A stretch of 64,000 bases of DNA from NCBI GenBank assembly GCA_947085205.1, contig CAMTVO010000014.1, forward strand, positions 17,946-81,945. Reading direction: 5' to 3'. The stretch's first letter is position 1; every line of letters starts with the position of its first letter. A model generated the notes under the pieces. That model was not told the origin of the DNA, did not search any database, and saw only the letters and a list, made by a program, of their open reading frames with translations. The position numbers were made by a program, and so were the translations under genes. Below, piece after piece: positions 1 to 64,000 of this stretch. The stretch comes from an uncultured Nitrospiraceae bacterium. GTDB taxonomy: Bacteria > Nitrospirota > Thermodesulfovibrionia > Thermodesulfovibrionales > Dissulfurispiraceae.

Positions 1-762
1 ACAATAAAGGTGATGAGGGAACATATGGAAGTAGTCAGGAAAGCGATGGAAAAACAAAAAAACATTTCAAATCCCCCCTTATCCCCCTTTTCTAAACTCC
101 TAACTCCTAACTCTCAACTCTCAACTATAATTGGTGTCCATCTTGAAGGGCCTTTCTTGAACCCGTCCAAATGCGGCGCATTAAATGCAATAACATTCAT
201 AGAGCCTACAGAATACAATTTCAAAGAACTCATAGAAGGTTTTGAGGATGTAATCAAGATAATCACCATTGCACCTGAAATAAACGGAGCGACAAAACTT
301 ATAAAAAATACAACTGATATGGGAATCATCGCAAGCATGGGACATTCCGATGCAACATATTCTGAGGCTGAAGCAGGCTTTCATGCAGGCGCAAAAGGTA
401 TCACTCACATATTCAACGCCACGAGGGGCTTTCATCACAGAGAGCCCGGAATTGCCGGTTTCGGGCTTTTAAATAAGGACATTTATATCGAAGTCATTGC
501 AGACCCTTATCATCTGCACCAAAAGACCATTGAACTGATATTTAAAACAAAGAATCCTGACAGAATAATTATTGTCTCTGATTCGGTAAAAGAGGCAACA
601 CCATTCACCAAAAGTCAGGGAGTTATGGACACGCATGGCAAACTCTTAGGTGGCTGTATAACTATTGCAGAATCCTCTCAGAGGCTCATTGAAATGGGCT
701 TTGACGAGGATGTTATAATAAAATGTATAACAGAAAATCCTGAAAGGTATCTAAATCAGTAA
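1..762 (+). CDS. nagA: N-acetylglucosamine-6-phosphate deacetylase, C-terminal ~250 aa (5' end outside window)
   Basis: Frame open from nt 1. Amidohydrolase/NagA-type motifs IGVHLEGPF, GHSDATY, ITHIFNA, REPGIAG, IVSDS. Stop at 760-762. Carries a repeat-derived in-frame segment at nt 71-126. Confidence 0.8.
   Translation, partial: TIKVMREHMEVVRKAMEKQKNISNPPLSPFSKLLTPNSQLSTIIGVHLEGPFLNPSKCGALNAITFIEPTEYNFKELIEGFEDVIKIITIAPEINGATKLIKNTTDMGIIASMGHSDATYSEAEAGFHAGAKGITHIFNATRGFHHREPGIAGFGLLNKDIYIEVIADPYHLHQKTIELIFKTKNPDRIIIVSDSVKEATPFTKSQGVMDTHGKLLGGCITIAESSQRLIEMGFDEDVIIKCITENPERYLNQ
95..126. repeat. Heptamer array AACTCCT x2, AACTCTC x2 (+partial) inside the nagA CDS
   Basis: Tandem 7-nt periodicity read directly. 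Preceded by two C-run units (71-89). Confidence 0.85.
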
Positions 763-809
763 TGTGTAATGTGTAATGTGTAATGTGTGTAATGAGTGAT
801 GAGTAAAGA
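759..809. repeat. Heptamer array GTAATGT x4 plus degenerate units (GTAATGA, GTGATGA, GTAAAGA)
   Basis: Spans the nagA stop codon, the spacer and the start codon of the M48 protease gene. Confidence 0.9.
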
Positions 810-2292
810 GTTAAAAATAAAAAATTTACTGCCCGCAAGAAAAGAAATTCTGTTACTGCTTACTGCTTACTGCCTACTGCTCACTTTTTTTGGCTGTGCC
901 ATCAACCCTGTAACAGGACAGAGGGAGCTGATGTTCATATCCGAAAATCAGGAAATAGAGTTTGGTAAAAAGCTTTATCCAAATACCTTATGGGGTGACC
1001 TCGGCGGCGGAGGAGAATATAAAGACGAAAAACTAAAGACCTATTTAAAAGATATTGTCGTCAGAATTCACGGCGTTTCTCACAGACCGGGTCTGCCTGT
1101 TCAATTCGCAATCCAGAACAGTTCCGTTCCCAATGCATGGGCTATACCGGGATATGTGGTAATGACAAGAGGATTACTTGCAGCGCTTGATAGCGAGGCA
1201 GAATTCACATTCGTCATGGGGCATGAAATGGGACATGTATCTGCAAGGCATTCAGCAAGGCAGATAACCCGCGGGATGCTGCATCAAATAGGGCTTGGCG
1301 CTGCAGGCATTGCGCTGGAAGACAGGGAAGCCTCTGACATTGCATTAAGACTCGGCGCAGTGGGCAGCAGCCTCTTGCTCCTGAAATACAGCAGGGACGA
1401 TGAACTCCAAGCCGACAGGCTCGGTATCCAATACATGACGAATCTCGGATATAACCCGGAAAATGCTGTCAGCGCTCATAAAAATTTAGAGAGAGCATCC
1501 CATGAATATCTGAAATCTTTGGGCAAAAATGCAGAGGAACGTAGTTTCTTTGAAGACCTGCTCTCGACACACCCGAGGACAGCGGCGAGGATTGAAGAGA
1601 TCCAGAGCATTATAAATGAGATGAGACCGTTTAAAGTTACAGAAGATGGGACAAACAGAGAGCGTTTTAAGAATATGATTGCAGAACTGAAAAACACCAA
1701 CAGAATTTATACAGGATATTATGACAATGCTGTGAGGGCATTCGGAAAGAATAACATGGATGAGGCAGACCATCTCACATCAAAGGCAATAAAGGCAGAT
1801 GAAGGCCAGCCTCCATTCCATACGCTTAAAGGTTTCATAATGCTGAGGAAAAAAGACTATAATGAAGCGGAAAAGTATTTTAATGTTGCCCTAAGCATCG
1901 ATAAAGATTACGAGCCGGCTCTAAGGGGTATGGGCACAATCAGATATTTCAGGGGTGATTATTCAGAAGGCATAAGTTATCTGAAAAGAAGCATATCTCT
2001 TTTTCCGCAGGACATATCAGCCCACTACTTTTTAGGCATGAGTTATTACAAAATGAGAATGTACAAAACAGCAATACCGCATTTGAGGCTATTTGCTGAT
2101 GCACAGCCAAGACATCCCGAAATACACGGCATATTGGGCATATGCTATGAGAATATAAATGACCTTTATTCAGCCTACAATGAATATATTGCCCAACTTA
2201 AAGTCGCCCCGAACACTGAGATGGGAAGACACGCAGCATCAAGGGTAGCTGCTTTGAGACTCATCATCGAAGGTTCAAAGATAAGACGATAA
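799..2292 (+). CDS. M48-family zinc metalloprotease with C-terminal TPR repeats (BepA-like), probable lipoprotein
   Basis: HEMGH zinc motif. C-terminal TPR-like repeats (YNEAEKYFNVALSIDKDYEPA etc.). N-terminal signal ending LLTFFGC (lipobox-like). ATG 799 preferred over GTG 796. Confidence 0.8.
   Translation: MSKELKIKNLLPARKEILLLLTAYCLLLTFFGCAINPVTGQRELMFISENQEIEFGKKLYPNTLWGDLGGGGEYKDEKLKTYLKDIVVRIHGVSHRPGLPVQFAIQNSSVPNAWAIPGYVVMTRGLLAALDSEAEFTFVMGHEMGHVSARHSARQITRGMLHQIGLGAAGIALEDREASDIALRLGAVGSSLLLLKYSRDDELQADRLGIQYMTNLGYNPENAVSAHKNLERASHEYLKSLGKNAEERSFFEDLLSTHPRTAARIEEIQSIINEMRPFKVTEDGTNRERFKNMIAELKNTNRIYTGYYDNAVRAFGKNNMDEADHLTSKAIKADEGQPPFHTLKGFIMLRKKDYNEAEKYFNVALSIDKDYEPALRGMGTIRYFRGDYSEGISYLKRSISLFPQDISAHYFLGMSYYKMRMYKTAIPHLRLFADAQPRHPEIHGILGICYENINDLYSAYNEYIAQLKVAPNTEMGRHAASRVAALRLIIEGSKIRR
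850..884. repeat. Heptamer array (CTGTTAC, TGCTTAC x2, TGCCTAC, TGCTCAC) encoding the signal peptide of the M48 protease
   Basis: Five units. Translated as LLLLTAYCLLLT. Confidence 0.9.
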
Positions 2293-2293
2293 A

Positions 2294-4138
2294 TTAAAGT
2301 CCGGCAATGAGTTTATGGAGCATTGGATATTTTTCTTTTAACAGTATGCTGTTTTCTTTCAGCAGCCTTAATCCCTCCGGAATGTGTTTTAAAAAATATT
2401 TTTTGCCCTTTACCAGCGAAAGAAAACCATAAGCGCCAAGCGCCTGCATGTGCCTCTGGATCCGGCATAGAAGAAGCGATTCGATGAGGTCTTTTTCATT
2501 AAGCATATTCTCAATTTGATTGACATAATATTCCAGCAGCCTTTCCCTCATATCGCCAGAAAGCCTGAAATAAGGGTCCCAGAGCATCGATGCAATATCA
2601 TATGCAGGCGGCCCTATTCTTGCGCCCTGATAATCTATAACTCTCGGCACATCGCCTTTAGCAATCATAATATTCTGCGACTGGAAATCACGATGGATTA
2701 TAGTCTTTTGATAGGAGTCAGCCTTTAACGCCAGCCTGTGAAATTCTTCGTCCAGCTCAGGCATATCTTCAATCGTAATTCTTTTTATCGGTTTTATAAA
2801 CCTCTCGATAAAATAATCCGACTCCCATCTGAAATGCTCATAATCAAAGATTCTTTCCTGAAGGCAGCGGCATTCAGAAACATTTTGGGTTGCAGCGGTA
2901 TGAATAAGCACTGCAATATCTATGACTTTCCTGTATATTTTTTCTATCTGTCCCGAATCCCGTAGCCATTTAAGCCAACTGTAAAGTGACACATCACCGA
3001 GGTCTTCAAACAGTGCAGTCATATCGTCAATATTTACATCTATCAATTCGGGAACAGGTATATCATGTCTTCTGAAAAACCTCGTGTATTCTATATGTCT
3101 TTTAAAGTCAGGGTCATCTTTGCCGTATTTAACAAATACATGAGTTGAATCCCCTTTTCGTACTCTGTAATATTTCCTGTCAGATCCGCCTGTACCGATA
3201 AGGATTAATCTGTTATTATCGGCTGTTCCGAGCATTTCTGATTCGCTTAACCGTATCTCAAAATCAGGCCCGATTATACAATTCTCATAATCCTTTTTAT
3301 CAGTCCTGCTTCCTTGAAGGACAATGCAATTTCTGAGTGATGACCCCTCGCTAAAAACACACCCTGCTTCTATTGATATATATCCATCCAATTCAATATT
3401 TGCACATTCTTTTGCTGAAGGATGAATATAGACTGTTTCACCTCCAGCCCTCAATGCATCAATAACGGCAGAGGCATAGGCAGCAGGGCTTCCAATGTCT
3501 GTCCAGCAGCATCCGGTCACATCCATCGTGCCTATTTTATAACCGGCATCTATGGCCTTAATCCATGCATCCACAACACTTGATATGCCTGAAGGAAGGA
3601 ATCTCAGAAACTCAGGCTCATAAACAGCAATGCCGGTGAATGCCTTTACATTTTGATTTTTCGATAAACTATCTATTCCTTTGAAACAGCCTGTTTCATC
3701 AATCACGACATTGTTGAAACAGGGGTAATCATGCACAGCAAGTGTGGCCATATTTCTTGACGAATAATGAAAATCAAGAAGCGCTTTTAGATCAATGTCA
3801 GAAATTATGTCAGAATTGTGCACGAGAAGAGTTCCATCACAGAGCAATCCCTCTGCATTCTTTAATGCGCCGCCTGTTCCCAAGATTGGGTCTTCGTGAA
3901 AAAATTTTAGTTTGTCTTTAAATGGAGAACCGTTTATGTAATCTTTTATCCGCTCCCCCTTATAGTGAAGGTTGATTGCAATGCTGTCTGGACAAAGAGC
4001 GATGACCTTTTCCAGAACAAGTCCTAAAACAGATTTTCCAAGAATATGCAATAAAGGTTTCGGTATGCGGTATGTGATCGGTCTAAGCCTTTCACCAAGC
4101 CCGGCAGCGGGGATAAAAACATTGAGCCTCTTATTCAT
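2294..4138 (-). CDS. Fusion protein: sugar-1-phosphate nucleotidyltransferase (MurU-like) + left-handed beta-helix + APH-type kinase (AmgK-like)
   Basis: N-terminus IPAAGLGERLRPITYRIPKPLL (NTP-transferase G-loop). Middle hexapeptide-like segment. C-terminus has Brenner motif IIHRDFQSQNIMI, typical of AmgK/COG3178 kinases. Neighbours are nagA and a DUF1343 gene. Confidence 0.65.
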   Translation of the reverse strand: MNKRLNVFIPAAGLGERLRPITYRIPKPLLHILGKSVLGLVLEKVIALCPDSIAINLHYKGERIKDYINGSPFKDKLKFFHEDPILGTGGALKNAEGLLCDGTLLVHNSDIISDIDLKALLDFHYSSRNMATLAVHDYPCFNNVVIDETGCFKGIDSLSKNQNVKAFTGIAVYEPEFLRFLPSGISSVVDAWIKAIDAGYKIGTMDVTGCCWTDIGSPAAYASAVIDALRAGGETVYIHPSAKECANIELDGYISIEAGCVFSEGSSLRNCIVLQGSRTDKKDYENCIIGPDFEIRLSESEMLGTADNNRLILIGTGGSDRKYYRVRKGDSTHVFVKYGKDDPDFKRHIEYTRFFRRHDIPVPELIDVNIDDMTALFEDLGDVSLYSWLKWLRDSGQIEKIYRKVIDIAVLIHTAATQNVSECRCLQERIFDYEHFRWESDYFIERFIKPIKRITIEDMPELDEEFHRLALKADSYQKTIIHRDFQSQNIMIAKGDVPRVIDYQGARIGPPAYDIASMLWDPYFRLSGDMRERLLEYYVNQIENMLNEKDLIESLLLCRIQRHMQALGAYGFLSLVKGKKYFLKHIPEGLRLLKENSILLKEKYPMLHKLIAGL

Positions 4139-4226
4139 AAAGCAGATAGTGCTTCCTTACATTCTTTGCAAATAAAGAACATTCGGCGCTCCACCACTCT
4201 TCCATTTCATCAATGCCTTTACCGTC

Positions 4227-5306
4227 TTATATATCATTCCTGGGCCTGCTGCCTCCTGCAAGAATATCTATTGGCATCTTTATTGTCTCATACTCGTATG
4301 GAGGCTCTTTCCATTTGAAGTCATCTGGATAAAGGTCATACACTGCCTTGATTATGGCAACGCCTGTCTTAAAAGATTTGAATTTCTTTCTGTCTGTTAC
4401 ATGGATTTGCGCGCCGCCGCATAGCTTTCCTGCATATTTCTGAAATGTGGGCTGAAAATACATAGGCCTGAAAACTACTCCCGGCAGATTGAATTCTTTA
4501 AGTCTATCGACCAGCGCATCGGAATCAATAAACGGCGCTCCGAATATTTCGAACGGTTTCGTTGTGCCGCGTCCCTCGCTGAGCATTGTCCCTTCTAAAA
4601 GACACATTCCGGGATACACAATGGCAGCATCAATCGTAGGCATATTGGGAGAAGGCAATACCCAAGGAAGTTTCGTGTCGTCAAAAAACATATCCCTTTT
4701 CCAACCTCTCATTGCAATGACATGAAAATCAAGAAATGAATAGAATTCATTCCTCAGATAATTCCCTATCTCTCCGATTGTCATGCCATGCCTTACAGGG
4801 AGAGGTCTCAGCCCGACAAAGGACGAATAGTCAGTATCAAGCACAGGGCCCTCGGTGATATATCCTCCGATTGGATTCGGCCTGTCGAGAATTATGATAG
4901 ATTTGGATATCTCAAGACATGCCTGCATGCAGAGTTCCATCGTCCATATGAAGGTGTAATAGCGCGAGCCTACATCCTGCATATCTATTACCATGACATC
5001 AATGTTTTTCAACATTTGAGACTCTGGTTTTCTCGTATGTCCGTAAAGGCTGTAAACGGGAAGCCCTGTTTTTTTGTCTTTGAACCCATCCCATTCAATC
5101 ATGTTGTCCTGAGTCTCGCCTCTGATTCCGTGCTGCGGGCCGAATAAAGACTTCAATCGGAACTTTTTCGACTTCAAAGCAACATCGATTGAGTGTTTAA
5201 GACTTCTGTTTACGGACGCAGGATGCACCACAAGCCCAATGCTTGCGCCGCTAAGGTTTTTAGGCCAATGTTTCTCTATGATGTCTAATCCTGTCAATAT
5301 ACGCAT
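4227..5306 (-). CDS. DUF1343 family protein (NamZ-like exo-beta-N-acetylmuramidase candidate)
   Basis: N-terminus MRILTGLDII...IGLVVHPASVN and length (~360 aa) fit DUF1343/YbbC-NamZ as I recall the family. Confidence 0.65.
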   Translation of the reverse strand: MRILTGLDIIEKHWPKNLSGASIGLVVHPASVNRSLKHSIDVALKSKKFRLKSLFGPQHGIRGETQDNMIEWDGFKDKKTGLPVYSLYGHTRKPESQMLKNIDVMVIDMQDVGSRYYTFIWTMELCMQACLEISKSIIILDRPNPIGGYITEGPVLDTDYSSFVGLRPLPVRHGMTIGEIGNYLRNEFYSFLDFHVIAMRGWKRDMFFDDTKLPWVLPSPNMPTIDAAIVYPGMCLLEGTMLSEGRGTTKPFEIFGAPFIDSDALVDRLKEFNLPGVVFRPMYFQPTFQKYAGKLCGGAQIHVTDRKKFKSFKTGVAIIKAVYDLYPDDFKWKEPPYEYETIKMPIDILAGGSRPRNDI

Positions 5307-5376
5307 GGCATTAGAGCTATTAAATTCTTCTTCGGCATCGATATTCCTTCCTTTTCCCTTGCTCTAAAATTCATCC

Positions 5377-7335
5377 TTACCCCTCAAACATCACTTTTCC
5401 CATATCCCTCGTATCATATCCTCCGAGGGATTCGACGGTAGCTCTGAATTCCTTGTTATTCCTTATGACGTCCAGTAATATCCTTATCATCTGCATATCC
5501 ATAAACTCTGCCGGAATTCCGATATCATAGCGCTCGCTGGCAACAGTGATAAAGTCGAGGCCGAGGGCCTTTGCAGAGGAATAGACTGCAAGTCCTGTAT
5601 CCGCAAGACCGGTGAGCACGGCTGATGCGACAGCCATATGTGTATATTCTTCCCTATCATATCCCTTGACCATATAGGGATTAATTCCAAGCTCCCTGAG
5701 ATGTTTATCAAGAAGCAGTCTCGTTCCCGAGCCTGACTGCCTGTTAATAAAAATCACATCATCCCTTATGAGGTCTTCAAAACCGTTGATATTCTTTGGA
5801 TTGCCTTTTTTTACAAGAAGCCCCTGCTGGCGATAAACAAGATTAACAAGAATAATCTTTCTGTCGGACAGCAATCTCTTGATAAACGGTATATTGTATT
5901 CCCCTGTCTGTTCATCCAACAGATGTGTTCCTGCAATATGCGCCTCTTTTCTCTTCAATGCCGTCAATCCGCCCATTGAGCCGACATGGGCTGATGACAG
6001 AGAAAATTCAGGATGGTTCTTCTTTATGGTATTTGCAAGGATGTCCAGTGTATTGTCATGGCTTCCTATGCATACGATAGTATTTTTAATCTCATTCTTA
6101 TTCCTCATCAGTTCTACTTCAACTTCAGTCCCTGCCTGTAAGCCTTCCGAGTTCACGGGAATTTTCAAAATACCGTCTGCCCTCACGAGGGACATAAGCA
6201 ATCCCGCTCCCCTGCCGACAGGAGTAGCAATATATTTATCATCGACAACTCCAACCTTTACCCTGATAAATTCATCCACACCCAATAGAGATGCAATCTG
6301 TCTTGAGATTTTAGCCTTTATCTTTTCATTTTCTTCCACAGCAACCCCCAATAGCCTTGCAATAACAGGCTTCACGAATAACTGGAATGTGAGATATGCT
6401 GAAACAGGATAGCCCGGAATGCCGAATACAGGCTTGTTATTAACAAAGCCTGCAATTAAGGGTTTGCCGGGTTTTATCGAAACACCGTTTATAATCACTT
6501 CTCCTAATTCCTTTATGGCTGTCAATGTATAGTCCTTTGAGCCTCTTCCTGCGCCTGCATTAATAAGAACAATATCTGATACCTTTGATGCCGCGCTTAT
6601 AGCCTTTTTAATTTCATCTAAATCATCTTTGACAATATTAAATCTTACAGCCTCTGCGCCGTATTCATTTGCAAGACCTGAAAACATCGATGAGTTGTAC
6701 TCTATTATCTCAGGAGGCTCAGGCGGCCTGTTTATTACAACATCAGGTTCGATAATCTCAGTGCCTGTCGGGATTACTGCAATCTTCGGCCTTTTCCTTG
6801 CAGATACTTCAATATGGCCGCTTGCGAGCATTGCTCCCATGTCTATTGGTCTTATTTTGTGGTTTTCGGAAATAATAAGCTCAGTTGCAACGATGTCCTC
6901 TCCGATTGTCCTTACATGCTGATACGGCGTAACAGGCTCATAAATCTCTATGCATTCCTCCTCTTGCCTCTCGCCTCTCGCCTCTCGCTTGATTATATTC
7001 ACATCTTCAATCATGATAACTGCATTGAAACCTTGAGGCATGGGGTCGCCTGTATCCACATACACAGTGTCGTATCCGATTTTCAGCATGTATGGAGATG
7101 TTTCTGATGCTGTGAATGTATCTGCAAATCTCACTGCATATCCGTCCATTGCAGCGGAGTGATAAAACGGCGATGAATACCTTGCAAATACAGGCTCTGC
7201 AGTTATACGGCCAAGGGATTCGGTAACATTTATAATCTCAGAAGGAAGGCGGTGCAGGCCTCTCTCATCAAAGTGATGAAAAAGGACTTTAATTGCTTCT
7301 TCGAGTGAAAGGCTGTCAAGGAATACAGATTTCAT
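5377..7335 (-). CDS. moeA: Molybdopterin molybdenumtransferase MoeA fused to a C-terminal periplasmic-binding-protein-like domain
   Basis: MoeA N-terminal and MoCF-binding regions (SPFYHSAAMDGYAV, PTGTEI, INAGAGRGSKDY, SIKPGKP). ~230-aa C-terminal PBP-like extension. Repeat-derived insert REARGERQEEE. Confidence 0.75.
   Translation of the reverse strand: MKSVFLDSLSLEEAIKVLFHHFDERGLHRLPSEIINVTESLGRITAEPVFARYSSPFYHSAAMDGYAVRFADTFTASETSPYMLKIGYDTVYVDTGDPMPQGFNAVIMIEDVNIIKREARGERQEEECIEIYEPVTPYQHVRTIGEDIVATELIISENHKIRPIDMGAMLASGHIEVSARKRPKIAVIPTGTEIIEPDVVINRPPEPPEIIEYNSSMFSGLANEYGAEAVRFNIVKDDLDEIKKAISAASKVSDIVLINAGAGRGSKDYTLTAIKELGEVIINGVSIKPGKPLIAGFVNNKPVFGIPGYPVSAYLTFQLFVKPVIARLLGVAVEENEKIKAKISRQIASLLGVDEFIRVKVGVVDDKYIATPVGRGAGLLMSLVRADGILKIPVNSEGLQAGTEVEVELMRNKNEIKNTIVCIGSHDNTLDILANTIKKNHPEFSLSSAHVGSMGGLTALKRKEAHIAGTHLLDEQTGEYNIPFIKRLLSDRKIILVNLVYRQQGLLVKKGNPKNINGFEDLIRDDVIFINRQSGSGTRLLLDKHLRELGINPYMVKGYDREEYTHMAVASAVLTGLADTGLAVYSSAKALGLDFITVASERYDIGIPAEFMDMQMIRILLDVIRNNKEFRATVESLGGYDTRDMGKVMFEG
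6957..6988. repeat. Heptamer array CTCTCGC x3 (+ CTCTTGC) inside moeA
   Basis: Read directly. Encodes REARGERQE on the minus strand. Confidence 0.85.
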
Positions 7336-7347
7336 CTGGAGGTGAAA

Positions 7348-7728
7348 TTATTTTGCCGATGCTTCTTTATTCGGAAAGTCTATTACCTTTGTTTCGTCCT
7401 TTTGTATAAATGAGCGGCCTTCAAAAATACCGCCCTCGGCAACAGATAGTTTGCTTGTATGAATGTCGCCGAAGAGCTTGCCTGTATGCTTAATCTCCAC
7501 AAGCTCTTCCGCACTGATACTGCCGTCCACCCTGCCGCCTATTACAACACACCTGGCCTTTATGTCGCCTGCAACAGATGCATCATCTCCGAGAATAACC
7601 GAATCAGCAATGATATTCCCAGTTATTTTACCGTCTATACGCATAGTTCCTTGAGCAGCAATATCCCCTTTGAACTCGGAGTTTGAACCGATCAGCGCCT
7701 CCAGCTTATTGTTTTTCTTTAGGAACAT
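7348..7728 (-). CDS. Bactofilin (polymer-forming cytoskeletal protein)
   Basis: Repetitive beta-helix pattern: G.IGS...F.GDI...G.MRIDG...G.I......V.I...G.V.G. Strong SD AAGGAGG 6 nt upstream of ATG 7728. Confidence 0.8.
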   Translation of the reverse strand: MFLKKNNKLEALIGSNSEFKGDIAAQGTMRIDGKITGNIIADSVILGDDASVAGDIKARCVVIGGRVDGSISAEELVEIKHTGKLFGDIHTSKLSVAEGGIFEGRSFIQKDETKVIDFPNKEASAK

Positions 7729-8575
7729 TTTTAGCCTCCTTGATAAAAGACATCGGATTTACAGCCTTGCCGTTATGCCATACCTCATAATGCAGATGAG
7801 GGCCTGTAGTGTTTCCGGTAGAGCCTATATGTGCAATAATATCGCCCCTCTTTACCTTCTGCCCTACCTTTACAGCGTTTGAACTGTTGTGAGCATAAAA
7901 TGAGGAGTAGCCAAATCCATGCTCTATGACTACAAGATTGCCGTTTCCAGCGCTCCAGCCGGAAAAGCTGACTATTCCGTCAGCAGTTGCCTTAACAGGT
8001 GCCCCCATGCTGGCAGAGATATCCAGTCCTGAGTGAAACTCCTGTTTTCCATGTATCGGGTTTTCTCTACCGCCAAACTCGGATGTTATTCTTCCGACAA
8101 TAGGCCAGCCCTTTGGGGTTGCCATATAGATGTCCTTTTGGTTCCTCAAGAATTCCTTGATGTCCGTAACCTTTTCCACGGTATTCTTTATCTGGTCTTT
8201 TAATATATCCATATCGAGAGAGCCTGCATCGTGTGTATTGATTTTTGTGTCAACATTTTCGAGTATCTTTTCCTTACTTTTGAAAGATAAAATCCTTTTA
8301 AACTCAGCCTCTGCTTTTTCAAGCGTTGATATTGTGGACTTCAGCTCTACGAATTGTGACGTGTAAAAGTTCAATTTGCTCTTCATATCGTAGTATTCGA
8401 CCGTATCTATCGCTATGGAAACGACATAAACGGAACCTACAAGCCATAGTAAAACCGAAGAAAATACGCCTATAGATGGAAGTTTTATATTGATTGTGCG
8501 CTTGCTGTCATGCGGTATCATCATGATAGTGACCGGGGTAAAAAGCCTTTTTAAAAATCGTTTAATTTTATACAT
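7706..8575 (-). CDS. M23 (LytM) family metallopeptidase with N-terminal TM helix and coiled coil
   Basis: HSGLDISA, GNLVVIEHG, STGNTTGPHLHYEV motifs. Overlaps the bactofilin start by 23 nt. Confidence 0.85.
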   Translation of the reverse strand: MYKIKRFLKRLFTPVTIMMIPHDSKRTINIKLPSIGVFSSVLLWLVGSVYVVSIAIDTVEYYDMKSKLNFYTSQFVELKSTISTLEKAEAEFKRILSFKSKEKILENVDTKINTHDAGSLDMDILKDQIKNTVEKVTDIKEFLRNQKDIYMATPKGWPIVGRITSEFGGRENPIHGKQEFHSGLDISASMGAPVKATADGIVSFSGWSAGNGNLVVIEHGFGYSSFYAHNSSNAVKVGQKVKRGDIIAHIGSTGNTTGPHLHYEVWHNGKAVNPMSFIKEAKNVPKEKQ

Positions 8576-9599
8576 AACGTATCTTACCTCCTCCTTTCTC
8601 TATAATTCCGATTGGATAGGCATCGAAGCCAGTATCCTTGAGATACAAAATGGCTAAATCCAAATCCGATTTGTCCAAAATTATAACATATCCTATTCCC
8701 ATATTAAAGGTTTTTTTCATATCGTCAGCGGGGACATTGCCTAATTTCTTAATAAGTTCAAAAACATGCGGCACAGCCCATGTTTTTTCATCAATTACTG
8801 CCATGATCCCTTCTCTAATTATTCTCGGCACATTACCAATTATTCCCCCGCCTGTTATATGTGCCATCCCATGAATATCCACTCTGCCTTTCAATGCATT
8901 AAATGCCTTTACATAAATCCTTGTGGGCATGAGCAGTCCTTCTCCGACGGTTGTATTTAGTTCAGGAATGTAGGTATCAACACTGAATTTTGCTACATCG
9001 AAAAAGACCTTTCTCGCCAGGGAATAGCCATTGCTGTGAAGGCCGCTGGACGCTATGCCTATGATTACATCCCCTTCCTTTATCTTTGAGCCGTCGATAA
9101 TTTTATCTTTATCTACAACCCCAACAGCAAAGCCTGCAAGGTCGTATTCGTCTTCTCCATAAAATCCCGGCATTTCTGCTGTCTCTCCGCCTATAAGGGC
9201 GCATCCGGATTCTTTGCATCCATCTGCGATTCCCTTAACAACATCCTTTGCCTTTTCTGACTTGAGTTTTCCAGTGGCAAAATAGTCGAGAAAGAATAAA
9301 GGCTCTGCTCCGAGGGTGAGTATATCATTAACGCACATAGCAACGAGGTCGATGCCGACAGTATCGTGTTTGTCCATCATAAATGCTATCTTTAATTTTG
9401 TTCCCACGCCGTCAGCGCCGCTTACAAGTACAGGCTCTTTGTATTTGAACATATCGAGTTTAAATAATGCGCCGAATGAGCCGATGTCGGTCATTACCTC
9501 CGGCCTGAATGTCTTCTTAACCATAGGGGAGATAAGGCTCACAAACCTGTCGCCCTCGTCTATATCAACCCCTGCTTTTTTATATGTAAGTTCTTCCAT
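8568..9599 (-). CDS. purM: Phosphoribosylformylglycinamidine cyclo-ligase (AIR synthetase)
   Basis: Full-length PurM-like sequence (YKKAGVDIDEG, GADGVGTKL, DLVAMCVNDI, GGETAEMP, HITGGG). Confidence 0.95.
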   Translation of the reverse strand: MEELTYKKAGVDIDEGDRFVSLISPMVKKTFRPEVMTDIGSFGALFKLDMFKYKEPVLVSGADGVGTKLKIAFMMDKHDTVGIDLVAMCVNDILTLGAEPLFFLDYFATGKLKSEKAKDVVKGIADGCKESGCALIGGETAEMPGFYGEDEYDLAGFAVGVVDKDKIIDGSKIKEGDVIIGIASSGLHSNGYSLARKVFFDVAKFSVDTYIPELNTTVGEGLLMPTRIYVKAFNALKGRVDIHGMAHITGGGIIGNVPRIIREGIMAVIDEKTWAVPHVFELIKKLGNVPADDMKKTFNMGIGYVIILDKSDLDLAILYLKDTGFDAYPIGIIEKGGGKIRYV

Positions 9600-9612
9600 A
9601 AATTAGCTTTTG

Positions 9613-9663
9613 GCTCATAGCTGATAGCTCATAGCAAAAAACTATGAACTATGAGCTATGAAC
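9613..9663. repeat. Inverted pair of heptamer arrays (GCTCATA-type vs CTATGAG-type), purM|nadC spacer
   Basis: Arms at 9613-9635 and 9642-9663, with an AAAAAA loop. The right arm covers the last nadC codons and the stop. Confidence 0.9.
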
Positions 9664-10485
9664 TGTCTTCATGCTTATATCAACGGCCATTACTGAATGG
9701 GTCAATGCGCCGATGGATATTATATCAACTCCTGTCTCAGCAATGCTTCTTATGTTTTCGAGATTTACATTTCCAGATGCCTCAAGGAGAGCCTTGCCTC
9801 TTGCGATTTTTACAGCCTCTTTCATGTCAGGGATGGACATATTATCAAGCATAATTACATCCGCTCCTGCATTCAGTGCCTCTTTTAATTCATCAAGGCT
9901 TTTTACTTCGACTTCTATCTTGAGGAGATGATGTGCCTTCTTTGCAAGTTCAACAGACTTTTTTACTCCTCCAGCAACCTTTATGTGGTTGTCCTTAATC
10001 AATACGCCGTCATAAAGTCCGAACCTGTGATTAACTCCTCCCCCCATCCTTACGCCATATTTTTCCATGAACCTCATTCCAGGAGTTGTCTTTCTCGTAT
10101 CAGCAATCTCAACCGGCAGACCGGATACCTTCTCCACATAAGCCTTTGTCATCGTAGCAATTCCTGATATGCGCTGGAGTATATTCAATGAAACTCTTTC
10201 TCCGGCAAGAAGACTTCTGCTGCTTCCGGAAATCTCCACTATTATATCGCCTTTTTTTACATGCGAGCCGTCATGGAAGAATTCATTGATAACAACATCA
10301 GGGTCTACGGCATTAAAAACTTCCCTCGCAAATGGCATTCCAGCAAGGATAAAGTCTTCCTTTGCCATAATCTGCGCCTTTGCCTTGCTGTCTTCGGGAA
10401 TAATGAGAAGGGATGTTATATCGCCGTGACCGATGTCTTCAAGTATCGCAAGGCGGATTGTCTCTTTTAATATTAAAAATTCCAC
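9649..10485 (-). CDS. nadC: Nicotinate-nucleotide pyrophosphorylase (quinolinate phosphoribosyltransferase)
   Basis: LEDIGHGDITS, ERVSLNILQR.SGIAT, DTRKTTPG.R, IMLDNM motifs. GTG start. The last codons and the stop lie in a repeat array. Confidence 0.9.
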   Translation of the reverse strand: MEFLILKETIRLAILEDIGHGDITSLLIIPEDSKAKAQIMAKEDFILAGMPFAREVFNAVDPDVVINEFFHDGSHVKKGDIIVEISGSSRSLLAGERVSLNILQRISGIATMTKAYVEKVSGLPVEIADTRKTTPGMRFMEKYGVRMGGGVNHRFGLYDGVLIKDNHIKVAGGVKKSVELAKKAHHLLKIEVEVKSLDELKEALNAGADVIMLDNMSIPDMKEAVKIARGKALLEASGNVNLENIRSIAETGVDIISIGALTHSVMAVDISMKTVHSS

Positions 10486-10486
10486 C

Positions 10487-10972
10487 TTATCTGCCTTTTC
10501 TGAACAAAGAAAAAAGACCTAAAACCCCTCCTGCAACAGCGCCCAGTGCAAGCGCAGAACGCCAGTCAAGGAGTGTTGTTACATTGCCGTTTATATTTTT
10601 GCCTATCATAAGTATTGAAGTGCTGTTGTTCGAATTGATATTCCTTGCGACCATGGCTCCCACAGCGCTTCTGTTTACTACTGTCTCATCGGCCGAAACC
10701 GAAACAGGTGCGAAAGAAAAGTTGAGGGTCGTAGTATTTCCGGCTGCAAGAATTCCTATGCTCTGGTTTAAAGAAAGATTTGCGCCTCTCATTAATACAG
10801 AAGCTCCCTGAGTAACCTCTACACGCTCGCCATCGATGCTCAATGCGCCGACCTGCTGCAACTCAATATGGCCGCCTTCCACAGACCTGACTGTGCTGTG
10901 CCTTATGTTCATAAACTCCGCTTCAACCATACCAAGGTTTTTATTCTCCATCTCTATTATCTCTTTTCCCAT
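10487..10972 (-). CDS. Hypothetical tail-anchored membrane protein with a beta-rich repetitive domain
   Basis: SD AAGGGGG upstream of ATG 10972. C-terminal hydrophobic helix ALALGAVAGGVLGLFSLF followed by RKGR. No family recognised. Confidence 0.5.
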   Translation of the reverse strand: MGKEIIEMENKNLGMVEAEFMNIRHSTVRSVEGGHIELQQVGALSIDGERVEVTQGASVLMRGANLSLNQSIGILAAGNTTTLNFSFAPVSVSADETVVNRSAVGAMVARNINSNNSTSILMIGKNINGNVTTLLDWRSALALGAVAGGVLGLFSLFRKGR

Positions 10973-10990
10973 ATTTTACCCCCTTTAGTT

Positions 10991-11049
10991 CAGTAAGCAT
11001 TAAACAGTGAGCAGTTTTCGGCTGACTGCTTACTGCTTACTGCTTACTG
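10991..11049. repeat. Inverted pair of arrays (CAGTAAG/CAGTGAG vs CTGCTTA), spacer between the hypothetical gene and valS
   Basis: Arms at 10991-11014 and 11022-11049. The right arm covers the valS C-terminus and stop. Confidence 0.9.
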
Positions 11050-13873
11050 TCTTTAATAGTTTTATGTTCTCCTCTATCTTTTCTTTTTTGTGGACAAAGT
11101 CATCAAACTTTGCCTTCTCCTTTTCGACCACAACCCTTGGAGCATTCTTCAAAAAATCTTCATTTAGAAGCTTCTTGTTTAACGTTGCTATTGAATCATC
11201 TATTTTCGACTTCTCTTTCTGAAGCCTCTCCACTTCAGATTTTATATCCAGCAGACCCTCTATTGGAATGTATATCTCCATCTTATCCCTTACGGATACC
11301 GCCGAGCCTTTTTCTTTCCTAATATCAGCCCCGATATTTATCTCTTTGCAACGTGTCAATTTCATTATAGCAGTAAGATTGTTTTTCATAACATCTTCCA
11401 CTTCCTTTGAAGCGGTTTTTATACCTGCCCTCATTTCAAGAGATGGGGCGATATTCAACTCTCCCCTTATGCTCCTTATGCCGGTTATCGCACTTATTAT
11501 ATAGTCCATCTGTTCCTCAGCATCGGGATATTTAGGTAAATCTACCGGATATTGTGATATCATAATACTTTTGCTCTGCTCAAATACGGTATTCCACAAT
11601 TCTTCTGTAACATACGGCATAAATGGATGTAACAACTGAATGATCTTCTCAAGAACAAAGAACAAACAATTTATAACCGCCGCCTTTTCTTCGCTGCTTC
11701 CGTGATAAAGAACAGGCTTTGTAAACTCTATATACCAGTCGCAGAATTCATGCCACACAAACTGGTATATGCTGTTGGCCGCATCGTTGAACCTGTAGTT
11801 TCCAAGATTTCTGTTGACCTCTTCTGCTGTAAAAGCCAGTCTGCTCAGTATCCATCTGCCCGGAAGGTCTAAGTCCTTGTCATGCCCGTGCAGCGGCTGC
11901 TTTGCCCATAATTCTTCGTTATTCACTATGAATTTTGCGGCATTCCATAATTTATTTATGAAATGTCTGTACCCTTCGACCCTATCTTCGGAAAATCTCA
12001 CATCCCTTCCCTGAGCAGCAAATGCAGCAAGGGTAAACCTGAAGGCATCGGCGCCGTATTTATCTATCATTACGAGAGGGTCTATCACATTGCCTTTTGA
12101 CTTGGACATCTTATGTCCCTTTGAGTCACGAACAAGGGCATGGATATACACATCCCTGAAAGGAGCATCTTTCATTACCTTCAGTCCCATCATAATCATT
12201 CTTGCGACCCAGAAGAATAAAATATCAAAGCCTGTGACAAGAACACCCGTCGGATAAAATGTCTTTAAATCCTCTGTCTCTTGCGGCCATCCGAGAGTAG
12301 AAAACGGCCATAATGCAGATGAAAACCATGTATCAAGAACATCAGGGTCCCGGATGATATTTTTGCTGCCGCACTTAGGGCATTCCGTTAGCTCTTCCCT
12401 CTGACAAATCGGTTTTACTTTCTTTGATATCCTTATAATCTTTGAATTCCTGATTATTTCCTCATGGCTCATTCCCAGCTTTTTCAATTCTGAATATATA
12501 CCGCCGGTAGCCTTGATTCCCGCACGGAGCATTACAGGCTCAAAAAATATATGCTCTATTATTTCGCCTTGAGGAGGTGTACCGTCTTCTCCTTTGCAGT
12601 CAGGACAGCACCAGACAGGTATCTGGTGTCCCCACCATATCTGGCGTGATATGCACCAGTCCTTTATGTCTCTCATCCATGCAAAATAGTTGTTTTCCCA
12701 TGAATCAGGAATGAGCCTTATTGTTTTGTCCTGCACTGCCCTTACAGCCTCAGATGCAAGAGACTCTATTTTGACATACCACTGAATTGTAAGCAGAGGC
12801 TCTATTATGGTCTTGCATCTGTAGCAATGTCCCACAGAATGGAGGTATTTCTTATCGCCTTCAAGCAAATCAAGTTCTCTTAAATCCTCAACTATCTTTT
12901 TCCTGCAAATGTATCTGTCAAGGCCGCTGTATCTTTCTCCTGCTTCTGCAGACATGCGTCCGTCTTCAGAAATTACGCTGATTGATTTAAGCTTATGGCG
13001 TTTGCCGATTGCTTCGTCATTAAAATCGTGTGCAGGTGTAACCTTTACAGCGCCTGTTCCAAAAGCAGGATCAACAGCAGCATCTGCAATTACAGGAATT
13101 TTTCTGCCTGTCAAAGGCAAATCGAGGTTTTTACCGATAATATCTTTATATCTCTCGTCTTCAGGATGGACGGCAACCGCCGTATCACCGAGCATAGTCT
13201 CCGGTCTTGTGGTTGCAACAGTTATATACCCCCCCTCTATCCGAACAGGGGGGGTAAGAGGATATTTTATGCTGTAAAGTTTGCCTTCGATTTCTTCATA
13301 TTCCACTTCAAGGTCGGAAAGCGCAGTATGGCATCTCGGACACCAGTTAATTAGACGGTTATCCCTGTATACAAGCCCTTCCTCAAAAAGCCTTACAAAC
13401 ACTTCCCTTACGGCAGCGGATAATCCTTCATCAAGGGTGAACCGTTCTCTCGACCAGTCGCATGAAGCGCCTATTTTTTTTAGCTGGTGTATTATCTTTC
13501 CGCCGTATTCGGCCTTCCATTTCCAGACCCTTTCAATGAACGTCTCTCTTCCAAGTTTATGCCTGTCGATTCCTTCCTTTGAAAGCTCCCTCTCCACCAC
13601 ATTCTGTGTTGCTATTCCTGCATGGTCGGTTCCAGGGAGCCACAAGACTTTATGTCCAGACATCCTCTTCCATCGTGTAAGAATGTCCTGAATTGTGGCA
13701 TTGAGTGCATGACCCATGTGGAGGGAACCAGTAACATTGGGCGGCGGTATGACTATGCAGAACGGTGCTTTTGTGGCATTAGGATTCGGCTTAAAATATC
13801 CATTCTGCTCCCAAAAAACATACCACTTGTCTTCTATGTCTTCCGGACTGTAAGTTTTCTTTAGTTCAATCAT
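11030..13873 (-). CDS. valS: Valyl-tRNA synthetase
   Basis: Class I signatures PPPNVTGSLHMGH and KMSKSKGN, TTRPETM, C-terminal coiled coil. 947 aa, with an enlarged CxxC...CxxC insertion. Confidence 0.97.
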   Translation of the reverse strand: MIELKKTYSPEDIEDKWYVFWEQNGYFKPNPNATKAPFCIVIPPPNVTGSLHMGHALNATIQDILTRWKRMSGHKVLWLPGTDHAGIATQNVVERELSKEGIDRHKLGRETFIERVWKWKAEYGGKIIHQLKKIGASCDWSRERFTLDEGLSAAVREVFVRLFEEGLVYRDNRLINWCPRCHTALSDLEVEYEEIEGKLYSIKYPLTPPVRIEGGYITVATTRPETMLGDTAVAVHPEDERYKDIIGKNLDLPLTGRKIPVIADAAVDPAFGTGAVKVTPAHDFNDEAIGKRHKLKSISVISEDGRMSAEAGERYSGLDRYICRKKIVEDLRELDLLEGDKKYLHSVGHCYRCKTIIEPLLTIQWYVKIESLASEAVRAVQDKTIRLIPDSWENNYFAWMRDIKDWCISRQIWWGHQIPVWCCPDCKGEDGTPPQGEIIEHIFFEPVMLRAGIKATGGIYSELKKLGMSHEEIIRNSKIIRISKKVKPICQREELTECPKCGSKNIIRDPDVLDTWFSSALWPFSTLGWPQETEDLKTFYPTGVLVTGFDILFFWVARMIMMGLKVMKDAPFRDVYIHALVRDSKGHKMSKSKGNVIDPLVMIDKYGADAFRFTLAAFAAQGRDVRFSEDRVEGYRHFINKLWNAAKFIVNNEELWAKQPLHGHDKDLDLPGRWILSRLAFTAEEVNRNLGNYRFNDAANSIYQFVWHEFCDWYIEFTKPVLYHGSSEEKAAVINCLFFVLEKIIQLLHPFMPYVTEELWNTVFEQSKSIMISQYPVDLPKYPDAEEQMDYIISAITGIRSIRGELNIAPSLEMRAGIKTASKEVEDVMKNNLTAIMKLTRCKEINIGADIRKEKGSAVSVRDKMEIYIPIEGLLDIKSEVERLQKEKSKIDDSIATLNKKLLNEDFLKNAPRVVVEKEKAKFDDFVHKKEKIEENIKLLKTVSSKQ
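13227..13256. repeat. C7...G7 palindromic element inside valS
   Basis: TACCCCCCC-tctatccgaaca-GGGGGGGTA. Encodes LTPPVRIEGGY. Confidence 0.8.
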
Positions 13874-13887
13874 AGATGCTTAAAAGG

Positions 13888-13966
13888 GGCTATAGACGAT
13901 AGGCAAAAGGCAATAGGCATAAGACCACAATAATTGTTATCGCCTATCGCCCATTGCCTATTGCCT
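13888..13966. repeat. Inverted pair of AATAGGC-type arrays, valS|response-regulator spacer
   Basis: Arms at 13888-13920 and 13939-13966. Confidence 0.9.
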
Positions 13967-14920
13967 AATCTCTGAAGTAATCTTTTCTATCTCTTTTTTT
14001 ATCAGTGTCTCTGCAACTTCCGGGACAATTCTTTTTATTGCAGCATCTATTTCGCCGCGCAATGATCTCAACAGGTCTTTTATCACTTCTCTCGTTACAT
14101 CCTCAATAATGTCAGGGACGTTGCTTGATATTGCCTCTTTCACAGAATCCTGTATTGTTAAAGAAATATCGCTGCTTATTATACTGGAAACCTTTTCTTC
14201 AATGGTCTGTTTTATTATTTCGTATATCTCTTCCTTTGCAGGTAATTCTACTTCCTTTAACTCGTAACTCTTAACTCCTAACTCCTCACCGCCTTTCAAC
14301 GCCTCGGCGAGCTCTTCTGCAAATCCCTTTGTATCCTCAGATAAAGCAGCCTTAGCTTCATATTCCTCATCCGCCATTACCTCTTCGGCCTTTTCTTCTG
14401 CAATAGGAATTTCTTCGTCCCATTTCGGCTCTTCCCGAGTTTGCGGAGTAGCCGATACTGCTAATTCCACTGTAGCTTCAGGGGCATCTTCTGTTGCGGC
14501 CAACAACTCCTCTTCTATCGCCTCTTCCGGCTCCGTCTTCTTTGACTGCTCAAAGCCGACAAGCAGTGCTTTCACTTTGCTTATCAACTCCTGCGACTCG
14601 AATGGTTTAATGATAAAGTCGTCTGCAAAAACAGATTTTGCATATTCTTCGTCGAAAGGTTCAAAGGCACCTGCAAGTAAAATTACAGGAATAGCTGCAG
14701 TAGCCATATCATTTTTAATCTTTTCGCACAACTGATACCCGTTCAATTTAGGCATCTCGATGTCGGCAAGAATTATGTCGGGTTTAAAAGACTCCATTGC
14801 ATTTAATGCCTGCTCGCCGTCATTAAATGCCCTTATTTCGAAATTTTCCGACGTAAGGACAAGCTCAACCACCTTCTGTATGGTGAGGCTATCGTCTGCT
14901 AATAATAGTTTATAGGGCAT
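13958..14920 (-). CDS. Response regulator: receiver domain plus ~200-aa acidic, low-complexity/helical C-terminal region
   Basis: REC motifs LLADDS, ILADIEMPKLNG, IIKPF. The tail is rich in E/A/K and no output domain was recognised. Confidence 0.8.
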   Translation of the reverse strand: MPYKLLLADDSLTIQKVVELVLTSENFEIRAFNDGEQALNAMESFKPDIILADIEMPKLNGYQLCEKIKNDMATAAIPVILLAGAFEPFDEEYAKSVFADDFIIKPFESQELISKVKALLVGFEQSKKTEPEEAIEEELLAATEDAPEATVELAVSATPQTREEPKWDEEIPIAEEKAEEVMADEEYEAKAALSEDTKGFAEELAEALKGGEELGVKSYELKEVELPAKEEIYEIIKQTIEEKVSSIISSDISLTIQDSVKEAISSNVPDIIEDVTREVIKDLLRSLRGEIDAAIKRIVPEVAETLIKKEIEKITSEIRQ

Positions 14921-14934
14921 AATTAACCTCTTTC

Positions 14935-15039
14935 GTTATAGCGTTTATTGCGTTGAGCGTTATAGCGTAAAGCGTTGAGCAATATAAGGAAATAAATAAT
15001 TTACGCATAACTCTATAACTCTATAACTCTATAACGCTA
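14935..15039. repeat. Inverted pair of TATAGCGT/TATAACTC-type (8-mer) arrays
   Basis: Arms at 14935-14980 and 15003-15039. TATAACTC x3 is perfect. Confidence 0.9.
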
Positions 15040-15043
15040 CTTG

Positions 15044-15415
15044 TCAAGACTTTTTCTTACTCCTGTAGTCTTCTATAGCCTTTCTCAACGCATCGGCGCC
15101 CAGATTCGAACAGTGCATTTTCTGAGGCGGTAGACCTCCCAATTCCTGAGCCACCGCCTCCTTTGATATAGCAAGGGCATCATCGAGAGTCTTCCCTTTG
15201 ACCATTTCTGTAACCATGCTGCTTACTGCAATGGCAGCGCCGCATCCGAATGTCCTGAACTTTGCGTCTACTATCCTGTCGTTTTCGACCTTTATGAATA
15301 TCTGCATCGCATCCCCGCATATCGGGTTGCCTTCCATGCCGACGCCGTCTGCATCAGTGATTTCGCCCACATTTCTCGGATTCATAAAATGGTCCATTAC
15401 CTTTTCAGAATACAT
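15044..15415 (-). CDS. iscU: Fe-S cluster assembly scaffold (IscU/NifU N-terminal type)
   Basis: GNPICGD, FGCGAAIA and HCS cysteine motifs. 123 aa. Confidence 0.9.
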   Translation of the reverse strand: MYSEKVMDHFMNPRNVGEITDADGVGMEGNPICGDAMQIFIKVENDRIVDAKFRTFGCGAAIAVSSMVTEMVKGKTLDDALAISKEAVAQELGGLPPQKMHCSNLGADALRKAIEDYRSKKKS

Positions 15416-15427
15416 TTTTATCCTCCT

Positions 15428-16639
15428 TTATCCTGTATAACATTTTTCTCCTTCGCCGTGCTCTTCAAATCCTTTTTGGCCCCATCCCTTTGCAAATGGG
15501 GACATCTCCCTCAGCCTGCTGATTATCTGCGGAAACTCATTGACAAAGCAGTCCACATCTTCATTTGTATTGCTCATTCCGACGCTGAATACGATAGAGC
15601 CCTGCGCAAGCGCAGAAGGGATTCCGAGAGATAATAGCACCGGAGAAGATTTAAGCGCCCTCGAAGAACAGGCAGAGCCGCTGGCTGCATATATGCCCTT
15701 CATCGAGAGCATCAAGAGCATAGCCTCTCCCTCGATAAATTCGACTACGAAACTCGCATGATGCGGCAGTCTGTTTTCCGGATGTCCCGTGAGATATACG
15801 TTGGGTATTTTAAGCGCGTTTTCTATTATTCTGTCGCGAAGCCTTTTGCAGTGCTCGATTCTATTGCTCAGCTCGCTCTTTGCAAGTTCGGCAGCCTTGC
15901 CCATTCCGGCTATTGCAGGGACATTTTCAGTGCCTGCCCTCCTGCCGCCTTCCTGAATGCCTCCGTAAATGAGGGGAACTATTCTCAAGCCTTCCCTGAC
16001 ATAAAGCGCTCCTGCTCCTTTCGGACCGTAAAACTGGTGCGCCGCCATGCTCAGGAGGTCAACGCCTAACTCCTTCACATCTACCGGGATATTTCCTGTT
16101 GTTGCGACCGCATCCGTGTGGAATAAGATATTCCTTTCCTTTGCTATTGCCGCTAATTTCTTTATAGGCTCTATTGAGCCGATTTCGCTGCTTGCATGCG
16201 CCACGGAAATGAGAATCGTCTCTTTTGTAATAGAACTTTTTAAAACCTCCGGGTCGACAAGCCCATATTTATCTACAGGAAGATAGGTAACCACAAAACC
16301 GCTCTTTTCCAAAAATCGCGCTGAATTAAGGATAGAGTGGTGCTCTACTTTCGACACTATCACATGTTTACCCTGATTCTGCTTTGCAAGGGCTATTCCC
16401 CTGAGTGCGAAATTGTTTGCCTCAGCGCCGCTTGCAGTAAAGACAATTGCAGAAGGCTTTGCATTAATGAGCAAGGCAACCTGTTCTCTTGCTTTTTCTA
16501 TGGCATCCCTCGCCCTTATTCCGAGGTCATAGACGCTGAGAGGATTTCCGAAATCTTCCTTGAAATGAGGCATCATTGCATTCAGCGCTTCCGGATGCAA
16601 TGGATTTGTTGCCACATGGTCAAAATAGCACTTTCCCAT
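15428..16639 (-). CDS. iscS: Cysteine desulfurase (IscS/NifS class)
   Basis: PLP-dependent class V fold. HKFYGPKG-like segment (AHQFYGPKG) and SGSACSS active-site loop. Confidence 0.9.
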   Translation of the reverse strand: MGKCYFDHVATNPLHPEALNAMMPHFKEDFGNPLSVYDLGIRARDAIEKAREQVALLINAKPSAIVFTASGAEANNFALRGIALAKQNQGKHVIVSKVEHHSILNSARFLEKSGFVVTYLPVDKYGLVDPEVLKSSITKETILISVAHASSEIGSIEPIKKLAAIAKERNILFHTDAVATTGNIPVDVKELGVDLLSMAAHQFYGPKGAGALYVREGLRIVPLIYGGIQEGGRRAGTENVPAIAGMGKAAELAKSELSNRIEHCKRLRDRIIENALKIPNVYLTGHPENRLPHHASFVVEFIEGEAMLLMLSMKGIYAASGSACSSRALKSSPVLLSLGIPSALAQGSIVFSVGMSNTNEDVDCFVNEFPQIISRLREMSPFAKGWGQKGFEEHGEGEKCYTG

Positions 16640-16656
16640 AATAGCTCCTTAAAATT

Positions 16657-16724
16657 AGGCGATAGGTCATAGACTATAGGCAATAGGTTTTTGTTTTTTA
16701 CCTATAGCCTATTGCCCATTGCCT
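16657..16724. repeat. Inverted pair of ATAGGC-type arrays, iscS|tusA spacer
   Basis: Arms at 16657-16687 and 16701-16724. The right arm covers the tusA C-terminus and stop. Confidence 0.9.
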
Positions 16725-16965
16725 GTTTTTTTACATAAAACTTGTAATAATCCTCATCCTCGTCCATCCCTATAAACTCATTTCCTGTCCTTTCGCACCA
16801 TTGTGGTATATCTTCGAGGGCGCCATCATAATCAGTAAGTATCTCAAGCACCTGTCCCTTCTCAAGCCCCTTTATCATCTCGTCCAGTTTGAGAAGATGC
16901 ATGGGACACATCATATAAACAATATCGGCGGTTACGTCCGCCTTTACATCATGAACGAATTTCAT
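16702..16965 (-). CDS. TusA/SirA-family sulfur carrier protein
   Basis: 87 aa with an MCPMHLLKL (CPxP-like) motif followed by ...GQVLEILTD. Sits between iscR and iscS. Confidence 0.7.
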   Translation of the reverse strand: MKFVHDVKADVTADIVYMMCPMHLLKLDEMIKGLEKGQVLEILTDYDGALEDIPQWCERTGNEFIGMDEDEDYYKFYVKKQAMGNRL

Positions 16966-16993
16966 ACGTTAAAAGTTTCAAAGAATCATATTA

Positions 16994-17455
16994 TTAAAGT
17001 GTCAGCGTTTTATATCTTGACTCTTTGAGTCTCTGGCTCTTTGATATAAACTCTCCTGTTATGAGATTCTTCAGTGTTATGGTATTCAAAAACGCCTCGA
17101 TCTGCTCACCCAATACCTTCCACAACAGATGGGTCACGCAACTGTCAACCCTCACACAGCCTCCTTCAGGATCGAGACATGAAGTTAGGGCAACAGGGCC
17201 TTCCAGTTCGTTTAAAATCGAGGCAATGCTTACATTTTCAGGACTTTTGTCTAAGATATAACCGCCTCCGGGGCCTTTTATGCTTTTTATAAGTCCGGCC
17301 TTCCTGAGTTTATTGAGTATCTGCTCAAGGTATGCAACAGAGACATCCTGTTTTTCGGAAATTTCCTTAATGGTTACCGGAGTTTCAGGATAGCCCTTTG
17401 CAATCTCATACATGGCCCTGACGCCATACTGTCCTTTTGTCGATAATCTCAGCAT
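16994..17455 (-). CDS. iscR: Rrf2-family transcriptional regulator (IscR-like)
   Basis: MLRLSTKGQYGVRAM N-terminus. wHTH. Cys cluster C-x7-C-x5-C (CLDPEGGCVRVDSC). First gene of the isc cluster. Confidence 0.85.
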   Translation of the reverse strand: MLRLSTKGQYGVRAMYEIAKGYPETPVTIKEISEKQDVSVAYLEQILNKLRKAGLIKSIKGPGGGYILDKSPENVSIASILNELEGPVALTSCLDPEGGCVRVDSCVTHLLWKVLGEQIEAFLNTITLKNLITGEFISKSQRLKESRYKTLTL

Positions 17456-17461
17456 GAATTT

Positions 17462-17494
17462 ATGCTATAAAACCTTACTGTTTTTGTCAAGTAT
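17462..17494 (-). promoter_or_regulatory. iscR promoter (TTGACA-N17-TAGCAT) overlapped by an IscR type-1-like operator
   Basis: Minus strand 17494-17470 reads ATACTTGACAAAAACAGTAAGGTTT. It matches 22 of 25 positions of the E. coli type-1 IscR consensus ATASYYGACTRWWWYAGTCRRSTAT, as I recall it. The -10 element ends 6 nt before the ATG. Confidence 0.5.
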
Positions 17495-17500
17495 TATGAT

Positions 17501-17533
17501 AAAAAACAGGCGATAGGCTATTGCCTATCGCCT
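17501..17533 (-). terminator. Rho-independent terminator after mlaC
   Basis: 11-bp perfect stem AGGCGATAGGC/GCCTATCGCCT with a 4-nt loop, followed on the minus strand by GTTTTTT. It starts right after the mlaC stop. Confidence 0.75.
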
Positions 17534-18214
17534 CTACTTTGCCTTTTCCTCAAAAAGCTCTTCTTCCTGTTTGTCCTTCATCTTCTTGACAAGCTCTTCG
17601 TAGGAATCCCGCAGAATGATCTTATTAAATTGTGTCCTGTAATTGCTTACGAGGCTTACGCCTTCTATCACCACATCATATACTTCCCATTTGCCATTCT
17701 TTTTGAGGAGCCTGTAATGTATAGGTATTTCAACATTTCTCTTTGTGATTACCTTGCTTTTTACAACAGAGTATTCGCCCTCTATATCCTCACCCACATA
17801 CAAAATCTTTTCGTCTTCATAGGCCTCAATCTTTTTAATATATGACCTTTCAAGAAGGTCGGCATATAACGGCACAAACTCTTTTCTTTCCTCTGGCGTC
17901 CTTTTTCTCCAATGAAGGGCGAGGGACCTCTTTGCCATTTCCTCAAAATCAAATCTCTCGGAAATAGTCTTGCGGATTGCAGTCCTTCGCTCCTTTGTTT
18001 TTTCCGGCTTCTTCAGTTCCTTGTTTCTTAAGATATCAAGAACCTTATCAACGGTCTGCTTTACCTGATTTGTAGGCTCACCAGCATAGGCATCAGAAGC
18101 AGTGAATAGTGAATAGTGAATAGTGAACAGCAGAAGCATAACGAGTAACGAGTAATGAGTAACAAGTTTTTTGAAATCTGAAATCTGAAATCTGAAATCT
18201 GAAATTTTTCCCAT
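17534..18214 (-). CDS. mlaC: MlaC/Ttg2D-family periplasmic lipid-binding protein
   Basis: Tol-tolerance family pattern (RRTAIRKTISERFDFEEMAKRSLALHWRK...ERKEF). Signal peptide ends AYA|G. SD GAGAGG before ATG 18214. Confidence 0.8.
   Translation of the reverse strand: MGKISDFRFQISDFKKLVTHYSLLVMLLLFTIHYSLFTASDAYAGEPTNQVKQTVDKVLDILRNKELKKPEKTKERRTAIRKTISERFDFEEMAKRSLALHWRKRTPEERKEFVPLYADLLERSYIKKIEAYEDEKILYVGEDIEGEYSVVKSKVITKRNVEIPIHYRLLKKNGKWEVYDVVIEGVSLVSNYRTQFNKIILRDSYEELVKKMKDKQEEELFEEKAK
18100..18205. repeat. Three consecutive heptamer arrays (TAGTGAA x3-4; GTAACGA-type x4; CTGAAAT x5) in the mlaC 5' coding region
   Basis: Arrays at 18100-18130, 18137-18166 and 18171-18205. Confidence 0.9.
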
Positions 18215-18224
18215 AATCGCCTCT

Positions 18225-19634
18225 CTATCTTATCTCTTTCAAATCCAATCCTGTTGCATACAAAAGATTTGCGAATGATATCCTATGATTATATATAGAG
18301 CGTAGATTATCTGCCTTCATCTGTGAGTAAGCTACCGCTGCATCAGCCACATCCTTTGCATCGCCTATCCCGAGGTCGAAGTTAGCCACTGCCGCAACAA
18401 GCCACTTCCTTGCATTTCTGTATGCCTTTTCTGTCTCTATGATATTCTTCCTTGCCTCTTCCAGATCGAGATATGCCTTTCTCACCTGAAACGGTATGGC
18501 ATCGTCGGCGAATTTCTTCTTCTCCAGCAATTTATAATATTCAGCCTGAGCCTCCTTCACCCTTCCCCCTGTTATTCCGAAATCGATAGACCACTTAAGC
18601 CCCATAAATGCAGCGCTGTAGGCATGGTTAAAGTAATCGTAAATATACGGGTTATCCACCTTATCCCTGTTTGTTGCACCTGCTACAGATGCCTTCAGTC
18701 CTACAAATAACTGAGGATAGTAGTTGCTCTTCTCCACACCGATAAGGGCATTCCTCGCATTCAAACCCTCTTTAAGCTGGATAAATTCAGGTCTGAGTTC
18801 CACAGCATTTTTCAAATAGTTATTCAGCTCCTCGGGGATTCTGCTTTCCGGCGTGAGAAAAGTGTCTGCAGTATCGAATTCGGTTCCTCTTGGAAACCCC
18901 ATGCTTGTTACAAGGGCATCTGTTGCAAGGGCAATTCCCTTTTCTGCCTCGTTGATGTTTTTGTCAACCGCTCCTAAAAATGTCCTGAGTTTGAATAGAT
19001 TGAGTTCGTCCGCCCACGGAGAGTCTATTTCTATCTGTTTCTCCGCCTTTTTTATCGATTCGACAAGTTCGTCCTTGACTTCCAGAGCAAGGTTTCGCAT
19101 ATCCTTTGCAAGGAGAAGGCCGTAATAAAGTTCCTTTGTTCTTAAAACTATATCAGATGTCTTCTTATCCACACCTGCCTTTGCCACTTTTATGCCGCTC
19201 GAGGCAGCCTCTCTATAACTGCTTATCTTGCCGAATGTGTATATGGGCTGGATTAATGTGACCTCTGTACTGCCGAATATCCCGTTGACAGTTGTTCCTA
19301 CAGATGTATTAACATTTGGGCTTATCTGCTCCCTCTTTGCCCTTGGAGACGGCCCTGTAATTGCGAGTACCTCTATCTGAGGATAGACTGCCGAGTCTGC
19401 CTGGAGCTTTTTTGACTTATACGCTTCCTCTTCGTATCGTGATTCGCCTATCTCGGGGCTGACCTCGATAGCCTTTTTTATGCACTGCTCGATATTTAAA
19501 ACAATCTTTCCACTATCTTGAGCATATGCAGGAATGGCTAAATTAGTAGACAGTAAGCAGTAGACAGTAGACAGTAAAAAAAGAAAAATTTTTTTTGACT
19601 GCTGACTCCTGACTGCTGACTGCTGACACTTCAT
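18225..19634 (-). CDS. TolC-family outer membrane efflux protein
   Basis: Two OEP repeats, signal peptide ending AYA|Q, strong SD AGGAGG 5 nt before ATG 19634. Confidence 0.8.
   Translation of the reverse strand: MKCQQSAVRSQQSKKIFLFLLSTVYCLLSTNLAIPAYAQDSGKIVLNIEQCIKKAIEVSPEIGESRYEEEAYKSKKLQADSAVYPQIEVLAITGPSPRAKREQISPNVNTSVGTTVNGIFGSTEVTLIQPIYTFGKISSYREAASSGIKVAKAGVDKKTSDIVLRTKELYYGLLLAKDMRNLALEVKDELVESIKKAEKQIEIDSPWADELNLFKLRTFLGAVDKNINEAEKGIALATDALVTSMGFPRGTEFDTADTFLTPESRIPEELNNYLKNAVELRPEFIQLKEGLNARNALIGVEKSNYYPQLFVGLKASVAGATNRDKVDNPYIYDYFNHAYSAAFMGLKWSIDFGITGGRVKEAQAEYYKLLEKKKFADDAIPFQVRKAYLDLEEARKNIIETEKAYRNARKWLVAAVANFDLGIGDAKDVADAAVAYSQMKADNLRSIYNHRISFANLLYATGLDLKEIR
19544..19630. repeat. 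Two heptamer arrays (CAGTAGA/CAGTAAG x5; TGACTGC/TGACTCC x5) in the tolC 5' coding region
   Basis: Arrays at 19544-19578 and 19596-19630. Confidence 0.9.
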
Positions 19635-19643
19635 ACTTTCCTC

Positions 19644-20087
19644 CTAAACCTCACCGAATACATATTTTTGCAGCAATTCTTCTATATCAATAGCTGATTC
19701 TGTCTCCCTTATTTTACCGCCGTCCGAAATGATTTTTTCAGAACCGCCTGGTGTTATCTGTAAATATTTTTCACCTATAAGTCCCTTTGTCTTTACAGAT
19801 GCTATAGCATCCTCCTGCAGCTTGACACTGCTGTATATTGTTATTTCAACCAACGCCCCGTAGTCCTTGCTTAACCTTACGCCTTTTACCTTCCCTATAT
19901 CAACACCTGCCATTTCAACCACTGCGCCAGGTTTAATCCCCCCTGCCTTTTCAAATTCAGCATATACTGTATAACTGTTCTTCCCTATTATTTCAAGTTC
20001 ACCAAGCTTTATGGATAAATAGCCGAGGGAGATAATACCTATTAAAACAAAGAAACCGACAGCCAATTCTACGTCAATTTTTTTCAT
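19644..20087 (-). CDS. mlaD: MCE-domain protein MlaD
   Basis: N-terminal TM helix plus MCE domain (AEFEKAGGIKPGAVVEMAGVDIGKV). Confidence 0.85.
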   Translation of the reverse strand: MKKIDVELAVGFFVLIGIISLGYLSIKLGELEIIGKNSYTVYAEFEKAGGIKPGAVVEMAGVDIGKVKGVRLSKDYGALVEITIYSSVKLQEDAIASVKTKGLIGEKYLQITPGGSEKIISDGGKIRETESAIDIEELLQKYVFGEV

Positions 20088-20132
20088 AAACTCTCCTGCT
20101 TTGCCGGAATGCGGAAAATGCGGTTTCTTTAA

Positions 20133-20882
20133 TCAATCCATTACTCCTATTGGCCCCTCAATGCCGCCTGTTATAAACTGTCGTACCACCGGATTGTTTG
20201 ACCTCTTAATTTCATCAGGAGTACCAGCATCTATTATAATGCCATTATACAACATGGCAACACTGTTTGCTACCTCAAATATCTTCGGCACATCATGACT
20301 TATTACCACACCTGTATACCCATATTTTTCATGGGTGCTTGTTATAAGTTTCTGCATAGAACTCGATAGAATCGGGTCAAGACCTGTGGTTGGCTCATCA
20401 AAAAGCACAATGGATGGCTCTGTAATAAGCGCCCTTGCAAGGGCGACCCTCTTTTTCATGCCTCCGCTCAGTTCTGCTGTGTACTTGTTCTCCACTCCTT
20501 TCAGACCAACATCAGCCAGTGCATGCATAACCCTATCCTGTATTTCCATCTTACTTAACCTTGTTTTTTCCATAAGTTGGAAAGCGACATTTCCATATAC
20601 ATTAAGGGAATCAAAAAGCGCACCTCCCTGAAAGAGCACTCCAAATTTTTCTCTTATTATATCCAGCTCCTTTGGTTCAAGCCCTGTAATATCCACACCG
20701 TCAACTAACACCTTCCCCTTATCAGGCATGAGGAGACCTATAATATGTTTTATCAGCACACTTTTACCGCAGCCGCTCTTTCCCATTATGGTTATAATTT
20801 CTTTGTCATGGATTGTCAAATTTACACCCTTGAGGACTTCCTGACCGTTAAAAGATTTATGAAGGTCAATGATTTCTATCAT
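20133..20882 (-). CDS. mlaF: ABC transporter ATP-binding protein MlaF
   Basis: Walker A GKSGCGKS, signature LSGGMKKR, Walker B VLFDEPTTGLD. Confidence 0.9.
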   Translation of the reverse strand: MIEIIDLHKSFNGQEVLKGVNLTIHDKEIITIMGKSGCGKSVLIKHIIGLLMPDKGKVLVDGVDITGLEPKELDIIREKFGVLFQGGALFDSLNVYGNVAFQLMEKTRLSKMEIQDRVMHALADVGLKGVENKYTAELSGGMKKRVALARALITEPSIVLFDEPTTGLDPILSSSMQKLITSTHEKYGYTGVVISHDVPKIFEVANSVAMLYNGIIIDAGTPDEIKRSNNPVVRQFITGGIEGPIGVMD

Positions 20883-20891
20883 TTAATCCTC

Positions 20892-21662
20892 TCATAAAAG
20901 GACTGAGCCGAGGAAGTAATCCCAGACAAGGATTAATATGGATGATATCACTACAGCCTCTGTTGTGGCCTTGCTGACCCCTTCTGCGCCATAACCTGTA
21001 TAAAAACCCTTATAGCAGCATACCCATGACACGATAACGCCGAAACTGAGGGATTTATAAAGTCCGATCATTACATCCTCCATATCCACATAATCCTTCA
21101 TAAGCGAGAAATATGTTCCTGAATTAATCCCGAGTATCTCCACTCCCACCACATATCCACCATATATGCCGATTACATCAAAAATGGCTGTAAGCAAGGG
21201 AAAGACTATTATGGCAGCAGCTATGCTTGGCACAATGAGATAACGCATGGGATTGAGTCCCATTGCTGTAAGGGCGTCTATCTGCTCGGTAATCCTCATC
21301 ATGCCTATCTCTGCAGTCAATGCCGAACCTGCCCTGCCTGTAACCATCAGGGCAGAAAGGACAGGCCCCAATTCCCTGATAAGGCTGAGTGCAATGCCAG
21401 GACCTAATAATGCATCTGAGCCGAACTTTCTTAGGATATAATATAATTGCAGGGCGAGGACCATACCGGTAAAAGCGCCTGTAAGGAGAATTACAGCCAT
21501 GGATTTATTTCCAAAGAATCTTATCTGCCTCAAAAGCAATTTGAATTTAAATGGTGGAATGAAGATAAAATAAAAGGAGTTTAACAGAAAGAGGAACATG
21601 TGGCCCATTCTTCTCAAGATTGAGAGTGCCCACGAACCTAATATCCTCAATAATTTTTCCAT
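20892..21662 (-). CDS. mlaE: ABC transporter permease MlaE
   Basis: Polytopic membrane protein with the MlaE pattern (RELGPVL.ALMV.GR.GSA..AEIG.M..TEQIDAL). Confidence 0.9.
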   Translation of the reverse strand: MEKLLRILGSWALSILRRMGHMFLFLLNSFYFIFIPPFKFKLLLRQIRFFGNKSMAVILLTGAFTGMVLALQLYYILRKFGSDALLGPGIALSLIRELGPVLSALMVTGRAGSALTAEIGMMRITEQIDALTAMGLNPMRYLIVPSIAAAIIVFPLLTAIFDVIGIYGGYVVGVEILGINSGTYFSLMKDYVDMEDVMIGLYKSLSFGVIVSWVCCYKGFYTGYGAEGVSKATTEAVVISSILILVWDYFLGSVLL

Positions 21663-21698
21663 TTAAATACACTTCCGTCCGTTTATTCTTAGCCTTTA

Positions 21699-21727
21699 AT
21701 AATAAAAAAAGCGCGTAGTGTTGTCAA
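21699..21727 (-). promoter_or_regulatory. Sigma70-like promoter upstream of mlaE
   Basis: Minus strand reads TTGACA-N17-TATTAT, 36 nt upstream of ATG 21662. Confidence 0.55.
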
Positions 21728-21733
21728 TTAAAT

Positions 21734-21747
21734 TTGCTTTAAAGCAA
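21734..21747. promoter_or_regulatory. Perfect 14-bp palindrome TTGCTTTAAAGCAA just upstream of the mla -35 box (operator candidate)
   Basis: Self-complementary sequence 6 nt upstream of the TTGACA box. Confidence 0.3.
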
Positions 21748-21787
21748 TGACCTTTATATCCAAAGTCAGTGGTAAGGGTTATAATTC

Positions 21788-21826
21788 GCTCATGGCTCAT
21801 AGTTTTATAGTTTTTTGCTATGAGCC
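21788..21826. repeat. Inverted GCTCATG/GCTCATA vs GCTATGAGCC arms, mlaE|pyrD spacer
   Basis: Arms at 21788-21802 and 21817-21826. The right arm covers the pyrD stop. Confidence 0.8.
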
Positions 21827-22756
21827 AATTTTCAGGCTTCCGATGATTTCATTAATATCAGAAAGCCCTTCCTCTTTAAGAAATCTCTCAAGACCTTCTA
21901 TTATTTCAATTGTTGCAGTAGGATTTACAAAATTAGCGGTTCCGACAGCAACAGCTTTTGCTCCTGCTATCAAGAATTCGAGGGCATCATTGGCGTCCAT
22001 TATTCCGCCCATTCCGATAATCGGTATCTTTACAGCCTTATAGACTTCCCACACCATCCTAACTGCAACAGGCCTGATTGCAGGTCCTGAAAGCCCACCG
22101 GTGACATTTGCAAGCGCCGGCTTGCGTTTTTTAATATCAACTACCATTCCGGTTATTGTGTTTATCAAAGAAACCGCATCAGCGCCTGAATTTTCTGCAA
22201 CTTTTGCCATAAATCCAACATTGGTAACATTAGGAGAGAGTTTTACTATCAGGGGGAGTTTTATTGCCTTCCTGACAGCAGTTACGGCCTGTTCCATTAT
22301 TTTTGGGTCTGTGCCGAATACTATCCATCCTGCCTGCTTGTTCGGGCAAGAGATATTCATTTCAAGGGCATGGACTCCTTCAGCGCTGCTTAATTCCTCT
22401 GCTGCCTGAACATATTCATCTATGCTGTCTCCAAAGAAATTTGCAATGACAGGAGTCTTGAACTTTTTCAGAAATGGGAGTTTCTCCTCTACGAAAGCCT
22501 TAACTCCTATATTCTGAAGACCAATGGCATTGAGCATTCCTGCTGGCGTTTCGATAACCCTCGGTGTTGGATTTCCTTGTCTTGGCGCAACAGAAAGCCC
22601 CTTGACCACGATTGCGCCAAGCCTGCTTAAATCAAGAAATTCAGAATATTCCTCGCCATATCCGAATGTCCCTGATGCAGTCATCACAGGATTTTTGAGC
22701 CTTAATCCAGCGATGTCTATCTCAAGATTTATTTTCTTTTCTTTACTTAAATCCAT
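21818..22756 (-). CDS. pyrD: Dihydroorotate dehydrogenase, class 1B catalytic subunit
   Basis: NPVMTASGTFG, NISCPN, GGLSGPAIRP, IIGMGGI motifs. Start shares a TAATG overlap with the pyrK stop. Confidence 0.9.
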   Translation of the reverse strand: MDLSKEKKINLEIDIAGLRLKNPVMTASGTFGYGEEYSEFLDLSRLGAIVVKGLSVAPRQGNPTPRVIETPAGMLNAIGLQNIGVKAFVEEKLPFLKKFKTPVIANFFGDSIDEYVQAAEELSSAEGVHALEMNISCPNKQAGWIVFGTDPKIMEQAVTAVRKAIKLPLIVKLSPNVTNVGFMAKVAENSGADAVSLINTITGMVVDIKKRKPALANVTGGLSGPAIRPVAVRMVWEVYKAVKIPIIGMGGIMDANDALEFLIAGAKAVAVGTANFVNPTATIEIIEGLERFLKEEGLSDINEIIGSLKIGS

Positions 22757-23622
22757 TACTCCAACACTCCATCACTCCATACAATGTCTTCTATATCAAA
22801 GACCGGCCCCTCTTTACATACCCTTTTATAAGTAAACAGCGAATGGTGAGCGGTGAGCAGTTGAGATTCGTTTTTATTACTGCTTCCTGCTTCCTGCTCA
22901 CTGCTTACCGTCTTCACCACACATCCCAGACATGCACCGACTCCGCATGCCATGTGTTCCTCCAGAGAAACATAACACTTTATATCTTTGTCTGCGACAA
23001 CTTTGGAAAGTTCTTTCAGCATTGGTGTAGGGCCGCAAGCATAAATCGGTAATGCGTAATGCGTAATGCGTGATGGGTTAAGAAAATCGCTTAAAGAATC
23101 TGTTATCAAACCCTTCTTGCCTTCAGAGCCGTCATCCGTTGCTATAAACAATTCCTTTGAAAATGTTTTTGCCTCATTTAGCATTACCAGTTCTTGTTTA
23201 TTCCTTGCGCCATAAAAAAGATATGCCTTGCTTTTAAATTTCTCCAGAAGATGCAATAAAGAGGCAATACCAATTCCGCCGGCAACCGCTATGAAATCCC
23301 CATGAGGTTCCGGATAGCTGTTACCGAGCGGCCCGATTACATTGATTACATCGCCGCCTTTAAGATTAGATAAACATGATGTGCCTTTCCCCCTAATCCT
23401 GTAAAGAAACCGGAGCGTGTTATCTTCATATCCGAAAATACTAAATGGTCTTTTTAAGAGAGGGTCGTAAGTGTCGCCTGCCTGAAGCATATAAAATTGT
23501 CCCGGCTCCGGAATCTTTACAGTAGACAACGGACTAAGGCTTAATAATTTGAAGCGCTTGTTTAAAGAGATATTGTCGGTTACATCTGCTTTGAAATATT
23601 TATTAGACAAAGCTGATCTCAA
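22756..23622 (-). CDS. pyrK: Dihydroorotate dehydrogenase electron-transfer subunit (FAD/2Fe-2S)
   Basis: RPFSI FAD motif, GGIGIA NAD-type motif, C-terminal CGVGACLGC...C cluster motif. TTG start. Two repeat-derived in-frame inserts. Confidence 0.85.
22845..22909. repeat. Inverted pair of arrays (GGTGAGC x2 vs CTGCTTC/CTGCTCA units) inside the pyrK CDS
   Basis: Arms at 22845-22860 and 22880-22909, with a 19-nt loop. Confidence 0.85.
23049..23080. repeat. Heptamer array GTAATGC x3 (+GTGATGG) inside the pyrK CDS
   Basis: Read directly. Encodes [10 protein letters not shown] on the minus strand. Confidence 0.85.
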
Positions 23623-24076
23623 TGATTTCGTATTCTATAGTCCTTGCAGGAGCCTTTACAACTGCAATATCGCCCACTTCTTTGCCTATCAATGCCCTCC
23701 CGACAGGCGAGATTATGGAAATCTTTCCGCTCTTGACATCAGCCTCGTCAGGGCCTACAAGGGTGAATTCATACTCATTGTCTGCCTCGACATCAACTAC
23801 CTTAACCTTTGCTCCAAATGCTACATTTGACTGGTTTATCTTTGCAGGGTCTATGACATCTGCAGTTGCAAGCTTTCCCTGAAGCTCCTGTATGCGTCCT
23901 TCTATAAAGGACTGCCTCTCCTTTGCGGCATGATACTCGGCATTCTCTGACAAATCCCCATGCGCCCTTGCCTCGGCTATATCCTGTATGTTCTTCGGCC
24001 TCTCGACCTTTAGAAGTCTGTCAAGCTCGTCCTTAAGCTTCCGATAACCTTCAGGTGTCATTGGAACACGGTTCAT
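23603..24076 (-). CDS. greA: Transcription elongation factor GreA
   Basis: Full-length GreA pattern (PMT.EG...L..EL..L......I...[18 protein letters not shown]). Confidence 0.95.
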
Positions 24077-24097
24077 TATCGATGCATCCCTTCTTTT

Positions 24098-24172
24098 GAA
24101 GTAGGAACTGAGAAGTAAAAACTGGGAAACAAAAGTTCCGTTTTCAACTTCTAACTTCCAACTTCATACTTC
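24098..24172. repeat. Inverted degenerate arrays (GAAGTAG-type vs AACTTC-type), greA|fliW spacer
   Basis: Arms at 24098-24130 and 24135-24172. Confidence 0.75.
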
Positions 24173-24220
24173 TTAATAAAATAACACTTTTATAATGATT
24201 TTTTCAAAAAGGAAAGATTC

Positions 24221-24655
24221 TTACGCGTTTTCCGCTTCTTTAGAGAGAGATTGCACAGGCGCCCTGAAAGAATAGCGGTCATCTTCAAGGATTATCTGTA
24301 CCGCCTTTAATTTGGCGATATTAACGATTAGCGGAGCCTTTAGATTTGCATTCAATGCATTCTCAGAAACATTTAAAATTACAAGGACAGCAGTATCTCC
24401 CGCATCCTTAATTTCGAGAAACTCCTCAACATCATCTTCGACAGTGAGAGAATAATCATGGAAAAAGCTGAAAGGCTCAGTAACTATGAAAGCCACTTCA
24501 GGGTCTTCAACTGCATGAAGCCATTTTATAGGGTCTTTATAGTCAAGGAGGATATATCGCTTTAAGTGTGGGAAACCCGGAATTCCCAAAGGAAAACTGA
24601 TTATCTTATCCTCTTCAATGTCTATCTCGCCGAACCTTGTAGTATTTATTTTCAT
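24221..24655 (-). CDS. fliW: Flagellar assembly factor FliW
   Basis: TRFGEIDIEEDKIISFPLGIPGF N-terminus. Adjacent to csrA. Confidence 0.9.
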   Translation of the reverse strand: MKINTTRFGEIDIEEDKIISFPLGIPGFPHLKRYILLDYKDPIKWLHAVEDPEVAFIVTEPFSFFHDYSLTVEDDVEEFLEIKDAGDTAVLVILNVSENALNANLKAPLIVNIAKLKAVQIILEDDRYSFRAPVQSLSKEAENA

Positions 24656-24672
24656 CTTCGCCCCGCTATTGT

Positions 24673-24900
24673 CTATTTGTCTTTCAATCCCAAGAAATCT
24701 TTAAGTTTGTCCATATCGAGCTTTGCTGCCTCAACATTTAGCTGTCTGAGTTTTTCATAGAGCTCTTCTCTGTAAATAGGCAGTTCCCTCGGCGCTTCTA
24801 TGCCGATTTTTACAAACCCGTTTCCTATTTCAACAATCTTTATCCGTATATTGTCGCCGATGTTTATTGTCTGATTTGTTTTTCTGGTTAGAACAAGCAT
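24673..24900 (-). CDS. csrA: Carbon storage regulator CsrA
   Basis: MLVLTRK..Q.I.IGD.I.I.IV.I....V.IGI.AP....I.R.E motif. 75 aa. Confidence 0.95.
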
Positions 24901-24941
24901 TTTATCCTATCATTGGCCTATTATTTGCCTCATATCAGGCA

Positions 24942-26384
24942 TCACCTTATAAAGTCGAAAAGGCTTGTTCTAAGAAAATCAGACGATATGGTTCTCAAGC
25001 TCTGAAGCACAGTCTGTCTCTGAGTCATTTCTGATATAACCTTTGCAATATCGGCATCCTGGTCATTGGAAAGGTATGTATTAATATCGTATTCCCTGTC
25101 GTCCTGATAGTTGCCTTCGGCTTGCAGTTTGTTAAGGTTAGCTCCCACTTCTGCTTGTGACTGGAACACCTTTTCCGCTACCTTGCCGATATAGTCTATT
25201 GCCTTTTGAATACGGCCGTTATCGTTCATTTCAAGAGATACCTTCAGAAAATGAATCGCACGCAGTATATTATTTTCGTTCAGATAGTTGTTATTGAAGC
25301 TGTAATAATTGGGATTTGTTATGTCGGTAATATAGTTGTAATTTGCAATGCGGTCTCTCCCAAGAGTCATATTCTGTATTCCCTGTGGGTCGTATGCAAG
25401 TCTGTTAAGCCCGGCGCCTGCTCCGTCGGTCGTAGTTACAGTTATCTTAATTTTATCGGATTGACCCACCGGGCTCGATGCGATAATAAGTCTGTAATCA
25501 GGGCTTCCTGCTGTCCCGAAATTCACGATGTTTGCTTTTACTTTTATTCCAGGCTGATTGTTGATTGCATCACGAATATTGTTAAGAGAGGCATTGGCAG
25601 CAATCACAACATCTACCGGTGTTGTATTATTTTCACCTACTGTTATAGTTAAAGTTCCTCCATTGGTAGTAAAACCGGCTGCAGAAGAATCAGCCACTGC
25701 TGCTGACAGTTGCAGCGCTGATAAGGGATCTGCATCCGGTGGAGTTTTGCGTTCTCCGGTAAGCGGGTCGTTTGCGGTATCGAAGTCTCTATTATGCGGC
25801 GGTAAAATAGCATTTGACGGGTCTGCTGCATTTACACGTGCAAAGCTGAACAAGCTGTTTGCCGGCATATTTAATCCAATCTCCGCTCCAGCGCTTATAC
25901 TGATTTTGAAAATATTTGCATCCACAACAAATTCGCCGGTATTAATATCAATAGGAGCAATGTTTGATTTATAACCGGAAAATATATATTTGTCTCCTAC
26001 TTTTGTATTGGCAATATCAATGGCAGTTTTCAAAAGAATATCTACTTCCTTTGAAATCATCACCTTCGAATTGGGGTCGGTAGTCCCTGTCGCGCCTTGC
26101 AATGCCAGTTCTTTTACCCTTATCAGGGCGCTGTTCAGATTGGACATGGAAGAATCCAGCGCCTCAAAAGAGCTCTTTGCAGAATTTATCGCTTTTTTGT
26201 ATTCGCCTATTGCTGAAATTTGCGTCTTATAACCGACAATCCTCGACATGACAGTCGGGTCGTCCGACGGCCTGTTTATTTTCTTGCCTGTAGAAATCTG
26301 TTCATTGGAAATGAATATAGACTCCAGATTTTTCCTCATATCAGATAGAAATCTGTCGTAAAACATCTTATTCGTAATTCTCAT
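24942..26384 (-). CDS. flgL: Flagellar hook-associated protein 3 (FlgL)
   Basis: Flagellin-like N-terminus (MRITNKM...) and C-terminus (RTSLFDFIR), 480 aa. Follows flgK. Confidence 0.85.
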   Translation of the reverse strand: MRITNKMFYDRFLSDMRKNLESIFISNEQISTGKKINRPSDDPTVMSRIVGYKTQISAIGEYKKAINSAKSSFEALDSSMSNLNSALIRVKELALQGATGTTDPNSKVMISKEVDILLKTAIDIANTKVGDKYIFSGYKSNIAPIDINTGEFVVDANIFKISISAGAEIGLNMPANSLFSFARVNAADPSNAILPPHNRDFDTANDPLTGERKTPPDADPLSALQLSAAVADSSAAGFTTNGGTLTITVGENNTTPVDVVIAANASLNNIRDAINNQPGIKVKANIVNFGTAGSPDYRLIIASSPVGQSDKIKITVTTTDGAGAGLNRLAYDPQGIQNMTLGRDRIANYNYITDITNPNYYSFNNNYLNENNILRAIHFLKVSLEMNDNGRIQKAIDYIGKVAEKVFQSQAEVGANLNKLQAEGNYQDDREYDINTYLSNDQDADIAKVISEMTQRQTVLQSLRTISSDFLRTSLFDFIR

Positions 26385-26386
26385 GT

Positions 26387-28123
26387 CTATCTTCTTCCTG
26401 TCATGGCAATAAGCGTTTCGAGGAGTTCATCTGCAACGCTTATCAGCTTTGCCGAAGCCTGAAAAGCTTTTTGGTACTTAATCAGATTGGCGGCTTCTTC
26501 GTCCAGACTGACGCCCGAAACCTCCTGCCTTCTTCTTTCAAGCTCTTCAACGAGCGTGCTCTGAAATTTCATGTTTATTTTCGAGGAGCTTGCATCAACG
26601 CCGACATCAGAAACCATGGAGCGATAAAAATCGATAGGGATAGCGCCAGCAATAATCCTCTGATTAATTAAATCTGCTATCAACCTTGCATTTCTGTTAT
26701 CTCCTACACCTCCTGAGGGATCAGAAGGATCGGTCTGAGCCGCAGCCACCTTCTGAGGGTCGGTTATCGCTGTAGCCATATACTTAGCGGCATTGGAATT
26801 AAAGCTTATACCGAATTGTTCGGTGACTGTAGTTACTAAATCGCTCTGGTTGCCGTCTATTCTGATTTTTATTCCGCTGAACTCCAATGTCCTGTAATCA
26901 GGGATTGTAGAAGTATCAGATGAAAGAGTCACTGATAAAGGGTTAATCGTTGTCCATGTAGTTCCATCAGTAGATTCCTGAACACGCCAATAAATATCGG
27001 TTGCGCCTGCCTCTTCTTGCTGATAGCCTGCACCGCCTACGGTGTTATAGTCTATCCGGTACATTTTACCGAGATTGACTACGCTGATATTTGTAAAATC
27101 TATTCCTGCAACCGTTCCTCCAACTGCAGGGCTTGAATCCGTTATTGAATAAAGCTGCCGAAAGAAGTCATTTCCAGTTGAGTTATCCAGCCCGTATCCC
27201 TGCCTGTGATAATAGTTGACGGTAAAAGAGAGGTCTATAGCAAAGGCATTGAGCCTGTTCATTATGGAAAGTATATTCGTTTCCCTTAAGTCGAGGTTTG
27301 CCTTCAGTTCTCCGCCTGTTATATAGCTGTTTATCTCCCTCACTTCGCTCTCCAGATCCACATAAAAATGCATTGCATTTGCCGTGTCTGTAGTAACGCT
27401 CATTTTATAAGTCTTTCCGCCGTCGACAAGCGGAGTGCCGCCGATTAGAACCGAATACCTGCCAACATTATCCTCGAATGTCGAAACCTTAACTATCTCG
27501 TTTAATTTTTCAATGAGAAGGTCTCTTTGATCCTTTAAATCAAGCGCTCCAGGAACCGCTGCAATCTTATCGTTTAAATAAGCAATCTTGGCTGCAATGC
27601 TGTTTACCTCATTCACAAGGCTCTGGCTGCTCTTAAATATTTCAGTTCGTCCATCGTCGAGCATTGTATACGCCCCGCTTATGCGGCTGCTCATATATTC
27701 AGCCTTTTTTATCAATAAAGTCCTCTGCGCATATCCTTCCGGATTTTGAGCAACTTCCTGCCATGCATTAAAGAAATCTGTAATGGCTGTGCTAATGCCG
27801 GTGTCGGATGCCTCGTTGAATATATTCTCTATTTTGACAACACCCTTCTCATATGCATTCCAATAAGAAAGGTTCGATTTTTCGGTTCTTAACTGCAAGG
27901 TTAAAAAGGCGTCGTACATCCTTTTTACCTCTGTAATCCTGACGCCTCTTCCGGTTGTTCCTACAGCGGTTATATCTCCTGTAGGAATATTTTCGAGAAC
28001 AACATCCTGTCTCGTATAGCCGGGAGTTGCGGAATTGGCTACATTGTGAGCTATTGTATCGAGCGCCCTTCTATTCATTAAGAGAGCGGTTTTGCCGATA
28101 TCAAACAGGCCGAAACCGCCCAT
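26387..28123 (-). CDS. flgK: Flagellar hook-associated protein 1 (FlgK)
   Basis: N-terminal rod/hook motif IAHNVANSATPGYTRQ. C-terminal SGVSLDEEAANLIKYQKAFQASAK. Confidence 0.9.
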   Translation of the reverse strand: MGGFGLFDIGKTALLMNRRALDTIAHNVANSATPGYTRQDVVLENIPTGDITAVGTTGRGVRITEVKRMYDAFLTLQLRTEKSNLSYWNAYEKGVVKIENIFNEASDTGISTAITDFFNAWQEVAQNPEGYAQRTLLIKKAEYMSSRISGAYTMLDDGRTEIFKSSQSLVNEVNSIAAKIAYLNDKIAAVPGALDLKDQRDLLIEKLNEIVKVSTFEDNVGRYSVLIGGTPLVDGGKTYKMSVTTDTANAMHFYVDLESEVREINSYITGGELKANLDLRETNILSIMNRLNAFAIDLSFTVNYYHRQGYGLDNSTGNDFFRQLYSITDSSPAVGGTVAGIDFTNISVVNLGKMYRIDYNTVGGAGYQQEEAGATDIYWRVQESTDGTTWTTINPLSVTLSSDTSTIPDYRTLEFSGIKIRIDGNQSDLVTTVTEQFGISFNSNAAKYMATAITDPQKVAAAQTDPSDPSGGVGDNRNARLIADLINQRIIAGAIPIDFYRSMVSDVGVDASSSKINMKFQSTLVEELERRRQEVSGVSLDEEAANLIKYQKAFQASAKLISVADELLETLIAMTGRR

Positions 28124-28560
28124 TATGCCTCCACCGATATTTTCTGGCGTGGAGCGACATCAAAAGTATTAAGAAAATTGTACGAAGTCTTTATGTAATA
28201 CAGCGACTTTTCTATAAGTATGCTGTTAAATCTATTGAGCTCCGATATGCTGTTGATTATGGATTTAAATTTTGACGCTATATCGGTAAGCCTCTCTCTG
28301 TAACCGTTTTCCGCCATTTCAGCGACTTCAGATATGGTCTTGTTTTTAAAACCGATGGATTCAAGTATCTTTTCTCGCGTTTCGTCGCACACCTTTATCA
28401 TAGTCGTTACAGCCTCTTTTTCGCCCAACAGCGATTCGAGCGCTCTCGGGTCAAGGCTTACTATTACATCCTTTTCCTTCTGCAAGAGTTCGACCAGTTG
28501 AGTGCACAGGGAAAACTCCTTTTCCAGCACATCGATTAAGTCTTCATATAATTGAGTCAA
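28123..28560 (-). CDS. flgN: FlgN-like flagellar export chaperone
   Basis: 145-aa helical protein between flgM and flgK. N-terminus resembles the FlgN family. TTG start, uncertain. Confidence 0.6.
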   Translation of the reverse strand: MTQLYEDLIDVLEKEFSLCTQLVELLQKEKDVIVSLDPRALESLLGEKEAVTTMIKVCDETREKILESIGFKNKTISEVAEMAENGYRERLTDIASKFKSIINSISELNRFNSILIEKSLYYIKTSYNFLNTFDVAPRQKISVEA

Positions 28561-28837
28561 TGATAGCCTCCTTTAGAAGTTTGCCTGCTACCGCCTCGCC
28601 TCTGACATTATAGATGCCGGCGTTGATAGCATTTTTTATCTCATCTACACGGTCCGTCCTTATCTCAGGTAGTTTGCTGACCTCCACCTGCAGCCTGCCA
28701 ATCTCTTTGGCCTTTTCAGAGACCGTTACATGGTCCTTGGATAAAACCTCCTCCGACCTTTCCCCTGCCTTTTCCTTTGCCTTGTCGGGCTTCTGAAAAT
28801 TCGGCCCTACAACATCAATCTTGTCTGTTATTCTCAT
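28544..28837 (-). CDS. flgM: Anti-sigma-28 factor FlgM
   Basis: 97 aa. C-terminal RTDRVDEIKNAINAGIYNV...AGKLL, typical of FlgM. SD AAGGAGG. Confidence 0.75.
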   Translation of the reverse strand: MRITDKIDVVGPNFQKPDKAKEKAGERSEEVLSKDHVTVSEKAKEIGRLQVEVSKLPEIRTDRVDEIKNAINAGIYNVRGEAVAGKLLKEAIIDSII

Positions 28838-28878
28838 CTCTCAAATCCTCCTTTTGCGTTTATTGCGCTATAACTATT

Positions 28879-28905
28879 ATATCGGAGGATTTAACTAAAA
28901 ATTAA
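28879..28905 (-). promoter_or_regulatory. Weak sigma28-like promoter candidate upstream of flgM
   Basis: Minus strand reads TTAA-N15-TCCGATAT, a partial match to TAAA-N15-GCCGATAA. It lies ~40 nt upstream of ATG 28837. Confidence 0.3.
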
Positions 28906-29648
28906 CCAATCATGCCTGCCGGGTCCACCGGAATCCCGTTTTTCCTTAACTCGAAATGAAGATGATGGCCTGTCGACCTTCCGGTTGAGCCTGACAGCGC
29001 AATTACTTTCCTTTCGTCTACGGTGTCTCCTGTTTTTACAAGATTTATTGAATTGTGCGCATAAAGACTGCTCAGTCCATTTTCATGTTCAACAATCACA
29101 GTGTTGCCGTAACCTGCTGAAAAACCGCTGAAAACAACCCTACCTGGCGCTGACGATATTACCGGAGAGCCTTCCGGCATAGCTATATCCACTCCGTTAT
29201 GGTGTTTAAGCCGTCCGTCGATAGGGTCGTGCCTTAGGCCATACCCTGAGGTTATTTTAGCTTCCGCAGGAAGTCTCAACTTTAGTTCAGAGCTTAGAGT
29301 TACCCCCCAATTCCCCCCCTTAGTAATGAGGGGATTAGAGGGGGGGGTAATTGGCTCGTTACTACCGGAAAATGGAGTTCTCAAAAAGAAATCGCCTATG
29401 CCTATCCCTCTGTCTGCTAAGGATTTGGCCATTTCAGAGGTTATGTAAGGCATATAAGTAGAAATAGTCCTGTCTTTACCGAAAGATGTCTGTTCCATCA
29501 TTATCTTCAGGAACTCGTTCAAAAAAACGGTTTCCACCTGTTTTGCCATTGCCTTCGGGTCAGACGAGTTCTGAGTTCGGAGTTCGGAGTTGAGAGCTTT
29601 TAACTCCTGACCGCTGACCGCTGACTGCTGACTGCCGACTATCTTCAC
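28902..29648 (-). CDS. flgJ: FlgJ-like protein: rod-binding domain fused to an M23 peptidase domain
   Basis: Rod-binding segment QVETVFLNEFLKIMMEQ. C-terminal HNGVDIA, GNTVIVEH, STGRSTGHHLHFEL. GTG start overlaps the flgI stop (GTGA). An internal ATG (MAKQ) is an alternative start. Confidence 0.75.
   Translation of the reverse strand: MKIVGSQQSAVSGQELKALNSELRTQNSSDPKAMAKQVETVFLNEFLKIMMEQTSFGKDRTISTYMPYITSEMAKSLADRGIGIGDFFLRTPFSGSNEPITPPSNPLITKGGNWGVTLSSELKLRLPAEAKITSGYGLRHDPIDGRLKHHNGVDIAMPEGSPVISSAPGRVVFSGFSAGYGNTVIVEHENGLSSLYAHNSINLVKTGDTVDERKVIALSGSTGRSTGHHLHFELRKNGIPVDPAGMIG
29301..29353. repeat. Nested C-run/G-run palindromic element inside flgJ (contains a G8 tract at 29339-29346)
   Basis: TACCCCCCAATTCCCCCCTT...GAGGGGATTAGAGGGGGGGGTAATTGG. 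Encodes PITPPSNPLITKGGNWGV. Confidence 0.8.
29566..29640. repeat. Two heptamer arrays (GAGTTCG-type x4; CTGACCG/CTGACTG x4-5) in the flgJ 5' region
   Basis: Arrays at 29566-29596 and 29607-29640. Confidence 0.85.
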
Positions 29649-30784
29649 ATTATCACCAATTCTGCCTTCAAGCTTCCGGCAGCTTTAATTGCTTGCAATA
29701 TCGCCACCATATCCTTGGGTGTTACGCCTAAGACATTAAACGCTTTAACCAGTTCACCGATTGTTGCCCCTTTCACCTCCACCATGGGCGCCTTTTTCTC
29801 CTCTGCCTTTATTTCTACTTTTGGGACAATTACTGTTTCAGCTGTGGGAGGGGCAAAAGGAGGAGGTTGAACAACCTCGTATTCAACCTTAATCTCTATG
29901 GCAAGTCCCCCATGCGCAAGGGCGATTGGACTGATTTTTACATTTTCACCTATGACAACTGTACCTGTCCTCTCATTGATAACAACCCTTGCAGGCATAT
30001 CCACATCTACATTTATAAGTTCGATTTTCGACATCAAATCAACTACCCTGTTTGTATAGGTATCCGGAACTTTTATGGAAATAACCGAAGGGCCTTCAGC
30101 CTTAGCGAAACTTCCACCGAGAATGTCGTTTATTCCATCGGTTATTTTCTTGGCAGTCGTAATGTCCTGAACGGTCAATAAAAGGTCTAATCTCTGTTTC
30201 TCGTTTAACTGCACAGGGACCTCTTTTTCGACAATAGCGCCATTAGGGATAGCGCCGACATTCGGATGATTCTTGATTACCTGTGCACCTGTTCCACCAG
30301 CCACAAATCCGCCAATAGATACAGGGCCTTGTGCAACAGCATAAACATTACCATCTGGCCCCTTTAGAGGCGCCATTAAAAGCGTCCCACCCTGAAGGCT
30401 CTTTGCATCGCCGATGGACGATACCTGAACGTCGACCTTAGAGCCCGGCTTTACCATTGTAGGCAGTTTTGCAGTAACTATTACCGCAGCTATGTTCTTT
30501 GTCTTTCCCTTTATATCTGCGGCATTCACGCTGATTCCCATTCTTGTAAGCATATTTGCAAACGGCTGGAATATGTATGTCCCGTCCTTATCGCCGGTGC
30601 CGTTGAGTCCGACAACAATTCCGTATCCGATAAGTTCGTTCTCCCTTATTCCGGAAAATGCGGCGATATCCTTAATCCTCTCGGCATGAACGACAGTGAA
30701 CAGTGAACAGTTAATAGTGAATAGTAAAAAACAGAAAAAAACAGTTCGTTGCATTTTTTTAAGATACTCAGTTTTCCGGTTCAT
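29645..30784 (-). CDS. flgI: Flagellar P-ring protein FlgI
   Basis: Full-length FlgI pattern (RIKDIA...RENELIGYG.VVGL.GTGD). Signal peptide ends VHA|E. SD AAGGAG. Confidence 0.95.
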   Translation of the reverse strand: MNRKTEYLKKMQRTVFFCFLLFTINCSLFTVVHAERIKDIAAFSGIRENELIGYGIVVGLNGTGDKDGTYIFQPFANMLTRMGISVNAADIKGKTKNIAAVIVTAKLPTMVKPGSKVDVQVSSIGDAKSLQGGTLLMAPLKGPDGNVYAVAQGPVSIGGFVAGGTGAQVIKNHPNVGAIPNGAIVEKEVPVQLNEKQRLDLLLTVQDITTAKKITDGINDILGGSFAKAEGPSVISIKVPDTYTNRVVDLMSKIELINVDVDMPARVVINERTGTVVIGENVKISPIALAHGGLAIEIKVEYEVVQPPPFAPPTAETVIVPKVEIKAEEKKAPMVEVKGATIGELVKAFNVLGVTPKDMVAILQAIKAAGSLKAELVIM

Positions 30785-30837
30785 CCCTTATACTCCTTTC
30801 TATTACTGTTCACTAAGCACTTTACACTATTCACTGC
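30694..30837. repeat. Inverted CAGTGAA-type arrays flanking the flgI start codon
   Basis: Coding arm 30694-30728 and 5' UTR arm 30803-30837 (TTCACTG orientation). About 29 of 39 positions are complementary by eye. Confidence 0.75.
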
Positions 30838-30839
30838 CG

Positions 30840-31568
30840 TTAAAACGGCCATACCTTGTCCAAAAATCTCACAAGCCAGCCCTGCGACTGCTTGTCATCC
30901 AAAACACCGTCGCCGACAAAGTATATCTGGGCGTCTGCTATATACTGTGACAGGACTGTATTATTCGGCGATATATCATCAGGCCTCACAATGCCCTTCA
31001 ATACGAGTATCTCTTTTTCATTGTTCACGACTACCTCTTTTCTCGACTCGAGCACCAGATTGGAATTGGGCAGAACCTCCACAACCTTTGCCGTTACAGT
31101 GCCTGTAAGTTTTCCCTCTCTCGTGGTATCGCCTTTTCCTTTAAAGTCAGACTTCCCCTTTCCCTCGACAGACGGAGAAAACACATTTGCCCCTTTGTAA
31201 AATCCGCCTAACATAGGGAGTTTATCTACGCCAAAGTCAGTATTCATCCCAAAAAAATTGTCCAGTCCGTAATCAGCGGATGAATCACGGCTGGCATTGG
31301 TGGTAGCCTTTTTAGAAGCGGTCGATTTTTCATTGATTAATATTGTCACAAGGTCATTTACCCTCTTAGCCCTTCTGTCCTCAAAAAGCGAAGCGCTGTC
31401 CTTCCATAAAGAACCTTCTGATGAGGATGCCTCTTTTTCCTTTGTTTCGACATATCTCGGCGGCATAGGAGCATTTTTTATATCGCGCGCGTCCTTGAGA
31501 CCGGAACAACCAATTAATACAGTGAACAGTGAACAGTGAACAGTGAACAGTAATATAGTGCGAATCAT
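30840..31568 (-). CDS. flgH: Flagellar L-ring lipoprotein FlgH
   Basis: Lipobox LIGC, GSLW, RAKRVNDLVTI, GKG.T..EG.LTG.VTA.V motifs. Confidence 0.95.
   Translation of the reverse strand: MIRTILLFTVHCSLFTVLIGCSGLKDARDIKNAPMPPRYVETKEKEASSSEGSLWKDSASLFEDRRAKRVNDLVTILINEKSTASKKATTNASRDSSADYGLDNFFGMNTDFGVDKLPMLGGFYKGANVFSPSVEGKGKSDFKGKGDTTREGKLTGTVTAKVVEVLPNSNLVLESRKEVVVNNEKEILVLKGIVRPDDISPNNTVLSQYIADAQIYFVGDGVLDDKQSQGWLVRFLDKVWPF
31520..31554. repeat. Heptamer array CAGTGAA x4 perfect (+CAGTAAT) in the flgH signal-peptide codons
   Basis: Read directly. Confidence 0.95.
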
Positions 31569-32320
31569 ATCTTTACCCTCACTGTATCAGGCGATGTAAG
31601 AATTCCGCTCACCTCTTTTTTGGACACATCGCATGAAACCTTTGCCGTACCGCCCATTACGGCGTCATTTTTGAGCGATCCCTGAGTTGTTATAACCACG
31701 TTGCCTCCTTCGACCACAACATTAACCCTCTGTCCCCTTTTAATGCTCAACTGGGTTGTTAGATGATCGCTCCTTAAAATAACCCCTTGTCCTATGTTCG
31801 TCTTAAGCGCTTTTCCTTCCAAATCGTTCATGCTCAACACTGCGCCTGCCGGCAGTCTCGAACTCTTCTGCTTTACGATATAAAAATCGTCAGCGCTCAG
31901 CGTAGTTCCTTTTACAAGAGGCCTTGAGGTTATGAACACATCCACAAGCACATTGTAAGATGCTTCGACAATTATACTTTTCGTCTCAATCTTCCTGTTT
32001 TTAAGACCGACTGAAAAATGAGCCTTATTGCGTCCTGCATATCCGTTCATAACTGCATTGGCAACCGTATACCCATCCGGGCTTTTTAAGACATCCGCCC
32101 CTGAGATTACTCTCAGTCCATTAACTTCGACATCTCCTGAAACAGACTTCTTCAGTTCATTCAATACTGCCTTTTTAACCGCATCCATCAATTCGACTTG
32201 AGCATAGGACTCGGTTATAGTAAGCAGTAAGCAGTAAGCAGTAAGCAGTAATATAGCAACAAGTAACGAATAACGAGTTTTTTGACTTCCGACTCTTGAT
32301 GCTTGACGCTCGACGCTCAT
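31565..32320 (-). CDS. flgA: Flagellar basal-body P-ring formation chaperone FlgA
   Basis: C-terminal SAF/ChapFlgA pattern (IKRGQRVNVV...G..V...G.....G..G..V.V). Signal peptide. SD GAGGAG. Confidence 0.85.
   Translation of the reverse strand: MSVERQASRVGSQKTRYSLLVAILLLTAYCLLLTITESYAQVELMDAVKKAVLNELKKSVSGDVEVNGLRVISGADVLKSPDGYTVANAVMNGYAGRNKAHFSVGLKNRKIETKSIIVEASYNVLVDVFITSRPLVKGTTLSADDFYIVKQKSSRLPAGAVLSMNDLEGKALKTNIGQGVILRSDHLTTQLSIKRGQRVNVVVEGGNVVITTQGSLKNDAVMGGTAKVSCDVSKKEVSGILTSPDTVRVKI
32218..32318. repeat. Three arrays (CAGTAAG x3 perfect + 2 degenerate; GTAACGA x2; GACGCTC-type x5) in the flgA 5' coding region
   Basis: Arrays at 32218-32252, 32263-32277 and 32284-32318. Confidence 0.9.
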
Positions 32321-32324
32321 TTTA

Positions 32325-33113
32325 TTATCTCCTCAGTGCACTGGCAGTCTGGAGCATTTCATCAGACGCCTGCACCGCCTTTGAGTTAAGGTCAAATGCC
32401 CTTTGAGCGATTATGAGATTAGCCAGCTCTTCAACAACATTGACATTTGACATCTCCACAAAGCCTTGATTTATAGAGCCTCGGCCTTCAGTGCCGGGTG
32501 TGCCGGTGGCAGCCTCTCCTGAAGCATCGGTGGCGAGGAAGAGATTCTTGCCCAATGCAAGAAGACCTGCTGGGTTTACGAATCGCGCTGTCTCTATCGT
32601 GCCTATTTCAACAGGCGTAGTGCTTCCTGCCTGCAATACAGTTACTCGACCGTCGGAGCCTACGGTGATTTTAGTTGTGTCGGCAGGAATGGTAATAGCA
32701 GGCTCAAGGGGATAACCGTCGGAGTTTACAATCCTACCGTCCCTGTCGAGTTTTAATGCTCCGGCCCTCGTGTATGCTATTGTTCCGTCAGGCCTTGTAA
32801 CCTGAAAAAAGCCGTCGCCTTCTATAACAAGGTCGAGGTCATTACCGGTATTTATAAAGTCGCCTTGCGTAAAGAGCTTCTGGACAGCAACAGGCTTAAC
32901 TCCGAGACCAATCTGTATTCCAGACGGTATCTGGACTCCTTCTCCTGATGGTGCGCCGGGAGCCTTTATTGTCTGATAAAGCAAATCCTGAAAATCCGCT
33001 CTGCTCCTTTTAAAGCCTACTGTGTTCACATTTGCAAGATTGTTTGCTATAACATCCACATTTAAGCTCTGTGCATGCATGCCTGTTGCTGCGGTAAAAA
33101 GCGATCTTATCAT
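32325..33113 (-). CDS. flgG: Flagellar distal rod protein FlgG
   Basis: [12 protein letters not shown]....[18 protein letters not shown]-terminus. C-terminal [24 protein letters not shown]. Confidence 0.95.
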
Positions 33114-33122
33114 CTTACCCCC

Positions 33123-33842
33123 TTATATTTTTGCAATCTCAGAAACAGCCCTCTGGGAAAGCTCCTCGAAGCTCTTAATAACCTTCTGGGCTGTTTCGTA
33201 TTGCCTCAATGCAGTTATTATGCCGACCATTTCACGAATCGGATTCACATTCGACATCTCGATGCCGCCCTGAATTATCTCGCCTTTAGATGCGCCTGCT
33301 TCATTTCCGGAAAAGAGAGAATCTCCGGCATGCTCTATGTTATTCAGATTTATCAGTTTGAGCTTGGCTGCTATATTGCCGTTCATGTATATATTGCCGT
33401 CAGGAGCGATGTTGACGCTTTTACCCTCGATTCTTATGGGTTTATTCGCCGTATCCAGCGCTTTCTGTCCGTTTGCTGTAACCAGAAATCCGTCTTTATT
33501 CATGCTGAAAGAGCCGTTCCTGGTGTAATAGGTCTTGTCATGCCCCTCAATTGCAAAAAAGCCCTCGCCTTTAATTGCAAGGTCGAGCGGATTGCCGGTA
33601 GTCTTTATATTCCCTTCAGAGGTATCGATATGGTACTTACCGTAATAAGCCATAGCCCTCGCATCGGGATAGACAGCTTTCTGTTCCTGCGGTACGCCTT
33701 CCAATAATGGATACAGACGGGAAGAAAACGATGTCCTCTTATAGCCCGCTGTGCTGACATTCGCCAAATTATTGGCGACACTGTCCAGTTCTCGACTTCT
33801 CAGCACCGCCCCTGTCATTGCTATGTATATGCCTTTGTACAT
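33123..33842 (-). CDS. flgF: Flagellar proximal rod protein FlgF
   Basis: Rod-family N-terminus (ANNLANVSTAGYK) and C-terminus (SNVNPIREMVGIITALRQYE). Directly upstream of flgG. Confidence 0.85.
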   Translation of the reverse strand: MYKGIYIAMTGAVLRSRELDSVANNLANVSTAGYKRTSFSSRLYPLLEGVPQEQKAVYPDARAMAYYGKYHIDTSEGNIKTTGNPLDLAIKGEGFFAIEGHDKTYYTRNGSFSMNKDGFLVTANGQKALDTANKPIRIEGKSVNIAPDGNIYMNGNIAAKLKLINLNNIEHAGDSLFSGNEAGASKGEIIQGGIEMSNVNPIREMVGIITALRQYETAQKVIKSFEELSQRAVSEIAKI

Positions 33843-33899
33843 TCAACCGTCCTTCTTTTAAGAGTTTTATTTAAAATTTTATTTAATATTTAATAACAA

Positions 33900-33914
33900 G
33901 CAATATTGATGCCA
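33900..33914 (-). promoter_or_regulatory. Sigma54 (-24/-12) promoter upstream of flgF
   Basis: Minus strand reads TGGCAT-caata-TTGCT, which fits TGGCAC-N5-TTGCW. It lies ~57 nt upstream of ATG 33842, immediately downstream of an inverted repeat array. Confidence 0.7.
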
Positions 33915-33919
33915 GAATT

Positions 33920-34005
33920 GCGTTATAACGTGCAGCGTTGAGAGTTATAGTGAAAATAATAAAAAAACGCCATGACGCAATAAACGCTATAACTCATGAC
34001 GCTAT
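33920..34005. repeat. Inverted pair of GCGTTATA/TATAACGC-type arrays between the micro-ORF and the flgF promoter
   Basis: Arms at ~33920-33952 and ~33967-34005, with an A/T-rich loop. Confidence 0.8.
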
Positions 34006-34037
34006 CTGGTGGGAAAATTTTTCCTGAGGTAGGAAAA

Positions 34038-34220
34038 TTATACCTCTATGTCTATTCCTTCTCTTTTTTCTTCGCCTGATTTTTTGGGGAGTTCTTTCTC
34101 TTCTTTGGGAGGCTTCTTTGCCTTGCGCTCTACTCTCGTCTTCGGAAACACATGTTCCGCTCCTATGCCGCGTATGCCTGCGACCCTGTAAAGCTCTCTT
34201 ATGCCGTCATCGTCTGCCAT
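34038..34220 (-). CDS. Hypothetical 60-aa basic protein, transcribed from a consensus sigma28 promoter (possibly leaderless)
   Basis: ATG 34220 lies 11 nt downstream of the -10 element GCCGATAA, with no SD. The product is Lys/Glu-rich and no family was recognised. Coding status is uncertain and it could be an sRNA. Confidence 0.4.
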   Translation of the reverse strand: MADDDGIRELYRVAGIRGIGAEHVFPKTRVERKAKKPPKEEKELPKKSGEEKREGIDIEV

Positions 34221-34231
34221 CTTAATTTTTT

Positions 34232-34258
34232 TTATCGGCAGGAACTTGATTTTCTTTA
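34232..34258 (-). promoter_or_regulatory. Sigma28 (FliA) promoter
   Basis: Minus strand reads TAAA-gaaaatcaagttcct-GCCGATAA, an exact match to TAAA-N15-GCCGATAA. It starts just after the HDOD stop codon, and the -10 element ends 11 nt before ATG 34220. Confidence 0.75.
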
Positions 34259-34259
34259 G

Positions 34260-35102
34260 CTACTCCAAAAGCTTGGCCTTTTGTTCTGTATACGCTTTCT
34301 TTATAGTCTCCTGAATTCCGCTGAATTTTTCTTCAGACATGCCTAACCGTTCAAGTTCGATATTGGATACATTTACAGGCCGCCGCAAGCCGATACCGAG
34401 ATTTAAACAAACAGCATCGGCAATCTTGATCATCTCGCAAAGTGTTTCAAAATTACTGTCTTCAAAGGCAGGAAATGTTTCTAAGTGATGATACTCTATA
34501 ACCACTTCGAGGTTTTTGGGCAGCTTCCACTTTCTTGCAATAAGACCCCCAACATTGCAGTGGTTAAACCCAAGCATCTCATCCTCAACCTCTATAAAAG
34601 ACAGTCCCTCTTCATAAACCTTTTCAATAACTACAGAATACGACTCAGACATGCTGTTGTTGAGAACAGTTTTTCCAACATCGTGAATCAACCCTGCAAC
34701 AAGCGCTTCCTCAGCCTGCACCATCTTTGTCTCTGCAGCAAGGATAGATGCAGCAATAGACACGCCAAGGCTGTGTTCCCAGAGTCTCTGCTCGAAGAGA
34801 CCGAACTTCCTGTGCAAGTCCTTCAATGAGGCGGCAACCACAAGATTTTTCATGGTATTAAAGCCAATAAGAATTATTGCAGTGGATATTGTGTCTATGC
34901 TCTTGCCCCTGCCGTAATACGGCGAGTTGGCAATCCTCAGAAGCCTTGTGGAAAATGCCTGGTCTTTGGAAATAATCTTTTCGAGCTCGTTTATAGATGA
35001 GTAATCGTCATTCATAAGCTGTAAGACCTTCATTGCAACAGGAGGAAGGCTTGGAATGTCAACGGTCTCTAAAATAATTTTTTCTAATATCTCTTCTTTC
35101 AT
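34260..35102 (-). CDS. HDOD domain protein
   Basis: LPPVAMKVLQLMNDD....ELEKIISKDQAFSTRLLRIANSPYYG, typical of HDOD. Confidence 0.85.
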   Translation of the reverse strand: MKEEILEKIILETVDIPSLPPVAMKVLQLMNDDYSSINELEKIISKDQAFSTRLLRIANSPYYGRGKSIDTISTAIILIGFNTMKNLVVAASLKDLHRKFGLFEQRLWEHSLGVSIAASILAAETKMVQAEEALVAGLIHDVGKTVLNNSMSESYSVVIEKVYEEGLSFIEVEDEMLGFNHCNVGGLIARKWKLPKNLEVVIEYHHLETFPAFEDSNFETLCEMIKIADAVCLNLGIGLRRPVNVSNIELERLGMSEEKFSGIQETIKKAYTEQKAKLLE

Positions 35103-36361
35103 GCCGTCCCCTCATACCTCATATACTCTTCCCCTGCCTTAAGCTGAGCATCGAGCCTCACATCATTGAGGTGCTTAAAATATGTGCTTGCGACACTCAC
35201 AATACTTGGGTCGAGGCTATTGTTTTTAGCCATGCCTTCTATTATTCTCAAAGCCTCCTTTCCACTCATCCCTTTTCTGTAAGGTCTGTCCTCTGTTATT
35301 GCAGTAAAGACATCAGCTACTGCCATAATCCTTGAGCCAATTGGCAACTTATTGCCCTTTATATGGAACGGATAGCCGTCACCATCCATCCGTTCATGGT
35401 GAAAGGATGCCCATGTATTAATTATATCAAACCCTTTCACAGATTCCAGTATTCTGAAGGAATGATAAACATGACTTTTCATTATATTGAATTCTTCCAC
35501 TGAAAGTTTTGCAGGTTTTTCGAGTATTTCTGCCGGAACAGCCAATTTGCCGACGTCGTGGAGATAACCTGCAACAGACATCATCCGACACTCCATCTCT
35601 GAAAAACCTATCATCTGTGCCAGTAATGTAGCCACTGCACTTACACCTGCTGAATGAACTGCTGTAAATGAACTTCTATAATCCACAATATTACTGAAAA
35701 GTTTAGCAATACTTAGAAGGCCTTCCATATCCAGCTCTATATCAGGCAGAACATTTCTATCTAAAATTATCTGGTCAATCTCCGGCGATGTTGCATCAAA
35801 CCAGAAAGATTCTTTAGCTGATAGGTTCTCAAAGAGATCTACAAGCTCAGGCATAAATATTTTATTTGAGCGGGATTTGACTACATTCACTATGCTTTTG
35901 CTCTGACTCAGCACCTCCTGATGTTTATCAATAAGCACTTCTATCCTGTCAGCAAGATAGATGATATGGCCGCCAATAGGGACGTCTTCTCCATTAAACC
36001 TGCGACCTTCGCCTTCTGCCCATGGGATATGATGGTAACGAATAAGCTTAGAAACAGATGGAAATATGTCAAAGTCCTTAATAAGCAAATATCCCCTTTC
36101 AGCATGCAGGTAAGGGTTTTTAATCTCAAATTCGAGGGAATCAATCTTTTCATGCTCTGAAAAAACACCAATGTCATGAATTGCTGATGCTAAAAATATA
36201 TCATTTATCTCCTGTCGTGAAAGCCCTGATTCCTTTGCTATCTCACTGGCAATTACAGCCACCCTCAGATGGTGATTGGCAACTTTTGGATTAACAAAAT
36301 CCAGTGCCCTTGAAAAGGAAAGGATCAGGTCAGATAGTTTTATTCTTATGTTACCAATCAT
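35099..36361 (-). CDS. HD-GYP domain protein (tandem HD domains; c-di-GMP phosphodiesterase candidate)
   Basis: HDIGV and HDVGKLAVP HD motifs plus HHERMDGDGYP. ATGA overlap with the HDOD gene. Confidence 0.85.
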   Translation of the reverse strand: MIGNIRIKLSDLILSFSRALDFVNPKVANHHLRVAVIASEIAKESGLSRQEINDIFLASAIHDIGVFSEHEKIDSLEFEIKNPYLHAERGYLLIKDFDIFPSVSKLIRYHHIPWAEGEGRRFNGEDVPIGGHIIYLADRIEVLIDKHQEVLSQSKSIVNVVKSRSNKIFMPELVDLFENLSAKESFWFDATSPEIDQIILDRNVLPDIELDMEGLLSIAKLFSNIVDYRSSFTAVHSAGVSAVATLLAQMIGFSEMECRMMSVAGYLHDVGKLAVPAEILEKPAKLSVEEFNIMKSHVYHSFRILESVKGFDIINTWASFHHERMDGDGYPFHIKGNKLPIGSRIMAVADVFTAITEDRPYRKGMSGKEALRIIEGMAKNNSLDPSIVSVASTYFKHLNDVRLDAQLKAGEEYMRYEGTA

Positions 36362-36393
36362 AACTTTGTATCATCACTCCATTACTCCATTAT

Positions 36394-38367
36394 TTACGCC
36401 TCAGCCTCGAGCTTCGTCAGTATGGAGATTATCTCATCAACCAATCTCACTGATTCTGTCACACGAAGCTTTATTGATTCCCTGTCTCCTTTTTTCGCAG
36501 CTTCGTAAGCCTTCAATCCGAGTTCATGCAGTCTGCTGTGAGGCGACTCGAGATCTCTGAATAAACTGCGATTTCCGAACAACTCTCTTCCCTCTCCGTA
36601 ATACCATGCGCCCATCCTCGATTTATCTGCATGCAGCTCATCAGGACCGACTGATATTTCCTTTGCATCAAGGAGGTTCAGAATCCTGTGAAGCCACAAA
36701 ACATAATCTGCCTTAAGCACACCTATTCTCATTTTAGGGTCGTTAAAACCATCCAGCAAGCTTAAAAATTCCTTTGCATCGGTGCTGAATTTATTAAAGG
36801 ACAATGCCATGTCCTTGACTGTCTTAGAGCTCCCCTTTGCATCTTCCGCAATGTTGGTTAAGTTGCTCGATATTTCGGTTGCAGTAGCCGACTGTTCCTC
36901 CGTAGCGGTGACCACCTGATGAATCATGTCTGAGACCTTTTCAAAACTTTCGTATATTTGCATAAATGCGCCTTCCAGACGTCGCGCAATCTCACCTGTA
37001 ACTTTAGACTTTTCAACTGCCACATCCATTATATCTGTGGCATCAACCGTGCCTGCATGTATAGAGCTCAAAATATTGTTTATCTCGGATGTTGCGTTTG
37101 CAGTCCTCTGCGCAAGCTTCCTCACCTCGTCAGCAACTACCGCAAATCCCCTTCCCTGCTCCCCTGCCCTTGCAGCCTCTATTGCGGCATTCAGGGCGAG
37201 GAGGTTTGTCTGGTCCGCTATATCCTTTATCATTACCACTATCTCGTCTATTTTCTTTGAAAATTCGGACAGATCCTTTACCTTGCCCGATGCCTTTTCT
37301 ATCTGCGTATTCACTTCGTCTATGGAAGATACCGTTTCATTGATCATCCCCTTACCTTGAGACGATGCTGTTTTTGCGCGCTCTGCCGCCTGCGATGCGA
37401 TATTTATATTGCGCGCTATGTCGCCTATGGTAGACGACATCTCCTCTGTTGCAGTTGCAGCAGTAGTTGTGCGTTCAAGGTCTTTATCAACCCTCTGCGA
37501 TACATCCTTGCCGTAAAGGGTAAGGTTGACGGCATCCTTTAGGATATGAACCGTCTTGCCCGCCACATCCCTCATAACATGCCTCATTGCCTTTATTATG
37601 CTCGTTACATCTTCCGCCACCTTCCCGAACTCGTCGGCGGTCTTTGATTCAATCCTGACTGTAAGGTCGCCTTTTGCAACCTTCCCTGCAGATGCGCTGA
37701 TATCGTGCAGGACACTGATGACATACCTGTTGACAAACCAGAAAGAGAACGCAAAAGCTATAGAGAATACCACGAGAACAATTACTGCCACAGAGACTGT
37801 GGTCGTCTTGATTTCTCTCTTAATAGTATCCATGCTATTGACAAATTCTTTTCTTGAGTCTTCTATAATTTCGTCCATCATTCCTAAAAATATCTTTGAC
37901 CTTTCCGCTTGCACGGTCCCGACTATTTTTAGCATATCGTTGATTCTTTCCGATTTGATTAAGGCAATCACTTCACCTTTAATGGTCTGCAAAAAAGGCG
38001 CTATCGCCTTTTCCATTTCTACGGTTTTATCCTTATACCTGCCTTTTTTTAATTCTTCGGTATTTCTTAAAATTTTATCCGAAAGAGAGACGATAACGCC
38101 CTCCTGCGCTTCCCATACATCTGGGTCTTTTGCCAAGCTCATCCTCAAAAATGCAGCCCTTATTCCGTTAATATCTGCCTTGATCTGGGTTATCAGTTGA
38201 ATGTCGTTGCTCATAGTATTCATGGAATCGTATTTCGATTTGATGCTCATGAAATTGACGCCTATCAATCCTAATATCCCGAATATCAGGGCAGTCATAA
38301 AGATATAGCCCATCAACACCTTCTTCTTCAGGCCAATTGACAGTACTAAAGAAAACAAACCCTTCAT
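36394..38367 (-). CDS. Methyl-accepting chemotaxis protein with a C-terminal CZB-like domain
   Basis: Two TM helices, HAMP, signalling hairpin [38 protein letters not shown]-terminal ...LWLHRI...SRMGAWY...HSRLH resembles a chemoreceptor zinc-binding domain. Confidence 0.9.
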
Positions 38368-38380
38368 TTTTCCTCCATTA

Positions 38381-39433
38381 CTATACCGAATTTATTATCT
38401 CGCCGGCCATTTCTTCTATGGCCAATATCTTGTCAGCTATGCCTGCATCCACGACCGCCTTCGGCATTCCATACACAACACATGTATCTTCGTTTTGTGC
38501 AAATATCCTGCCGCCCGTCTTTTTCACTTCAATAAGTCCTTTGCATCCATCATTTCCCATGCCTGTTAGTATTACGCCGAGCGCCCTGCCGGGGAAAAAT
38601 TCTGACACAGAAAACATCAGCGCATCGACAGATGGGCGATAAATAAACTCCTCTTTATTCTCAGAAATGGTAACAACAGTCTCTATACCCCTCGGTCTTC
38701 TCACCCTCATATGTCCTCTTCCGGGCGCTATAAGAGCAACTCCCGGCTTCAGAGGTTCTCCCTCTTCTGCCTCTTTTACCGTAATCTGACTGAGTTGATT
38801 GAGCCTCTCGGCAAATGGCCCGGTGAAGTTTGGCGGCATGTGTTGGGCTATTACTATAGGGGTAGGAAAGTCCTTGGGCAATTTAGGAATTATCTCCTGG
38901 AGCGCCTTCGGCCCGCCTGTAGAAGTCCCTATGGACACTATGCCGACCCTTCTTTCGCCTGTTGTCCTGACAGGCATGGATTTAGGAATCTCTATCGTTC
39001 TTGGCGCAGTTGTAGGCCTGATGCGCTTCCTAATAATTCCTGCTCTGGCTATATGCTTTATCTTGTCAATCAATATCTCCCTTATCTTCACAATGTTTAC
39101 AGAAAGGTCAGATAGGTTTTTGGGGATAAAATCCACTGCACCGAGGTCAAAGGCATCCAGTGTAACCTTTGCTCCTTCTACGGTCAGGGAGCTGACCATA
39201 ATTACAGGAACAGGATTTTTCTCCATTATATGCTTCAGGGCAGTAATGCCGTCCATCCTCGGCATTTCAACATCCATGGTCACAATATCAGGCCTTAGTT
39301 TTTCTATCAGCTCAATTGCTTCAAGACCGTCCCTTGCCTTACCGACAATCTGGATTTCAGGGTCAGAGGAAAGCATACTGGACAGGGCATTCCTCATAAA
39401 TGCAGAATCATCTACAATAAGAACCTTTACCAT
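38381..39433 (-). CDS. cheB: Chemotaxis protein-glutamate methylesterase CheB
   Basis: REC domain ([16 protein letters not shown]) plus esterase domain (GTSTGGP, HM, GMGNDG). Confidence 0.95.
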
Positions 39434-39435
39434 TT

Positions 39436-41889
39436 TTATACCCTAAACCAACCTGCCGTTGAATTTAATTCGGTTGCAAGTCTTGAAAGGTCTTCTGATG
39501 CACGCTTTATCTCAACAATGGAGTTGCTCAACTGTCTTGTTATTACTGCAATGCTTTCCATATTATGCGAAACCTCTTCGGAAGCGGACGATTGTTCTTC
39601 TGTTGCCGCTGCAATCCTCTGTACCATATCCGCAACCTGCTCCACGTATGTGACGATTTCGTCTATGGACTTTAATGTGCTATCTACATTGCCAATCACT
39701 TTTCCTACAGAATCTCTGTTGTCTTTCATTGAATTTACAGAATCCTTAACCTCTGTCTGCATCGTCATTACGGTGTTTGCAATGTCATCTGTAGCTGCTG
39801 TAGTCCTTTCAGCAAGCTGCCTGACACTATCAGCCACAACTGCAAATCCCCTTCCATGCTCCCCTGCCCTTGCCGCCTCTATGGCTGCATTCAATGCAAG
39901 GAGATTGGTCTGGTCGGCAATCTCTTTGATTAAGCTTATAATATCGTTTATCTCTTCTGATTTTTTACCGAGGGACTCCACCTTTTTAGAGGATTCATTA
40001 ATCGTATTCGCAAACTTCTGAAGTTCCTGCACGGTAATATGCATCGCACCTTTACCCTGCAGTGCAATCTTCTTCATTTTCTGAGCAGTCTCTGCTGTGT
40101 GTGAGGCGCTTTTTGCAACATCTAATGTGGTCTGAGACATCTCTGTCATTGCAGTTGCTGATTGCTCTATCTGCATGCTCTGCTCATTCGAGCCTTTTTC
40201 AAGCGTCGTAGATGTAGCAGACAGTTCCTCCGAGCTGCTCGCCAGCGTTCCTGTAGATGTCTTAACCTTTCCGACTATATCCCGTAGGTTTTCTACCATC
40301 TTGCACATTGACTGTTGAACCATTCCAATTTCATCCTTGCTGTGTTCATCCTTGGAGCATGTAAGGTTACCCTGCGCAATCTGCTCAGCTCCCCAGATAA
40401 GTTCATTTAAAGGCTTTGAAACAGAACGATAAACCCATGTGCCAAAGGCAATCCCGAATACAATTGCTCCGATTCCTATGGCGATAATCAGAATCGTGCT
40501 GAACCTTACCATCTTGTTTACAGTACCGATGGCCTTTTCCTGCTCGCCCTGGGCTGTCGTTACGGTTTCCTTGCCCTTTGCTGCCTGCTTCAATACTATC
40601 TCCCTCAATCTCTCCGTGGCCTGCAAGGCCTTTTCTTTCATAGAAATCTGATGACGAATCTTTGCGATTATGCCGTCTTTTGCAAATAAAAGGCTCCGCA
40701 CTGAACTTAGCGCAGACTGTGTATTGTGAAGTATCTTGATCTCTTCCCTTGCATCGAGTTTCAAGAGAAATTTTTCGAGACTCTTACCTGTAGAGTCTAT
40801 CTTCTCGTATATCTTCTTAATCTCAGCATCAACAACATCGACCTCTTTTAGAGAATTAACAGTGAAAAGCCTTGCAGTCAGACCTTCTACGGATAAACCA
40901 AGCAAGATGAGTTCCGAATTTCCCGCCATCACGTTTGTTGCAATATTAGCCTGAGTAAAGACACCTCCCTGTTTTTTTGTCTCAACTCCATATCTATCGC
41001 TTGCAGAAACGACCTCCTGCTCTATGGTCAGCAAAAGAGCCGAAAGCTTCTCGCTAACTTCTTTATTTATAGCTTCAAAGCGGTTTTTGGTTTCTTCATT
41101 CGCCTGTCCTAAGATGGCTGTCTGGAGTTTGGTAAGCTCTTCTATTTTCTCTCCAAGCGTCTTGACATCAGAGTAAATAGTCTTGGAGTCTTTTGAATAT
41201 TCGTTCTGGAGCGCCTTATTTATGGCAGAGTTAATCTTGCCTCTGGCAATGATTACTGTCTTTTTGTCCTGAGCCTTCTGTATCTCAAAGACAGCAAGCT
41301 GGAGGTCTTTCAGTGTTGCCTTCAACAGTTCTATATTCCTGAGTTTCGATGAAATACCCTTTGTATCCTCCAGAGATGTCACAAAGGCTGCCGAACGATT
41401 GAGCTGAAGCCCCTTTATCTTTGTATCCAGTTCCTTCAATCTGTTCGATGCTTCCTTCAACTTCTTTGTAATTGTTTTGTTTGCTGTGCCGGCATCTTCT
41501 TCTGCATTGAGTCTTCCCTCTGTTATATCAAAAAGTTCCTTTGCTATACGGCTTAATTCATTGTGGGTCTCCATCTTTGCGCCTCCGGACAGGGCTTCCA
41601 ATGCGTCCTGAATGCTTTTAACCTCTGACAGAGATTTTTCCGCTTCGGTGCGGTAGGTCTTATATTCCTCCACATTTGTAGAAGCGCTCACATTGACAAG
41701 GTCGGCAGTAGTGCCCTGAATGGTTCTCTGAAATTCAACCGTCCTCAGCTGAAACGGAGTGCTCCGCTCTGTAAGATAAAAAAGCTTGCTCTTTACAAAT
41801 CCCATGCCTATCACGCTCGTTGCAGCAACAGCGCCGATTATTATAAGCACTGCTATTACGTTCCATGTAAGTTTAGTCTTAATTGTCAT
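39436..41889 (-). CDS. Methyl-accepting chemotaxis protein with a very long (~430 aa) helical periplasmic region
   Basis: TM1 near aa 10-32, TM2 near aa 465-490, HAMP, signalling hairpin [37 protein letters not shown]. Confidence 0.9.
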
Positions 41890-41920
41890 AAACGTCCCCC
41901 TCGCTTCTATCTAATTGCCT

Positions 41921-41947
41921 GGAAGTGCAGGAATATCCTGCACTTCC
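41921..41947. promoter_or_regulatory. Perfect 12-bp inverted repeat GGAAGTGCAGGA-ata-TCCTGCACTTCC between the binding-protein gene and the MCP gene
   Basis: Seen directly. There is no U-run on either strand, so it is either an operator or an RNA stem-loop. Confidence 0.4.
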
Positions 41948-41972
41948 TAAGTTTATGTCCAAACAGCCTTTG

Positions 41973-42734
41973 CTATTTTATATGCTTCTGTCCTTCGCCC
42001 TTGATAAAGTCTATGAGCTTCTGTACATTTGGAGATGGTTTGCCTTTAGTAACAAGGATTATTGGTCTTGCCACTTCAGGGGTCTCAGGAGACTTTATAG
42101 TAGCATCCACTACCGCTGCCGGACCAATCCCCACTGCTTCAGGATTTGATGTAATATTCTGCCTTACGTCTTCTGCAGTGGTTGCTTCAAGAACATCCTT
42201 TGTCTGGGATTCTCCATCAAGCATGTTTTTTATAAATAAACTGTTAGTACCGGGAATAAGCTTACCCCACACCACTATTATAGGCATGTCTTTGCCGCCC
42301 ACATCTTTCCAGTTGGCTATTTTGCCGGTGAATATACCTTTTAACTGCTCCTTTGAAAGCTTTGAGACAGGGTTATCTTTATGCACGAGTACAATAATCT
42401 TATCTTTTCCAATGGTTACCTGCTGAAGTGATGCAGGGTCCTTAACCTCTGCCCCCTCTTTTTTCATAAGATTCATCCAGTCATCAAAGGTAAGACCTGC
42501 TGCTGCTGCATCAACAGCGCCTTTTTCCAAATCCATTAAGGCAATCTTAGGCCCTGAAGCAATAATGGTAAGCCTTACCCCTATAGCCCTCTCAAATGGC
42601 TCCTTTATAGGCTTTAACACATTCTCTGTCGGTGCGGCCCCTGCCCCAATCTTTACCTCGTCTGCAAAGACGGCGAGGCTAAAGGTCAACAGAAAAACAA
42701 ATGCAACTGCTAAAATCAGTCTAAATCTCTTCAT
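41973..42734 (-). CDS. PstS-family (PBP_like_2) periplasmic substrate-binding protein
   Basis: Signal peptide ends VFA|D. LKGIFTGKIANWKDVGG motif, typical of phosphate-type binding proteins. SD GGAGG. Confidence 0.75.
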   Translation of the reverse strand: MKRFRLILAVAFVFLLTFSLAVFADEVKIGAGAAPTENVLKPIKEPFERAIGVRLTIIASGPKIALMDLEKGAVDAAAAGLTFDDWMNLMKKEGAEVKDPASLQQVTIGKDKIIVLVHKDNPVSKLSKEQLKGIFTGKIANWKDVGGKDMPIIVVWGKLIPGTNSLFIKNMLDGESQTKDVLEATTAEDVRQNITSNPEAVGIGPAAVVDATIKSPETPEVARPIILVTKGKPSPNVQKLIDFIKGEGQKHIK

Positions 42735-42759
42735 CTTGTCCTCCAGATAAAAAAATTGT

Positions 42760-42777
42760 ATCCACCATAAGGTGGAT
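42760..42777 (-). terminator. Weak hairpin/attenuator between the 90-aa ORF and the binding-protein gene
   Basis: 7-bp stem ATCCACC/GGTGGAT with a 4-nt loop. On the minus strand it is followed by acaaTTTTTTT. Confidence 0.3.
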
Positions 42778-42780
42778 TTG

Positions 42781-43053
42781 TTATCTACGCTTCCGTTTTA
42801 CTTGTGCAGTATGAACTTCTGTATTGTTCCTATGGGCAATAAGTTCCTCATGAATCATGTCTGTCTTCTGCTTTAGCCCAGATATATCCTTTTTCATATC
42901 CTGCTGCTGGTCAATTACAAAACCAATGTTCTTCTGAAATTCTTCCAAAAGAATCCCGGTGTGTCTCCTGAATTCTTCTTTTATCTCCTTAAATTCTTCC
43001 TTTACCTCTTGGTTAAATTCTTCAAAGTCCTTTTTCGTAACATAATCATCCAT
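42781..43053 (-). CDS. Hypothetical 90-aa coiled-coil protein
   Basis: ORF between cheW-cheZ and the binding-protein gene. Second ATG (43053) has better SD spacing (AAGGGG). Charged heptad-like sequence, no family recognised. Confidence 0.45.
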   Translation of the reverse strand: MDDYVTKKDFEEFNQEVKEEFKEIKEEFRRHTGILLEEFQKNIGFVIDQQQDMKKDISGLKQKTDMIHEELIAHRNNTEVHTAQVKRKRR

Positions 43054-43069
43054 AAAAATCATCCCCTTT

Positions 43070-44245
43070 TTAGAATCCGAAGTCCTTCAGAAGGTCATCC
43101 ACATCTGCCTGTGAGACCTCTTCAGGAGTTACTTCTGCCTTTAGTCCATGTTCTATCTTTACACCAAAGGTTGCTATCAGTTTTACAAGCTCCTCCTCTA
43201 TGTCGCCTACAAGCTTAATCACCTTCTTTATTGTCTGGCCCGTAATGTCCTGAAAGGACTGCGCGGTAAGTATCTCTGTAAAGTCGTCTTCAAGCCTGTT
43301 CTTGAAATTCTTTAAATATGCAACCGATTCTTCCGGTTCTTTCAGGTTTCTTATGTGTGTGGCAAGGTCGTCCATGCCGATTATATATTTTTCTACAATA
43401 CCCATAGTCTTGTTTGCTGCATCTTCTGTCTTTTCTATAACAAACTGGAGTTTGTCAACAGCATTGGGCATATCTGTTACTGCCATATCCTTAAGTCGAG
43501 GGTCTATGGCCTCCTTAAAGCTCTTTATAGCGTCGTGAAGCTTCCTCGTAACCTTCCCGACCTCTTTAAAGAGGTCGCTCTGGCCTTTATTCATTATGTT
43601 CTGGATAGTGCTGTCCGCCTTTTCGTAATCCTGCGTTGCAATGGCATTCATAAAACTGATCATATCGTCAAAAAGGGCGTATCTCGGATCATTAGCGCTT
43701 ATACCCCTTTTCTCAAAAAAGTCCTTTGCATCCATTACTTCTTTAACAACCATCTCTCCGCCCATTCCTTCTATCTTCTTTACCACCTCAACCTTATCCC
43801 CGATTTCCTTTACCTCAAAGACCTCGTCTTCAAAGATACTCATGTCCTCCACAGGAATAAGCTTCCTTGTGTCTAAAAGCACTACAAGCTTATCGCCAAC
43901 CTTTGCGACGCCTGAGACAATATCGGATGCATTAAAGTCGGTAGGAGGCTCTATCTCCGACTCCTCTATCGTAATAACTCCTGTTATACTGTCAACCAGA
44001 ACTCCAAAGGTAATACGGCCGCTGGTGACAACGATTACCTTTTCTCCGACTGTTCCGCCATTTAAACCCGCGAGCCTCTTAAGATCCACCACAGGTATTA
44101 TTCTCCCCCTGAGATTTGCAATTCCCTCGATATAACCCGGCGACTGAGGCAGTTTCGTAAGAGACGGAAAATTTATAATCTCCTGAACCTTCAGAATCGG
44201 TATTGTGTATTCATTGTTATTCATTGTAAAGCCTATATACTGCAT
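43070..44245 (-). CDS. CheW-domain / CheZ-phosphatase fusion protein
   Basis: aa 1-140 form a CheW domain (IEGIANLRGRIIPVVDLKRL). The C-terminal ~215 aa align by eye to E. coli CheZ: VGKVTRKLHDAI, MPNAVDKLQFVIEKTEDAANKT, catalytic box AQSFQDITGQTIKKVI (D and Q conserved), CheY-binding tail ADVDDLLKDFGF. SD GGAGGG. Confidence 0.85.
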   Translation of the reverse strand: MQYIGFTMNNNEYTIPILKVQEIINFPSLTKLPQSPGYIEGIANLRGRIIPVVDLKRLAGLNGGTVGEKVIVVTSGRITFGVLVDSITGVITIEESEIEPPTDFNASDIVSGVAKVGDKLVVLLDTRKLIPVEDMSIFEDEVFEVKEIGDKVEVVKKIEGMGGEMVVKEVMDAKDFFEKRGISANDPRYALFDDMISFMNAIATQDYEKADSTIQNIMNKGQSDLFKEVGKVTRKLHDAIKSFKEAIDPRLKDMAVTDMPNAVDKLQFVIEKTEDAANKTMGIVEKYIIGMDDLATHIRNLKEPEESVAYLKNFKNRLEDDFTEILTAQSFQDITGQTIKKVIKLVGDIEEELVKLIATFGVKIEHGLKAEVTPEEVSQADVDDLLKDFGF

Positions 44246-44268
44246 ATATACCCTCCGTAAACGTAAAA

Positions 44269-46014
44269 TTATTTACTGCTCGTTTTAAATATGCTCCTCG
44301 AAACAACCGCAAGGTCAAGGATTAACACAACCTTTCCATCGCCTGTAATAGTAGCTCCAAGAATGCCGCAGGCTTCGGACTCTATACCGTTAATTGTCTT
44401 AATGACTACCTCCTCCTGACCTAACAACTCATCCACAGAAATGCAGAACCTCCTGTCTCCAACAGTGGCGACAAGGACATAATTGTTGTCATGTTCAACT
44501 TCAGACCTTCTTCTTACTCCTAAGACCTCTGACATCTCAAACAGTGGCAATACCCTGCCCCTTATGGTCAGCACCTTCTGCCCTGTTACATCCTTGATGT
44601 CGCTCTTTTTGACCCTGAGCGTCTCTTCTATCATTGACTGCGGTATTGCATAAAACTCGTCTCCGATTCTCACCATCATTGCCTGAAGTATTGCGAGCGT
44701 CAGAGGCAGGCTTATTCTGAATGTGCTTCCGACATCCCTTTTGGTCATTACTTCGACATATCCGTTCAGCTTTGCCACATTTGTTTTTACCACGTCCATT
44801 CCGACTCCGCGGCCGCTCAGTTCTGTAGAGACCTCTTTTGTAGAAAAGCCGGGCAGGAATATGAGATTGATTGCAGCATCGTCCGGCATCCTCTGCGCTT
44901 CATCTTCGGATATGAGGCCCTTTCCAATAGCCTTTCTCTTTACGGCCTCGACATCGATGCCTTTGCCGTCGTCGGATACCTCTATGACAATCTGGGTTCC
45001 CTTCTGATAGGCGCTTAAGATTATTCTCCCCTTCTTGGGCTTGCCTTTCATTTCCCGATCTTCCGCATACTCGATTGCGTGGTCTATGGAGTTTCTTATG
45101 ATATGCACAAGCGGATCGCCGATATTCTCTATCACCGTCTTATCCACTTCGGTATCCTCTCCGAACATTTCAAGATCTATATCCTTGCCGAGATTTCTCG
45201 ACATGTCTCTTACCATTCTGGGGAACTTGCCGAAGACCTTCTGGATGGGCTGCATCCTCATCTTCATTACGGCAAGCTGAAGATCTGACGTCATCCTGTC
45301 CAGAAAACCGGTGGTCTCAAGGAGACTTTCCACCTGCGGGTCCCCGGAATAGTTAAGTTCGAGTTTCGCGGCAAGGTTCAAGAGCCTGTTTCTGACAAGG
45401 ACTATTTCCCCGGCCAGGTCCATTACCTTATCTATCCTCGATACGTCAACCCTCAGCGTTGAGACTACTTCCTTCTCCTTTGTTATCTGCTGCACCTGCT
45501 CTTCTGCCGCAGGCTGTGGCTGAGGTTTGGGTTTAGGCTCAGGTTTCGGTGGCGGCATAATCTCGACACGGGGTTCGGGTTTAGGTTCAATCTTTATTTC
45601 AACCTTCTCAGGCGCCCCTCCTGCTAATGCCGTCTCCTGCGCAGAATCAAGCTCCCTTAAAAGGTCCGATGTATCTTCTTCTATGCCGTCTTTCAGCTTT
45701 ATATGAAATATCAGAAGCCTCAGTGTATCCACGCTCTTGAGTATTACATCCATCAATTCCCTCGAAAGCGCTATCTCGCCGTCGCGCAGCCTCTTCATTA
45801 TGCTCTCTGCCCTGTGGGCAACATCAACTATCAGCTGAAAACCAAGGAAACCGGCTGCACCTTTAAGGGTATGCATTCCGCGGAATATCTCATTGAGGAT
45901 ATCTTTGTCATATCCTTTGGTCTCCAACTCCACAAACATGGGGTCGATCTTTTCCAGAGTCTCTTCAGCCTCTGTAACAAATTCGCTTATAATCTCATCC
46001 ATCTCATCAGCCAT
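44269..46014 (-). CDS. cheA: Chemotaxis histidine kinase CheA
   Basis: Hpt (MHTLKGAAGFLG), dimerisation, HATPase (GRGVGMDVV) and C-terminal CheW-like domains. A Pro/Lys-rich linker (PKPEPKPKPQPQP) sits where a P2 domain would be. Confidence 0.95.
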   Translation of the reverse strand: MADEMDEIISEFVTEAEETLEKIDPMFVELETKGYDKDILNEIFRGMHTLKGAAGFLGFQLIVDVAHRAESIMKRLRDGEIALSRELMDVILKSVDTLRLLIFHIKLKDGIEEDTSDLLRELDSAQETALAGGAPEKVEIKIEPKPEPRVEIMPPPKPEPKPKPQPQPAAEEQVQQITKEKEVVSTLRVDVSRIDKVMDLAGEIVLVRNRLLNLAAKLELNYSGDPQVESLLETTGFLDRMTSDLQLAVMKMRMQPIQKVFGKFPRMVRDMSRNLGKDIDLEMFGEDTEVDKTVIENIGDPLVHIIRNSIDHAIEYAEDREMKGKPKKGRIILSAYQKGTQIVIEVSDDGKGIDVEAVKRKAIGKGLISEDEAQRMPDDAAINLIFLPGFSTKEVSTELSGRGVGMDVVKTNVAKLNGYVEVMTKRDVGSTFRISLPLTLAILQAMMVRIGDEFYAIPQSMIEETLRVKKSDIKDVTGQKVLTIRGRVLPLFEMSEVLGVRRRSEVEHDNNYVLVATVGDRRFCISVDELLGQEEVVIKTINGIESEACGILGATITGDGKVVLILDLAVVSRSIFKTSSK

Positions 46015-46016
46015 TT

Positions 46017-46424
46017 TTATCCCCCTGCCTTCAAAGATGTTTTCTTGTCCGCTATCTTTTCGAGTTTCTCTTTCAGCACCTCGGCTGTAAACGGCTTGAC
46101 GATATAATTATCAACGCCTGCCTTAATCGCTTCAATAACCTTCTCCTTCTCAGCCTCGGCAGTTACCATGAGAAACGGTATATCCTTCAACGGTTCAGCC
46201 TCCTGCCTGATAGTTCTGAGGAGGTCTATACCCTCCATATTAGGCATGTTCCAGTCAGATACAACAAGCCCGTAATTTCCGCTCCTAAGCTTGTTAAGCG
46301 CCTGTGTGCCATCCTCTGCCTCATCTATATTTTCAAAACCTATCTGTTTTAATAGGTTTTTGATTATCCTTCTCATAGTCGGGAAGTCGTCAACCACAAG
46401 CACCTTGATGCCAAAATTAAACAT
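46017..46424 (-). CDS. cheY: Chemotaxis response regulator CheY
   Basis: [28 protein letters not shown] motifs. ATG 46424 with SD GGAGGTGA preferred over upstream GTG 46433. Confidence 0.9.
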
Positions 46425-46809
46425 TACCCTCACCTCCAGAGCTAAATATCTTTTTAAGAATCTTTTTTATGCTGTCATTTATCTGGTCTGCGTTCGTAGG
46501 TTTGACTAAATAATCATCGGCGCCTGCCTCAAACGCCCTTTTTTTCTCATCCTCATCCGCCTCGGTAGTAACCATAACAATAGGAATGCTGCTTAGAATC
46601 GGGTCTGATTTCAAGTTTTTTGTAAACTCTATGCCGTCCATATAAGGCATATTCATATCGGTAAGAATAAAATTGATATTCTCTGTTCCGACTTTTTCCA
46701 TTGCATCAAGTCCGTTTTCTGCTGTTACCACCTCGTATCCCTTCCCCTTGAGATATAAACTTAGCAGCTTTCTTGTAGTTTTGTCATCGTCAACAACCAA
46801 TATCTTCAT
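46417..46809 (-). CDS. CheY-like single-domain response regulator (second copy)
   Basis: [28 protein letters not shown] motifs. SD AGGAGG. Confidence 0.85.
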
Positions 46810-46828
46810 CTATAACCTCCTGAGACCT

Positions 46829-47659
46829 TTATACCTTCTGATAGACAATAACTTTATTAATAACAACAGGTCTGAAAGCCCTCGTCACATTGTGAAGACT
46901 CTCAGACGTACCCACAAACAAATAACCGTTAGGCCTTAATGCATCGTATAAGTTGGAAACAGCCTTCTGTTTTGCCTTATCATCAAAGTATATGAGAACA
47001 TTCCTGCAGAATATTACATCGGCTCCGCGCATTGTCCTGACATCTTTATCATCGATGAGGTTAATCCTCATAAATTTGGTTATGGATTTTACGCTATGTG
47101 ATATGGAATACTGCTGATTGGCATTAGTGAAATATTTTTTTAAATATGCATCCGGGATATTTCTGATCGCATAAGAACCATAGACGCCTGACTTTGCAGA
47201 GCTCAAAACAGATTCGCTTATATCCGAGGCATATATCTCTTTTCTAATCATGGTAGCTTCAGGCTTCTCAAGGAGTATCATTGCAATCGTATAAGCCTCT
47301 TCTCCTGTTGAAGCAGCTGCAGACCATATCTTTATGTCTTTGCGGCCTGCTTTGGCATTTTCAGCTAACATACGGTTAAAGATCTCTCCTCCAAAAACAT
47401 CGAACTGCTGCGGCTCCCTGAAAAAAAAGGTCTCATTTGTGGTAACTAAATTAAACAATATGTCCTGTTCATTCTTATCCGCGCTGTATTTCAGGATGTA
47501 AAGGTAATCCTCGTATCCTTTCAGGTTCTTTTCCTGAACTCTTCTTCCGAGCCTGTTTTCCAGAAAATATTTCTTGTTGTCCGGAATGAAGATGCCGCTC
47601 CTCTCGTATATAAAATCCCTCAGTTGTTTGAAAATATCGTCTGTCATCAATAAACTCAT
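46829..47659 (-). CDS. cheR: Chemotaxis protein methyltransferase CheR
   Basis: TTNETFFFRE, IWSAAASTGEE, IFCRNVLIYFD motifs. ATGA overlap with the upstream HEAT gene. Confidence 0.95.
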   Translation of the reverse strand: MSLLMTDDIFKQLRDFIYERSGIFIPDNKKYFLENRLGRRVQEKNLKGYEDYLYILKYSADKNEQDILFNLVTTNETFFFREPQQFDVFGGEIFNRMLAENAKAGRKDIKIWSAAASTGEEAYTIAMILLEKPEATMIRKEIYASDISESVLSSAKSGVYGSYAIRNIPDAYLKKYFTNANQQYSISHSVKSITKFMRINLIDDKDVRTMRGADVIFCRNVLIYFDDKAKQKAVSNLYDALRPNGYLFVGTSESLHNVTRAFRPVVINKVIVYQKV

Positions 47660-49503
47660 AGAGAGTTTAATGCCTCCTTTATCTTATCTCTCACATCAGC
47701 ATTCGGATGCTCCTCGTGAGCAGCCAATGCCTCATATGCGGCACTTCCGCCTATCTCCTTGATAGCATCTATTGCGGACATGACAACAGGGATAAATTCG
47801 TCGTGCAGCATCGTGCTTATCATGCTTATGGCCTTTTCCCTTTCGCAGGAAAACGCTATCGCCTTAATGGTATAAAACCTTACCCATGGGTCGTCATCCT
47901 GAAGCGCATTGAAAAGCTCCGCTGAGCAGTATCTCGCTTCTCCGAGTCCTACGACAGAGGCCTTTCTTATATCGGCGTCTGCGTCTCCTAAAAACCAGAT
48001 AAGCCTCGATACCGCTTTGTCCGTGCCGAGCCGGCCAAGGCCGTATATTGCGGCAATCTTCACCTTTTTATTCGGGTCGTCGGCAAGGCTTAGAAGAATA
48101 TCCACATCAAACACGGTCTTTGCTATCACTTCCCTTACTGTATCGCGATACCTCGAAATATTCGACAGAAATGCTCCGGCGTCTATCTTTATCAGGGCCT
48201 CAACAATCTTTTCAATAACATCGTAATATTTCTCGACCTCCAATAAATCCATCAGCGGCTTAAATGCATCCTGCGACTGTATGTTTCCGAGAGCCTCTAT
48301 GGCAGAGCGTCTGACATGGGCATCCACATCCTTTACTGAAATCTCAAGCAGATACTCTGTAGGTGCTGGCTCTCTTATTTCCCCGAGGGCTTCTGCAGAC
48401 GCCCTCCGGAGGTCCCTGCTGATGTCTGTCAGATAGTTGAGCAATCTCGATACGGCCTTTTTGCTCCTTGTAGTTCCGAGTATTTCTATGGCGAATGATT
48501 TTCCCCTGTATTTCATGTCGGGAGACTCCAGAAGCTTCAGCAGCTCTTCTTCAGAATCCATAGCGCTTACAGCGTCCATTAACAAGGTTATTCTTTCTTC
48601 GCTTTCGGGCAATGATGGATCAAGAGAGCCGGCAATATCAACTATCACAGGAACTGCCTCTCTGCAATTGAAGGAAACAATGCCCTTCAATGCTATTTCC
48701 TTTTCCTCCCAATCACCCTCTTTGAGCATCTTTATGAGGTGTCCTGACAAATCAGCCATTTCAGGGGTAATTCCTATCTGAATCAGGCTTTTTATGGCTG
48801 CATTTCCTTCATCTTCCGATGCCTTCGGCAAATATGACAGAAGCGCATCCACAGCCTTTTCAGAGCCGAGTTTTCCAAGTGTTTCGATAGCAGCGAAACG
48901 GACTGCTTCAGATGAATTAGAAAGCAGGGATGCTATATCGCTTACAGCCTCCTCAGCCTTTAACTCTCCGAGTGCATCCAGGGCAGAAAAACACACCCAC
49001 TCTTCATCTTTAAGGGCCTTTATTAATTCTGGAATAGCCTCCCTGTACCCCAATAAGCCAAGGCTTTTTGCAGCAGTAGCCCTTACATTTGCATTCGGGT
49101 CTTTAAGAAAAGGTACAATTTTAGAGGGCTCAACTCCTTTCTTTATATCCCCCATAAGGTCAATAGCAAACTTCCTTACATCATCATCCTTGTCCTCTAA
49201 TAATGGATAAAGAAGGGGAATCACAATTTCTCCCAGCGCCGTAAGAATAATCAAAGCAGTATTTCTGAGATAGGAGTTTTCCCTCAATAACGGCAATACC
49301 ATGTAACCGACAACCTCTCCGCCTATGGTAATGAGAGAGCGCATAGAAGCGTCCTGAACGCCTGCATTTTCATCGCTCAGCGCCTTAATAAGCGGGAATA
49401 TCGCCCGCTCGTCACCTTCCGATAACTCTTCCGCTGCCCTCCTTCTGAGAGAAGGATCTTTATCGCTGAGTCTCTGAATCAGCTTTTTAATATTCTTGAC
49501 CAT
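47656..49503 (-). CDS. HEAT-repeat (PBS-lyase-type) protein, 615 aa
   Basis: More than 12 repeats of the pattern D.D..VR..A..ALG.IG...A...L. First gene after a sigma70-like promoter. Confidence 0.8.
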   Translation of the reverse strand: MVKNIKKLIQRLSDKDPSLRRRAAEELSEGDERAIFPLIKALSDENAGVQDASMRSLITIGGEVVGYMVLPLLRENSYLRNTALIILTALGEIVIPLLYPLLEDKDDDVRKFAIDLMGDIKKGVEPSKIVPFLKDPNANVRATAAKSLGLLGYREAIPELIKALKDEEWVCFSALDALGELKAEEAVSDIASLLSNSSEAVRFAAIETLGKLGSEKAVDALLSYLPKASEDEGNAAIKSLIQIGITPEMADLSGHLIKMLKEGDWEEKEIALKGIVSFNCREAVPVIVDIAGSLDPSLPESEERITLLMDAVSAMDSEEELLKLLESPDMKYRGKSFAIEILGTTRSKKAVSRLLNYLTDISRDLRRASAEALGEIREPAPTEYLLEISVKDVDAHVRRSAIEALGNIQSQDAFKPLMDLLEVEKYYDVIEKIVEALIKIDAGAFLSNISRYRDTVREVIAKTVFDVDILLSLADDPNKKVKIAAIYGLGRLGTDKAVSRLIWFLGDADADIRKASVVGLGEARYCSAELFNALQDDDPWVRFYTIKAIAFSCEREKAISMISTMLHDEFIPVVMSAIDAIKEIGGSAAYEALAAHEEHPNADVRDKIKEALNSL

Positions 49504-49550
49504 TTAATACCCCCTAAAGACAGTAGCAAGCAATGAAATAAAACTTAATT

Positions 49551-49579
49551 ATTATAATGCCTTGCTAAGACTAATTCAA
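49551..49579 (-). promoter_or_regulatory. Sigma70-like promoter upstream of the HEAT-cheR-cheY-cheA operon
   Basis: Minus strand reads TTGAAT-N17-TATAAT. The -10 element ends ~47 nt upstream of ATG 49503. Confidence 0.5.
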
Positions 49580-49612
49580 TGTAACATACTTGTTAAACTT
49601 AACCGCACGTCC

Positions 49613-50368
49613 TTATGCGTTCCCATCCCTGAATTGCTCCATTTTATTTCTAAGTTTAATAAGGACCTTTCCATGCAGCTGACAAACCCTCGACTCGCTT
49701 ATGTCCAGAATCTTTCCTATCTCCTTCATTGTGAGTTCTTCAAAATAATAAAGCGTTACCACAAGCCTTTCCTTCTCCGGGAGTCCATCTATGGCATTTC
49801 CAAGTGCAGACCTCAATTCCTTCAGGTTCAATTCATCCAGCATGTCCCTCTCGTCCTCCCTCGATATGCATTCAAGGATGTCGAGGGTTTCTCCGTCTTT
49901 GCCGACGCCTAAATCCTCGAGGCATATCATATTCATGGTGTTGACTGTAGAAAGGGTCTTATAAAGTTCATCAAGTGTTATATTCAGCTTCTCGGCAACC
50001 TCCTCATCAGTGGCTATCCTGTTAAGGCTTTTTTCGAGCTCTGAATAAGTATTCCTTACCTCTTCCAGCTTCTTCCTTGCATCCTTTGATGCCCACTGCA
50101 TGGAGCGAATCTCGTCAATTATTGCTCCCCTTATCCTGAAGTCCGCAAAGGTGCTGAGAGTAGCGTTCATAGAAGGGTCGTATCTTTCTATTGCCTCTAA
50201 AAGCCCGACTATTCCGGCTGATACTAAATCTTCTATACTCAACTCAGGAGGCAGGTAGAACGCATATTTGCCTGCATAATACTTTATCCTCGGCAGGAAC
50301 TGTTCGACTATCTTTTCTTTTTGCTTCTGGGATATTCTTTGTTTTCGGGCTAATTTCTTCATCAGCAT
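49613..50368 (-). CDS. fliA: Flagellar sigma factor FliA (sigma-28)
   Basis: Sigma70 regions 2, 3 and 4 (DLVSAGIVGLLEAIERYD, LYYFEELTMKEIGKILDISESRVCQLH). Follows flhF-flhG. Confidence 0.9.
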   Translation of the reverse strand: MLMKKLARKQRISQKQKEKIVEQFLPRIKYYAGKYAFYLPPELSIEDLVSAGIVGLLEAIERYDPSMNATLSTFADFRIRGAIIDEIRSMQWASKDARKKLEEVRNTYSELEKSLNRIATDEEVAEKLNITLDELYKTLSTVNTMNMICLEDLGVGKDGETLDILECISREDERDMLDELNLKELRSALGNAIDGLPEKERLVVTLYYFEELTMKEIGKILDISESRVCQLHGKVLIKLRNKMEQFRDGNA

Positions 50369-50440
50369 TATAGCGTTTTTACAAATTCTAACATTTTATC
50401 TCTTTCAACTCAACGCTATAACTCTATAACGCTATAACGC
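50367..50440. repeat. TATAACGC/TATAACTC array with a short inverted partner, fliA|flhG spacer
   Basis: Left arm 50367-50377. Right array 50412-50440. Confidence 0.75.
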
Positions 50441-50453
50441 CTCACGCTGTGCA

Positions 50454-51272
50454 TTATCCCACTCTCAGCGCCTTTTTCAAAAAGAACTGTATATTGCCCT
50501 TTACTTCATCGAGCGGGTTATCGAGCACTTTTTTGGCTATGGCTGCAAGTTTTTTTGTAAAGTTGCTGTTCGGATACATGGCTATAAAGCCTTTCTGAGC
50601 GATAATCGCATCCTTTACATGCTGGTCAAAGGGCAGATAGCCGAGATAATCTATGGAAAGATTCAGGAACTTATCCGCCACTATTGCCAGTTTTCTGAAG
50701 GTGTCGAAAGCCTCTTTCTCGGAGCGCGCCGTATTTACGAGAATCCTGAAATGTCTTTCGCTGAAATCCCGTGAAAGCACCTTTATCAAGGCATAGGCGT
50801 CCGCTATGGATGTAGGCTCCGGCGTTACGATAACTATCGTCTCCTGAGCGGCGCTGCAAAAGAACAGCACATTGTCGGATATGCCTGCGCCGGTGTCGAT
50901 GAGAAATATATCGAAAGACATATCGAAGTCATCCAGCTCCGAAACGAGCTTAAGCCTGTGCCTGTCCGTTAGATTCGTAAGCTCCCTGATGCCTGAGCTT
51001 GCCGGAAGAATCATTATCCCCAACGGCCCTGTAACGATAATATCCTTTATCCTCTTTTCTCCTAACAGCACATGCTTTAGATTGTATTTAGGCGCTATCC
51101 CGAATAAAACATCTATATTGCTCAGCCCGAGGTCTGCATCGAGTATAAGCACCCTTTTGTTAAGGCTTGCATAGAAGAGAGCGAGATTGGCGACAAAGTT
51201 CGTCTTTCCGACTCCTCCTTTTCCGCTCGAGACTGCTATTATTCTGGGACCTCCATTATTGTTAATAGTCAT
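50454..51272 (-). CDS. flhG: MinD/ParA-type ATPase FlhG (flagellar number regulator)
   Basis: Deviant Walker A SGKGGVGKT, ILDADLGL. Positioned between flhF and fliA. Confidence 0.9.
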   Translation of the reverse strand: MTINNNGGPRIIAVSSGKGGVGKTNFVANLALFYASLNKRVLILDADLGLSNIDVLFGIAPKYNLKHVLLGEKRIKDIIVTGPLGIMILPASSGIRELTNLTDRHRLKLVSELDDFDMSFDIFLIDTGAGISDNVLFFCSAAQETIVIVTPEPTSIADAYALIKVLSRDFSERHFRILVNTARSEKEAFDTFRKLAIVADKFLNLSIDYLGYLPFDQHVKDAIIAQKGFIAMYPNSNFTKKLAAIAKKVLDNPLDEVKGNIQFFLKKALRVG

Positions 51273-52315
51273 TAAACACCTCCGACTATAATGCCTGCAA
51301 GAAATTCGGGTGTAGGAATCCTTATGTCATCAGGGACATCCGGGCCTGTGGCTACAAAGGAAAGCGGACGGCTTGTAAGAAGTGAAAGATTATAAAGGCT
51401 TCCAAACTGCGTAGCCATATCCAGCTTTGTAAAGCCTATCGAGTCAATCATATCGGAATTGCAGCTCTGCCATGCCTTAAGGGCAGCATGTGTATCCATA
51501 GAGGCATCCATCAGGAAGCATTTCTTTACGGGGAAGCCTGACGGGAATATCTCTTTTATGTCTTTTAGTATCTCCTTGTATTCGTAGCCCGGCGTATCAA
51601 TAAGTATAGGCCCTCTACCCATCTCCCTGTACACAATCTTAGGCAAATCGCTTACCTTTCTTATAACTTTCAAAGGAGACTTCAACTGCTTCGAGAGCTC
51701 CTTCATATATGCTATGGAGCCTATCCTGTTGTCATCGAGAGAAATGAGATTCACATTCTTCTTCTTCGATGTGAGCAAATGGGCTACCTTTGACATTGTT
51801 GTAGTTTTACCCACGCCGGGAGGGCCGAAGAATATAATTCCGCTTTCCTCTGCCGGCAGCATTCCCTGTATCTTCAGGTCATTCTTGATAACACCCTTTA
51901 GGCTGTCCAGAGAATCCTGAGCCCTTTCGAGCAAGATTATGGCGAATTGCATATCAACGCCCTGCTTTATAAGAAGGTTGAATAAGCCCTTTTTATCCTT
52001 TCCAACCCTGAGGCTCGGCACTATGGGTTTTAATGTCTCTTTGAGAAAACCCATCTCATCCCTGAGTCCTCTTATCTCTTTCAGTATCTCCTCAAACTCA
52101 AAAGATACGGTCTTAGCAGCGGTAGATATGTTTGTTGATACATCTCCGGATTCATCGATGGCGGCAGTTACCTCAACAGCATCCTTGTTGACTATGCCGA
52201 ACAGCCCTGTCTTAACAGACTTGCTCGAAAGAATTATCGCATCGGGTCCGAGTTCCTTTTTCACCGTCTCAAGGGCTTCCTTAAAGCTCTTGCCGACAAA
52301 TTTCTTAATCTTCAT
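51272..52315 (-). CDS. flhF: SRP-type GTPase FlhF
   Basis: GPPGVGKTTT, DTPG, TKLD G-motifs. SD AAGGAGG. Confidence 0.9.
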   Translation of the reverse strand: MKIKKFVGKSFKEALETVKKELGPDAIILSSKSVKTGLFGIVNKDAVEVTAAIDESGDVSTNISTAAKTVSFEFEEILKEIRGLRDEMGFLKETLKPIVPSLRVGKDKKGLFNLLIKQGVDMQFAIILLERAQDSLDSLKGVIKNDLKIQGMLPAEESGIIFFGPPGVGKTTTMSKVAHLLTSKKKNVNLISLDDNRIGSIAYMKELSKQLKSPLKVIRKVSDLPKIVYREMGRGPILIDTPGYEYKEILKDIKEIFPSGFPVKKCFLMDASMDTHAALKAWQSCNSDMIDSIGFTKLDMATQFGSLYNLSLLTSRPLSFVATGPDVPDDIRIPTPEFLAGIIVGGV

Positions 52316-52348
52316 TTAGCCGCCCTCCTTGAACAATTTTTAAACAAT

Positions 52349-54394
52349 CTATTCAACCTTCACCGTTCCTATGGAATAGACCTTTGTATTCGGCGCTATC
52401 TCTCCATGAGAGACAACCATAATGCTGTTGGAAACGCGCTCTGTCAGTTTTTTCACGAATCTCCTTATCGCAGGAGAACATATAAGCACAGGCTGATACC
52501 CTTTCATAACGCCCTCTTCAAAATTCTTCCTTATGCCATCGATGACTTTTTCTGTTGTAACCGGATCGAGAGCAAGATACGAGCCCTGCGGCGTGGTCTG
52601 CACCGCTTCAATGATCAGCCTCTCCGTCCTCGGGTCTATCAGCATCACGGATATAGAGCCGTCGGGATTCTGTATCTGTTTTGTTATGCTCCTGGCCAAC
52701 GACTGCCGCACATACTCGGTAAGAAAATCCGGGTCTTTTGTGATACTCGCATAATCGGATAATGTCTCAAGAATTGTCTGGAGGTCTCTTATACAGACCC
52801 TTTCCCTCAGCAGGTTCTGCAGCGCCTTCTGTACAGCGCTTAAATTCAGCAATCCAGGAATCAAATCTTCCACTACCTTCGGATGCGTCTTTGAGAGGTT
52901 ATCGAGCAATTTCTGGGCATCCTGCTTACCTAACAGCTCATGCGCATGATTTCTTATAACCTCAGTAAGATGAGTTGTAATAACAGACGGGACATCCACG
53001 ACAGTGTAGCCCGCAAGCTGCGCCCTGTCCATATCCCTCTCATCTATCCATAAGGCAGGCAGCCCGAAGGTCGGGTCTTTAGTCGGCAATCCTTCTATTT
53101 TAGTCTTCTCGGCTCCTGAAGAAATAGCAAGATACTTATTGACCATTACCTCAGCGGATGATACCTCTATACCTTTTATGAGGATGGAGTATTGCATCGG
53201 CTTCAAAGACAAATTGTCTTTTATATGAACAGGAGGCACTATAAATCCCATCTCGGTCACTATCTGCTTTCTTATTGCCTTAATCCTCGCCAAAAGCGGG
53301 CCTCTTTCTTCCACAAGAGGAATAAGTCCGTAGCCGATTTCTAAAGAGAGCGGATCAAGGGGCAATAATGACTCAAGGGTTTCAGCAGGCCTTGCCTCCT
53401 CAACCGGTGCAGGAGCAGCCTCCTCCTCTTTCTTGGCTGCCTTGCTTAAGAAATAAGCGCCTGTACCGGTAATAGCGGCAAGCGTCAGGAAAGACAGATG
53501 CGGCAGTCCCGGAATAAGACCGAAAAAGGCGAGTATGCCTGCTGTTGTTCCCATCACCTTTGGATTCACAAATAACTGCTTAACCGCCTCAGCGCCTAAA
53601 TTTGCCTCTGATGCCGCGCGTGTCACAACAAGACCTGCTGCCGTTGATGTAACAAGGGCAGGTATCTGGGCAACGAGTCCGTCGCCCACTGTAAGTATTG
53701 TATAGGTCTTTGCAGCCTCGGCTATTGGCATACCCTTTTGCAGGACTCCGATAAGAAAACCGCCTATGATATTGATGACCATTATGACTATCCCTGCTAT
53801 GGCATCGCCCCTCACAAATTTGCTCGCACCGTCCATTGCTCCGTAAAAGTCGGCCTCCCTGCTTATCTCCTGCCTCCTCCTCCTCGCCTCCGACTCATCC
53901 ACCAGTCCTGCATTTAGGTCTGCGTCTATGCTCATCTGTTTGCCCGGCATTGCATCGAGCGTAAACCTTGCCGAAACCTCTGCAATCCTTCCGGCGCCTT
54001 TTGTTATGACTATGAAATTAATCAGAATCAGTATTGAAAATATTATAAAGCCGACCACAAAATTACCGCCGACAACAAATTCACCGAAGGACTTGATGAC
54101 CTTTCCTGCTGCCTCGGTGCCTTCGTGTCCCCTCATGAGTATCAGCCTTGTGGATGCTATGTTCAGAGAAAGCCTGAGGAGTGTCGCTATCAAAATAATA
54201 GAAGGGAACACAGAAAAATCGAGGGGTTTATAGATATAGGCAGAGACAAGAATTATCACAATAGCGAGTGTAATGCTGAAAGACAGCGACAGGTCGAGCA
54301 GTATTGGCGGAATAGGTATTATCATTAATCCGAGTATTAATACAACGCCCAATGCAAGCACAAAGTCGCTATGTCTCAAAAGCCTGTCAAGCAT
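52349..54394 (-). CDS. flhA: Flagellar type III export protein FlhA
   Basis: Full-length FlhA (FPS.ILI.TL.RL.LN.A.TRLIL, FVRGDAIAG, cytoplasmic domain). Confidence 0.97.
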   Translation of the reverse strand: MLDRLLRHSDFVLALGVVLILGLMIIPIPPILLDLSLSFSITLAIVIILVSAYIYKPLDFSVFPSIILIATLLRLSLNIASTRLILMRGHEGTEAAGKVIKSFGEFVVGGNFVVGFIIFSILILINFIVITKGAGRIAEVSARFTLDAMPGKQMSIDADLNAGLVDESEARRRRQEISREADFYGAMDGASKFVRGDAIAGIVIMVINIIGGFLIGVLQKGMPIAEAAKTYTILTVGDGLVAQIPALVTSTAAGLVVTRAASEANLGAEAVKQLFVNPKVMGTTAGILAFFGLIPGLPHLSFLTLAAITGTGAYFLSKAAKKEEEAAPAPVEEARPAETLESLLPLDPLSLEIGYGLIPLVEERGPLLARIKAIRKQIVTEMGFIVPPVHIKDNLSLKPMQYSILIKGIEVSSAEVMVNKYLAISSGAEKTKIEGLPTKDPTFGLPALWIDERDMDRAQLAGYTVVDVPSVITTHLTEVIRNHAHELLGKQDAQKLLDNLSKTHPKVVEDLIPGLLNLSAVQKALQNLLRERVCIRDLQTILETLSDYASITKDPDFLTEYVRQSLARSITKQIQNPDGSISVMLIDPRTERLIIEAVQTTPQGSYLALDPVTTEKVIDGIRKNFEEGVMKGYQPVLICSPAIRRFVKKLTERVSNSIMVVSHGEIAPNTKVYSIGTVKVE

Positions 54395-54403
54395 AAATCT
54401 CTC

Positions 54404-55462
54404 CTAAACTCCTTTACTCTTTAACTTATACACATTTGCCAGTATGGTTGCCACTGCCCTGTAAAGCATTTCCGGAATCTCCTGACCTATATTCAACTTA
54501 AACAATGTTCTTGCGAGAGGCTTGTCCTCAAATACAGGAACACCGCTCTTTTGCGCAATCTCCTTTATCTTTTCTGCAATAAGATTTGCGCCCTTTGCAA
54601 CAATCGTGGGCGCGCCCATCTTAGGTGAATCGTATTTTAAGGCGACTGCAAAGTGCGTAGGGTTTGTTATAACCACATCCGCCTTTGGAACCTCCTGCAT
54701 CATCCTTTTCCTCGCCATCTCTTTCTGCAGGCTCTTTATCCTTGCCTTAACGATCGGGTTGCCTTCCACTTCTTTGTATTCTTCTTTTATTTCTTGTTTG
54801 GTCATTCTCAGGTTCCGGTTATACTGCCATCTCTGATAAGCAAAATCCGCTACAGCAAAAACGGTCAGGACAACAGCCGAGATGAGCAGAAGCTTTCGTA
54901 TCTGGTTAAATGAAAATCCGGTAATAGCCTGTATATCCATATCGACAAGGAGCGGCAGGTTCGCAAGCTCCTTTTTAATTAGCAGATACAGTATCAGACC
55001 GAGGACAATAACCTTTAATACTCCTTTTAGGGCTTCAAAGACCGTATTAAGCGCGAAAAATCTCTTAATACCCTTGATTGGACTAATCTTTTTAAGATCC
55101 GGACTCAACGGCGCAGCAGATATTAAAAAGCCTGTCTGGAGGAAATGTACAATGGCAATGACCAGCAGCATAGTTCCCAGAAGAGGCGCCATCATTGCTA
55201 CTACCTGAAAGGTATCGGCCTTGATTACATTTACAAAAGAAACCTCGTTCAATGAAATCTCAAATCCGCGCTTTAACGAAGCCCTCATGTAAGTCAGAAG
55301 TGTCGTGAACATAACACCGCCGAATGAGAAGTATAAAAAAACCACCCATAAAGGAACTATCCCGGTGAATTCCCTACTTCTCGGAATTTCGCCTTTTTCT
55401 CTTGCCTTCTGACGCTTTCGCGGCGTCGCTTGTTCCGTTTTCTCTTCAAACTGCTCAGGCAT
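54404..55462 (-). CDS. flhB: Flagellar export switch protein FlhB
   Basis: EKTEQATPRKRQKAREKGE N-terminus and NPTH autocleavage motif (VITNPTHFAVAL). Confidence 0.95.
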   Translation of the reverse strand: MPEQFEEKTEQATPRKRQKAREKGEIPRSREFTGIVPLWVVFLYFSFGGVMFTTLLTYMRASLKRGFEISLNEVSFVNVIKADTFQVVAMMAPLLGTMLLVIAIVHFLQTGFLISAAPLSPDLKKISPIKGIKRFFALNTVFEALKGVLKVIVLGLILYLLIKKELANLPLLVDMDIQAITGFSFNQIRKLLLISAVVLTVFAVADFAYQRWQYNRNLRMTKQEIKEEYKEVEGNPIVKARIKSLQKEMARKRMMQEVPKADVVITNPTHFAVALKYDSPKMGAPTIVAKGANLIAEKIKEIAQKSGVPVFEDKPLARTLFKLNIGQEIPEMLYRAVATILANVYKLKSKGV

Positions 55463-55465
55463 CGG

Positions 55466-56215
55466 TTACCTCGCCAAGCCTATGGTAAATACCATTATCG
55501 CGTCCTTCACATTTATAAAGGCCTTTGAAACAACCATTATTACAAGCGGCAATGACAATGCCATAAAAATAATCCCTCCGGCAATAAGCAGTGGAAAACT
55601 TATAAAGAATATGTTCGCCTGCGGCAATGCCCTCGAAAGAAAACCCAGCGCAAGATTAATCAGCGCCTGCACAAGGATTACCGGCGCCGCTATCTTAAAA
55701 GCAAGCGGGAAGAAAATGGAGTTGAGTTTTATAATCGAATCGAATATGCCGGTATACTGAATGCTTCCTATATCAAAGCTCCGCACAATGCCATCGATAA
55801 AATAATGATGCATATCGAGGACAAAAAATATCCCCATTGCAAAAAGGCTGTAGAAAAGACTAAGAGGACCAAGCTGCTCTCCAAACATAGGATTGAAAAC
55901 AGCAGCCATACCGAGTCCCATCGCCAAGCTCATCCACTGTGCGGCCATTTCGACAGCGCCGAGGATTATCCTCGCAGTCAAACCTATAGCGGAGCCTATA
56001 TAAAAAGCCTCAAAGACAGACCTCACAGGATTATCCGTATTCACATTCACAACAGGCAAAAGAAGCAATGTAAGCGCAATTGCAAGAGCAGCCCTTACCA
56101 TAACAGGCGTCATCCTTGCGCCGATAAAAGGGATAAATGAAAGCATAACAGCGATCCTTATGAATATCGGGATAAACTTTTCAGAATATGTGGTTATCAG
56201 GTTATAAAGTTCCAT
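55466..56215 (-). CDS. fliR: Flagellar export gate protein FliR
   Basis: Polytopic, ~250 aa, FliR-like pattern, located between flhB and fliQ. Confidence 0.9.
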   Translation of the reverse strand: MELYNLITTYSEKFIPIFIRIAVMLSFIPFIGARMTPVMVRAALAIALTLLLLPVVNVNTDNPVRSVFEAFYIGSAIGLTARIILGAVEMAAQWMSLAMGLGMAAVFNPMFGEQLGPLSLFYSLFAMGIFFVLDMHHYFIDGIVRSFDIGSIQYTGIFDSIIKLNSIFFPLAFKIAAPVILVQALINLALGFLSRALPQANIFFISFPLLIAGGIIFMALSLPLVIMVVSKAFINVKDAIMVFTIGLAR

Positions 56216-56223
56216 ACCATTAG

Positions 56224-56299
56224 TTTATAGTTCATAGCTATCTTTATAGTGTTTATTTTTATCTTTACCATGAGCAATGAGCCATCAGCCATGAGCTAT
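56224..56299. repeat. Inverted CATAGCT/CATGAGC-type arrays, fliR|fliQ spacer
   Basis: Arms at 56224-56249 and 56268-56299. Confidence 0.8.
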
Positions 56300-56302
56300 T
56301 AT

Positions 56303-56572
56303 TCACCTCACATACATCGGTATGTTCTCGAATATGCTCCTCGTAAATCCGACCAGCACCTTAACCATCCAGGGCAGCGCCACCAGCAGCGTCACAAAAA
56401 CTGCTATTATCTTAGGCACAAAGGTCATAGTCATCTCCTGAAGCTGTGTGATTGCCTGAAAAATGCTTATCACCATTCCGACAATAAGGCTGACAAGCAA
56501 TACAGGGCCTCCGACCAGCAGGATAGTCTCGAAGGTCTGCCTTGATACCTGATTTAATAATTCCATTGTCAT
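56303..56572 (-). CDS. fliQ: Flagellar export gate protein FliQ
   Basis: The 89-aa product from ATG 56572 (MTMELLNQV...) matches FliQ length and pattern (SLIVGMVISIFQA.TQLQE.T..FVPK). ATGA overlap with the fliP stop. Confidence 0.9.
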   Translation of the reverse strand: MTMELLNQVSRQTFETILLVGGPVLLVSLIVGMVISIFQAITQLQEMTMTFVPKIIAVFVTLLVALPWMVKVLVGFTRSIFENIPMYVR

Positions 56573-57663
56573 CTGACGAACCCTCCGATAAGCGAACCTA
56601 TCAATAAATCCCATCCGTCCACAAGTACGAACAGGAGCAATTTAAAGGGCATGGAAATCATAATGGGCGGAAGCATCATCATACCCATCGAAAGAAGGAT
56701 ACTCGCTACAATCATATCGATTACAAGAAATGGAAGAAAAATAAGAAAGCCTATTTCGAATGCCCTTTTCAGTTCTCCTATGGAGAATGCCGGAATAACA
56801 ACCCTCATTGGAAGATCCATCGGTGTTGCAGGCCTCTCAAGCTTCGACATCCTTAAAAAAAGCGCAAGGTCTTTTTCCCTCGTCTGCTTCAGCATGAACT
56901 CCTTCAAGGGGACTCCGGCCCTGTTAAGCGCCTCCTCAGCATTTATCTGCTTTTTTGTATAAGGCTGGTAGGCATCGGTGTAGATTCTGTCTACAACCGG
57001 AGACATGATAAAAAGGGTAATAAAAAGCGACAGGCCTATTATTACCTGTGTGGGAGGAACCTGCGGTGTTCCGAGCGCCTGCCTAAGAAACGAGAGCACA
57101 ACCACTATCCTTGTAAAACATGTAGTCATAACAAGAATTGCAGGCAGTATGGAAATCAGCGTAAGAAACAAAAGGAGTTCGAGCGGAGTCGTTAATCCCA
57201 AAAAGCTGCCGCCCGCAGGCGGAGGCGGAGCAGGAGCGGCAAAAGAGAAAGAAGGCAATAGGCAATAGGCGATAGGCAGAAAAGTAACGAGTAACGAGTA
57301 CCGGGTAACGAGTTTTTTCAAATTTTGAATCTTTGATTTAAAATCTTTTATTCCTGACTCCTGACTCCTGACTCCTAACTCTTGCTTTAAAGCTTCTTCC
57401 ACGTCCGATGGGTTAGGCTTGCTGAGAAGGGATATGCTTTCATCCGCAACGCCCAATACAAGATATTCTTTTAAGACCTTGACTATTGCAACTCCCTTTT
57501 TAGGACCAAAAGGCTGGTATTGAATAATTTCTATCATTCCCTTTTGGGGTAATATCCTCTGTTTCAAAAATCTCAGAAGCAGATACAGACCCCCTAAAAC
57601 TATCAAAAGTGCAAGTGTAACTTTTATTAATTCAATGCCCAAGTTTTCCTCCCAATACTCCAT
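56569..57663 (-). CDS. fliP: FliO-like domain fused in frame to flagellar export gate protein FliP
   Basis: aa 1-~95: single TM helix plus a FliO-like segment (GMIEIIQYQPFGPKKGVAIVKVLKEYLVLGV). aa ~115-364: FliP (signal-like LVTFLPIAYCLLPSFSFA, then TCFTRIVVVLSFLRQALG, PPTQV, MLPP). No stop codon between the two parts. Confidence 0.85.
   Translation of the reverse strand: MEYWEENLGIELIKVTLALLIVLGGLYLLLRFLKQRILPQKGMIEIIQYQPFGPKKGVAIVKVLKEYLVLGVADESISLLSKPNPSDVEEALKQELGVRSQESGIKDFKSKIQNLKKLVTRYSLLVTFLPIAYCLLPSFSFAAPAPPPPAGGSFLGLTTPLELLLFLTLISILPAILVMTTCFTRIVVVLSFLRQALGTPQVPPTQVIIGLSLFITLFIMSPVVDRIYTDAYQPYTKKQINAEEALNRAGVPLKEFMLKQTREKDLALFLRMSKLERPATPMDLPMRVVIPAFSIGELKRAFEIGFLIFLPFLVIDMIVASILLSMGMMMLPPIMISMPFKLLLFVLVDGWDLLIGSLIGGFVR
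57253..57381. repeat. Three arrays (AGGCAAT-type x4; GTAACGA-type x4; CTGACTC x3 + CTAACTC) forming the FliO-FliP junction
   Basis: Arrays at 57253-57280, 57284-57312 and 57354-57381. Confidence 0.9.
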
Positions 57664-57673
57664 TGCTCCATCA

Positions 57674-58003
57674 CTATCTCAATTGCCTTACTCTTTCTGT
57701 AGGGCTGACAATATCCGTAAGTCTTATGCCGAACTTCTCGTTTACAACAACAACCTCTCCCCTGCCTATAAGCCTGTCGTTAACATATACCTCCATCGGC
57801 TCGCCGGCAAGTTTTTCAAGGGCGATAACAGATCCCTGTCCTAACTGGAGAAGTTCCTGAACTAAAATCTTCGTTCTGCCGATAACTACTGTAAGCTCCA
57901 GAGGGACATCAAGGATAAAATTTATGTCCCTCTGCGCCACCTGAGGCGACTGCGATTCTCCCTGAAATTCCTGCACATCCAAATTTTTAACCTCGTCTGC
58001 CAT
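57674..58003 (-). CDS. fliN: Flagellar motor switch protein FliN
   Basis: C-terminal SpoA domain (LDVPLELTVVIGRT.I.V.ELL.L..GSVI.L). SD GGAGG. Confidence 0.9.
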   Translation of the reverse strand: MADEVKNLDVQEFQGESQSPQVAQRDINFILDVPLELTVVIGRTKILVQELLQLGQGSVIALEKLAGEPMEVYVNDRLIGRGEVVVVNEKFGIRLTDIVSPTERVRQLR

Positions 58004-58020
58004 TTTATTCCTCCAATTTG

Positions 58021-58096
58021 GCTGTTAGCTCATTATTCATCGCTCATGGCTTAAAGTTTTTTATACTCTTTTTTTTGCTATGAGCTATGAGCTATG
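58021..58096. repeat. Inverted GCTCAT-type vs GCTATGA-type arrays, fliN|fliM spacer
   Basis: Arms at 58021-58050 and 58077-58096. The right arm contains the fliM stop. Confidence 0.85.
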
Positions 58097-59054
58097 TTAC
58101 CTTTGTTATTTTTAATGCATACGAGCCTTTATAAATGCCAAACCTGCCTTTAAACTTCGGCGTTTCCTCGGCAAGTATATCTATATCCTCATCCACCCTT
58201 TTATCGAGAGTTATTACATCACCGACTTTCAAATCGATTACATCCTGAACAGTAACCTTTGAGGCGCCGAGATTGCCTGTCAAGATGAGCGGAATCCCTC
58301 TCAGCCTTTCCTTCAGTCTCTCGAGCCATTTTATGTCCAACTCATCCCTGTCTGCGGAAAATGCGCTGTAAAGTTTTTCTTTAATAGGCTCTACAGTGCC
58401 GTATGGAATACAAAGAAACGCCCTGCACTGCTTGCCTTCTATTTCAAGCACAAATTCAACCTTTATCACGACATCAACCGGTGTCACGATAGTCACGAAC
58501 TGCGGGTTCATCTCAGAGCGTACATATGTAGGAACTATCGGATAGACAGGTTTCCATGCCTCTTCCATATCGCTGAAAAACATCATTACGACCTTGTATA
58601 TTATCTTCTGCTCTATGGGCGTAAACTCCCTTCCCTCAGGCTTGTAATAGCTTTTACCGGTACCGCCAAAGAAGAATTCGATAAGACTGAAAATCATCGG
58701 GGCATCAAACACCAGAAGACCGAATCCCCTAAGGGGCTCCATCTTGAATACATTAATGCTCGAAGGGAAAGGAACTCCACGCATAAAATCATAGAATTTC
58801 GTGATACTGACATTCACATTCGTTACATCAACCATGCGCCTGACAGCGGCAGACAGGGAAAGGCGGAAATTCCTGGCAAGCCTTTCATTAGCGATGTCCA
58901 GCGAAGGCATCCTGCCCCTGACAATCTTTTCCTGTCCGGTAAAGTCATAGGGTTTTACGCCGGAGACCTCTTCTACTTTTTCTGTCTCTACAGCGCCTTC
59001 AGATATGCCTTTTAGCAGCGCATCAACTTCTTCTTGCGAAAGGATATCTTCCAA
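58092..59054 (-). CDS. fliM: Flagellar motor switch protein FliM
   Basis: N-terminal CheY-P binding motif LSQEEVDALL and a FliM middle domain. TTG start with SD GGAGG 6 nt upstream. Confidence 0.95.
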   Translation of the reverse strand: MEDILSQEEVDALLKGISEGAVETEKVEEVSGVKPYDFTGQEKIVRGRMPSLDIANERLARNFRLSLSAAVRRMVDVTNVNVSITKFYDFMRGVPFPSSINVFKMEPLRGFGLLVFDAPMIFSLIEFFFGGTGKSYYKPEGREFTPIEQKIIYKVVMMFFSDMEEAWKPVYPIVPTYVRSEMNPQFVTIVTPVDVVIKVEFVLEIEGKQCRAFLCIPYGTVEPIKEKLYSAFSADRDELDIKWLERLKERLRGIPLILTGNLGASKVTVQDVIDLKVGDVITLDKRVDEDIDILAEETPKFKGRFGIYKGSYALKITKVT

Positions 59055-59070
59055 TTAAACCTCCAAATCA

Positions 59071-59141
59071 GGCTATAGGCAAGAGGCCATAGGCTATAGG
59101 GAGTGTTAAGAAATTCTCTTCTTGCCTATTGCCAATTGCCT
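59071..59141. repeat. Inverted ATAGGC-type arrays, fliM|fliL spacer
   Basis: Arms at 59071-59100 and 59121-59141. Confidence 0.85.
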
Positions 59142-59145
59142 GTTC

Positions 59146-59637
59146 TTACTGCATTACAAAGTCTGTAAGATAGACATTTTTTACAGAGCTTTCTCCCAGT
59201 ATTTGGTTAATCCTTATATTTATCTCATCTTTAAGCTGCAGCTTGCCCTCAGGAGAAATAAGCGCATCAGATGTCTTAGCAGTAAGAAGCGTAATAATCG
59301 CATCCCTTATTTGAGGGCTCTTTGTCTTTGCCTTTTCCATAACCGCAGGTCCTGCAAGCTCAAGCTGCAAAGATAACTTTAAAAATCTTGTCCCTGCAGG
59401 GTCGCTGAGGTTGACAACAAACGGCTCAAGGGCAAATGTCACTCCCTCTTCAGCCTTTGCTGCTTCTTTTTTATCAGCTTTATCCCCGTATTTTGTAAAA
59501 AAGAAGAACGCTCCTGCGCCGCCGGCAATCACAGCAACTGCAATAATGATAATCAGAATCAAATTCTTTCCCTTTTTCTTTTTAGTCTCCTGTCCCTCTT
59601 CTTCCCCTTCTAACATCTTTTCTTTTTCATCAATCAT
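59146..59637 (-). CDS. fliL: Flagellar basal body-associated protein FliL
   Basis: Single TM helix, then the FliL pattern (FALEPFVVNL....G.RFLK..L.LE). SD AGGAGGG. Confidence 0.85.
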   Translation of the reverse strand: MIDEKEKMLEGEEEGQETKKKKGKNLILIIIIAVAVIAGGAGAFFFFTKYGDKADKKEAAKAEEGVTFALEPFVVNLSDPAGTRFLKLSLQLELAGPAVMEKAKTKSPQIRDAIITLLTAKTSDALISPEGKLQLKDEINIRINQILGESSVKNVYLTDFVMQ

Positions 59638-59664
59638 AGAAACCCTCCTGTAATTAGTTCGTAA

Positions 59665-59695
59665 ACCCCGTTAGAAAAAAACTTTCTAACGGGGT
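59665..59695 (-). promoter_or_regulatory. 13-bp perfect hairpin in the predicted fliL 5' UTR
   Basis: ACCCCGTTAGAAA / TTTCTAACGGGGT with a 5-nt loop. It lies 28 nt upstream of ATG 59637, with no trailing U-run on the minus strand. Confidence 0.4.
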
Positions 59696-59725
59696 AAAAA
59701 TAAATTGTGAACGGTGAACTACATT

Positions 59726-59740
59726 TCAAAGAATGTGCCA
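59726..59740 (-). promoter_or_regulatory. Sigma54-like promoter candidate upstream of fliL
   Basis: Minus strand reads TGGCAC-attct-TTGAA. The -24 element is perfect, but the -12 element is GA instead of GC. It lies ~90 nt upstream of ATG 59637 and downstream of the flgE terminator. Confidence 0.45.
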
Positions 59741-59782
59741 AGAAATAACTATTTGAATTACAATCGATTTTAAAGAGATGGG

Positions 59783-59833
59783 TCAAAAACTTGACGGTTA
59801 GATGCCTATGTCAAGGCATCTAACCGTCAAGTT
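59783..59833 (-). terminator. Rho-independent terminator after flgE
   Basis: Perfect 20-bp stem (AACTTGACGGTTAGATGCCT / AGGCATCTAACCGTCAAGTT) with a 6-nt loop. On the minus strand its last two stem T residues run directly into three further T residues (five consecutive T in total). Confidence 0.75.
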
Positions 59834-59888
59834 ATCAACTATGAACAGTGAGTTCTAAATTAAATTTAACCTAAGGCAAAAAGACTGG

Positions 59889-59911
59889 ATTCCCCGATTA
59901 AATCGGGGAAT
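59889..59911. other. Perfect 10-11 bp hairpin ATTCCCCGAT(T)/(A)ATCGGGGAAT in the flgE-fliL spacer
   Basis: Inverted repeat seen directly. On the minus strand it is followed by ccagtcTTTTT. Confidence 0.4.
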
Positions 59912-59965
59912 GACAAAGTATAAGAATCGCTCAATTTAGGTTTAAGCCATAAGCTATGAGCTATT

Positions 59966-61654
59966 TTACCTCTTTATCGCCATCAGCTCATTCAACAAAT
60001 CATCTGTGGTTGTAATAACCCTCGTATTCGCCTGAAAGCCCCTCTGATACGCAATCATCTTCACAAACTCTTCTGCAAGGTCAACATTGGATGTCTCGAG
60101 AGAACCAGCCATAACCCTTCCCCTTCCCGATGTATTAGGAGAGCCTATGATCGGACTGCCTGAAGCAGCCGATTCAGTATAAAGGTTTCTTCCCTGTTTT
60201 GAAAGCTGGGTGGAGGCTATAAACCTTGCAAGATAAATCTCTGCAATCTTTAATGTCTGTCCGTTGGTAAATGAGCCGACCATCGTGCCTGTATTATCAA
60301 TTATAAGGCTCTTCAAACTTCCTGATGAATATCCGTCCTGTTGCTGGAATATGACAGAGGAGGCAGAGCCATATTGGGTAGTCTTATCCTGACCGCTTCC
60401 GCCTGCTGATGTGCCTGTTCCGAAGTCAAAGCTTATCGCCTGCCCCTGTGTCACGCCTCCTGCAAAGTCAAATGCCTGGCCCGTTGTCTGTCCATACTGC
60501 TGAATATCTCTGACAAGCTTTCCGTTTGTGTCGAACTCAAGATAGCCCTGCCCTCCAACCTGTATCTGCCCTTGAGTACTGTCTGCAGACTGTGTAATAG
60601 CATACCAGTGCCATCTGTTTCCTGTGGTTGTCTCTGCGCCGGCGCCATCGAGGTCAACAGATTCAGCGGTCTTTCTAAAATATACGGTAACAAGATGTCC
60701 GTAACCGAGTGAGTCATAAACAGTGATCGATGTAGTAAAATCAGATGTATTTGCTGCATTCAGAGGGTCGAACCCTACTGCTGCATAATCAGCCGTAAAT
60801 GAAGCGGCTGCCGCAGAAGGTCTAACAGACCTGAAACCCAGGATCTGTTCTATTGTTGTGTTTGTGTCTGCCAATTCAGGAGTAAAAGCGCCGGCAGCTT
60901 TGGATATTACAAATTTCGGAGGTCTGCCATCAGTGCCGGCCGTATAGCCAACAGTAAAATTCCTATCAGCTAAAGGTATCGGCTCAGCATTCAGGGCGCC
61001 TTGAACTGCAGTTGCAAGTCCTGAACCATCGTAAGTGCCTGTAGCAATACTTACAGTATAATCGGTCCCTCCTATGTCAACCACGAGGGTTCTATTCGAT
61101 GCGTCGATAGTAAATGAATCTGCAGTTCCTGAAAGAGGGTCTTTGGAGGTTGTAGCTGAATTAAGGTTCGCTGATACCTCAACATTAGCGGTCTGCTTTG
61201 GCGGGCTGTTAAGAGATGCTATATTTATAGTGCTTACCTGCCCAGCCTGAGTTCCTGTCAACAGTTTGCCTTGCAAGCGCAATCCATCGGGATTGACAAT
61301 ATTGCCGCTGCTGTCAAGATTAAACTGACCTGCCCTCGTGTAGTACTGGGCACCGGAAATGTCCGTCAGAATAAAAAATCCGTCTCCCTCTATTGCCATA
61401 TCGAGCGGATTGGACGAACTCTCGAGGCTCCCCTGATTAAATATCGCCTGAACATTACTGATGAATGTGCCCCTTCCTACCTGAAAGGCAGCTCCGCCTC
61501 CTAAAGAAGAGCTCAAAACATCCGCAAATACAGTCCTGCTGCCTTTAAACCCGATGGTATTTGAGTTTGCTATATTGTCGCCTACAACAGAAAGCGCCTG
61601 TCCGTTTGTGCTAAGTCCACTTACTCCTGTAAAAAGTGATGTCAACATTCCCAT
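59966..61654 (-). CDS. flgE: Flagellar hook protein FlgE (562 aa, long variant)
   Basis: N-terminal GDNIANSNTIGFK, DGFF, YTRAG.F. C-terminal SNVDLAEEFVKMIAYQRGFQAN. SD AAGGAGG. Confidence 0.9.
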   Translation of the reverse strand: MGMLTSLFTGVSGLSTNGQALSVVGDNIANSNTIGFKGSRTVFADVLSSSLGGGAAFQVGRGTFISNVQAIFNQGSLESSSNPLDMAIEGDGFFILTDISGAQYYTRAGQFNLDSSGNIVNPDGLRLQGKLLTGTQAGQVSTINIASLNSPPKQTANVEVSANLNSATTSKDPLSGTADSFTIDASNRTLVVDIGGTDYTVSIATGTYDGSGLATAVQGALNAEPIPLADRNFTVGYTAGTDGRPPKFVISKAAGAFTPELADTNTTIEQILGFRSVRPSAAAASFTADYAAVGFDPLNAANTSDFTTSITVYDSLGYGHLVTVYFRKTAESVDLDGAGAETTTGNRWHWYAITQSADSTQGQIQVGGQGYLEFDTNGKLVRDIQQYGQTTGQAFDFAGGVTQGQAISFDFGTGTSAGGSGQDKTTQYGSASSVIFQQQDGYSSGSLKSLIIDNTGTMVGSFTNGQTLKIAEIYLARFIASTQLSKQGRNLYTESAASGSPIIGSPNTSGRGRVMAGSLETSNVDLAEEFVKMIAYQRGFQANTRVITTTDDLLNELMAIKR

Positions 61655-61675
61655 AGTAAAACCCTCCTTATTGTG

Positions 61676-62992
61676 TTAGATATTTATCAGTTTATCGAGC
61701 ATTTCTTTTGCTGTCGACATGACCATACCATTGGCCTGAAATGCCCTCTGCATCATTATCATGGTAATAAACTCCTCTGCTAAATCAATATTGCTCATTT
61801 CAAGGGAGTTCGCAAAAACATTTCCCGCGCCTCCGGTTCCAGCCGCTGCAATTGTCTGCTGCCCGGAGAATGAAGACTCGGCAAACAGATTATCTCCCCT
61901 TTTAGTAAGCTCGGTAGGCGCGCCGAATTTTGCAAGCGCGAGTTGGGCAACGGCTTTATCCTGTCCGTTTGAGTATTTGCCGTAAAGTATGCCGCTCTGA
62001 GCCAATCTAAAGCTTACAAGACCGCCCTCAGGATAGCCGTCGACTTTTTGAAATACGGTAGAATATGGAGAACCATATTGTGCAGAACCGGTAAAATCTA
62101 TGGTTACCGGCTGAGAAGTTGCCGCATTCCATGCAGGGTCCCATGTCAGTGTAACGCTTGCAGGGGCTGTGGGACTTGTGAGATTGCCGCTTGTATCAAA
62201 TGCAAGGCTTATTATCTGCTCTCGATAATCGACGATGGTTTTACCGGCATTCCATATTATATGGGCATCCCATGCTGCGCCGACATCAGGGGTAATGCTT
62301 GTCTTTTTAAAATATATCTCCACAGGATGGGCATTGCCTGCACTGTCATAAACACTCATTGCAGCGCTGTAGTTATAAGTGTTCGCCGCAGGCCCCTTTG
62401 TAGTATTTAGAGGGTCCAGAAGGGTTCCAGACGCAAAAATAGGTTCATTCGGGTCTGCATTTAGGTTCAACTGAATTTCTGCCGCAGATGTTGGCCTGGC
62501 ATTCATTACAGGAAGTCCCTCGGCATTCAACGGTTGCATCTGTATATCGCCGAGAGTTTGCGTAATATTGCCTGCGCTGTCTGCCTGATACGCCTGAAGC
62601 CTCAACCCGTCAGGGTTTACCAAGTACAATCTCCTATCAAAGCCGAACTGTCCCGCCCTTGTATAAAATAGATTTCCTGCCGCCCCTGTAACCGCATCGA
62701 ACTCCCTGACCATAAAAAATCCGTCTCCGTCGATTGCAAAATCGAGCGGATTATTAGTGGGCTGAAAAGCGCCCTGTGTAAACATGGTTCTCACCTCATT
62801 TGGCCTCACGCCTCTTCCCACCTGCCTCGATGCGTCTTCCCCAAGAGATGCGAGCACATCGCTGAATAAGGTGCGGCTGCCTTTGAAGCCTATAGTGTTT
62901 GTATTGGCTACATTGTTGCCTATAACAGACATGCCGAATGAGGTTGTATTAAGACCGCTTACACTTGTGTATATCGCTGATGACAGACTCAA
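61676..62992 (-). CDS. Second hook-protein paralogue (FlgE-like, 438 aa)
   Basis: GNNVANTNTIGFK, DGFF, YTRAGQF. C-terminal SNIDLAEEFITMIMMQRAFQAN. TTG start with SD GGGAGG. Confidence 0.85.
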   Translation of the reverse strand: MSLSSAIYTSVSGLNTTSFGMSVIGNNVANTNTIGFKGSRTLFSDVLASLGEDASRQVGRGVRPNEVRTMFTQGAFQPTNNPLDFAIDGDGFFMVREFDAVTGAAGNLFYTRAGQFGFDRRLYLVNPDGLRLQAYQADSAGNITQTLGDIQMQPLNAEGLPVMNARPTSAAEIQLNLNADPNEPIFASGTLLDPLNTTKGPAANTYNYSAAMSVYDSAGNAHPVEIYFKKTSITPDVGAAWDAHIIWNAGKTIVDYREQIISLAFDTSGNLTSPTAPASVTLTWDPAWNAATSQPVTIDFTGSAQYGSPYSTVFQKVDGYPEGGLVSFRLAQSGILYGKYSNGQDKAVAQLALAKFGAPTELTKRGDNLFAESSFSGQQTIAAAGTGGAGNVFANSLEMSNIDLAEEFITMIMMQRAFQANGMVMSTAKEMLDKLINI

Positions 62993-63003
62993 GATAAACC
63001 TCC

Positions 63004-63435
63004 CTAAATTGAGACATCAATTTTTCTAATTTCGTTAAACTTTATTTCCTTAGAACCGTTCTTTACGTTTCCATACATATCTCTTTCCTGATAAACGATT
63101 GAAAAGGCAGGTTCTCCTTTCATATCTACGCTTACACCTATGACCACGCCCGTAACGCCCGTGGTATCAGTTAATTTTTTTCCAAGCAGGTCTAAAGAAA
63201 GGTATCTCTCCAGATTTTTGTTCATATTGCCCATCTGCTCAAGACTGCTGAATGTTGCCAGTTGGGATATGAATTCAGTATCCTTCATCGGATTAAGAGG
63301 GTCCTGATTTTTCAACTGGGCTATCAAGAGATTCAAAAAATCATTCTTGCCGAGCTCATTTTTGGATTTTACTGCATTATTGTCAGTGTAGGTTTTATAC
63401 GCCGGGTCATTCAAAATTGGTGCTATAGATGCCAT
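63004..63435 (-). CDS. flgD: Flagellar hook capping protein FlgD
   Basis: LGKNDFLNLLIAQLKNQDPLNP motif. SD AGGAGG. Confidence 0.9.
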   Translation of the reverse strand: MASIAPILNDPAYKTYTDNNAVKSKNELGKNDFLNLLIAQLKNQDPLNPMKDTEFISQLATFSSLEQMGNMNKNLERYLSLDLLGKKLTDTTGVTGVVIGVSVDMKGEPAFSIVYQERDMYGNVKNGSKEIKFNEIRKIDVSI

Positions 63436-63448
63436 AACTTACCTCCTG

Positions 63449-64000
63449 TTATGCAAAATAATCAAAAAACCGATGTTTCTGCTGTTTATTCTGTTTCTGC
63501 TGATGCTGATTTGCATCTTCCTGCTGCTGCCTCTTGCCGCTGTCTGAATAATAATCCTCCTTTACATCAACGAAGAAATCGCTAACCTTGATGCCTGAAT
63601 TCTCAAGAGATGCCTTTATCTGCGGCATAGCTGCTGAAAACAAATCCCTTACAACATTGGAGTCAACCCTGAAATCGGCTCTCAGCACACCGCTATTGTC
63701 TATCCTCAGTTTTATCTGTATGCTTCCAAGGTCAGGCGGTTCAAGTCTTATTATTAAATGCTTGTCTCCTGCGCCGAGCGTCTTCATAATCGGTTCGCTG
63801 ATTTCGTTCAGTCTGCTTGCATGCACCATTTCCTTTACTACAGTCTCGCCTTTATTGCTTGCCGCATGCTGAACATGCGTAACACCGGCAGGCATTTCCT
63901 TATTATTATTCCCTGACGAAAAAGACTTCTCTCCTGCATCCATATCCGTTCCGACATCTCCGACTTTCATCACAGCAGCATTATTTTCAGCCCCTATGGA
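63449..64000 (-). CDS. fliK: Flagellar hook-length control protein FliK, C-terminal part (5' end outside window)
   Basis: Flg_hook-type C-terminal domain (LRLEPPDLGSIQIKL......L.A.F.V.S..VR). The frame stays open to nt 64000. Confidence 0.75.
   Translation of the reverse strand, partial: SIGAENNAAVMKVGDVGTDMDAGEKSFSSGNNNKEMPAGVTHVQHAASNKGETVVKEMVHASRLNEISEPIMKTLGAGDKHLIIRLEPPDLGSIQIKLRIDNSGVLRADFRVDSNVVRDLFSAAMPQIKASLENSGIKVSDFFVDVKEDYYSDSGKRQQQEDANQHQQKQNKQQKHRFFDYFA

Follow-up and report, generated by a model that had tools for sequence, protein, structure and literature searches.

Results

Arrays in the window

The window, the whole 64-kb stretch of DNA analysed, belongs to an uncultured member of the Thermodesulfovibrionales (Nitrospirota). 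It carries short tandem arrays at genes that include nadC, valS, tusA, iscU, mlaC, pyrK, flgA, flgH, flgI, fliM and fliP, a trait limited to the closest relatives of this lineage. Each array is composed of three to five tandem units of 7 nt, sometimes 8 nt. The features are listed by position and strand, with predicted folding energies and z-scores.

754..825 (+): GTAATGT/GTAATGA arrays spanning the ORF 10-762 stop codon and the M48 lipoprotein gene start
853..885 (+): (TTACTGC)x4.7, encoding LLLLTAYCLLLT, the signal-peptide H-region of the M48/TPR lipoprotein, followed by lipobox FFGC
6960..6988 (-): (CGAGAGG)x4, in frame in MoeA, encoding REARGERQ
9603..9664 (-): hairpin (CTCATAG)n / (CTATGAG)n in the nadC-purM spacer, nadC stop in the 5' arm; -32.1 kcal/mol, z -5.6
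10975..11052 (-): hairpin (CAGTAAG)n / CTTACTG-type, last ValRS codons and stop in the 5' arm; z -5.4
13885..13975 (-): hairpin (AGGCAAT/AGGCGAT)n / (ATTGCCT)n across the response-regulator stop, upstream of valS; -42 kcal/mol, z -5.2
14258..14286 (-): (GGAGTTA)x4, in frame in a response-regulator linker
14925..15045 (-): 8-mer arrays (GTTATAGA)x4 in the iscU-RR spacer, the distal arm being of CGCTATAAC type
16650..16728 (-): hairpin AGGCAAT-type / CCTATTG-type, TusA tail QAMGNRL and stop in the 5' arm; z -6.4
17506..17535 (-): AGGCGATAGGC-AAT-AGCCTATCGCCT, then a T-run; terminator after mlaC, before the iscR promoter
18098..18205 (-): direct arrays ATTTCAG x5, TTACTCG x3 and TTCACTA x4, encoding the MlaC N-terminus and signal peptide; z +2.7
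19545..19627 (-): (GTCAGCA)x4 and (TACTGTC)x4, encoding MKCQQSAVRSQQSKK-IFLFLLSTVYCLLST of an OEP/TolC-like protein; imperfect hairpin, z -3.5
21793..21827 (-): short hairpin GGCTCATAG...CTATGAGCC across the pyrD stop
22752..22915 (-): 69-nt hairpin of inverted arrays inserted in frame in the PyrK Fe-S loop (24 protein letters); the PyrK C-terminal tail in this interval is 8-mer-coded
23044..23075 (-): (CATTACG)x4 in PyrK, encoding SRITHYA
24095..24175 (-): hairpin (GAAGTTG)n / (ACTTC..)n, fully intergenic, upstream of greA
29566..29640 (-): (GCAGTCA)x4 and (AACTCCG)x3, encoding the N-terminal region of an M23-domain FlgJ-like protein
30693..30838 (-): long-range flgH-flgI hairpin; -46 kcal/mol, z about -5.7 to -6.2
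31519..31551 (-): (ACTGTTC)x4.7, encoding LLFTVHCSLFTV, the FlgH lipoprotein signal-peptide H-region, lipobox LIGC
32219..32318 (-): (GAGCGTC)n and (TTACTGC)x4.7, encoding the FlgA N-region and H-region (LLLTAYCLLLT)
36372..36392 (-): 8-mer array TAATGGAG in a 32-nt spacer
50369..50453 (-): 8-mer arrays (GCGTTATA)n and a CGCTATA arm adjoining the sigma-28 gene start; z -5.6
56216..56302 (-): (GCTCATG/GCTGATG)n and a weak AGCTATGA arm, fliQ-fliR spacer; z -1.0
57250..57381 (-): FliO-FliP junction with (GAGTCAG)x4, (TTACTCG)x3 and (ATTGCCT)x3; the FliP signal peptide they encode is KKLVTRYSLLVTFLPIAYCLLPSFSFA
58004..58100 (-): hairpin (CATAGCT)n / GCCATGAGC-type, fliM-fliN spacer, fliM stop in the 5' arm; z -2.8
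59055..59145 (-): hairpin GGCAAT-type / CCTATAGCC-type, fliL-fliM spacer; z -1.4
59943..59964 (-): (ATAGCTC)n array immediately 3' of the hook-protein gene stop

As read, fliO and fliP form one ORF.

Tandem Repeats Finder detects about 45 period-7/8 arrays in the window. A strict scan yields 19 period-7 arrays, compared with a mean of 0.07 and a maximum of 1 in 100 dinucleotide shuffles, the control that an earlier note on this DNA had proposed, and none at periods 5, 6 or 9. The arrays are genuine, with enrichment specific to period 7, and an assembly artefact is ruled out because independent MAG assemblies hold arrays at orthologous positions. All words reported in the earlier note (CAGTGAA, CAGTAAG, GTAACGA, CTGAAAT, CTGACTG, AATAGGC, CTATGAG, GTAATGT and the 8-mers TATAACTC/GC) occur where it placed them.

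The word vocabulary is restricted and its words are related. Unlinked array pairs share an identical word nine times, against 0.56 expected (maximum 4 in 500 trials). Among 89 arrays there are 55 distinct words, and words recur across genomes. Hairpins of the CTCATAG, AGGCAAT, GCGTTATA and CAGTAAG types each occur four to five times in 64 kb. An all-against-all comparison of the elements in the window confines their similarity to the arms, over 15-39 nt, and reveals none running through arm, loop and arm.

Placement relative to genes

Gene boundaries or N-termini hold 28 of the 33 clear arrays, and internal permissive sites hold five. By position, 13 arrays are found within the initial 180 nt of an ORF, eight are ORF-internal, four cross a stop codon, one crosses a start codon and seven are purely intergenic. 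The description of the arrays as intergenic is thus not borne out, as about two-thirds fall within ORFs, nor do they fill almost every spacer: about 16 of the 25 spacers of at least 30 nt are occupied, the others being plain or containing ordinary hairpins. Many arrays assigned to spacers are in fact translated, as signal peptides, protein tails, linkers and loops, their 5' coding sequence having been mistaken for spacer.

Between genes, the hairpin slot is very regular, running from stop codon to hairpin, then 12-18 nt that usually contain a GGAGG-type Shine-Dalgarno (SD) sequence, and the next start. The purine-rich 5' arms often provide the gene's stop codon, and stops in all three frames are present in 12 of 19 5' arms and in two of the 19 corresponding 3' arms.

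Translated arrays and signal peptides

As 7 and 3 are coprime, an array of at least three units runs through all seven cyclic codons whichever frame is read. Recognisable signal peptides possess an array-coded H-region in seven of eight cases (FlgA, FlgH, FlgI, FliP, MlaC, OEP and M48). These H-regions are translated T-rich, stop-free arms, and the peptides keep conserved cleavage sites or lipoboxes. The TolC and MlaC arrays are derived, because both orthologues in the closest relative, L021, have ordinary signal peptides. Within PyrK, in-frame hairpins are found in the window and in L006, L009, L001 and L020, and the site of the CATTACG array holds orthologous arrays with variant words in L001, L002, L020 and L024.

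A unit length that is not a multiple of 3, the position of 13 arrays at most 180 nt from a start codon, and the presence of arrays where leader peptides of surface and flagellar proteins are encoded would suit contingency loci, in which gain or loss of one unit shifts the frame and switches envelope and flagellar proteins on or off. Neisseria opa provides a documented precedent, its CTCTT coding repeats encoding a hydrophobic leader peptide as the arrays do here (PMC3960869). The opa arrays, however, are long and phase-variable at about 1e-3 per generation (PMC3960869), whereas those here have three to five units and differ only in frame-preserving ways: the MAG comparison reveals length differences of 21 and 36 nt only, none of them frame-shifting, and all orthologues in all MAGs are in frame. 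Arrays also lie in the housekeeping enzymes PyrK and MoeA, and we regard contingency switching as highly improbable.

Inverted pairing and hairpins

The five inverted pairs cited earlier are all predicted to fold, with a strength that varies by locus: z-scores are -5.2 to -6.4 for 9595-9673, 13869-13982 and 16635-16726, -2.8 for 57999-58116 and -1.4 for 59050-59170. Imperfect palindromes that form stem-loops at gene 3' ends reach z -5 to -6.4 at six spacers. Stable imperfect stem-loops are indeed positioned, as had been proposed, between cistrons of single operons (fliL-fliM-fliN, fliQ-fliR, tusA-iscS and iscU-RR), with the surrounding gene identities confirmed by Pfam. The long-range flgH-flgI hairpin joins a CAGTGAA-type 5' arm in the spacer to a TTCACTG 3' arm that is the FlgI signal-peptide core, and its loop contains the ribosome-binding site and start codon.

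The claim that arrays occur mostly as inverted pairs holds for the pairing itself and fails for its extent. An inverted partner at p ≤ 0.01 is found for eight of 33 arrays, against about 0.3 expected, and for four further arrays at p ≤ 0.055; only about one-third to one-half of arrays are paired. Folding of the MlaC, FlgA, FlgJ, FliP and M48 cassettes gives no structure (z at least 0), and the three MlaC arrays possess no self-complementarity.

Arm complementarity is strand-symmetric. Arm mismatches divide 14:13 between G.U and A.C, and across 25 hairpins there are 42 G.U pairs on the sense strand and 34 on the antisense strand, with stability splitting 13:12. Present evidence does not favour an RNA-level role over DNA-level complementarity. 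A scan of 9000-25000 identifies a canonical intrinsic terminator made of array words only at 17533-17508, and inspection of the remaining array hairpins by eye reveals no following T-run. The hairpins have no match in Rfam.

Array evolution among relatives

Genomes L002 and L021 share 96.8% identity and are separated by 21 nt, equal to three units, and by palindromic indels of 28 and 41 nt. Between L003 and L020 (89% identity), the differences are a 36-nt array and a complete 61-nt hairpin, the latter as a single indel. In the orthologous PyrK array, words changed in concert while length remained constant, and the iscU-RR 8-mer array grew from a seed, GTTATAGCATTATAGAG, that L021 and L024 still hold.

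At the flgH-flgI junction, every array-bearing genome has two complementary arms, built from five different word pairs, and array-free relatives fold there with z near 0. The arms thus covary across genomes, and the tusA-iscS spacer likewise has a hairpin in three of four relatives, with different words. Such inverted pairs could be selected RNA elements that stabilise upstream mRNA, attenuate transcription or insulate translation, the heptamers being a means of building stems. Strong stems (z down to -6.4) exactly at stop codons within operons, frame-independent stops in 5' arms and one real terminator agree with this, but neither G.U pairs nor stability has a sense-strand bias, at least about half of the arrays lack a partner, and hairpins also occur mid-way in the pyrK coding sequence. 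At the iscS-iscU spacer and the TolC and MlaC genes, moreover, hairpins are present or absent between close genomes. With a U-tract seen at only one hairpin, by the scan of 9000-25000 and by eye elsewhere, and with no Rfam counterpart, selection as RNA elements is possible but doubtful.

Comparison with known repeat systems

STRR repeats of heterocystous cyanobacteria use the words CCCCAGT, TTGGTCA and CAACAGT, and no tandem dimer of any of these is present in the window. STRR and REP/BIME elements, proposed earlier as analogues, are reasonable ones. Heptanucleotide LSSRs are patchy, lineage-specific and mostly outside constrained sequence (Mrazek 2007, via PMC4679880); Microcystis contains "a range of repeating heptamers", and Cyanothece strains have indels in 7-nt increments (PMC4679880). 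The arrays here share with LSSRs and STRRs tandem 7-nt units beyond chance, lineage-specific patchiness and a location mostly away from constrained sequence, with many heptamers per genome as in Microcystis and unit-wise indels as in Cyanothece, and differ in residing in another phylum (Nitrospirota, Thermodesulfovibrionales).

TAACTGA repeats are described from marine Beggiatoaceae, cyanobacteria and Bacteroidetes (MacGregor 2015, PMC4679880), in sets of two to six copies suspected of horizontal or mobile behaviour. One word dominates, and one in 170 sets is an inverted pair; most forward sets end a few nt from a start codon, without an SD. Read forward, the repeats contain stops in every frame and lie across upstream stops, and the reverse orientation is tolerated at the protein periphery (PMC4679880). 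Small copy numbers, three-frame stops in 12 of 19 5' arms, four arrays overlapping a stop codon, an opposite orientation tolerated in proteins and a suspicion of mobility are parallels here. Dozens of words, frequent inverted pairs, and hairpins ending 12-18 nt before the start, usually with an SD, are differences, and TAACTGA itself occurs in the 64 kb as two single copies, never in tandem.

The earlier claim that tandem arrays and inverted pairing are not described together in any system was too strong, since Geobacter metallireducens has both: tandem 7-9-mers on opposite strands, mostly paired, at variable distance (Aklujkar 2009, PMC2700814). Three to five tandem 7-9-nt units, opposite-strand pairs and variable spacing are also found here. 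In G. metallireducens, however, each class has one conserved, BLAST-aligned consensus (GTTGCTYN, TCTCCGTS, MTYCTGA or GGACCGG), the GGACCGG x4 element occupying 49 inter- and intragenic sites (PMC2700814), and the words appear unrelated to ours: GGACCGG is absent from the window by direct search, and the consensus words are missing from our list of 55 canonical words. The excerpts of PMC2700814 mention neither stop codons nor signal peptides, and those of the two repeat papers compared mention neither systematic inverted pairing at stops nor routine signal-peptide translation. The repeat class is already on record in cyanobacteria, Beggiatoa and Geobacter; its form here is unusual.

A global regulator has been proposed to bind the Geobacter repeats (PMC2700814), and S1, Csp or CsrA those of Beggiatoaceae (PMC4679880). 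By analogy, the arrays could be multivalent platforms for a DNA- or RNA-binding protein, as their restricted vocabulary recurring across genomes and the presence of csrA and fliW in the window might suggest. We consider this very unlikely, given too many different words for one binding specificity, the occurrence of arrays on either strand and in coding regions under translation constraint, and the normal SD sequences after the hairpins, unlike TAACTGA repeats.

REPs are extragenic, share a conserved stretch of 20-40 nt that bears a GTAG or CGTC tag, and are associated with a RAYT gene. REP, BIME and REPIN elements are described as extragenic palindromes (PMC3116915, PMC3733652). The elements here resemble them in forming dispersed families of short, imperfect palindromes that lie between cistrons or at the 3' ends of genes and plausibly serve as mRNA 3' stabilisers or terminators, and differ in that 21 of 33 arrays lie inside ORFs, a hairpin lies within pyrK, and the arms are tandem heptamers of many words, with only the 15-39-nt arm words shared. 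In the window, GTAG precedes only two elements, and no RAYT or Y1 transposase gene is present.

The Rickettsia palindromic elements of Ogata et al. (2000) are said to be 100-150 bp long, to form conserved families and to lie in frame in coding genes, translated at tolerant positions. The PyrK insertion is likewise palindromic, in frame and translated, although the elements here measure 60-100 nt, are built of heptamers and concentrate at N-termini and gene boundaries. Such in-frame ORF insertions, the complete 61-nt hairpin gained or lost as a single indel, the palindromic indels of 28 and 41 nt and the word families dispersed as four to five hairpins each recall non-autonomous mobile palindromes (REPIN- or MITE-like), moved in trans by, for example, a RAYT/IS200-type Y1 transposase encoded elsewhere. 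This is unlikely: similarity stays within the arms and never extends arm-loop-arm, the words are too diverse (55 among 89 arrays), neither target-site duplications nor a conserved terminal tag are seen, the transposase gene is absent from the window, and many arrays are unpaired.

Discussion

The reading we favour, at even odds, is that the arrays are lineage-specific, self-renewing repeat DNA, surviving only at low-constraint sites, and not a dedicated regulatory device. Arrays would arise and alter length by whole units, probably through replication slippage, and units inside one array would change in concert. Single arrays and complete inverted-pair hairpins would come or go as single indels between close genomes, and the arms may be kept complementary, strand-symmetrically, by events in the DNA itself, for instance intrastrand template switching or the realignment of hairpins.

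Survival would be limited to spacers, last codons and stops, signal-peptide cores, linkers and surface loops, and it is because of this limit that arrays would pile up at cistron boundaries. Purine-rich words with a stop trinucleotide would end translation in all frames and come to lie at gene ends as the 5' arm. Their T-rich complements, free of stops, would encode the same hydrophobic heptapeptide in every frame and be tolerated as signal-peptide H-regions. In mRNA, paired arrays would fold, next to the stop codon or across it, into stable stem-loops, which by analogy with REP/BIME most likely act as 3' exonuclease barriers or partial terminators.

Two observations count against self-renewing repeats. 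The flgH-flgI arm pairs look like selection for pairing, although DNA-level homogenisation of the arms would also yield complementary arms there; the second is the very regular hairpin slot between stop and SD/start. In addition, a restricted clade-wide vocabulary is unexpected from purely local slippage of random seeds and hints at copying between loci or a word-specific factor.

A bolder proposal, which we hold to be unlikely, is a clade-specific copy-and-write process that installs word arrays preferentially at cistron boundaries, as modular cassettes. Its route could be templated patch replacement or an as yet hypothetical enzyme or word-specific factor. Each cassette would deliver a stop that works in any frame, a hairpin and a signal peptide supplied ready-made, whose purine-rich arm is hydrophilic and whose pyrimidine-rich arm is hydrophobic. 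If such a process operates, these bacteria would routinely draw their secretion signals from repeat DNA, which would also organise their operon mRNA.

Array census and placement

In the window, Tandem Repeats Finder detects ~45 arrays with a period of 7 or 8. A strict self-match scan yields 13 period-7 arrays at its strictest setting, against 0-1 for each other period between 4 and 12, so that only period 7 is enriched; the looser setting yields 19 period-7 arrays against a shuffle mean of 0.07 (maximum 1; 100 dinucleotide-preserving shuffles), with none at periods 5, 6 and 9. Every word listed in the earlier note is present in the window, and the density is a real enrichment over dinucleotide shuffles. 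An assembly artefact is ruled out because independent MAGs carry orthologous arrays.

The minus strand holds almost all genes of the window; in its orientation, most arrays that had been taken for spacer sequence turn out to be coding. Among the 33 clear arrays of the window, over which placement was counted, 13 lie within 180 nt downstream of an ORF start, eight are ORF-internal (three of these make up the leader of FliP, in an ORF that fuses fliO and fliP), four overlap a stop codon, one overlaps a start codon and only seven are purely intergenic. Arrays occupy ~16 of the 25 spacers of at least 30 nt, the remainder being plain or containing ordinary hairpins. The array observation itself is therefore real, but the earlier note, which had mostly inverted pairs filling almost every intergenic spacer, was too strong on both location and pairing. 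The MlaC, FlgA, FlgJ, FliP and M48 cassettes fold no better than shuffles.

The co-directional minus-strand genes span ~60 kb (2294-63973). The plus strand has a GC skew of -0.138 and an AT skew of -0.094; the coding strand is hence G- and A-rich, as a leading strand would be. A csrA-like ORF of 75 codons (24673-24900, minus strand) lies in an apparent 286-nt spacer directly upstream of fliW (24221-24655); it falls below the 80-aa ORF cut-off.

Arrays encoding signal peptides

Seven of the eight signal peptides of the window have their hydrophobic core (H-region) written by 7-nt arrays.

Array-coded signal peptides of the window (slash, cleavage site)
FlgH: MIRTILLFTVHCSLFTVLIGC, with a lipobox
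FlgI: ...LLFTINCSLFTVVHA/ERIKD
FlgA: LLLTAYCLLLT...SYA/Q
FliP: KKLVTRYSLLVTFLPIAYCLLPSFSFA/AP
MlaC: array-coded H-region
OEP/TolC-like protein: array-coded H-region
M48/TPR lipoprotein: LLLLTAYCLLLTFFGC

The sole further Sec-type leader, in ORF 41973-42734, is without an array by inspection. The cleavage regions of the array-coded leaders align with those of relatives bearing ordinary leaders, and the arrays must therefore be translated.

fliO and fliP form one 364-codon ORF (56569-57663, minus strand), with three arrays and no stop codon at their junction. A TTG at the KKLVT... position could give FliP its own start, and the fliO stop may have been overwritten by arrays. At the FlgA N-terminus of the related MAG locus L006 (8096-8400), a higher-order repeat comprises five copies of a 42-nt unit, each with (CATCACG)x3, and reads SRITHHASRSLED five times upstream of the FlgA leader in the protein.

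Other coding sites

Arrays also encode a response-regulator linker, a MoeA loop and the TusA tail, which reads QAMGNRL against ...RKTVQ in the related locus L021. PyrK contains two array-coded sites. In the alignment, the loop that joins the third Fe-S cysteine to the fourth carries 23 extra residues, inserted in frame and encoded by an inverted array pair (a hairpin element). This insertion is missing in L002, L021, L001 and L022; PyrK of L001, L006, L009 and L020 carries other, lineage-specific insertions. The Pfam match to the Fe-S region covers only half of the domain model. Rickettsia palindromic elements are the analogue for such in-frame insertions. The PyrK array encoding SRITHYA is built from CATTACG in the window's genome and L001, CATCACG in L020 and CCCATTA in L002, with a length equal to that in array-free relatives; judged from these sequences, the word change is concerted evolution of units.

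C-run/G-run palindromes are a second sort of in-frame insertion, represented by CCCCCCCTAATCCCCCCCTTGGTAAGGGGGGGCAAGGGGGGG in the FlgJ N-terminus of L001 (11137-11260), reading PPNPPLGKGGQGG in the protein, and by a similar insertion, PPFPPLLKGGEGG, in PyrK of L009.

Word vocabulary and the arithmetic of seven

The 89 arrays of the window and its relatives comprise 55 canonical words. Within the window, nine unlinked array pairs have an identical word, against 0.56 expected (maximum 4 in 500 trials), and 35 pairs agree within one mismatch, against 10 expected. The word set is far from random. A GTNA/TNAC core common to the words was dropped, the hand count being without convincing enrichment. 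A role of the arrays as a protein-binding platform is very unlikely.

All-against-all BLAST of the elements recovered no full-element families, and similarity never spans arm, loop and arm, so what recurs is the word or the array, not a longer element. Mobility of a REPIN/MITE-like kind, driven by an unseen enzyme, seems improbable.

Because 7 is coprime with 3, three units display all seven cyclic trinucleotides of a word as codons in each frame. A stop trinucleotide in the word thus stops every frame, and a stop-free T-rich word gives one hydrophobic heptapeptide whatever the frame. By this arithmetic, one arm of an inverted pair suits gene ends, often supplying the stop, and the complementary arm can be absorbed as the leader core of the next gene. 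Across the 19 inverted pairs with unambiguous transcription direction, stops in all three frames occur in 12 of the 5' arms and two of the 3' arms, and the purine-richer arm is the 5' arm in 14.

Upstream of flgF, a 417-nt gap (33843-34259, minus strand) contains words of the GCGTTATAGCG family, an AT-rich tract of period 7/12 at 33865-33895 and what may be a small ORF (MADDDGIRELYRVAGIRG...).

Hairpin folding

All five inverted pairs cited in the earlier note fold, two of them more weakly (fliM-fliN, z -2.8 against shuffles; fliL-fliM, z -1.4). The spacers at 9595-9673, 10968-11054, 13869-13982, 16635-16726, 17451-17558 and 50364-50478 reach z scores of -5.0 to -6.4. Pairing exceeds chance, with 8/33 arrays having an inverted partner at p<=0.01 against ~0.3 expected and four further arrays at p<=0.055. 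At flgH-flgI, where the RBS and start codon lie between the arms, folding reaches -46 kcal/mol and z -5.7; the same bracket design, made of other words, recurs in L001, L002, L009 and L020 with z of -3.3 to -7.4, against z of about 0 in array-free relatives. A terminator scan of 9000-25000 picked out a single array hairpin followed by a T-run, an intrinsic terminator at 17533-17508 just before the conserved iscR promoter; by eye, the remaining array hairpins of the window have no T-run either. An Rfam gathering search matched no family.

Selection on stems in mRNA should leave more G.U than A.C mismatches on the sense strand, which is not so observed (14 G.U and 13 A.C in ungapped stems). Over 25 hairpins, sense duplexes contain 42 G.U pairs and antisense duplexes 34, and the stabler duplex is sense in 13 and antisense in 12. 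Arm complementarity is thus strand-symmetric, and this RNA-specific signature does not separate RNA-level from DNA-level complementarity; the symmetry fits a DNA-level origin and is compatible also with an RNA-level effect. Primary selection for RNA stem-loops would explain the fixed slot between stop codon and SD and the covariation of the arms, but is countered by the symmetry between strands, by arrays that have no partner and by hairpins inside genes, and we regard it as possible though doubtful.

Integron attC sites, which are variable palindromes at the 3' ends of cassettes, were rejected: the operons here are core operons, with no RYYYAAC/GTTRRRY core.

Some stem-loops of this genome are not heptamer-built, as seen from two perfect ordinary hairpins on the minus strand, GGAAGTGCAGGA-ATA-TCCTGCACTTCC (41910-41945) and ATCCACC-TTAT-GGTGGAT (42750-42775), each located past the stop codon of a gene in the chemotaxis cluster. 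Upstream of fliL, a 328-nt spacer (59638-59965, minus strand; -114 kcal/mol, z -9.0) likewise holds several long near-perfect palindromes not composed of heptamers, including a 20-bp stem, AACTTGACGGTTAGATGCCT...AGGCATCTAACCGTCAAGTT, and CCCCGTTAGAAA...TTTCTAACGGGG.

Distribution and turnover in relatives

A FlgI query of GTDB genomes returned 20 loci (69-89% identity), all from uncultured Nitrospirota/Thermodesulfovibrionales MAGs, and an OEP protein query returned 80 metagenome loci. The metagenome scan found no strain-level relative (best match, 84% amino-acid identity), and the closest usable genome pair for indel comparison is L002/L021, 96.8% identical. The closest relatives (L001, L002, L003, L006, L008, L009, L020, L021 and L024) have 1-3.4 period-7 arrays per 10 kb; more distant ones essentially lack them.

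Orthologous sites retain arrays but differ in words. The FlgI leader is built from TTCACTG in the window's genome and L001, ACGCATT in L002, L008 and L019, TCTGTTA in L003 and L020, TTACTCG in L006 and a TCACTTCCC-type word in L009. L021, the closest relative in the mla-isc region, has ordinary TolC and MlaC leaders, hairpins at iscS-iscU where the window has none, and hairpins of other words at tusA-iscS and RR-valS. The window's 8-mer array at iscU-RR is an expansion of the seed GTTATAGCATTATAGAG, kept in L021 and L024.

Between L002 and L021, the differences are an indel of 21 nt, or three units, upstream of greA and two palindromic ones, 28 and 41 nt long. Between L003 and L020 (89% identical), a 36-nt array is gained or lost in the FlgJ N-terminus, and a further indel of 61 nt comprises a whole hairpin, (TAGCCAG)n, loop and (CTGGCTA)n. 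Phase variation by the arrays is extremely unlikely.

The most economical account, to which we give an even chance, is a lineage-specific, self-renewing repeat class. Arrays would gain and lose whole units, presumably by slippage; the two arms would be homogenised against one another, by template switching or register-shifted hairpin realignment; and entire arrays and hairpins would come and go. Purifying selection would then leave arrays only in low-constraint DNA, which in these compact operons would be spacers, stop-proximal codons, leader peptides, linkers and loops, with stable stem-loops at or over stop codons as a consequence. By analogy with REP function, these stem-loops probably act in the manner of REP/BIME elements, blocking 3' exonucleases or terminating transcription in part.

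Comparison with known repeats

Heptamers are the commonest long-SSR unit of many bacteria (Mrazek 2007, as summarised in PMC4679880). The TAACTGA repeats of Beggiatoaceae, cyanobacteria and Bacteroidetes (PMC4679880) resemble these arrays in their three-frame stops, their overlap with upstream stops and their tolerance of reverse orientation at protein termini, but consist of a single word, are almost never inverted and adjoin start codons without an SD. In Geobacter metallireducens, tandem 7-9-mers are paired across the two strands, and a heptamer x4 element occupies 49 sites within and between genes; each class there has a single consensus (PMC2700814). REP/REPIN elements are the analogue for the stem-loops, and the CTCTT leader repeats of Neisseria opa (PMC3960869) for the repeat-coded leaders. 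Among the defining words of the compared families that were scanned for, including the STRR words, TAACTGA and GGACCGG, none occurs in tandem within the window. What sets these arrays apart is a vocabulary of many words, hairpins placed systematically at stop codons and, most of all, repeat DNA routinely serving as signal-peptide cores.

A search with a synthetic FTVHCSL-repeat peptide matched only short "hypothetical proteins" (P0001-P0021) called over long arrays, from Oscillatoriales, Desulfobacteraceae, Panacibacter and also eukaryotic assemblies. Arrays like (TTCACTG)n therefore exist well beyond this lineage, miscalled as genes; these matches bear on array occurrence, not on signal peptides.

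A full-text literature search found no paper tying heptanucleotide repeats to Nitrospirae or Thermodesulfovibrionia, and heptanucleotide repeat biology is now extended to Nitrospirota. The arrays are a clear case in nature of translated repeat DNA, the leader cores of the flagellar L-ring and P-ring proteins, FlgA and FliP included, and they call for caution in practice when gene callers or signal-peptide predictors are run on these MAGs. The 7/3 logic accounts for the settling of repeats at gene ends and may hold for the cyanobacterial and Beggiatoa repeats. The arrays offer a tractable system for the old puzzle of why 7 nt is the favoured unit of long bacterial SSRs.

Follow-up and report, generated by a model that had tools for sequence, protein, structure and literature searches.

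Is a tandem heptamer that carries a stop codon in every unit on one strand, and none on the other, a device for ending translation in any frame, or is the asymmetry what selection leaves behind when a repeat spreads through a genome? This question is raised by a 59-nt hairpin at positions 10991 to 11049 of the window (the whole stretch of DNA analyzed, 64,000 nucleotides from an uncultured Nitrospiraceae bacterium), where a repeat unit provides the stop codon of valS. A preliminary description of the window had offered both readings, a frame-independent translational insulator and the footprint of selection on a spreading element. Here, the arrays were tallied over the whole genome, and their positions, stops and hairpin partners were compared with expectations from composition and with related genomes.

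The hairpin at the end of valS

The hairpin lies between two minus-strand genes, one on either side, and consists of the following parts.

10991 to 11049, minus strand: heptamer-armed hairpin at the junction of valS and the next gene (RNA fold, sequence)
11030 to 11032, minus strand: TAA stop codon of valS, in the third repeat unit (ORF 11030 to 13873)
11025 to 11049, minus strand: 5' arm, three CAGTAAG units and the start of a CAGTCAG unit
11016 to 11024, minus strand: hairpin loop, sense CAGCCGAAA (RNA fold)
10991 to 11015, minus strand: 3' arm, sense ACTGCTCACTGTTTAATGCTTACTG, words of the CTTACTG/CTCACTG type (sequence, fold)
10970 to 10983, minus strand: Shine-Dalgarno GGGGG (10979 to 10983) and ATG (10970 to 10972) of the downstream gene

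When the sense strand was folded as RNA, two arms of 25 nt were predicted to enclose a loop of 9 nt with a free energy of -30.9 kcal/mol (z -5.46), and none of 200 shuffles folded as well. In the sense direction, three copies of CAGTAAG and one of CAGTCAG are followed by the loop, the complementary arm, GGGGG and ATG; the tandem repeat itself was found by TRF at 11021 to 11049 (4.1 copies, score 51). The 5' arm presents TAA in all three sense frames, and the words of the 3' arm are free of stops on the sense strand. The upstream ORF matched the NCBIfam model of valine--tRNA ligase (E reported as 0). Because its stop codon is the TAA of the third unit (11032 to 11030), the final five residues of the protein, VSSKQ, are encoded by the array. 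The downstream ORF of 161 aa (10487 to 10972, minus strand) had no NCBIfam or Pfam match. Two other identities of the hairpin were considered and rejected. No U-run follows it on the sense strand, as an intrinsic terminator would have, and the whole window was without an Rfam match to a known RNA family.

Number and word classes of the arrays in the genome

The genome comprises 1.885 Mb, in which 1858 genes (91% coding) were called with a dicodon model, the start sites near arrays being uncertain in these calls. TRF reported 547 rows of period 7 and 205 of period 8, compared with 43 and 46 in a copy of the genome generated by a third-order Markov model, where no row scored above 40. With a cutoff score of at least 36, the tally contained 438 arrays (340 heptamer and 98 octamer) built from 157 distinct words. 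Most arrays have three to five imperfect units, and four is the modal number (4.x units in 211 of the 438). Besides the valS hairpin, the arrays of the window that are discussed below are as follows.

759 to 788, plus strand: (GTAATGT)4 array, source of the nagA stop codon at 760 to 762
91 to 126, plus strand: AACTCCT/AACTCTC array inside nagA, in the stop-bearing orientation, with the in-frame unit reading CAA at 115 to 117
6960 to 6988, minus strand: CCTCTCG/GCGAGAG array in a moeA-type gene, the word being stop-free on both strands
14258 to 14286, minus strand: GGAGTTA array in a response-regulator gene, in the stop-bearing orientation, with the in-frame unit reading TAC (frame from d5=634)
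18101 to 18205, minus strand: three arrays in the open orientation (sense ATTCACT, TCGTTAC and ATTTCAG) at the 5' end of an MlaC/HpnM-like ORF

The stop content that had been ascribed to individual words was read correctly. CAGTGAA, CAGTAAG, GTAACGA, CTGAAAT, CTGACTG, AATAGGC and GTAATGT/C each contain one stop in a circular reading, their reverse complements are stop-free, CTATGAG and TATAACTC contain stops on both strands, and CTCTCGC contains none on either. Over the genome, a stop on one strand only was found in 60% of the 438 arrays (both strands 20%, neither 20%) and in 48% of the 157 distinct words (both 23%, neither 29%), compared with 43% of intergenic 7-mers after masking of the arrays (both 17%, neither 40%). 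Against these 7-mers, the chi-square P value was 2e-17 for the arrays and 0.007 for the distinct words, figures that overstate the significance, as do the other P values in this study, because the words are mutually related, forming a few large families common to several genera, so that independent cases are few. Since only 48% of the distinct words are asymmetric, the excess of asymmetry is driven by a few abundant words. Single-linkage clustering gave no usable count of independent word families, because 110 of 111 words fell together when one mismatch was allowed.

Arrays at gene ends and in spacers

The stop codon of 38 genes, including valS, comes from an array. The stop used lies 1 to 23 nt into the array, with one case at 34 nt, and the positions are spread roughly evenly, as expected for a random phase. 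Growth of the arrays from the gene's own stop was ruled out, since the stop used lies 1 to 23 nt in and thus also beyond the first unit.

For spacers, the lack of an orientation bias had been named in the preliminary description as a refutation. No bias toward the sense strand was found when the spacers between same-direction genes were pooled, in which 16 arrays carried the stop on the sense strand only and 28 on the antisense strand only (P 0.10). The orientation depends on position instead. Among the arrays overlapping no ORF, those nearest the upstream stop were 12 sense-only and 9 antisense-only, whereas those nearest the next start were 4 sense-only and 19 antisense-only (P 0.011 versus the stop-proximal ones). 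The base composition of the same arrays followed the same division, G exceeding C on the sense strand in a ratio of 29:13 near the upstream stop, compared with 10:27 near the downstream start (P 3e-4). Of the arrays close to a start, 69 were antisense-only and 10 sense-only, so that the open orientation prevails there. Thus, a position rule that the earlier description missed is present: stop-bearing, G-rich arrays adjoin the upstream stop, and the open, C-rich arm adjoins the next start.

If the stops in spacer arrays were kept by selection, their triplets should differ less from the unit consensus than the other positions do. The mismatch rate was 8.2% within stop triplets versus 7.0% outside them, and 72 of 91 changed stop triplets had lost the stop. 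There is no sign that selection maintains these stops.

Polarity of the hairpins and the excess of stops

An inverted partner lies no more than 90 nt away from about two thirds of the spacer arrays and about a quarter of the intragenic ones. After removal of duplicates, 84 hairpins remained. Stops were present in the 5' arm only in 38, in the 3' arm only in 1, in both arms in 36 and in neither arm in 9, compared with 35.7, 8.0, 18.6 and 21.7 expected when the letters were shuffled within each word; the single hairpin with a stop in the 3' arm only corresponds to a P value of about 0.002 to 0.004. The 5' arm had more G than C in 70 hairpins and more C than G in 7, the 3' arm being C-rich, and most of the stop polarity is therefore compositional. 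Because both strands of a hairpin give the same reading, its polarity is independent of gene direction and produces a rule of position.

The remainder is an excess of stops over composition. Stop-carrying arms numbered 74 of 84 at the 5' side versus 54 expected, and 37 versus 26.7 at the 3' side, about 1.37-fold in both cases. By triplet, T-N-A or TAG/CTA was about 1.37-fold commoner in the array words than in letter-shuffled words, equally on both arms. This excess of T-N-A and TAG/CTA is strand symmetric and therefore not the pattern expected of a device that stops sense translation. Selection on the sense strand at the RNA level was likewise considered and found wanting, since sense and antisense transcripts of the hairpins folded equally stably (32 versus 28) and had similar numbers of G-U pairs (124 versus 102).

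In related genomes, only 10 hairpins were found in 400 kb of G008 and only 5 in 286 kb of G018. Of these 15, 12 had the G>C polarity, and the stop polarity was weak (G008 A 3 : B 3, G018 A 2 : B 1, several of these calls being doubtful). Words without stops have the G>C polarity as well, as does a hairpin of G008 whose stop lies in the 3' arm.

Two further features of the hairpins were observed. A single large family runs against the G>C rule, with ATAGCTC first and GAGCTAT second, and its arm order is constant, also in G008. In addition, many stems leave one position per heptamer unpaired (six paired, one mismatched), so that mismatches recur with a period of 7 nt.

These data bear directly on the proposal of a selected translational insulator, in which three-frame stops on the arm facing the ribosome would end translation before the hairpin, the gain being protection of the stem or uncoupling of neighboring cistrons in either orientation of the element. 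Several results point that way: on both strands, the arm with the stops is the 5' one almost without exception (38:1), hairpins with a stop-carrying 5' arm and those with stops in both arms exceed the expectation from composition, and stop-free hairpins fall short of it. The reading frames downstream of genes are also closed after a shorter distance where there is an array (median, 49 versus 106 nt), a comparison confounded by the frames of the downstream genes. However, conservation of the stop triplets in spacer arrays does not exceed that of the rest of the unit, spacers have no net sense bias, and the enrichment is the same in the 3' arm, which is unable to stop sense translation before the loop. 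The polarity tracks G>C even where the word is stop-free or the stop sits in the 3' arm. Furthermore, the stop in use usually lies within the hairpin stem, and a terminating ribosome would therefore melt the stem anyway. In a published survey, no evidence is reported of selection for fail-safe extra stops in bacteria (Ho and Hurst 2019, PMC6764699). Taken together, these points make the insulator improbable, and this half of the preliminary description was not supported.

The excess of stops also sets a limit on the reading that we prefer, namely selection acting on a spreading, polar element. Words without stops account for 20% of arrays and 29% of distinct words, compared with 40% of intergenic 7-mers. 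Filtering against gene damage alone should, if anything, have enriched stop-free words, and such a filter does not account for the excess of stop triplets. It could be that outward-facing stops in the hairpins are themselves selected, because closure of any frame from either side would let a family settle harmlessly at gene ends. We consider this doubtful, at a low level of credence; if it were true, the repeat would be selfish but self-insulating, or would have been domesticated to mark the boundary between cistrons.

Arrays inside genes

Inside genes there were 283 arrays, of which 204 were deep internal (at least 150 nt from the start and at least 60 nt from the end) and 79 lay near ORF edges, mostly in the first 150 nt. 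The preliminary description had stated that intragenic arrays are almost always in the stop-free orientation, and the genome-wide count bears this out. Asymmetric words were open in 161 cases and stop-bearing in 19 (P 3e-29), a ratio that mostly follows from the definition of an ORF, which excludes a three-frame stop; among the deep-internal arrays the counts were 109 and 15.

The effect of selection can be read from the arrays in which a stop-bearing word does lie on the sense strand. In these 50 intragenic arrays, the consensus stop was abolished at all 51 in-frame positions and at only 17 of 138 out-of-frame positions (Fisher P 9e-32). For example, in a CAGTGAG array in pheT (G000:C38:10692-10727), which is in the stop-bearing orientation, every third unit, the one in frame, reads CAGTCAG. 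The array adds EQSAVSSEQSA to PheT, about 10 residues more, in a loop where the closest orthologues have three at the site. The exception claimed for nagA is of the same kind: TAA stands off frame at 101 to 103 and 108 to 110, and at 93 to 95 just upstream, and the in-frame unit is CAA at 115 to 117. The moeA exception is also real, the array at 6960 to 6988 being built from the CTCTCGC word, without a stop either way. Words with stops on both strands had been described as confined to spacers and gene ends. This is true of exact CTATGAG and TATAACTC, save for one array near a gene edge, but not of the class as a whole, to which 30 of the 204 deep-internal arrays belong; in each of the 30, the in-frame unit is mutated.

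Stop-free words, too, have a preferred orientation inside genes (AACTCCG 6:1, AAGACAG 5:1 and AAACTCC 4:0). Since these words have no stop to avoid, something beyond stops, such as the encoded residues, appears to filter orientation.

All of this presupposes that the genes are real. An ORF by definition lacks a three-frame stop, and for the 79 arrays near ORF edges the uncertain starts leave room for error, so that the intragenic arrays might in fact lie in spacers or in over-extended 5' ends. We regard such an artifact of ORF calling as very unlikely for the set as a whole: a coding signal in the best frame was present on both flanks of 195 of the 204 deep-internal arrays, the PheT and nagA arrays lie within conserved proteins, and out-of-frame stops are retained while in-frame ones are lost. 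The deep-internal arrays sit in real genes. Phase variation, in which slippage by 7 nt would bring stops of another frame into play and shut genes off, suits a unit length that is no multiple of 3 and several perfect arrays in the 5' coding regions of envelope and flagellar genes, but is scarcely credible for arrays that lie in essential single-copy genes (the end of valS, the loop of pheT) and in spacers and that mostly have only three to five imperfect units.

The valS junction in relatives and the spread of the element

The loop of the valS hairpin, CAGTTTTCGGCTGA on the plus strand, recurs unchanged in copies on contigs C28 and C33. These copies match the window hairpin at 86 to 90% over 52 to 56 nt and occur in both orientations relative to their genes. 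Resembling hairpins were also found in G011, G002, G006 and G018. On sequence grounds, the copies with a shared loop in both orientations fit a spreading element, and we infer that it spread by copying. A gene that might accompany such an element between inverted heptamer arrays, the small four-helix-bundle gene of family PF05635 (23S rRNA intervening-sequence protein), was absent from the 9 small array-flanked genes and the 20 distant inverted array pairs of this genome, which is 89.7% complete; the genes between arrays were ordinary ones only, such as those for a response regulator, Hsp20 and ribosomal proteins.

At the valS junction, most other relatives have no array and a short plain spacer. 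In eight related genera, the valS protein ends 2 to 8 residues, mostly 2 to 5, past the conserved (L/F)(L/M/N)(K/R/T)(T/E/A) motif. The related genus G018 (L002, G018:C78, about 1937 to 2126) has a different hairpin at the same junction, built from the 8-mer GCGTTATA, which also provides the valS stop codon. Since this hairpin differs from that of the window and supplies the stop as well, the junction has been hit independently, the first arm ending the gene both times. Together with the erasure of in-frame stops and the same-loop copies in both orientations, this is what a footprint of selection on a spreading element would look like, and this half of the preliminary description was supported.

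At the valS junction of L006 (G013:C12), the flanks resemble those of the window hairpin (ACAG...TCAGC) but enclose no more than a short hairpin, TGGTCAGC ... GCTGGCCA. This is a hint that growth in place from a simple stem may be a further source of arrays.

Comparison with known repeats

Heptamers in genome-wide tandem arrays, the STRR (short tandemly repeated repetitive) sequences, were reportedly described in heterocystous cyanobacteria, a different phylum, by Mazel et al. in 1990, in several word families. Several STRR words contain CAGT/ACTG, as do many words here. No analysis of stop codons is known for the STRR heptamers.

The logic of stops and orientation is already published for similar repeats (MacGregor 2015; Rehm 2015; Delihas 2007). 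The TAACTGA repeats of marine Beggiatoaceae, cyanobacteria and Bacteroidetes have two to six units and lie mostly at gene boundaries. Forward TAACTGA has stops in all three frames and overlaps the gene end by at most 18 nt, whereas the reverse is translatable (LSVISYQ) and found within ORFs, a distribution ascribed to stop content (MacGregor 2015, PMC4679880). The arrays described here resemble them in being short tandem 7-nt units far above chance, with the closed orientation at gene ends and in spacers and the open orientation in ORFs (38 gene stops; 161:19). They differ in the number of words, about 157 distinct 7- and 8-mers against a single one, in that many form inverted hairpin pairs, and in that nearly half are deep inside genes. 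In addition, TAACTGA occurs mostly as single direct arrays, forward, just upstream of starts, whereas the start-proximal arrays here are mostly in the open orientation.

The GGGAATC heptamers of Xanthomonas and GGGGAYT heptamers of Nostoc prefer four units and are concentrated between genes of the same direction (Rehm et al. 2015, PMC4692102). Their G-rich strand is the coding strand within 50 bp after a stop, or the non-coding strand just before a start, and their G-tracts fold into quadruplexes; stop codons were not discussed by the authors (PMC4692102). The arrays in this genome share the four-unit mode, the enrichment between same-direction genes and the strand rule (for G>C, 29:13 beside stops compared with 10:27 beside starts). 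Unlike those heptamers, however, words such as CAGTAAG, CGTAATG, AATAGGC and GAGTTAA have no GGG tracts and pair as hairpins. The absence of G-tracts here argues that the rule belongs to the repeat elements and not to G-quadruplexes.

A third comparison is with MITE-type repeats (Correia/NEMIS, RUP, CIR, RPE, ERIC and YPAL), whose forms with stops in all frames are intergenic and whose open forms are fused into genes, some of them contributing signal peptides (Delihas 2007, PMC2229807). The likeness lies in small dispersed hairpin repeats with near-identical copies that include the non-repetitive loop. MITEs are 100 to 200 bp long, with terminal inverted repeats and target duplications, whereas the arms here are tandem heptamers.

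Origin of the stop asymmetry

We put a probability of about three in four on the reading that the stop asymmetry is a by-product of arithmetic, element polarity and purifying selection; no sign of a device was found. The arithmetic would begin with the stop codons, all three of which can be written T-purine-purine, with complements of the form pyrimidine-pyrimidine-A, and a short word skewed toward purines would carry stops almost exclusively on its purine-rich strand. In random heptamers with five purines, the probability of a stop on this strand only is 0.44 and that of a stop on the other strand only is 0.046. Among the asymmetric words of the genome, the stop strand is purine-rich in 54 of 76, with G exceeding C in 51 and C exceeding G in 14. 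With a period of 7 or 8, three units would then spread a stop over all three frames.

The polarity would come from the elements. Each array is one arm of a small hairpin element or stands alone as a single arm, the elements having a 5' side rich in G and purines and a 3' side rich in C and pyrimidines, and this polarity presumably arises from how the elements are made. Whatever the direction of the element or of the genes, the stop-bearing arm would then adjoin the end of the upstream gene and the open arm the next start. Purifying selection would do the rest: intragenic copies would survive only if they are open, if their in-frame stops are mutated or if they lie within the last few codons and supply the stop. 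The valS array would be a case of the last kind.

Implications

Had the arrays proved to be translational insulators, they would have represented a novel type of signal at gene boundaries. What the genome offers instead is an example of how T-purine-purine stops and a strand-skewed repeat can together give an appearance of design. Here, the strand-position rule known from Xanthomonas and Nostoc is extended to a Nitrospirota genome. In this compact genome, the insertion of repeats is strongly filtered, with every in-frame stop erased and 88% of the out-of-frame stops kept. At the same time, the repeats rewrite gene ends, and 38 genes, valS among them, owe their stop codon to an array.

Follow-up and report, generated by a model that had tools for sequence, protein, structure and literature searches.

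Heptamer-encoded leaders of mlaC, fliP and flgA share a module resembling half of a dispersed hairpin repeat in an uncultured Nitrospiraceae bacterium

Three leaders and their common module

The window, a stretch of 64,000 nucleotides from a source genome of 1.885 Mb (G000), carries mlaC, a fused fliO-fliP reading frame and flgA within 40 kb of one another and on one strand, and each of them encodes a putative signal peptide containing arrays of 7-nucleotide units. The putative signal peptide of mlaC (minus strand, 18083..18214, from the ORF and Pfam MlaC) comprises 44 codons and reads MGKISDFRFQISDFKKLVTHYSLLVMLLLFTIHYSLFTASDAYA/GEPT, where the slash marks the putative cleavage point. Its SD sequence, GAGAGG, lies 6 nt 5' of the ATG, and the AYA/GEPT cleavage-type site is kept in about 20 MlaC orthologues. 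The n-region is encoded by (ATTTCAG)x4.9 on the coding strand (minus, 18172..18205, CTGAAAT-type, TRF, 100% matches; ISDFRFQISDF), a unit that a DXS-like protein encoded on contig C41 also carries as an in-frame insert. The shared module (minus strand, 18138..18172) consists of A6 (18167-18172) and the units TTGTTAC TCATTAC TCGTTAC TCGTTAT, the array reading ATAACGAGTAACGAGTAATGAGTAACAAG on the plus strand (18138-18166). Its minus-strand codons AAA AAA CTT GTT ACT CAT TAC TCG TTA CTC GTT give KKLVTHYSLLV, and the hydrophobic array (TTCACTA)x3.9 (minus strand, 18101..18127, TRF, 100% matches) encodes LFTIHYSLFT.

The second leader lies inside a reading frame that matches both FliO and FliP in Pfam and is kept as a fused ORF in at least 10 genera. 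The putative fliP signal peptide (minus strand, 57238..57321), MKKLVTRYSLLVTFLPIAYCLLPSFSFA/AP, is counted from an in-frame TTG (57321-57319). The module (minus strand, 57283..57318), which encodes KKLVTRYSLLVT, is composed of A6 (57313-57318) and TCGTTAC CCGGTAC TCGTTAC TCGTTAC; with the array at 57283-57312, the codons AAA AAA CTC GTT ACC CGG TAC TCG TTA CTC GTT specify KKLVTRYSLLV. The hydrophobic array (CCTATTG)x3.7 (minus strand, 57253..57278, TRF; LPIAYCLLP) is kept in UBA665 (G002), in G018 and on metagenome contig L166. The original prediction had assigned an n-region array to each leader; all three arrays are real, but that of fliP belongs to the FliO-FliP linker, 40 nt further upstream, as (GGAGTCA)x4.3 (minus strand, 57352..57381, TRF, TCCTGAC-type; GVRSQESG). 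At least 15 further proteins encoded by the source genome carry the GGAGTCA unit as an in-frame insert, and a degenerate GATTTCA-like stretch (KDFKSKIQNL) separates the linker array from the module.

The putative flgA signal peptide (minus strand, 32201..32320, Pfam FlgA) spans 40 codons, MSVERQASRVGSQKTRYSLLVAILLLTAYCLLLTITESYA/QVE, with a strong SD sequence, GGAGG, 5' of the ATG. A degenerate n-region array, (GAGCGTC)x3.9 (minus strand, 32291..32317, TRF, 80% matches, GACGCTT-type; SVERQASRV), uses a unit that G018 and UBA665 have in their fliP linkers and UBA665 in its SpoIID leader as well. The module (minus strand, 32258..32283) joins A6 (32278-32283) to TCGTTAT TCGTTAC TTGTT, giving (Q)KTRYSLLV; the codons (array 32258-32277) are CAA AAA ACT CGT TAT TCG TTA CTT GTT (QKTRYSLLV). 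The hydrophobic array (CTGCTTA)x4.7 (minus strand, 32219..32251, TRF, 100% matches; LLLTAYCLLLT) is built from the commonest leader unit of the source genome.

What the three minus-strand leaders share is thus A6 with 2.5 to 4 units of TCGTTAC type behind it, preceded by a hydrophilic 7-mer array and followed by a hydrophobic one. A GTAACGA-type array directly N-terminal to the hydrophobic array was confirmed at all three sites, and the segment lies inside the translated region, a point on which the original prediction had staked itself. Its claim of near-identity holds in that the module is shared, with the A6 run belonging to it; flgA stops at about 2.5 units, and its A6 junction is one base out of register relative to mlaC and fliP, in another frame, yet still yields TRYSLLV. 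That mlaC and fliP carry the same peptide, LVT(R/H)YSLLV, follows from 7 being 1 modulo 3, and a TCGTTAC arm encodes the cyclic peptide SLLVTRY in all frames. The likeness among the three copies exceeds chance. Searched against the 1.885-Mb genome, the mlaC junction and the fliP junction each return the other as best match (39 nt, 87%, E about 1e-6), and TCGTTAC double units with at most one mismatch number 7, four of them in the three leaders, as against 0 in the reversed control. The A6+TCGTTAC junction occurs within arrays only at mlaC, fliP and flgA, all on contig C14.

The three leaders have the features of signal peptides. Positive residues occupy the n-regions (K3, R8, K15 and K16 in MlaC; R5, R9, K14 and R16 in FlgA; KK..R in FliP), and the h-regions, unusually long at about 23 aa, end in small-x-small motifs: LLVMLLLFTIHYSLFTA-SDAYA/G in MlaC, LLVAILLLTAYCLLLTI-TESYA/Q in FlgA and LLVTFLPIAYCLLP-SFSFA/A in FliP. 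The c-regions of all three align with array-free orthologues, and the mature domains belong by Pfam to periplasmic or membrane proteins. By these features the MlaC, FlgA and FliP leaders would direct export and be cleaved. Programmed -1 frameshifting at A AAA AAC was considered and rejected, the zero frame misfitting X XXY YYZ in mlaC and flgA.

A dispersed hairpin repeat in sister genera

Sister genera contain many copies of the GTAACGA/TCGTTAC repeat, on both strands, whereas the source genome has almost lost it. Double units with at most one mismatch amount to 144 in UBA665, 77 in G005, 53 in G030 and 21 in G023 (controls 8, 2, 0 and 1, respectively). In the UBA665 and G005 copies a GTAACGA 5' arm lies at most 130 nt away, loops such as TAAAAGACAAAGAGAAAAAC abut AC-TCGTTAC, and hairpin copies from the two genomes fold with z = -4.4 and -2.7. 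At five of 12 metagenome loci with A6+(TCGTTAC)2, the A-run is immediately preceded by a GTAACGA-type arm and thereby forms the loop of a hairpin. The loop/3'-arm junctions of UBA665 and metagenome hairpins read GAGAAAAAC/TCGTTAC, AAGAAAAAA/CTCGTTAC and AGATAAAAA/CTCGTTAC; that of the three leaders, CAAAAAAC/TCGTTAC, likewise has an A-rich run abutting AC-TCGTTAC. Copies of the family have variable arrays as arms and differ in their loops, and no target duplication accompanied the few copies inspected.

In UBA665 and G005 such copies are found both between genes and in frame within housekeeping proteins. The module corresponds to half of a general dispersed hairpin repeat and is not a dedicated signal-peptide cassette, contrary to the original proposal. 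The three source-genome leaders retain the loop and 3' arm only, with no GTAACGA 5' arm left beside them and no hairpin fold (z = +2.4, +1.25 and +0.6 against shuffles). We infer their derivation from the hairpin repeat by way of relatives, chiefly UBA665, whose flgA leader bears the full hairpin (fold z = -10).

Counts of AAAAAACTYRTTAC with one mismatch in 31 genomes did not rise above the reversed control except in UBA665, so that the short junction pattern is uninformative; one exact match, on contig C43, was set aside as a chance occurrence inside an ordinary gene. Scanning GTDB genomes for AATTTGAARAAAYTYGTTAC returned mostly chance matches in AT-rich organisms, together with two known UBA665 sites. 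A homologous-protein search with MlaC residues 1-46 recovered solely the MlaC protein itself, and phmmer with the mlaC leader against 1.84 billion representatives gave five weak matches, all of them spurious ORFs through ATTTCAG arrays (FRFQISD repeats).

Age of the modules and mosaic construction of leaders

Each module recurs in orthologues from other genera. In UBA665 and L166 the fliP module aligns gap-free and keeps its four units; the flgA module is present in G008, UBA665 and G005, and that of mlaC, in degenerate form, in G008, G013 and UBA665. Counted on only about 35 codons, the fliP leader shows pS of 0.34-0.57 against pN of 0.07-0.15, and its module (source genome, UBA665 and L166) pS of 0.41-0.55 with pN of 0-0.08; between the source genome and L166 the module differs by four synonymous and no non-synonymous changes. 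A 94.7%-identical strain has equal copy numbers, no indel and 7/132 differences in the leader against 29/549 elsewhere, and the fliP leader of a 98.7%-identical strain is identical. The presence in other genera, the synonymous change and the stable copy number mark the three modules as old, which argues against recent exchange among them. The tree from MlaC, FliP and FlgA is star-like with no supported fork and hence does not fix the polarity of module gain or loss; it may fit an ancestral module later replaced in G008 and G018 as well as lateral acquisition.

The leaders follow one order, in which a hydrophilic array and an A-run precede the slot-2 array, and the hydrophobic array and a non-repeat c-region come after it. 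The suggestion that they are assembled from interchangeable nucleotide modules in a fixed order is borne out, in that the module set is small and slot contents vary between genera. Order is not random either, the hydrophilic array coming first in 10/10 leaders with arrays of mixed hydropathy. Along the three leaders hydropathy climbs monotonically (-0.3/+0.6/+0.7, -1.3/+0.6/+1.9 and -1.2/+0.6/+2.0), and selection on hydropathy alone would give the same fixed order.

Replacement within a slot is seen in fliP, which has (ACGCTTT)5 in G018 as opposed to (TCGTTAC)4 in the source genome, UBA665 and L166, between conserved flanks. The TTCACTA array and ASDAYA c-region of mlaC match the G013 CbiM leader at 47/50 nt, and the whole mlaC leader corresponds to that of CbiM in G013 and G015 with 35 nt of A6+TCGTTAC inserted, a block absent from these otherwise colinear leaders. 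In UBA665, cassettes of 70-105 nt that include a non-repeat spacer are common to unrelated genes, OEP with mlaC and fliP with SpoIID, the OEP cassette sitting at a MAG contig end. The leader modules have thus been swapped over evolutionary time with array edges as borders, the manner of swapping being deduced rather than observed. Fixed-slot mosaics, differing slot contents and the UBA665 cassettes together lend partial support to the original interpretation.

The reading we favour, with a probability of roughly 0.7, combines an origin from the hairpin repeat, acquisition before divergence and vertical inheritance with mosaic leaders across the family. The shared segment would represent the A-rich loop and 3' arm of (GTAACGA)n - A-rich loop - (TCGTTAC)n. 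Any translated copy of the arm would yield LVTRYSLLV and the loop Lys-Lys, a peptide that would link the positively charged n-region of a Sec-type signal peptide to its hydrophobic core; another array of greater hydrophobicity would complete that core, and the non-repeat c-region (AYA/G, SYA/Q, SFA/A) would supply the cleavage site. The module would have been gained in mlaC, fliP and flgA before the genera diverged and inherited vertically thereafter, with purifying selection on the peptide and synonymous change eroding the DNA periodicity, while across the bacterial family arrays in fixed-slot mosaic leaders would be replaced or copied between genes. The hydrophilic-then-hydrophobic order would arise because read-through of the hairpin gives a purine-rich arm, a Lys-rich loop and a pyrimidine-rich arm in turn, and because selection tolerates array types only where their hydropathy fits.

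A bolder extension, which we offer tentatively and consider rather doubtful, is that heptamer arrays act as frame-independent, portable signal-peptide blocks and at the same time as recombination handles, so that unrelated genes swap slots by array-mediated templated copying and each genome homogenises its leaders to its own dominant units. Orthologous leaders do differ in unit by genome (ACTGCTT in the source genome; TCGTTAC in UBA665, G005 and G008; ACGCTTT in G018). If true, this would amount to a bacterial counterpart of exon shuffling, with targeting signals as its substrate and a putative repeat-propagating activity as its driver.

Competing explanations and known systems

Independent convergence would dispense with a common origin, the modules arising by slippage from ACTNNTY units (TACTCGT versus TACTGCT) under selection for Lys-Lys and a mildly hydrophobic start. 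The raw material for this exists, as the hydrophobic leader units of the source genome differ by one or two substitutions, an A-run precedes the hydrophobic array in about 9/31, an identical unit automatically gives an identical peptide, and even an unrelated metagenomic SBP lipoprotein begins KKLVTRYSLL. Convergence does not, however, account for the junction ...AAAAAAC/TCGTTAC being in the same phase as hairpin copies elsewhere, for the non-repeat spacer ATTCARAATTTGAARAAA (IQNLKK) common to fliP (source genome, UBA665 and L166), SpoIID (UBA665) and mlaC (G013), or for the c-region ASDAYA common to the mlaC and CbiM leaders, and we regard it as unlikely.

The original prediction had further proposed recombination or templated spread of a cassette. 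Swaps at array edges and the UBA665 cassettes agree with this, but not for recent exchange among the three source-genome genes. Copying of one leader cassette among them by recent recombination or gene conversion could explain why the junction is confined within arrays to three C14 sites and why mlaC and fliP are reciprocal best hits, and copying of this kind is observed in UBA665. Against it, each module is also present in orthologues of other genera and has private unit variants (TTGTTAC TCATTAC in mlaC, CCGGTAC in fliP, TCGTTAT..TTGTT in flgA); similarity ends at the array edges with flgA in another register, the changes are synonymous and without indels, and an all-against-all comparison of the 1709 gene starts of the source genome revealed no recent leader copying involving these genes. 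The proximity of the three genes is itself ancestral, as they are syntenic neighbours in G008 too. This explanation is already largely refuted, and we consider it quite improbable.

Slightly less probable still is a nucleic-acid element under selection with incidental translation, be it a 5' mRNA structure, a protein-binding array or an antisense stop/terminator (GTAACGA offering TAA in all frames, then T6). The flgA module and that of G008 are identical at 19/20 nt though read in different frames, which hints at conservation there at the DNA rather than the peptide level; the reverse complement does contain TAA in three frames, and all 200 shuffles are more structured than the RNA of the mlaC leader itself, whose openness could favour initiation. 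In fliP, by contrast, changes are overwhelmingly synonymous and disrupt the DNA periodicity, and in the parent element the T-run forms the loop instead of a tail. Since the three leaders fold no better than shuffles, a terminator is excluded and an RNA hairpin reading is rejected. Weakest of all, and hardly credible, is phase variation, whereby 7-base copy-number slippage would switch export proteins on and off as the CTCTT repeat does in Neisseria opa: the unit length is indeed not divisible by three and the coding leaders do contain the arrays, but the tracts are imperfect and run to no more than 2.5-5 units, copy number is the same in the 94.7% and 98.7% strains and, for fliP, across genera, fliP and flgA are core flagellar genes, and frame shifts would be cushioned by adjacent arrays rather than put to use.

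The opa genes nevertheless resemble the present leaders in having a non-triplet tandem repeat in the signal-peptide coding region that is read as hydrophobic residues; here, in contrast, short tracts of stable copy number lie in housekeeping export genes, originate from a dispersed hairpin, combine several different arrays per leader and give no sign of on/off switching. Rickettsia palindromic elements (RPE) and MITE-like repeats are comparable as dispersed palindromes tolerated in ORFs and read through as extra peptide. RPE, however, have a fixed consensus of 100-150 bp as opposed to heptamer arrays with a variable unit, no terminal inverted repeats or target duplications were seen in the few hairpin copies inspected, and the half-element described here plausibly contributes to a targeting signal.

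Heptameric SSR families have been described as TAACTGA in marine Beggiatoaceae (PMC4679880) and as GGGAATC and GGGGA(C/T)T arrays and inverted pairs in Xanthomonas and Nostoc (PMC4692102). These families, like the cyanobacterial STRR, are genome-wide, with 7-nt units in tandem runs of 2-6 that frequently lie close to start codons and frequently form convergent pairs capable of folding into stem-loops, and have a patchy distribution across lineages. They are described as mostly intergenic and under-represented in coding regions, whereas here arrays are translated as n- and h-regions; our literature search found no account of heptamer-encoded signal peptides.

Signal peptides are usually viewed as evolving by point mutation under loose constraints. 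In the leaders considered here, copies of a DNA repeat found throughout the genome provide the n- and h-regions, the loop giving lysines and the pyrimidine-rich arm a hydrophobic start, and because a 7-base period yields the same product in every frame the leader should tolerate paired frame shifts. Slot replacement and cassette sharing offer a testable route by which repeat DNA may remodel, and possibly create, protein targeting. Coding copies persist as fossils once intergenic copies turn over and could be used to date repeat families. Long, repetitive leaders of this type are also easily mis-started or masked in annotation.

Anatomy of the three leaders

The original prediction placed a GTAACGA-type array directly before the hydrophobic array in three genes, and reading all three leaders bears this out. 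The genes, assigned by Pfam and all on the minus strand, encode MlaC (17534-18214), FlgA (31565-32320) and, as a single ORF, FliO and FliP (56569-57663). At each site GTAACGA-type arrays precede T6 on the plus strand; in coding orientation every leader consists, in order, of a hydrophilic array, A6, 2.5-4 TCGTTAC-type units, a short spacer, a hydrophobic array and a non-repeat c-region. The A-run is part of the shared segment. This module is translated as KKLVTHYSLLV in mlaC, KKLVTRYSLLV in fliP and (Q)KTRYSLLV in flgA, where only about 2.5 units are present. The n-region had likewise been ascribed to a further array; each leader has a hydrophilic array, but in fliP the CTGACTC array belongs to the FliO-FliP linker, 40 nt upstream, and is separated from the A-run by a degenerate GATTTCA-like stretch (KDFKSKIQNL). 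Period-7 repeats make up 37 of the 79 Tandem Repeats Finder (TRF) rows of the window and 547 rows genome-wide (1.885-Mb draft, 65 contigs, 43% GC).

Given that n-, h- and c-features are present and that the c-regions align with array-free orthologues, we infer that the leaders are cleaved Sec signals. Array-free orthologue leaders measure 23-27 aa, against 40-44 aa in the source genome. An in-frame TTG (57321-57319) stands just ahead of the FliP signal peptide, and predicted signal peptidase cleavage between SFSFA and AP would part FliO from FliP. In 10 or more related genera the fused frame covers almost all of the query; in three (G006, G009, G011) the two ORFs are separate.

Over three frames the unit reads TCG TTA CTC GTT ACT CGT TAC, the cyclic peptide SLLVTRY, and because every frame gives this cycle, any translated TCGTTAC array yields the same residues. 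The mlaC and fliP leaders are read AAA AAA CTC GTT ACT; flgA, read CAA AAA ACT CGT TAT, has one unit fewer and is shifted by one base relative to the A-run, yet also makes TRYSLLV. The near-identical peptides therefore follow from the shared nucleotide unit and add no further evidence of homology. The match among the three leaders nevertheless exceeds chance. The junctions of mlaC and fliP are each other's best match in the genome (39 nt, 87%, E ~1e-6), with flgA a borderline third match (28 nt, 86%, E 0.03). The double unit (≤1 mismatch) matches seven times in the source genome, four of them in these leaders, against none for the reversed control; the sole other exact AAAAAACTCGTTAC is a single unit within an ordinary gene on contig C43. 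Pure convergence, in which each leader would have arrived at the unit on its own, is unlikely, as a non-repeat spacer, the c-region and the junction phase are shared too, across genes and genomes.

A hairpin repeat family that shares the module's unit

TCGTTAC is rare in the source genome: TRF lists 3 arrays of it, whereas the commonest units have 17-23 each. It is a major repeat family in relatives, where double-unit and control matches number 144 and 8 in UBA665 (G002), 77 and 2 in G005, 53 and 0 in G030, and 21 and 1 in G023. There it makes up both arms of a hairpin: (GTAACGA)n leads into an A-rich loop (TAAAAGACAAAGAGAAAAAC or GTTGAAAGATAAAAAAGAC, for example), after which comes AC-(TCGTTAC)n. 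Copies of this kind form much more stable folds than shuffled sequences do (z = -4.4 and -2.7), and many lie in frame within housekeeping proteins. A metagenome scan for A6+(TCGTTAC)2 returned 12 loci, one a further fliO-fliP gene, and in five a GTAACGA-type arm stands directly before the A-run, which is therefore a hairpin loop. Also among the 12, two overlapping contigs carry the solute-binding lipoprotein leader KKLVTRYSLLTTIFLLLLLTLTAC. In L169 and L171 (Ga0209724_1038479 and Ga0209511_1001397) the lipoprotein start ...VKKLVTRYSLLTTIFLLLLLTLTAC comes from A6+(TCGTTAC)2.5; the sequence upstream is rich in CCCCT/AGGGG motifs and the lineage may differ. The unit may serve export signals outside this bacterial family.

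The 5' end of UBA665 flgA contains the whole hairpin, and both of its arms are translated (SNESIVTSNES ... NSLLVTRYSLLF; -49.6 kcal/mol, z = -10). The three window leaders keep the loop and 3'-arm half, joined in the phase of the hairpin copies (AAAAAAC followed by TCGTTAC). As they stand, the three leaders are not hairpins: shuffled sequences fold at least as well as their RNAs (z = +2.4, +1.25 and +0.6), and their arrays are complementary at background level only (3-5 of 7 positions). In other leaders of the source genome, 5-6 of 7 positions are complementary in 8 of 18 pairs of adjacent arrays, a level that 14% of random pairs attain. We propose that the three copies descend from full hairpins. 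Translation of the element in its A-rich-loop orientation gives the plan of a signal peptide, with a hydrophilic arm followed by a Lys-rich loop and then a hydrophobic arm.

An OEP/TolC-like gene upstream of mlaC (18225-19634, minus strand) has the leader MKCQQSAVRSQQSKKIFLFLLSTVYCLLST, in which the translated arrays AGCAGTC / ACTGTCT are nearly complementary and enclose an A8 T5 loop; in place of these the UBA665 and G008 orthologues have an A-run and TCGTTAC-type arrays. In relative G006 the fliP and flgA leaders (L031, L054) are both translated hairpins with GCAAAGC / GCTTTGC-type arms (SIEQSAKRKAQ + LCPLPYALCAF), and its flgA has an internal TGA.

Neisseria opa leaders contain coding repeats and Rickettsia palindromic elements are translated in frame; these are among the closest described counterparts of the array-encoded leaders and of the in-frame hairpin copies, respectively. 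The remaining close counterparts are published heptamer SSR families, namely TAACTGA of Beggiatoaceae (PMC4679880) and GGGAATC/GGGGAYT of Xanthomonas and Nostoc, which includes convergent pairs (PMC4692102); they are reported to be mainly intergenic, whereas the leader arrays here are translated. Our literature search found no description of signal peptides encoded by heptamer arrays.

Age and stability of the copies

The relatives comprise one genome per genus, mostly MAGs, and their species tree gave no resolved branching. The fliP leader is the same in UBA665 and metagenome contig L166 as in the source genome, KIQNLKK(L/F)VTRYSL(L/F)VTFLP(I/V)(A/T)YCL, with four units and no gaps. Over the few codons available, leader pS is 0.34-0.57 and pN 0.07-0.15, and the module alone differs by 4 synonymous and 0 non-synonymous changes from L166 and by 5.0 and 2.0 from UBA665. 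The peptide is kept while DNA periodicity is lost in different ways per lineage, which shows translation and argues against DNA-level homogenisation. In flgA, G008 has ACTCATTATTCGTTACTTGT (19/20 nt), UBA665 (ACTCGTT)x4.5 and G005 TGTTACT units; mlaC of G008, G013 and UBA665 has A6 and degenerate units giving KKLIICYPLL, KKLIARASFL and KKKLVTCHL. In a strain with 94.7%-identical mlaC, array copy numbers are unchanged and no indel is found (differences 7/132 in the leader, 29/549 elsewhere), and in a 98.7%-identical fliO-fliP the leader shows no differences. The three copies are therefore older than the genus splits, and stable.

Recent exchange among the three genes is accordingly improbable. 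Their closeness is no evidence of local spread, since they are syntenic neighbours also in the closed genome G008, and an all-against-all comparison of 1709 gene starts of the source genome found no recent cassette copying or exchange involving them. A 20-nt array stretch (ACTCRTTATTCGTTACTTGT) is 95% identical between G008 flgA (L044) and window 32258-32277, in genes otherwise about 69% identical, and is read in different frames (LIIRYLS against TRYSLLV), which implies compensated frame shifts within the leader or DNA-level conservation. It is the one support for a function at the nucleic-acid level, a reading that is improbable given the mainly synonymous changes in fliP. Phase variation is very improbable given stable copy numbers and short imperfect tracts.

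Order and exchange of arrays

A fixed module order had been taken to imply a cassette. The hydrophilic array does come first in 10/10 source-genome leaders with arrays of mixed hydropathy, and unit hydropathies rise monotonically in the three leaders with SLLVTRY (+0.6) in the middle, but order alone does not demand a cassette mechanism. Hydrophilic units are not leader-specific, since GGAGTCA arrays (SGVRSQE; 57352-57381 in the window) are in-frame inserts in at least 15 other proteins of the genome (C62:35151, C6:23642, C19:41746, C33, C42 and others; by sequence MurG-, MutS-, GatB- and PurL-like), and an ATTTCAG array (FQISDF; FQISDFNFQI) lies within a DXS-like protein on contig C41. Hydrophobic units of the form ACTNNTY occur in leaders. 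Selection on the positions at which each array is tolerated would produce this fixed order, and translated-hairpin geometry reinforces it.

The view of leaders as interchangeable modules holds at the level of the bacterial family, though for no recent event among the three genes. In fliP of relative G018, (ACGCTTT)5 replaces the (TCGTTAC)4 of the source genome, UBA665 and L166, with borders at the array edges and the flanks TTGAAAAAA and GCCTATTGCC..TCTTTTGCCGCT kept; G008 has a complementary CAGAAGA / CTTCTGT pair instead. A SpoIID-like gene of UBA665 carries A6-(TCGTTAC)4-(ACTATTC)4, and its source-genome counterpart has the same A-run and ACTATTC array with another array between; two G008 leaders have TCGTTAC-type arrays where the source-genome orthologues have ACTGCTT. 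The mlaC leader is colinear with CbiM leaders of G013 and G015, (ATTTCAR)5 ... (TTCACTA)4 + ASDAYA, matching at 47/50 nt in the h- and c-regions; the sole difference is a 35-nt block, A6+(TCGTTAC)4, which points to gain or loss of precisely the module.

In UBA665, cassette sharing takes in non-repeat sequence. OEP and mlaC are neighbours there and are 93% identical over about 105 nt with one 21-nt indel, from ribosome-binding site, ATG, n-array and A-run to the first TCGTTAC unit, after which they diverge; a caveat is that the leader of OEP sits at the end of a contig. About 70 nt (GCGTCAAAGAAAAAATTCAGAATTTGAARAAAYTCGTTAC...) are common to fliP and the SpoIID-like gene, up to the hydrophobic array. 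The probable origin of the swaps is array-mediated recombination or template switching, and not in-situ mutation combined with slippage.

Two other similarities between gene starts of the source genome were seen. On contig C20, two plus-strand genes 6 kb apart (starts at 28607 and 34840) have a non-repeat signal peptide in common, MF(T/R)FKSLLRSLA...VIAILSIS..S.(F/S)AAEK (108 nt, 83%); the mature proteins seem unrelated from their first residues on. Contigs C34 and C9 have several gene starts 76-91% identical in colinear order, which suggests that a large element, possibly integrative or conjugative, is present in two diverged copies.
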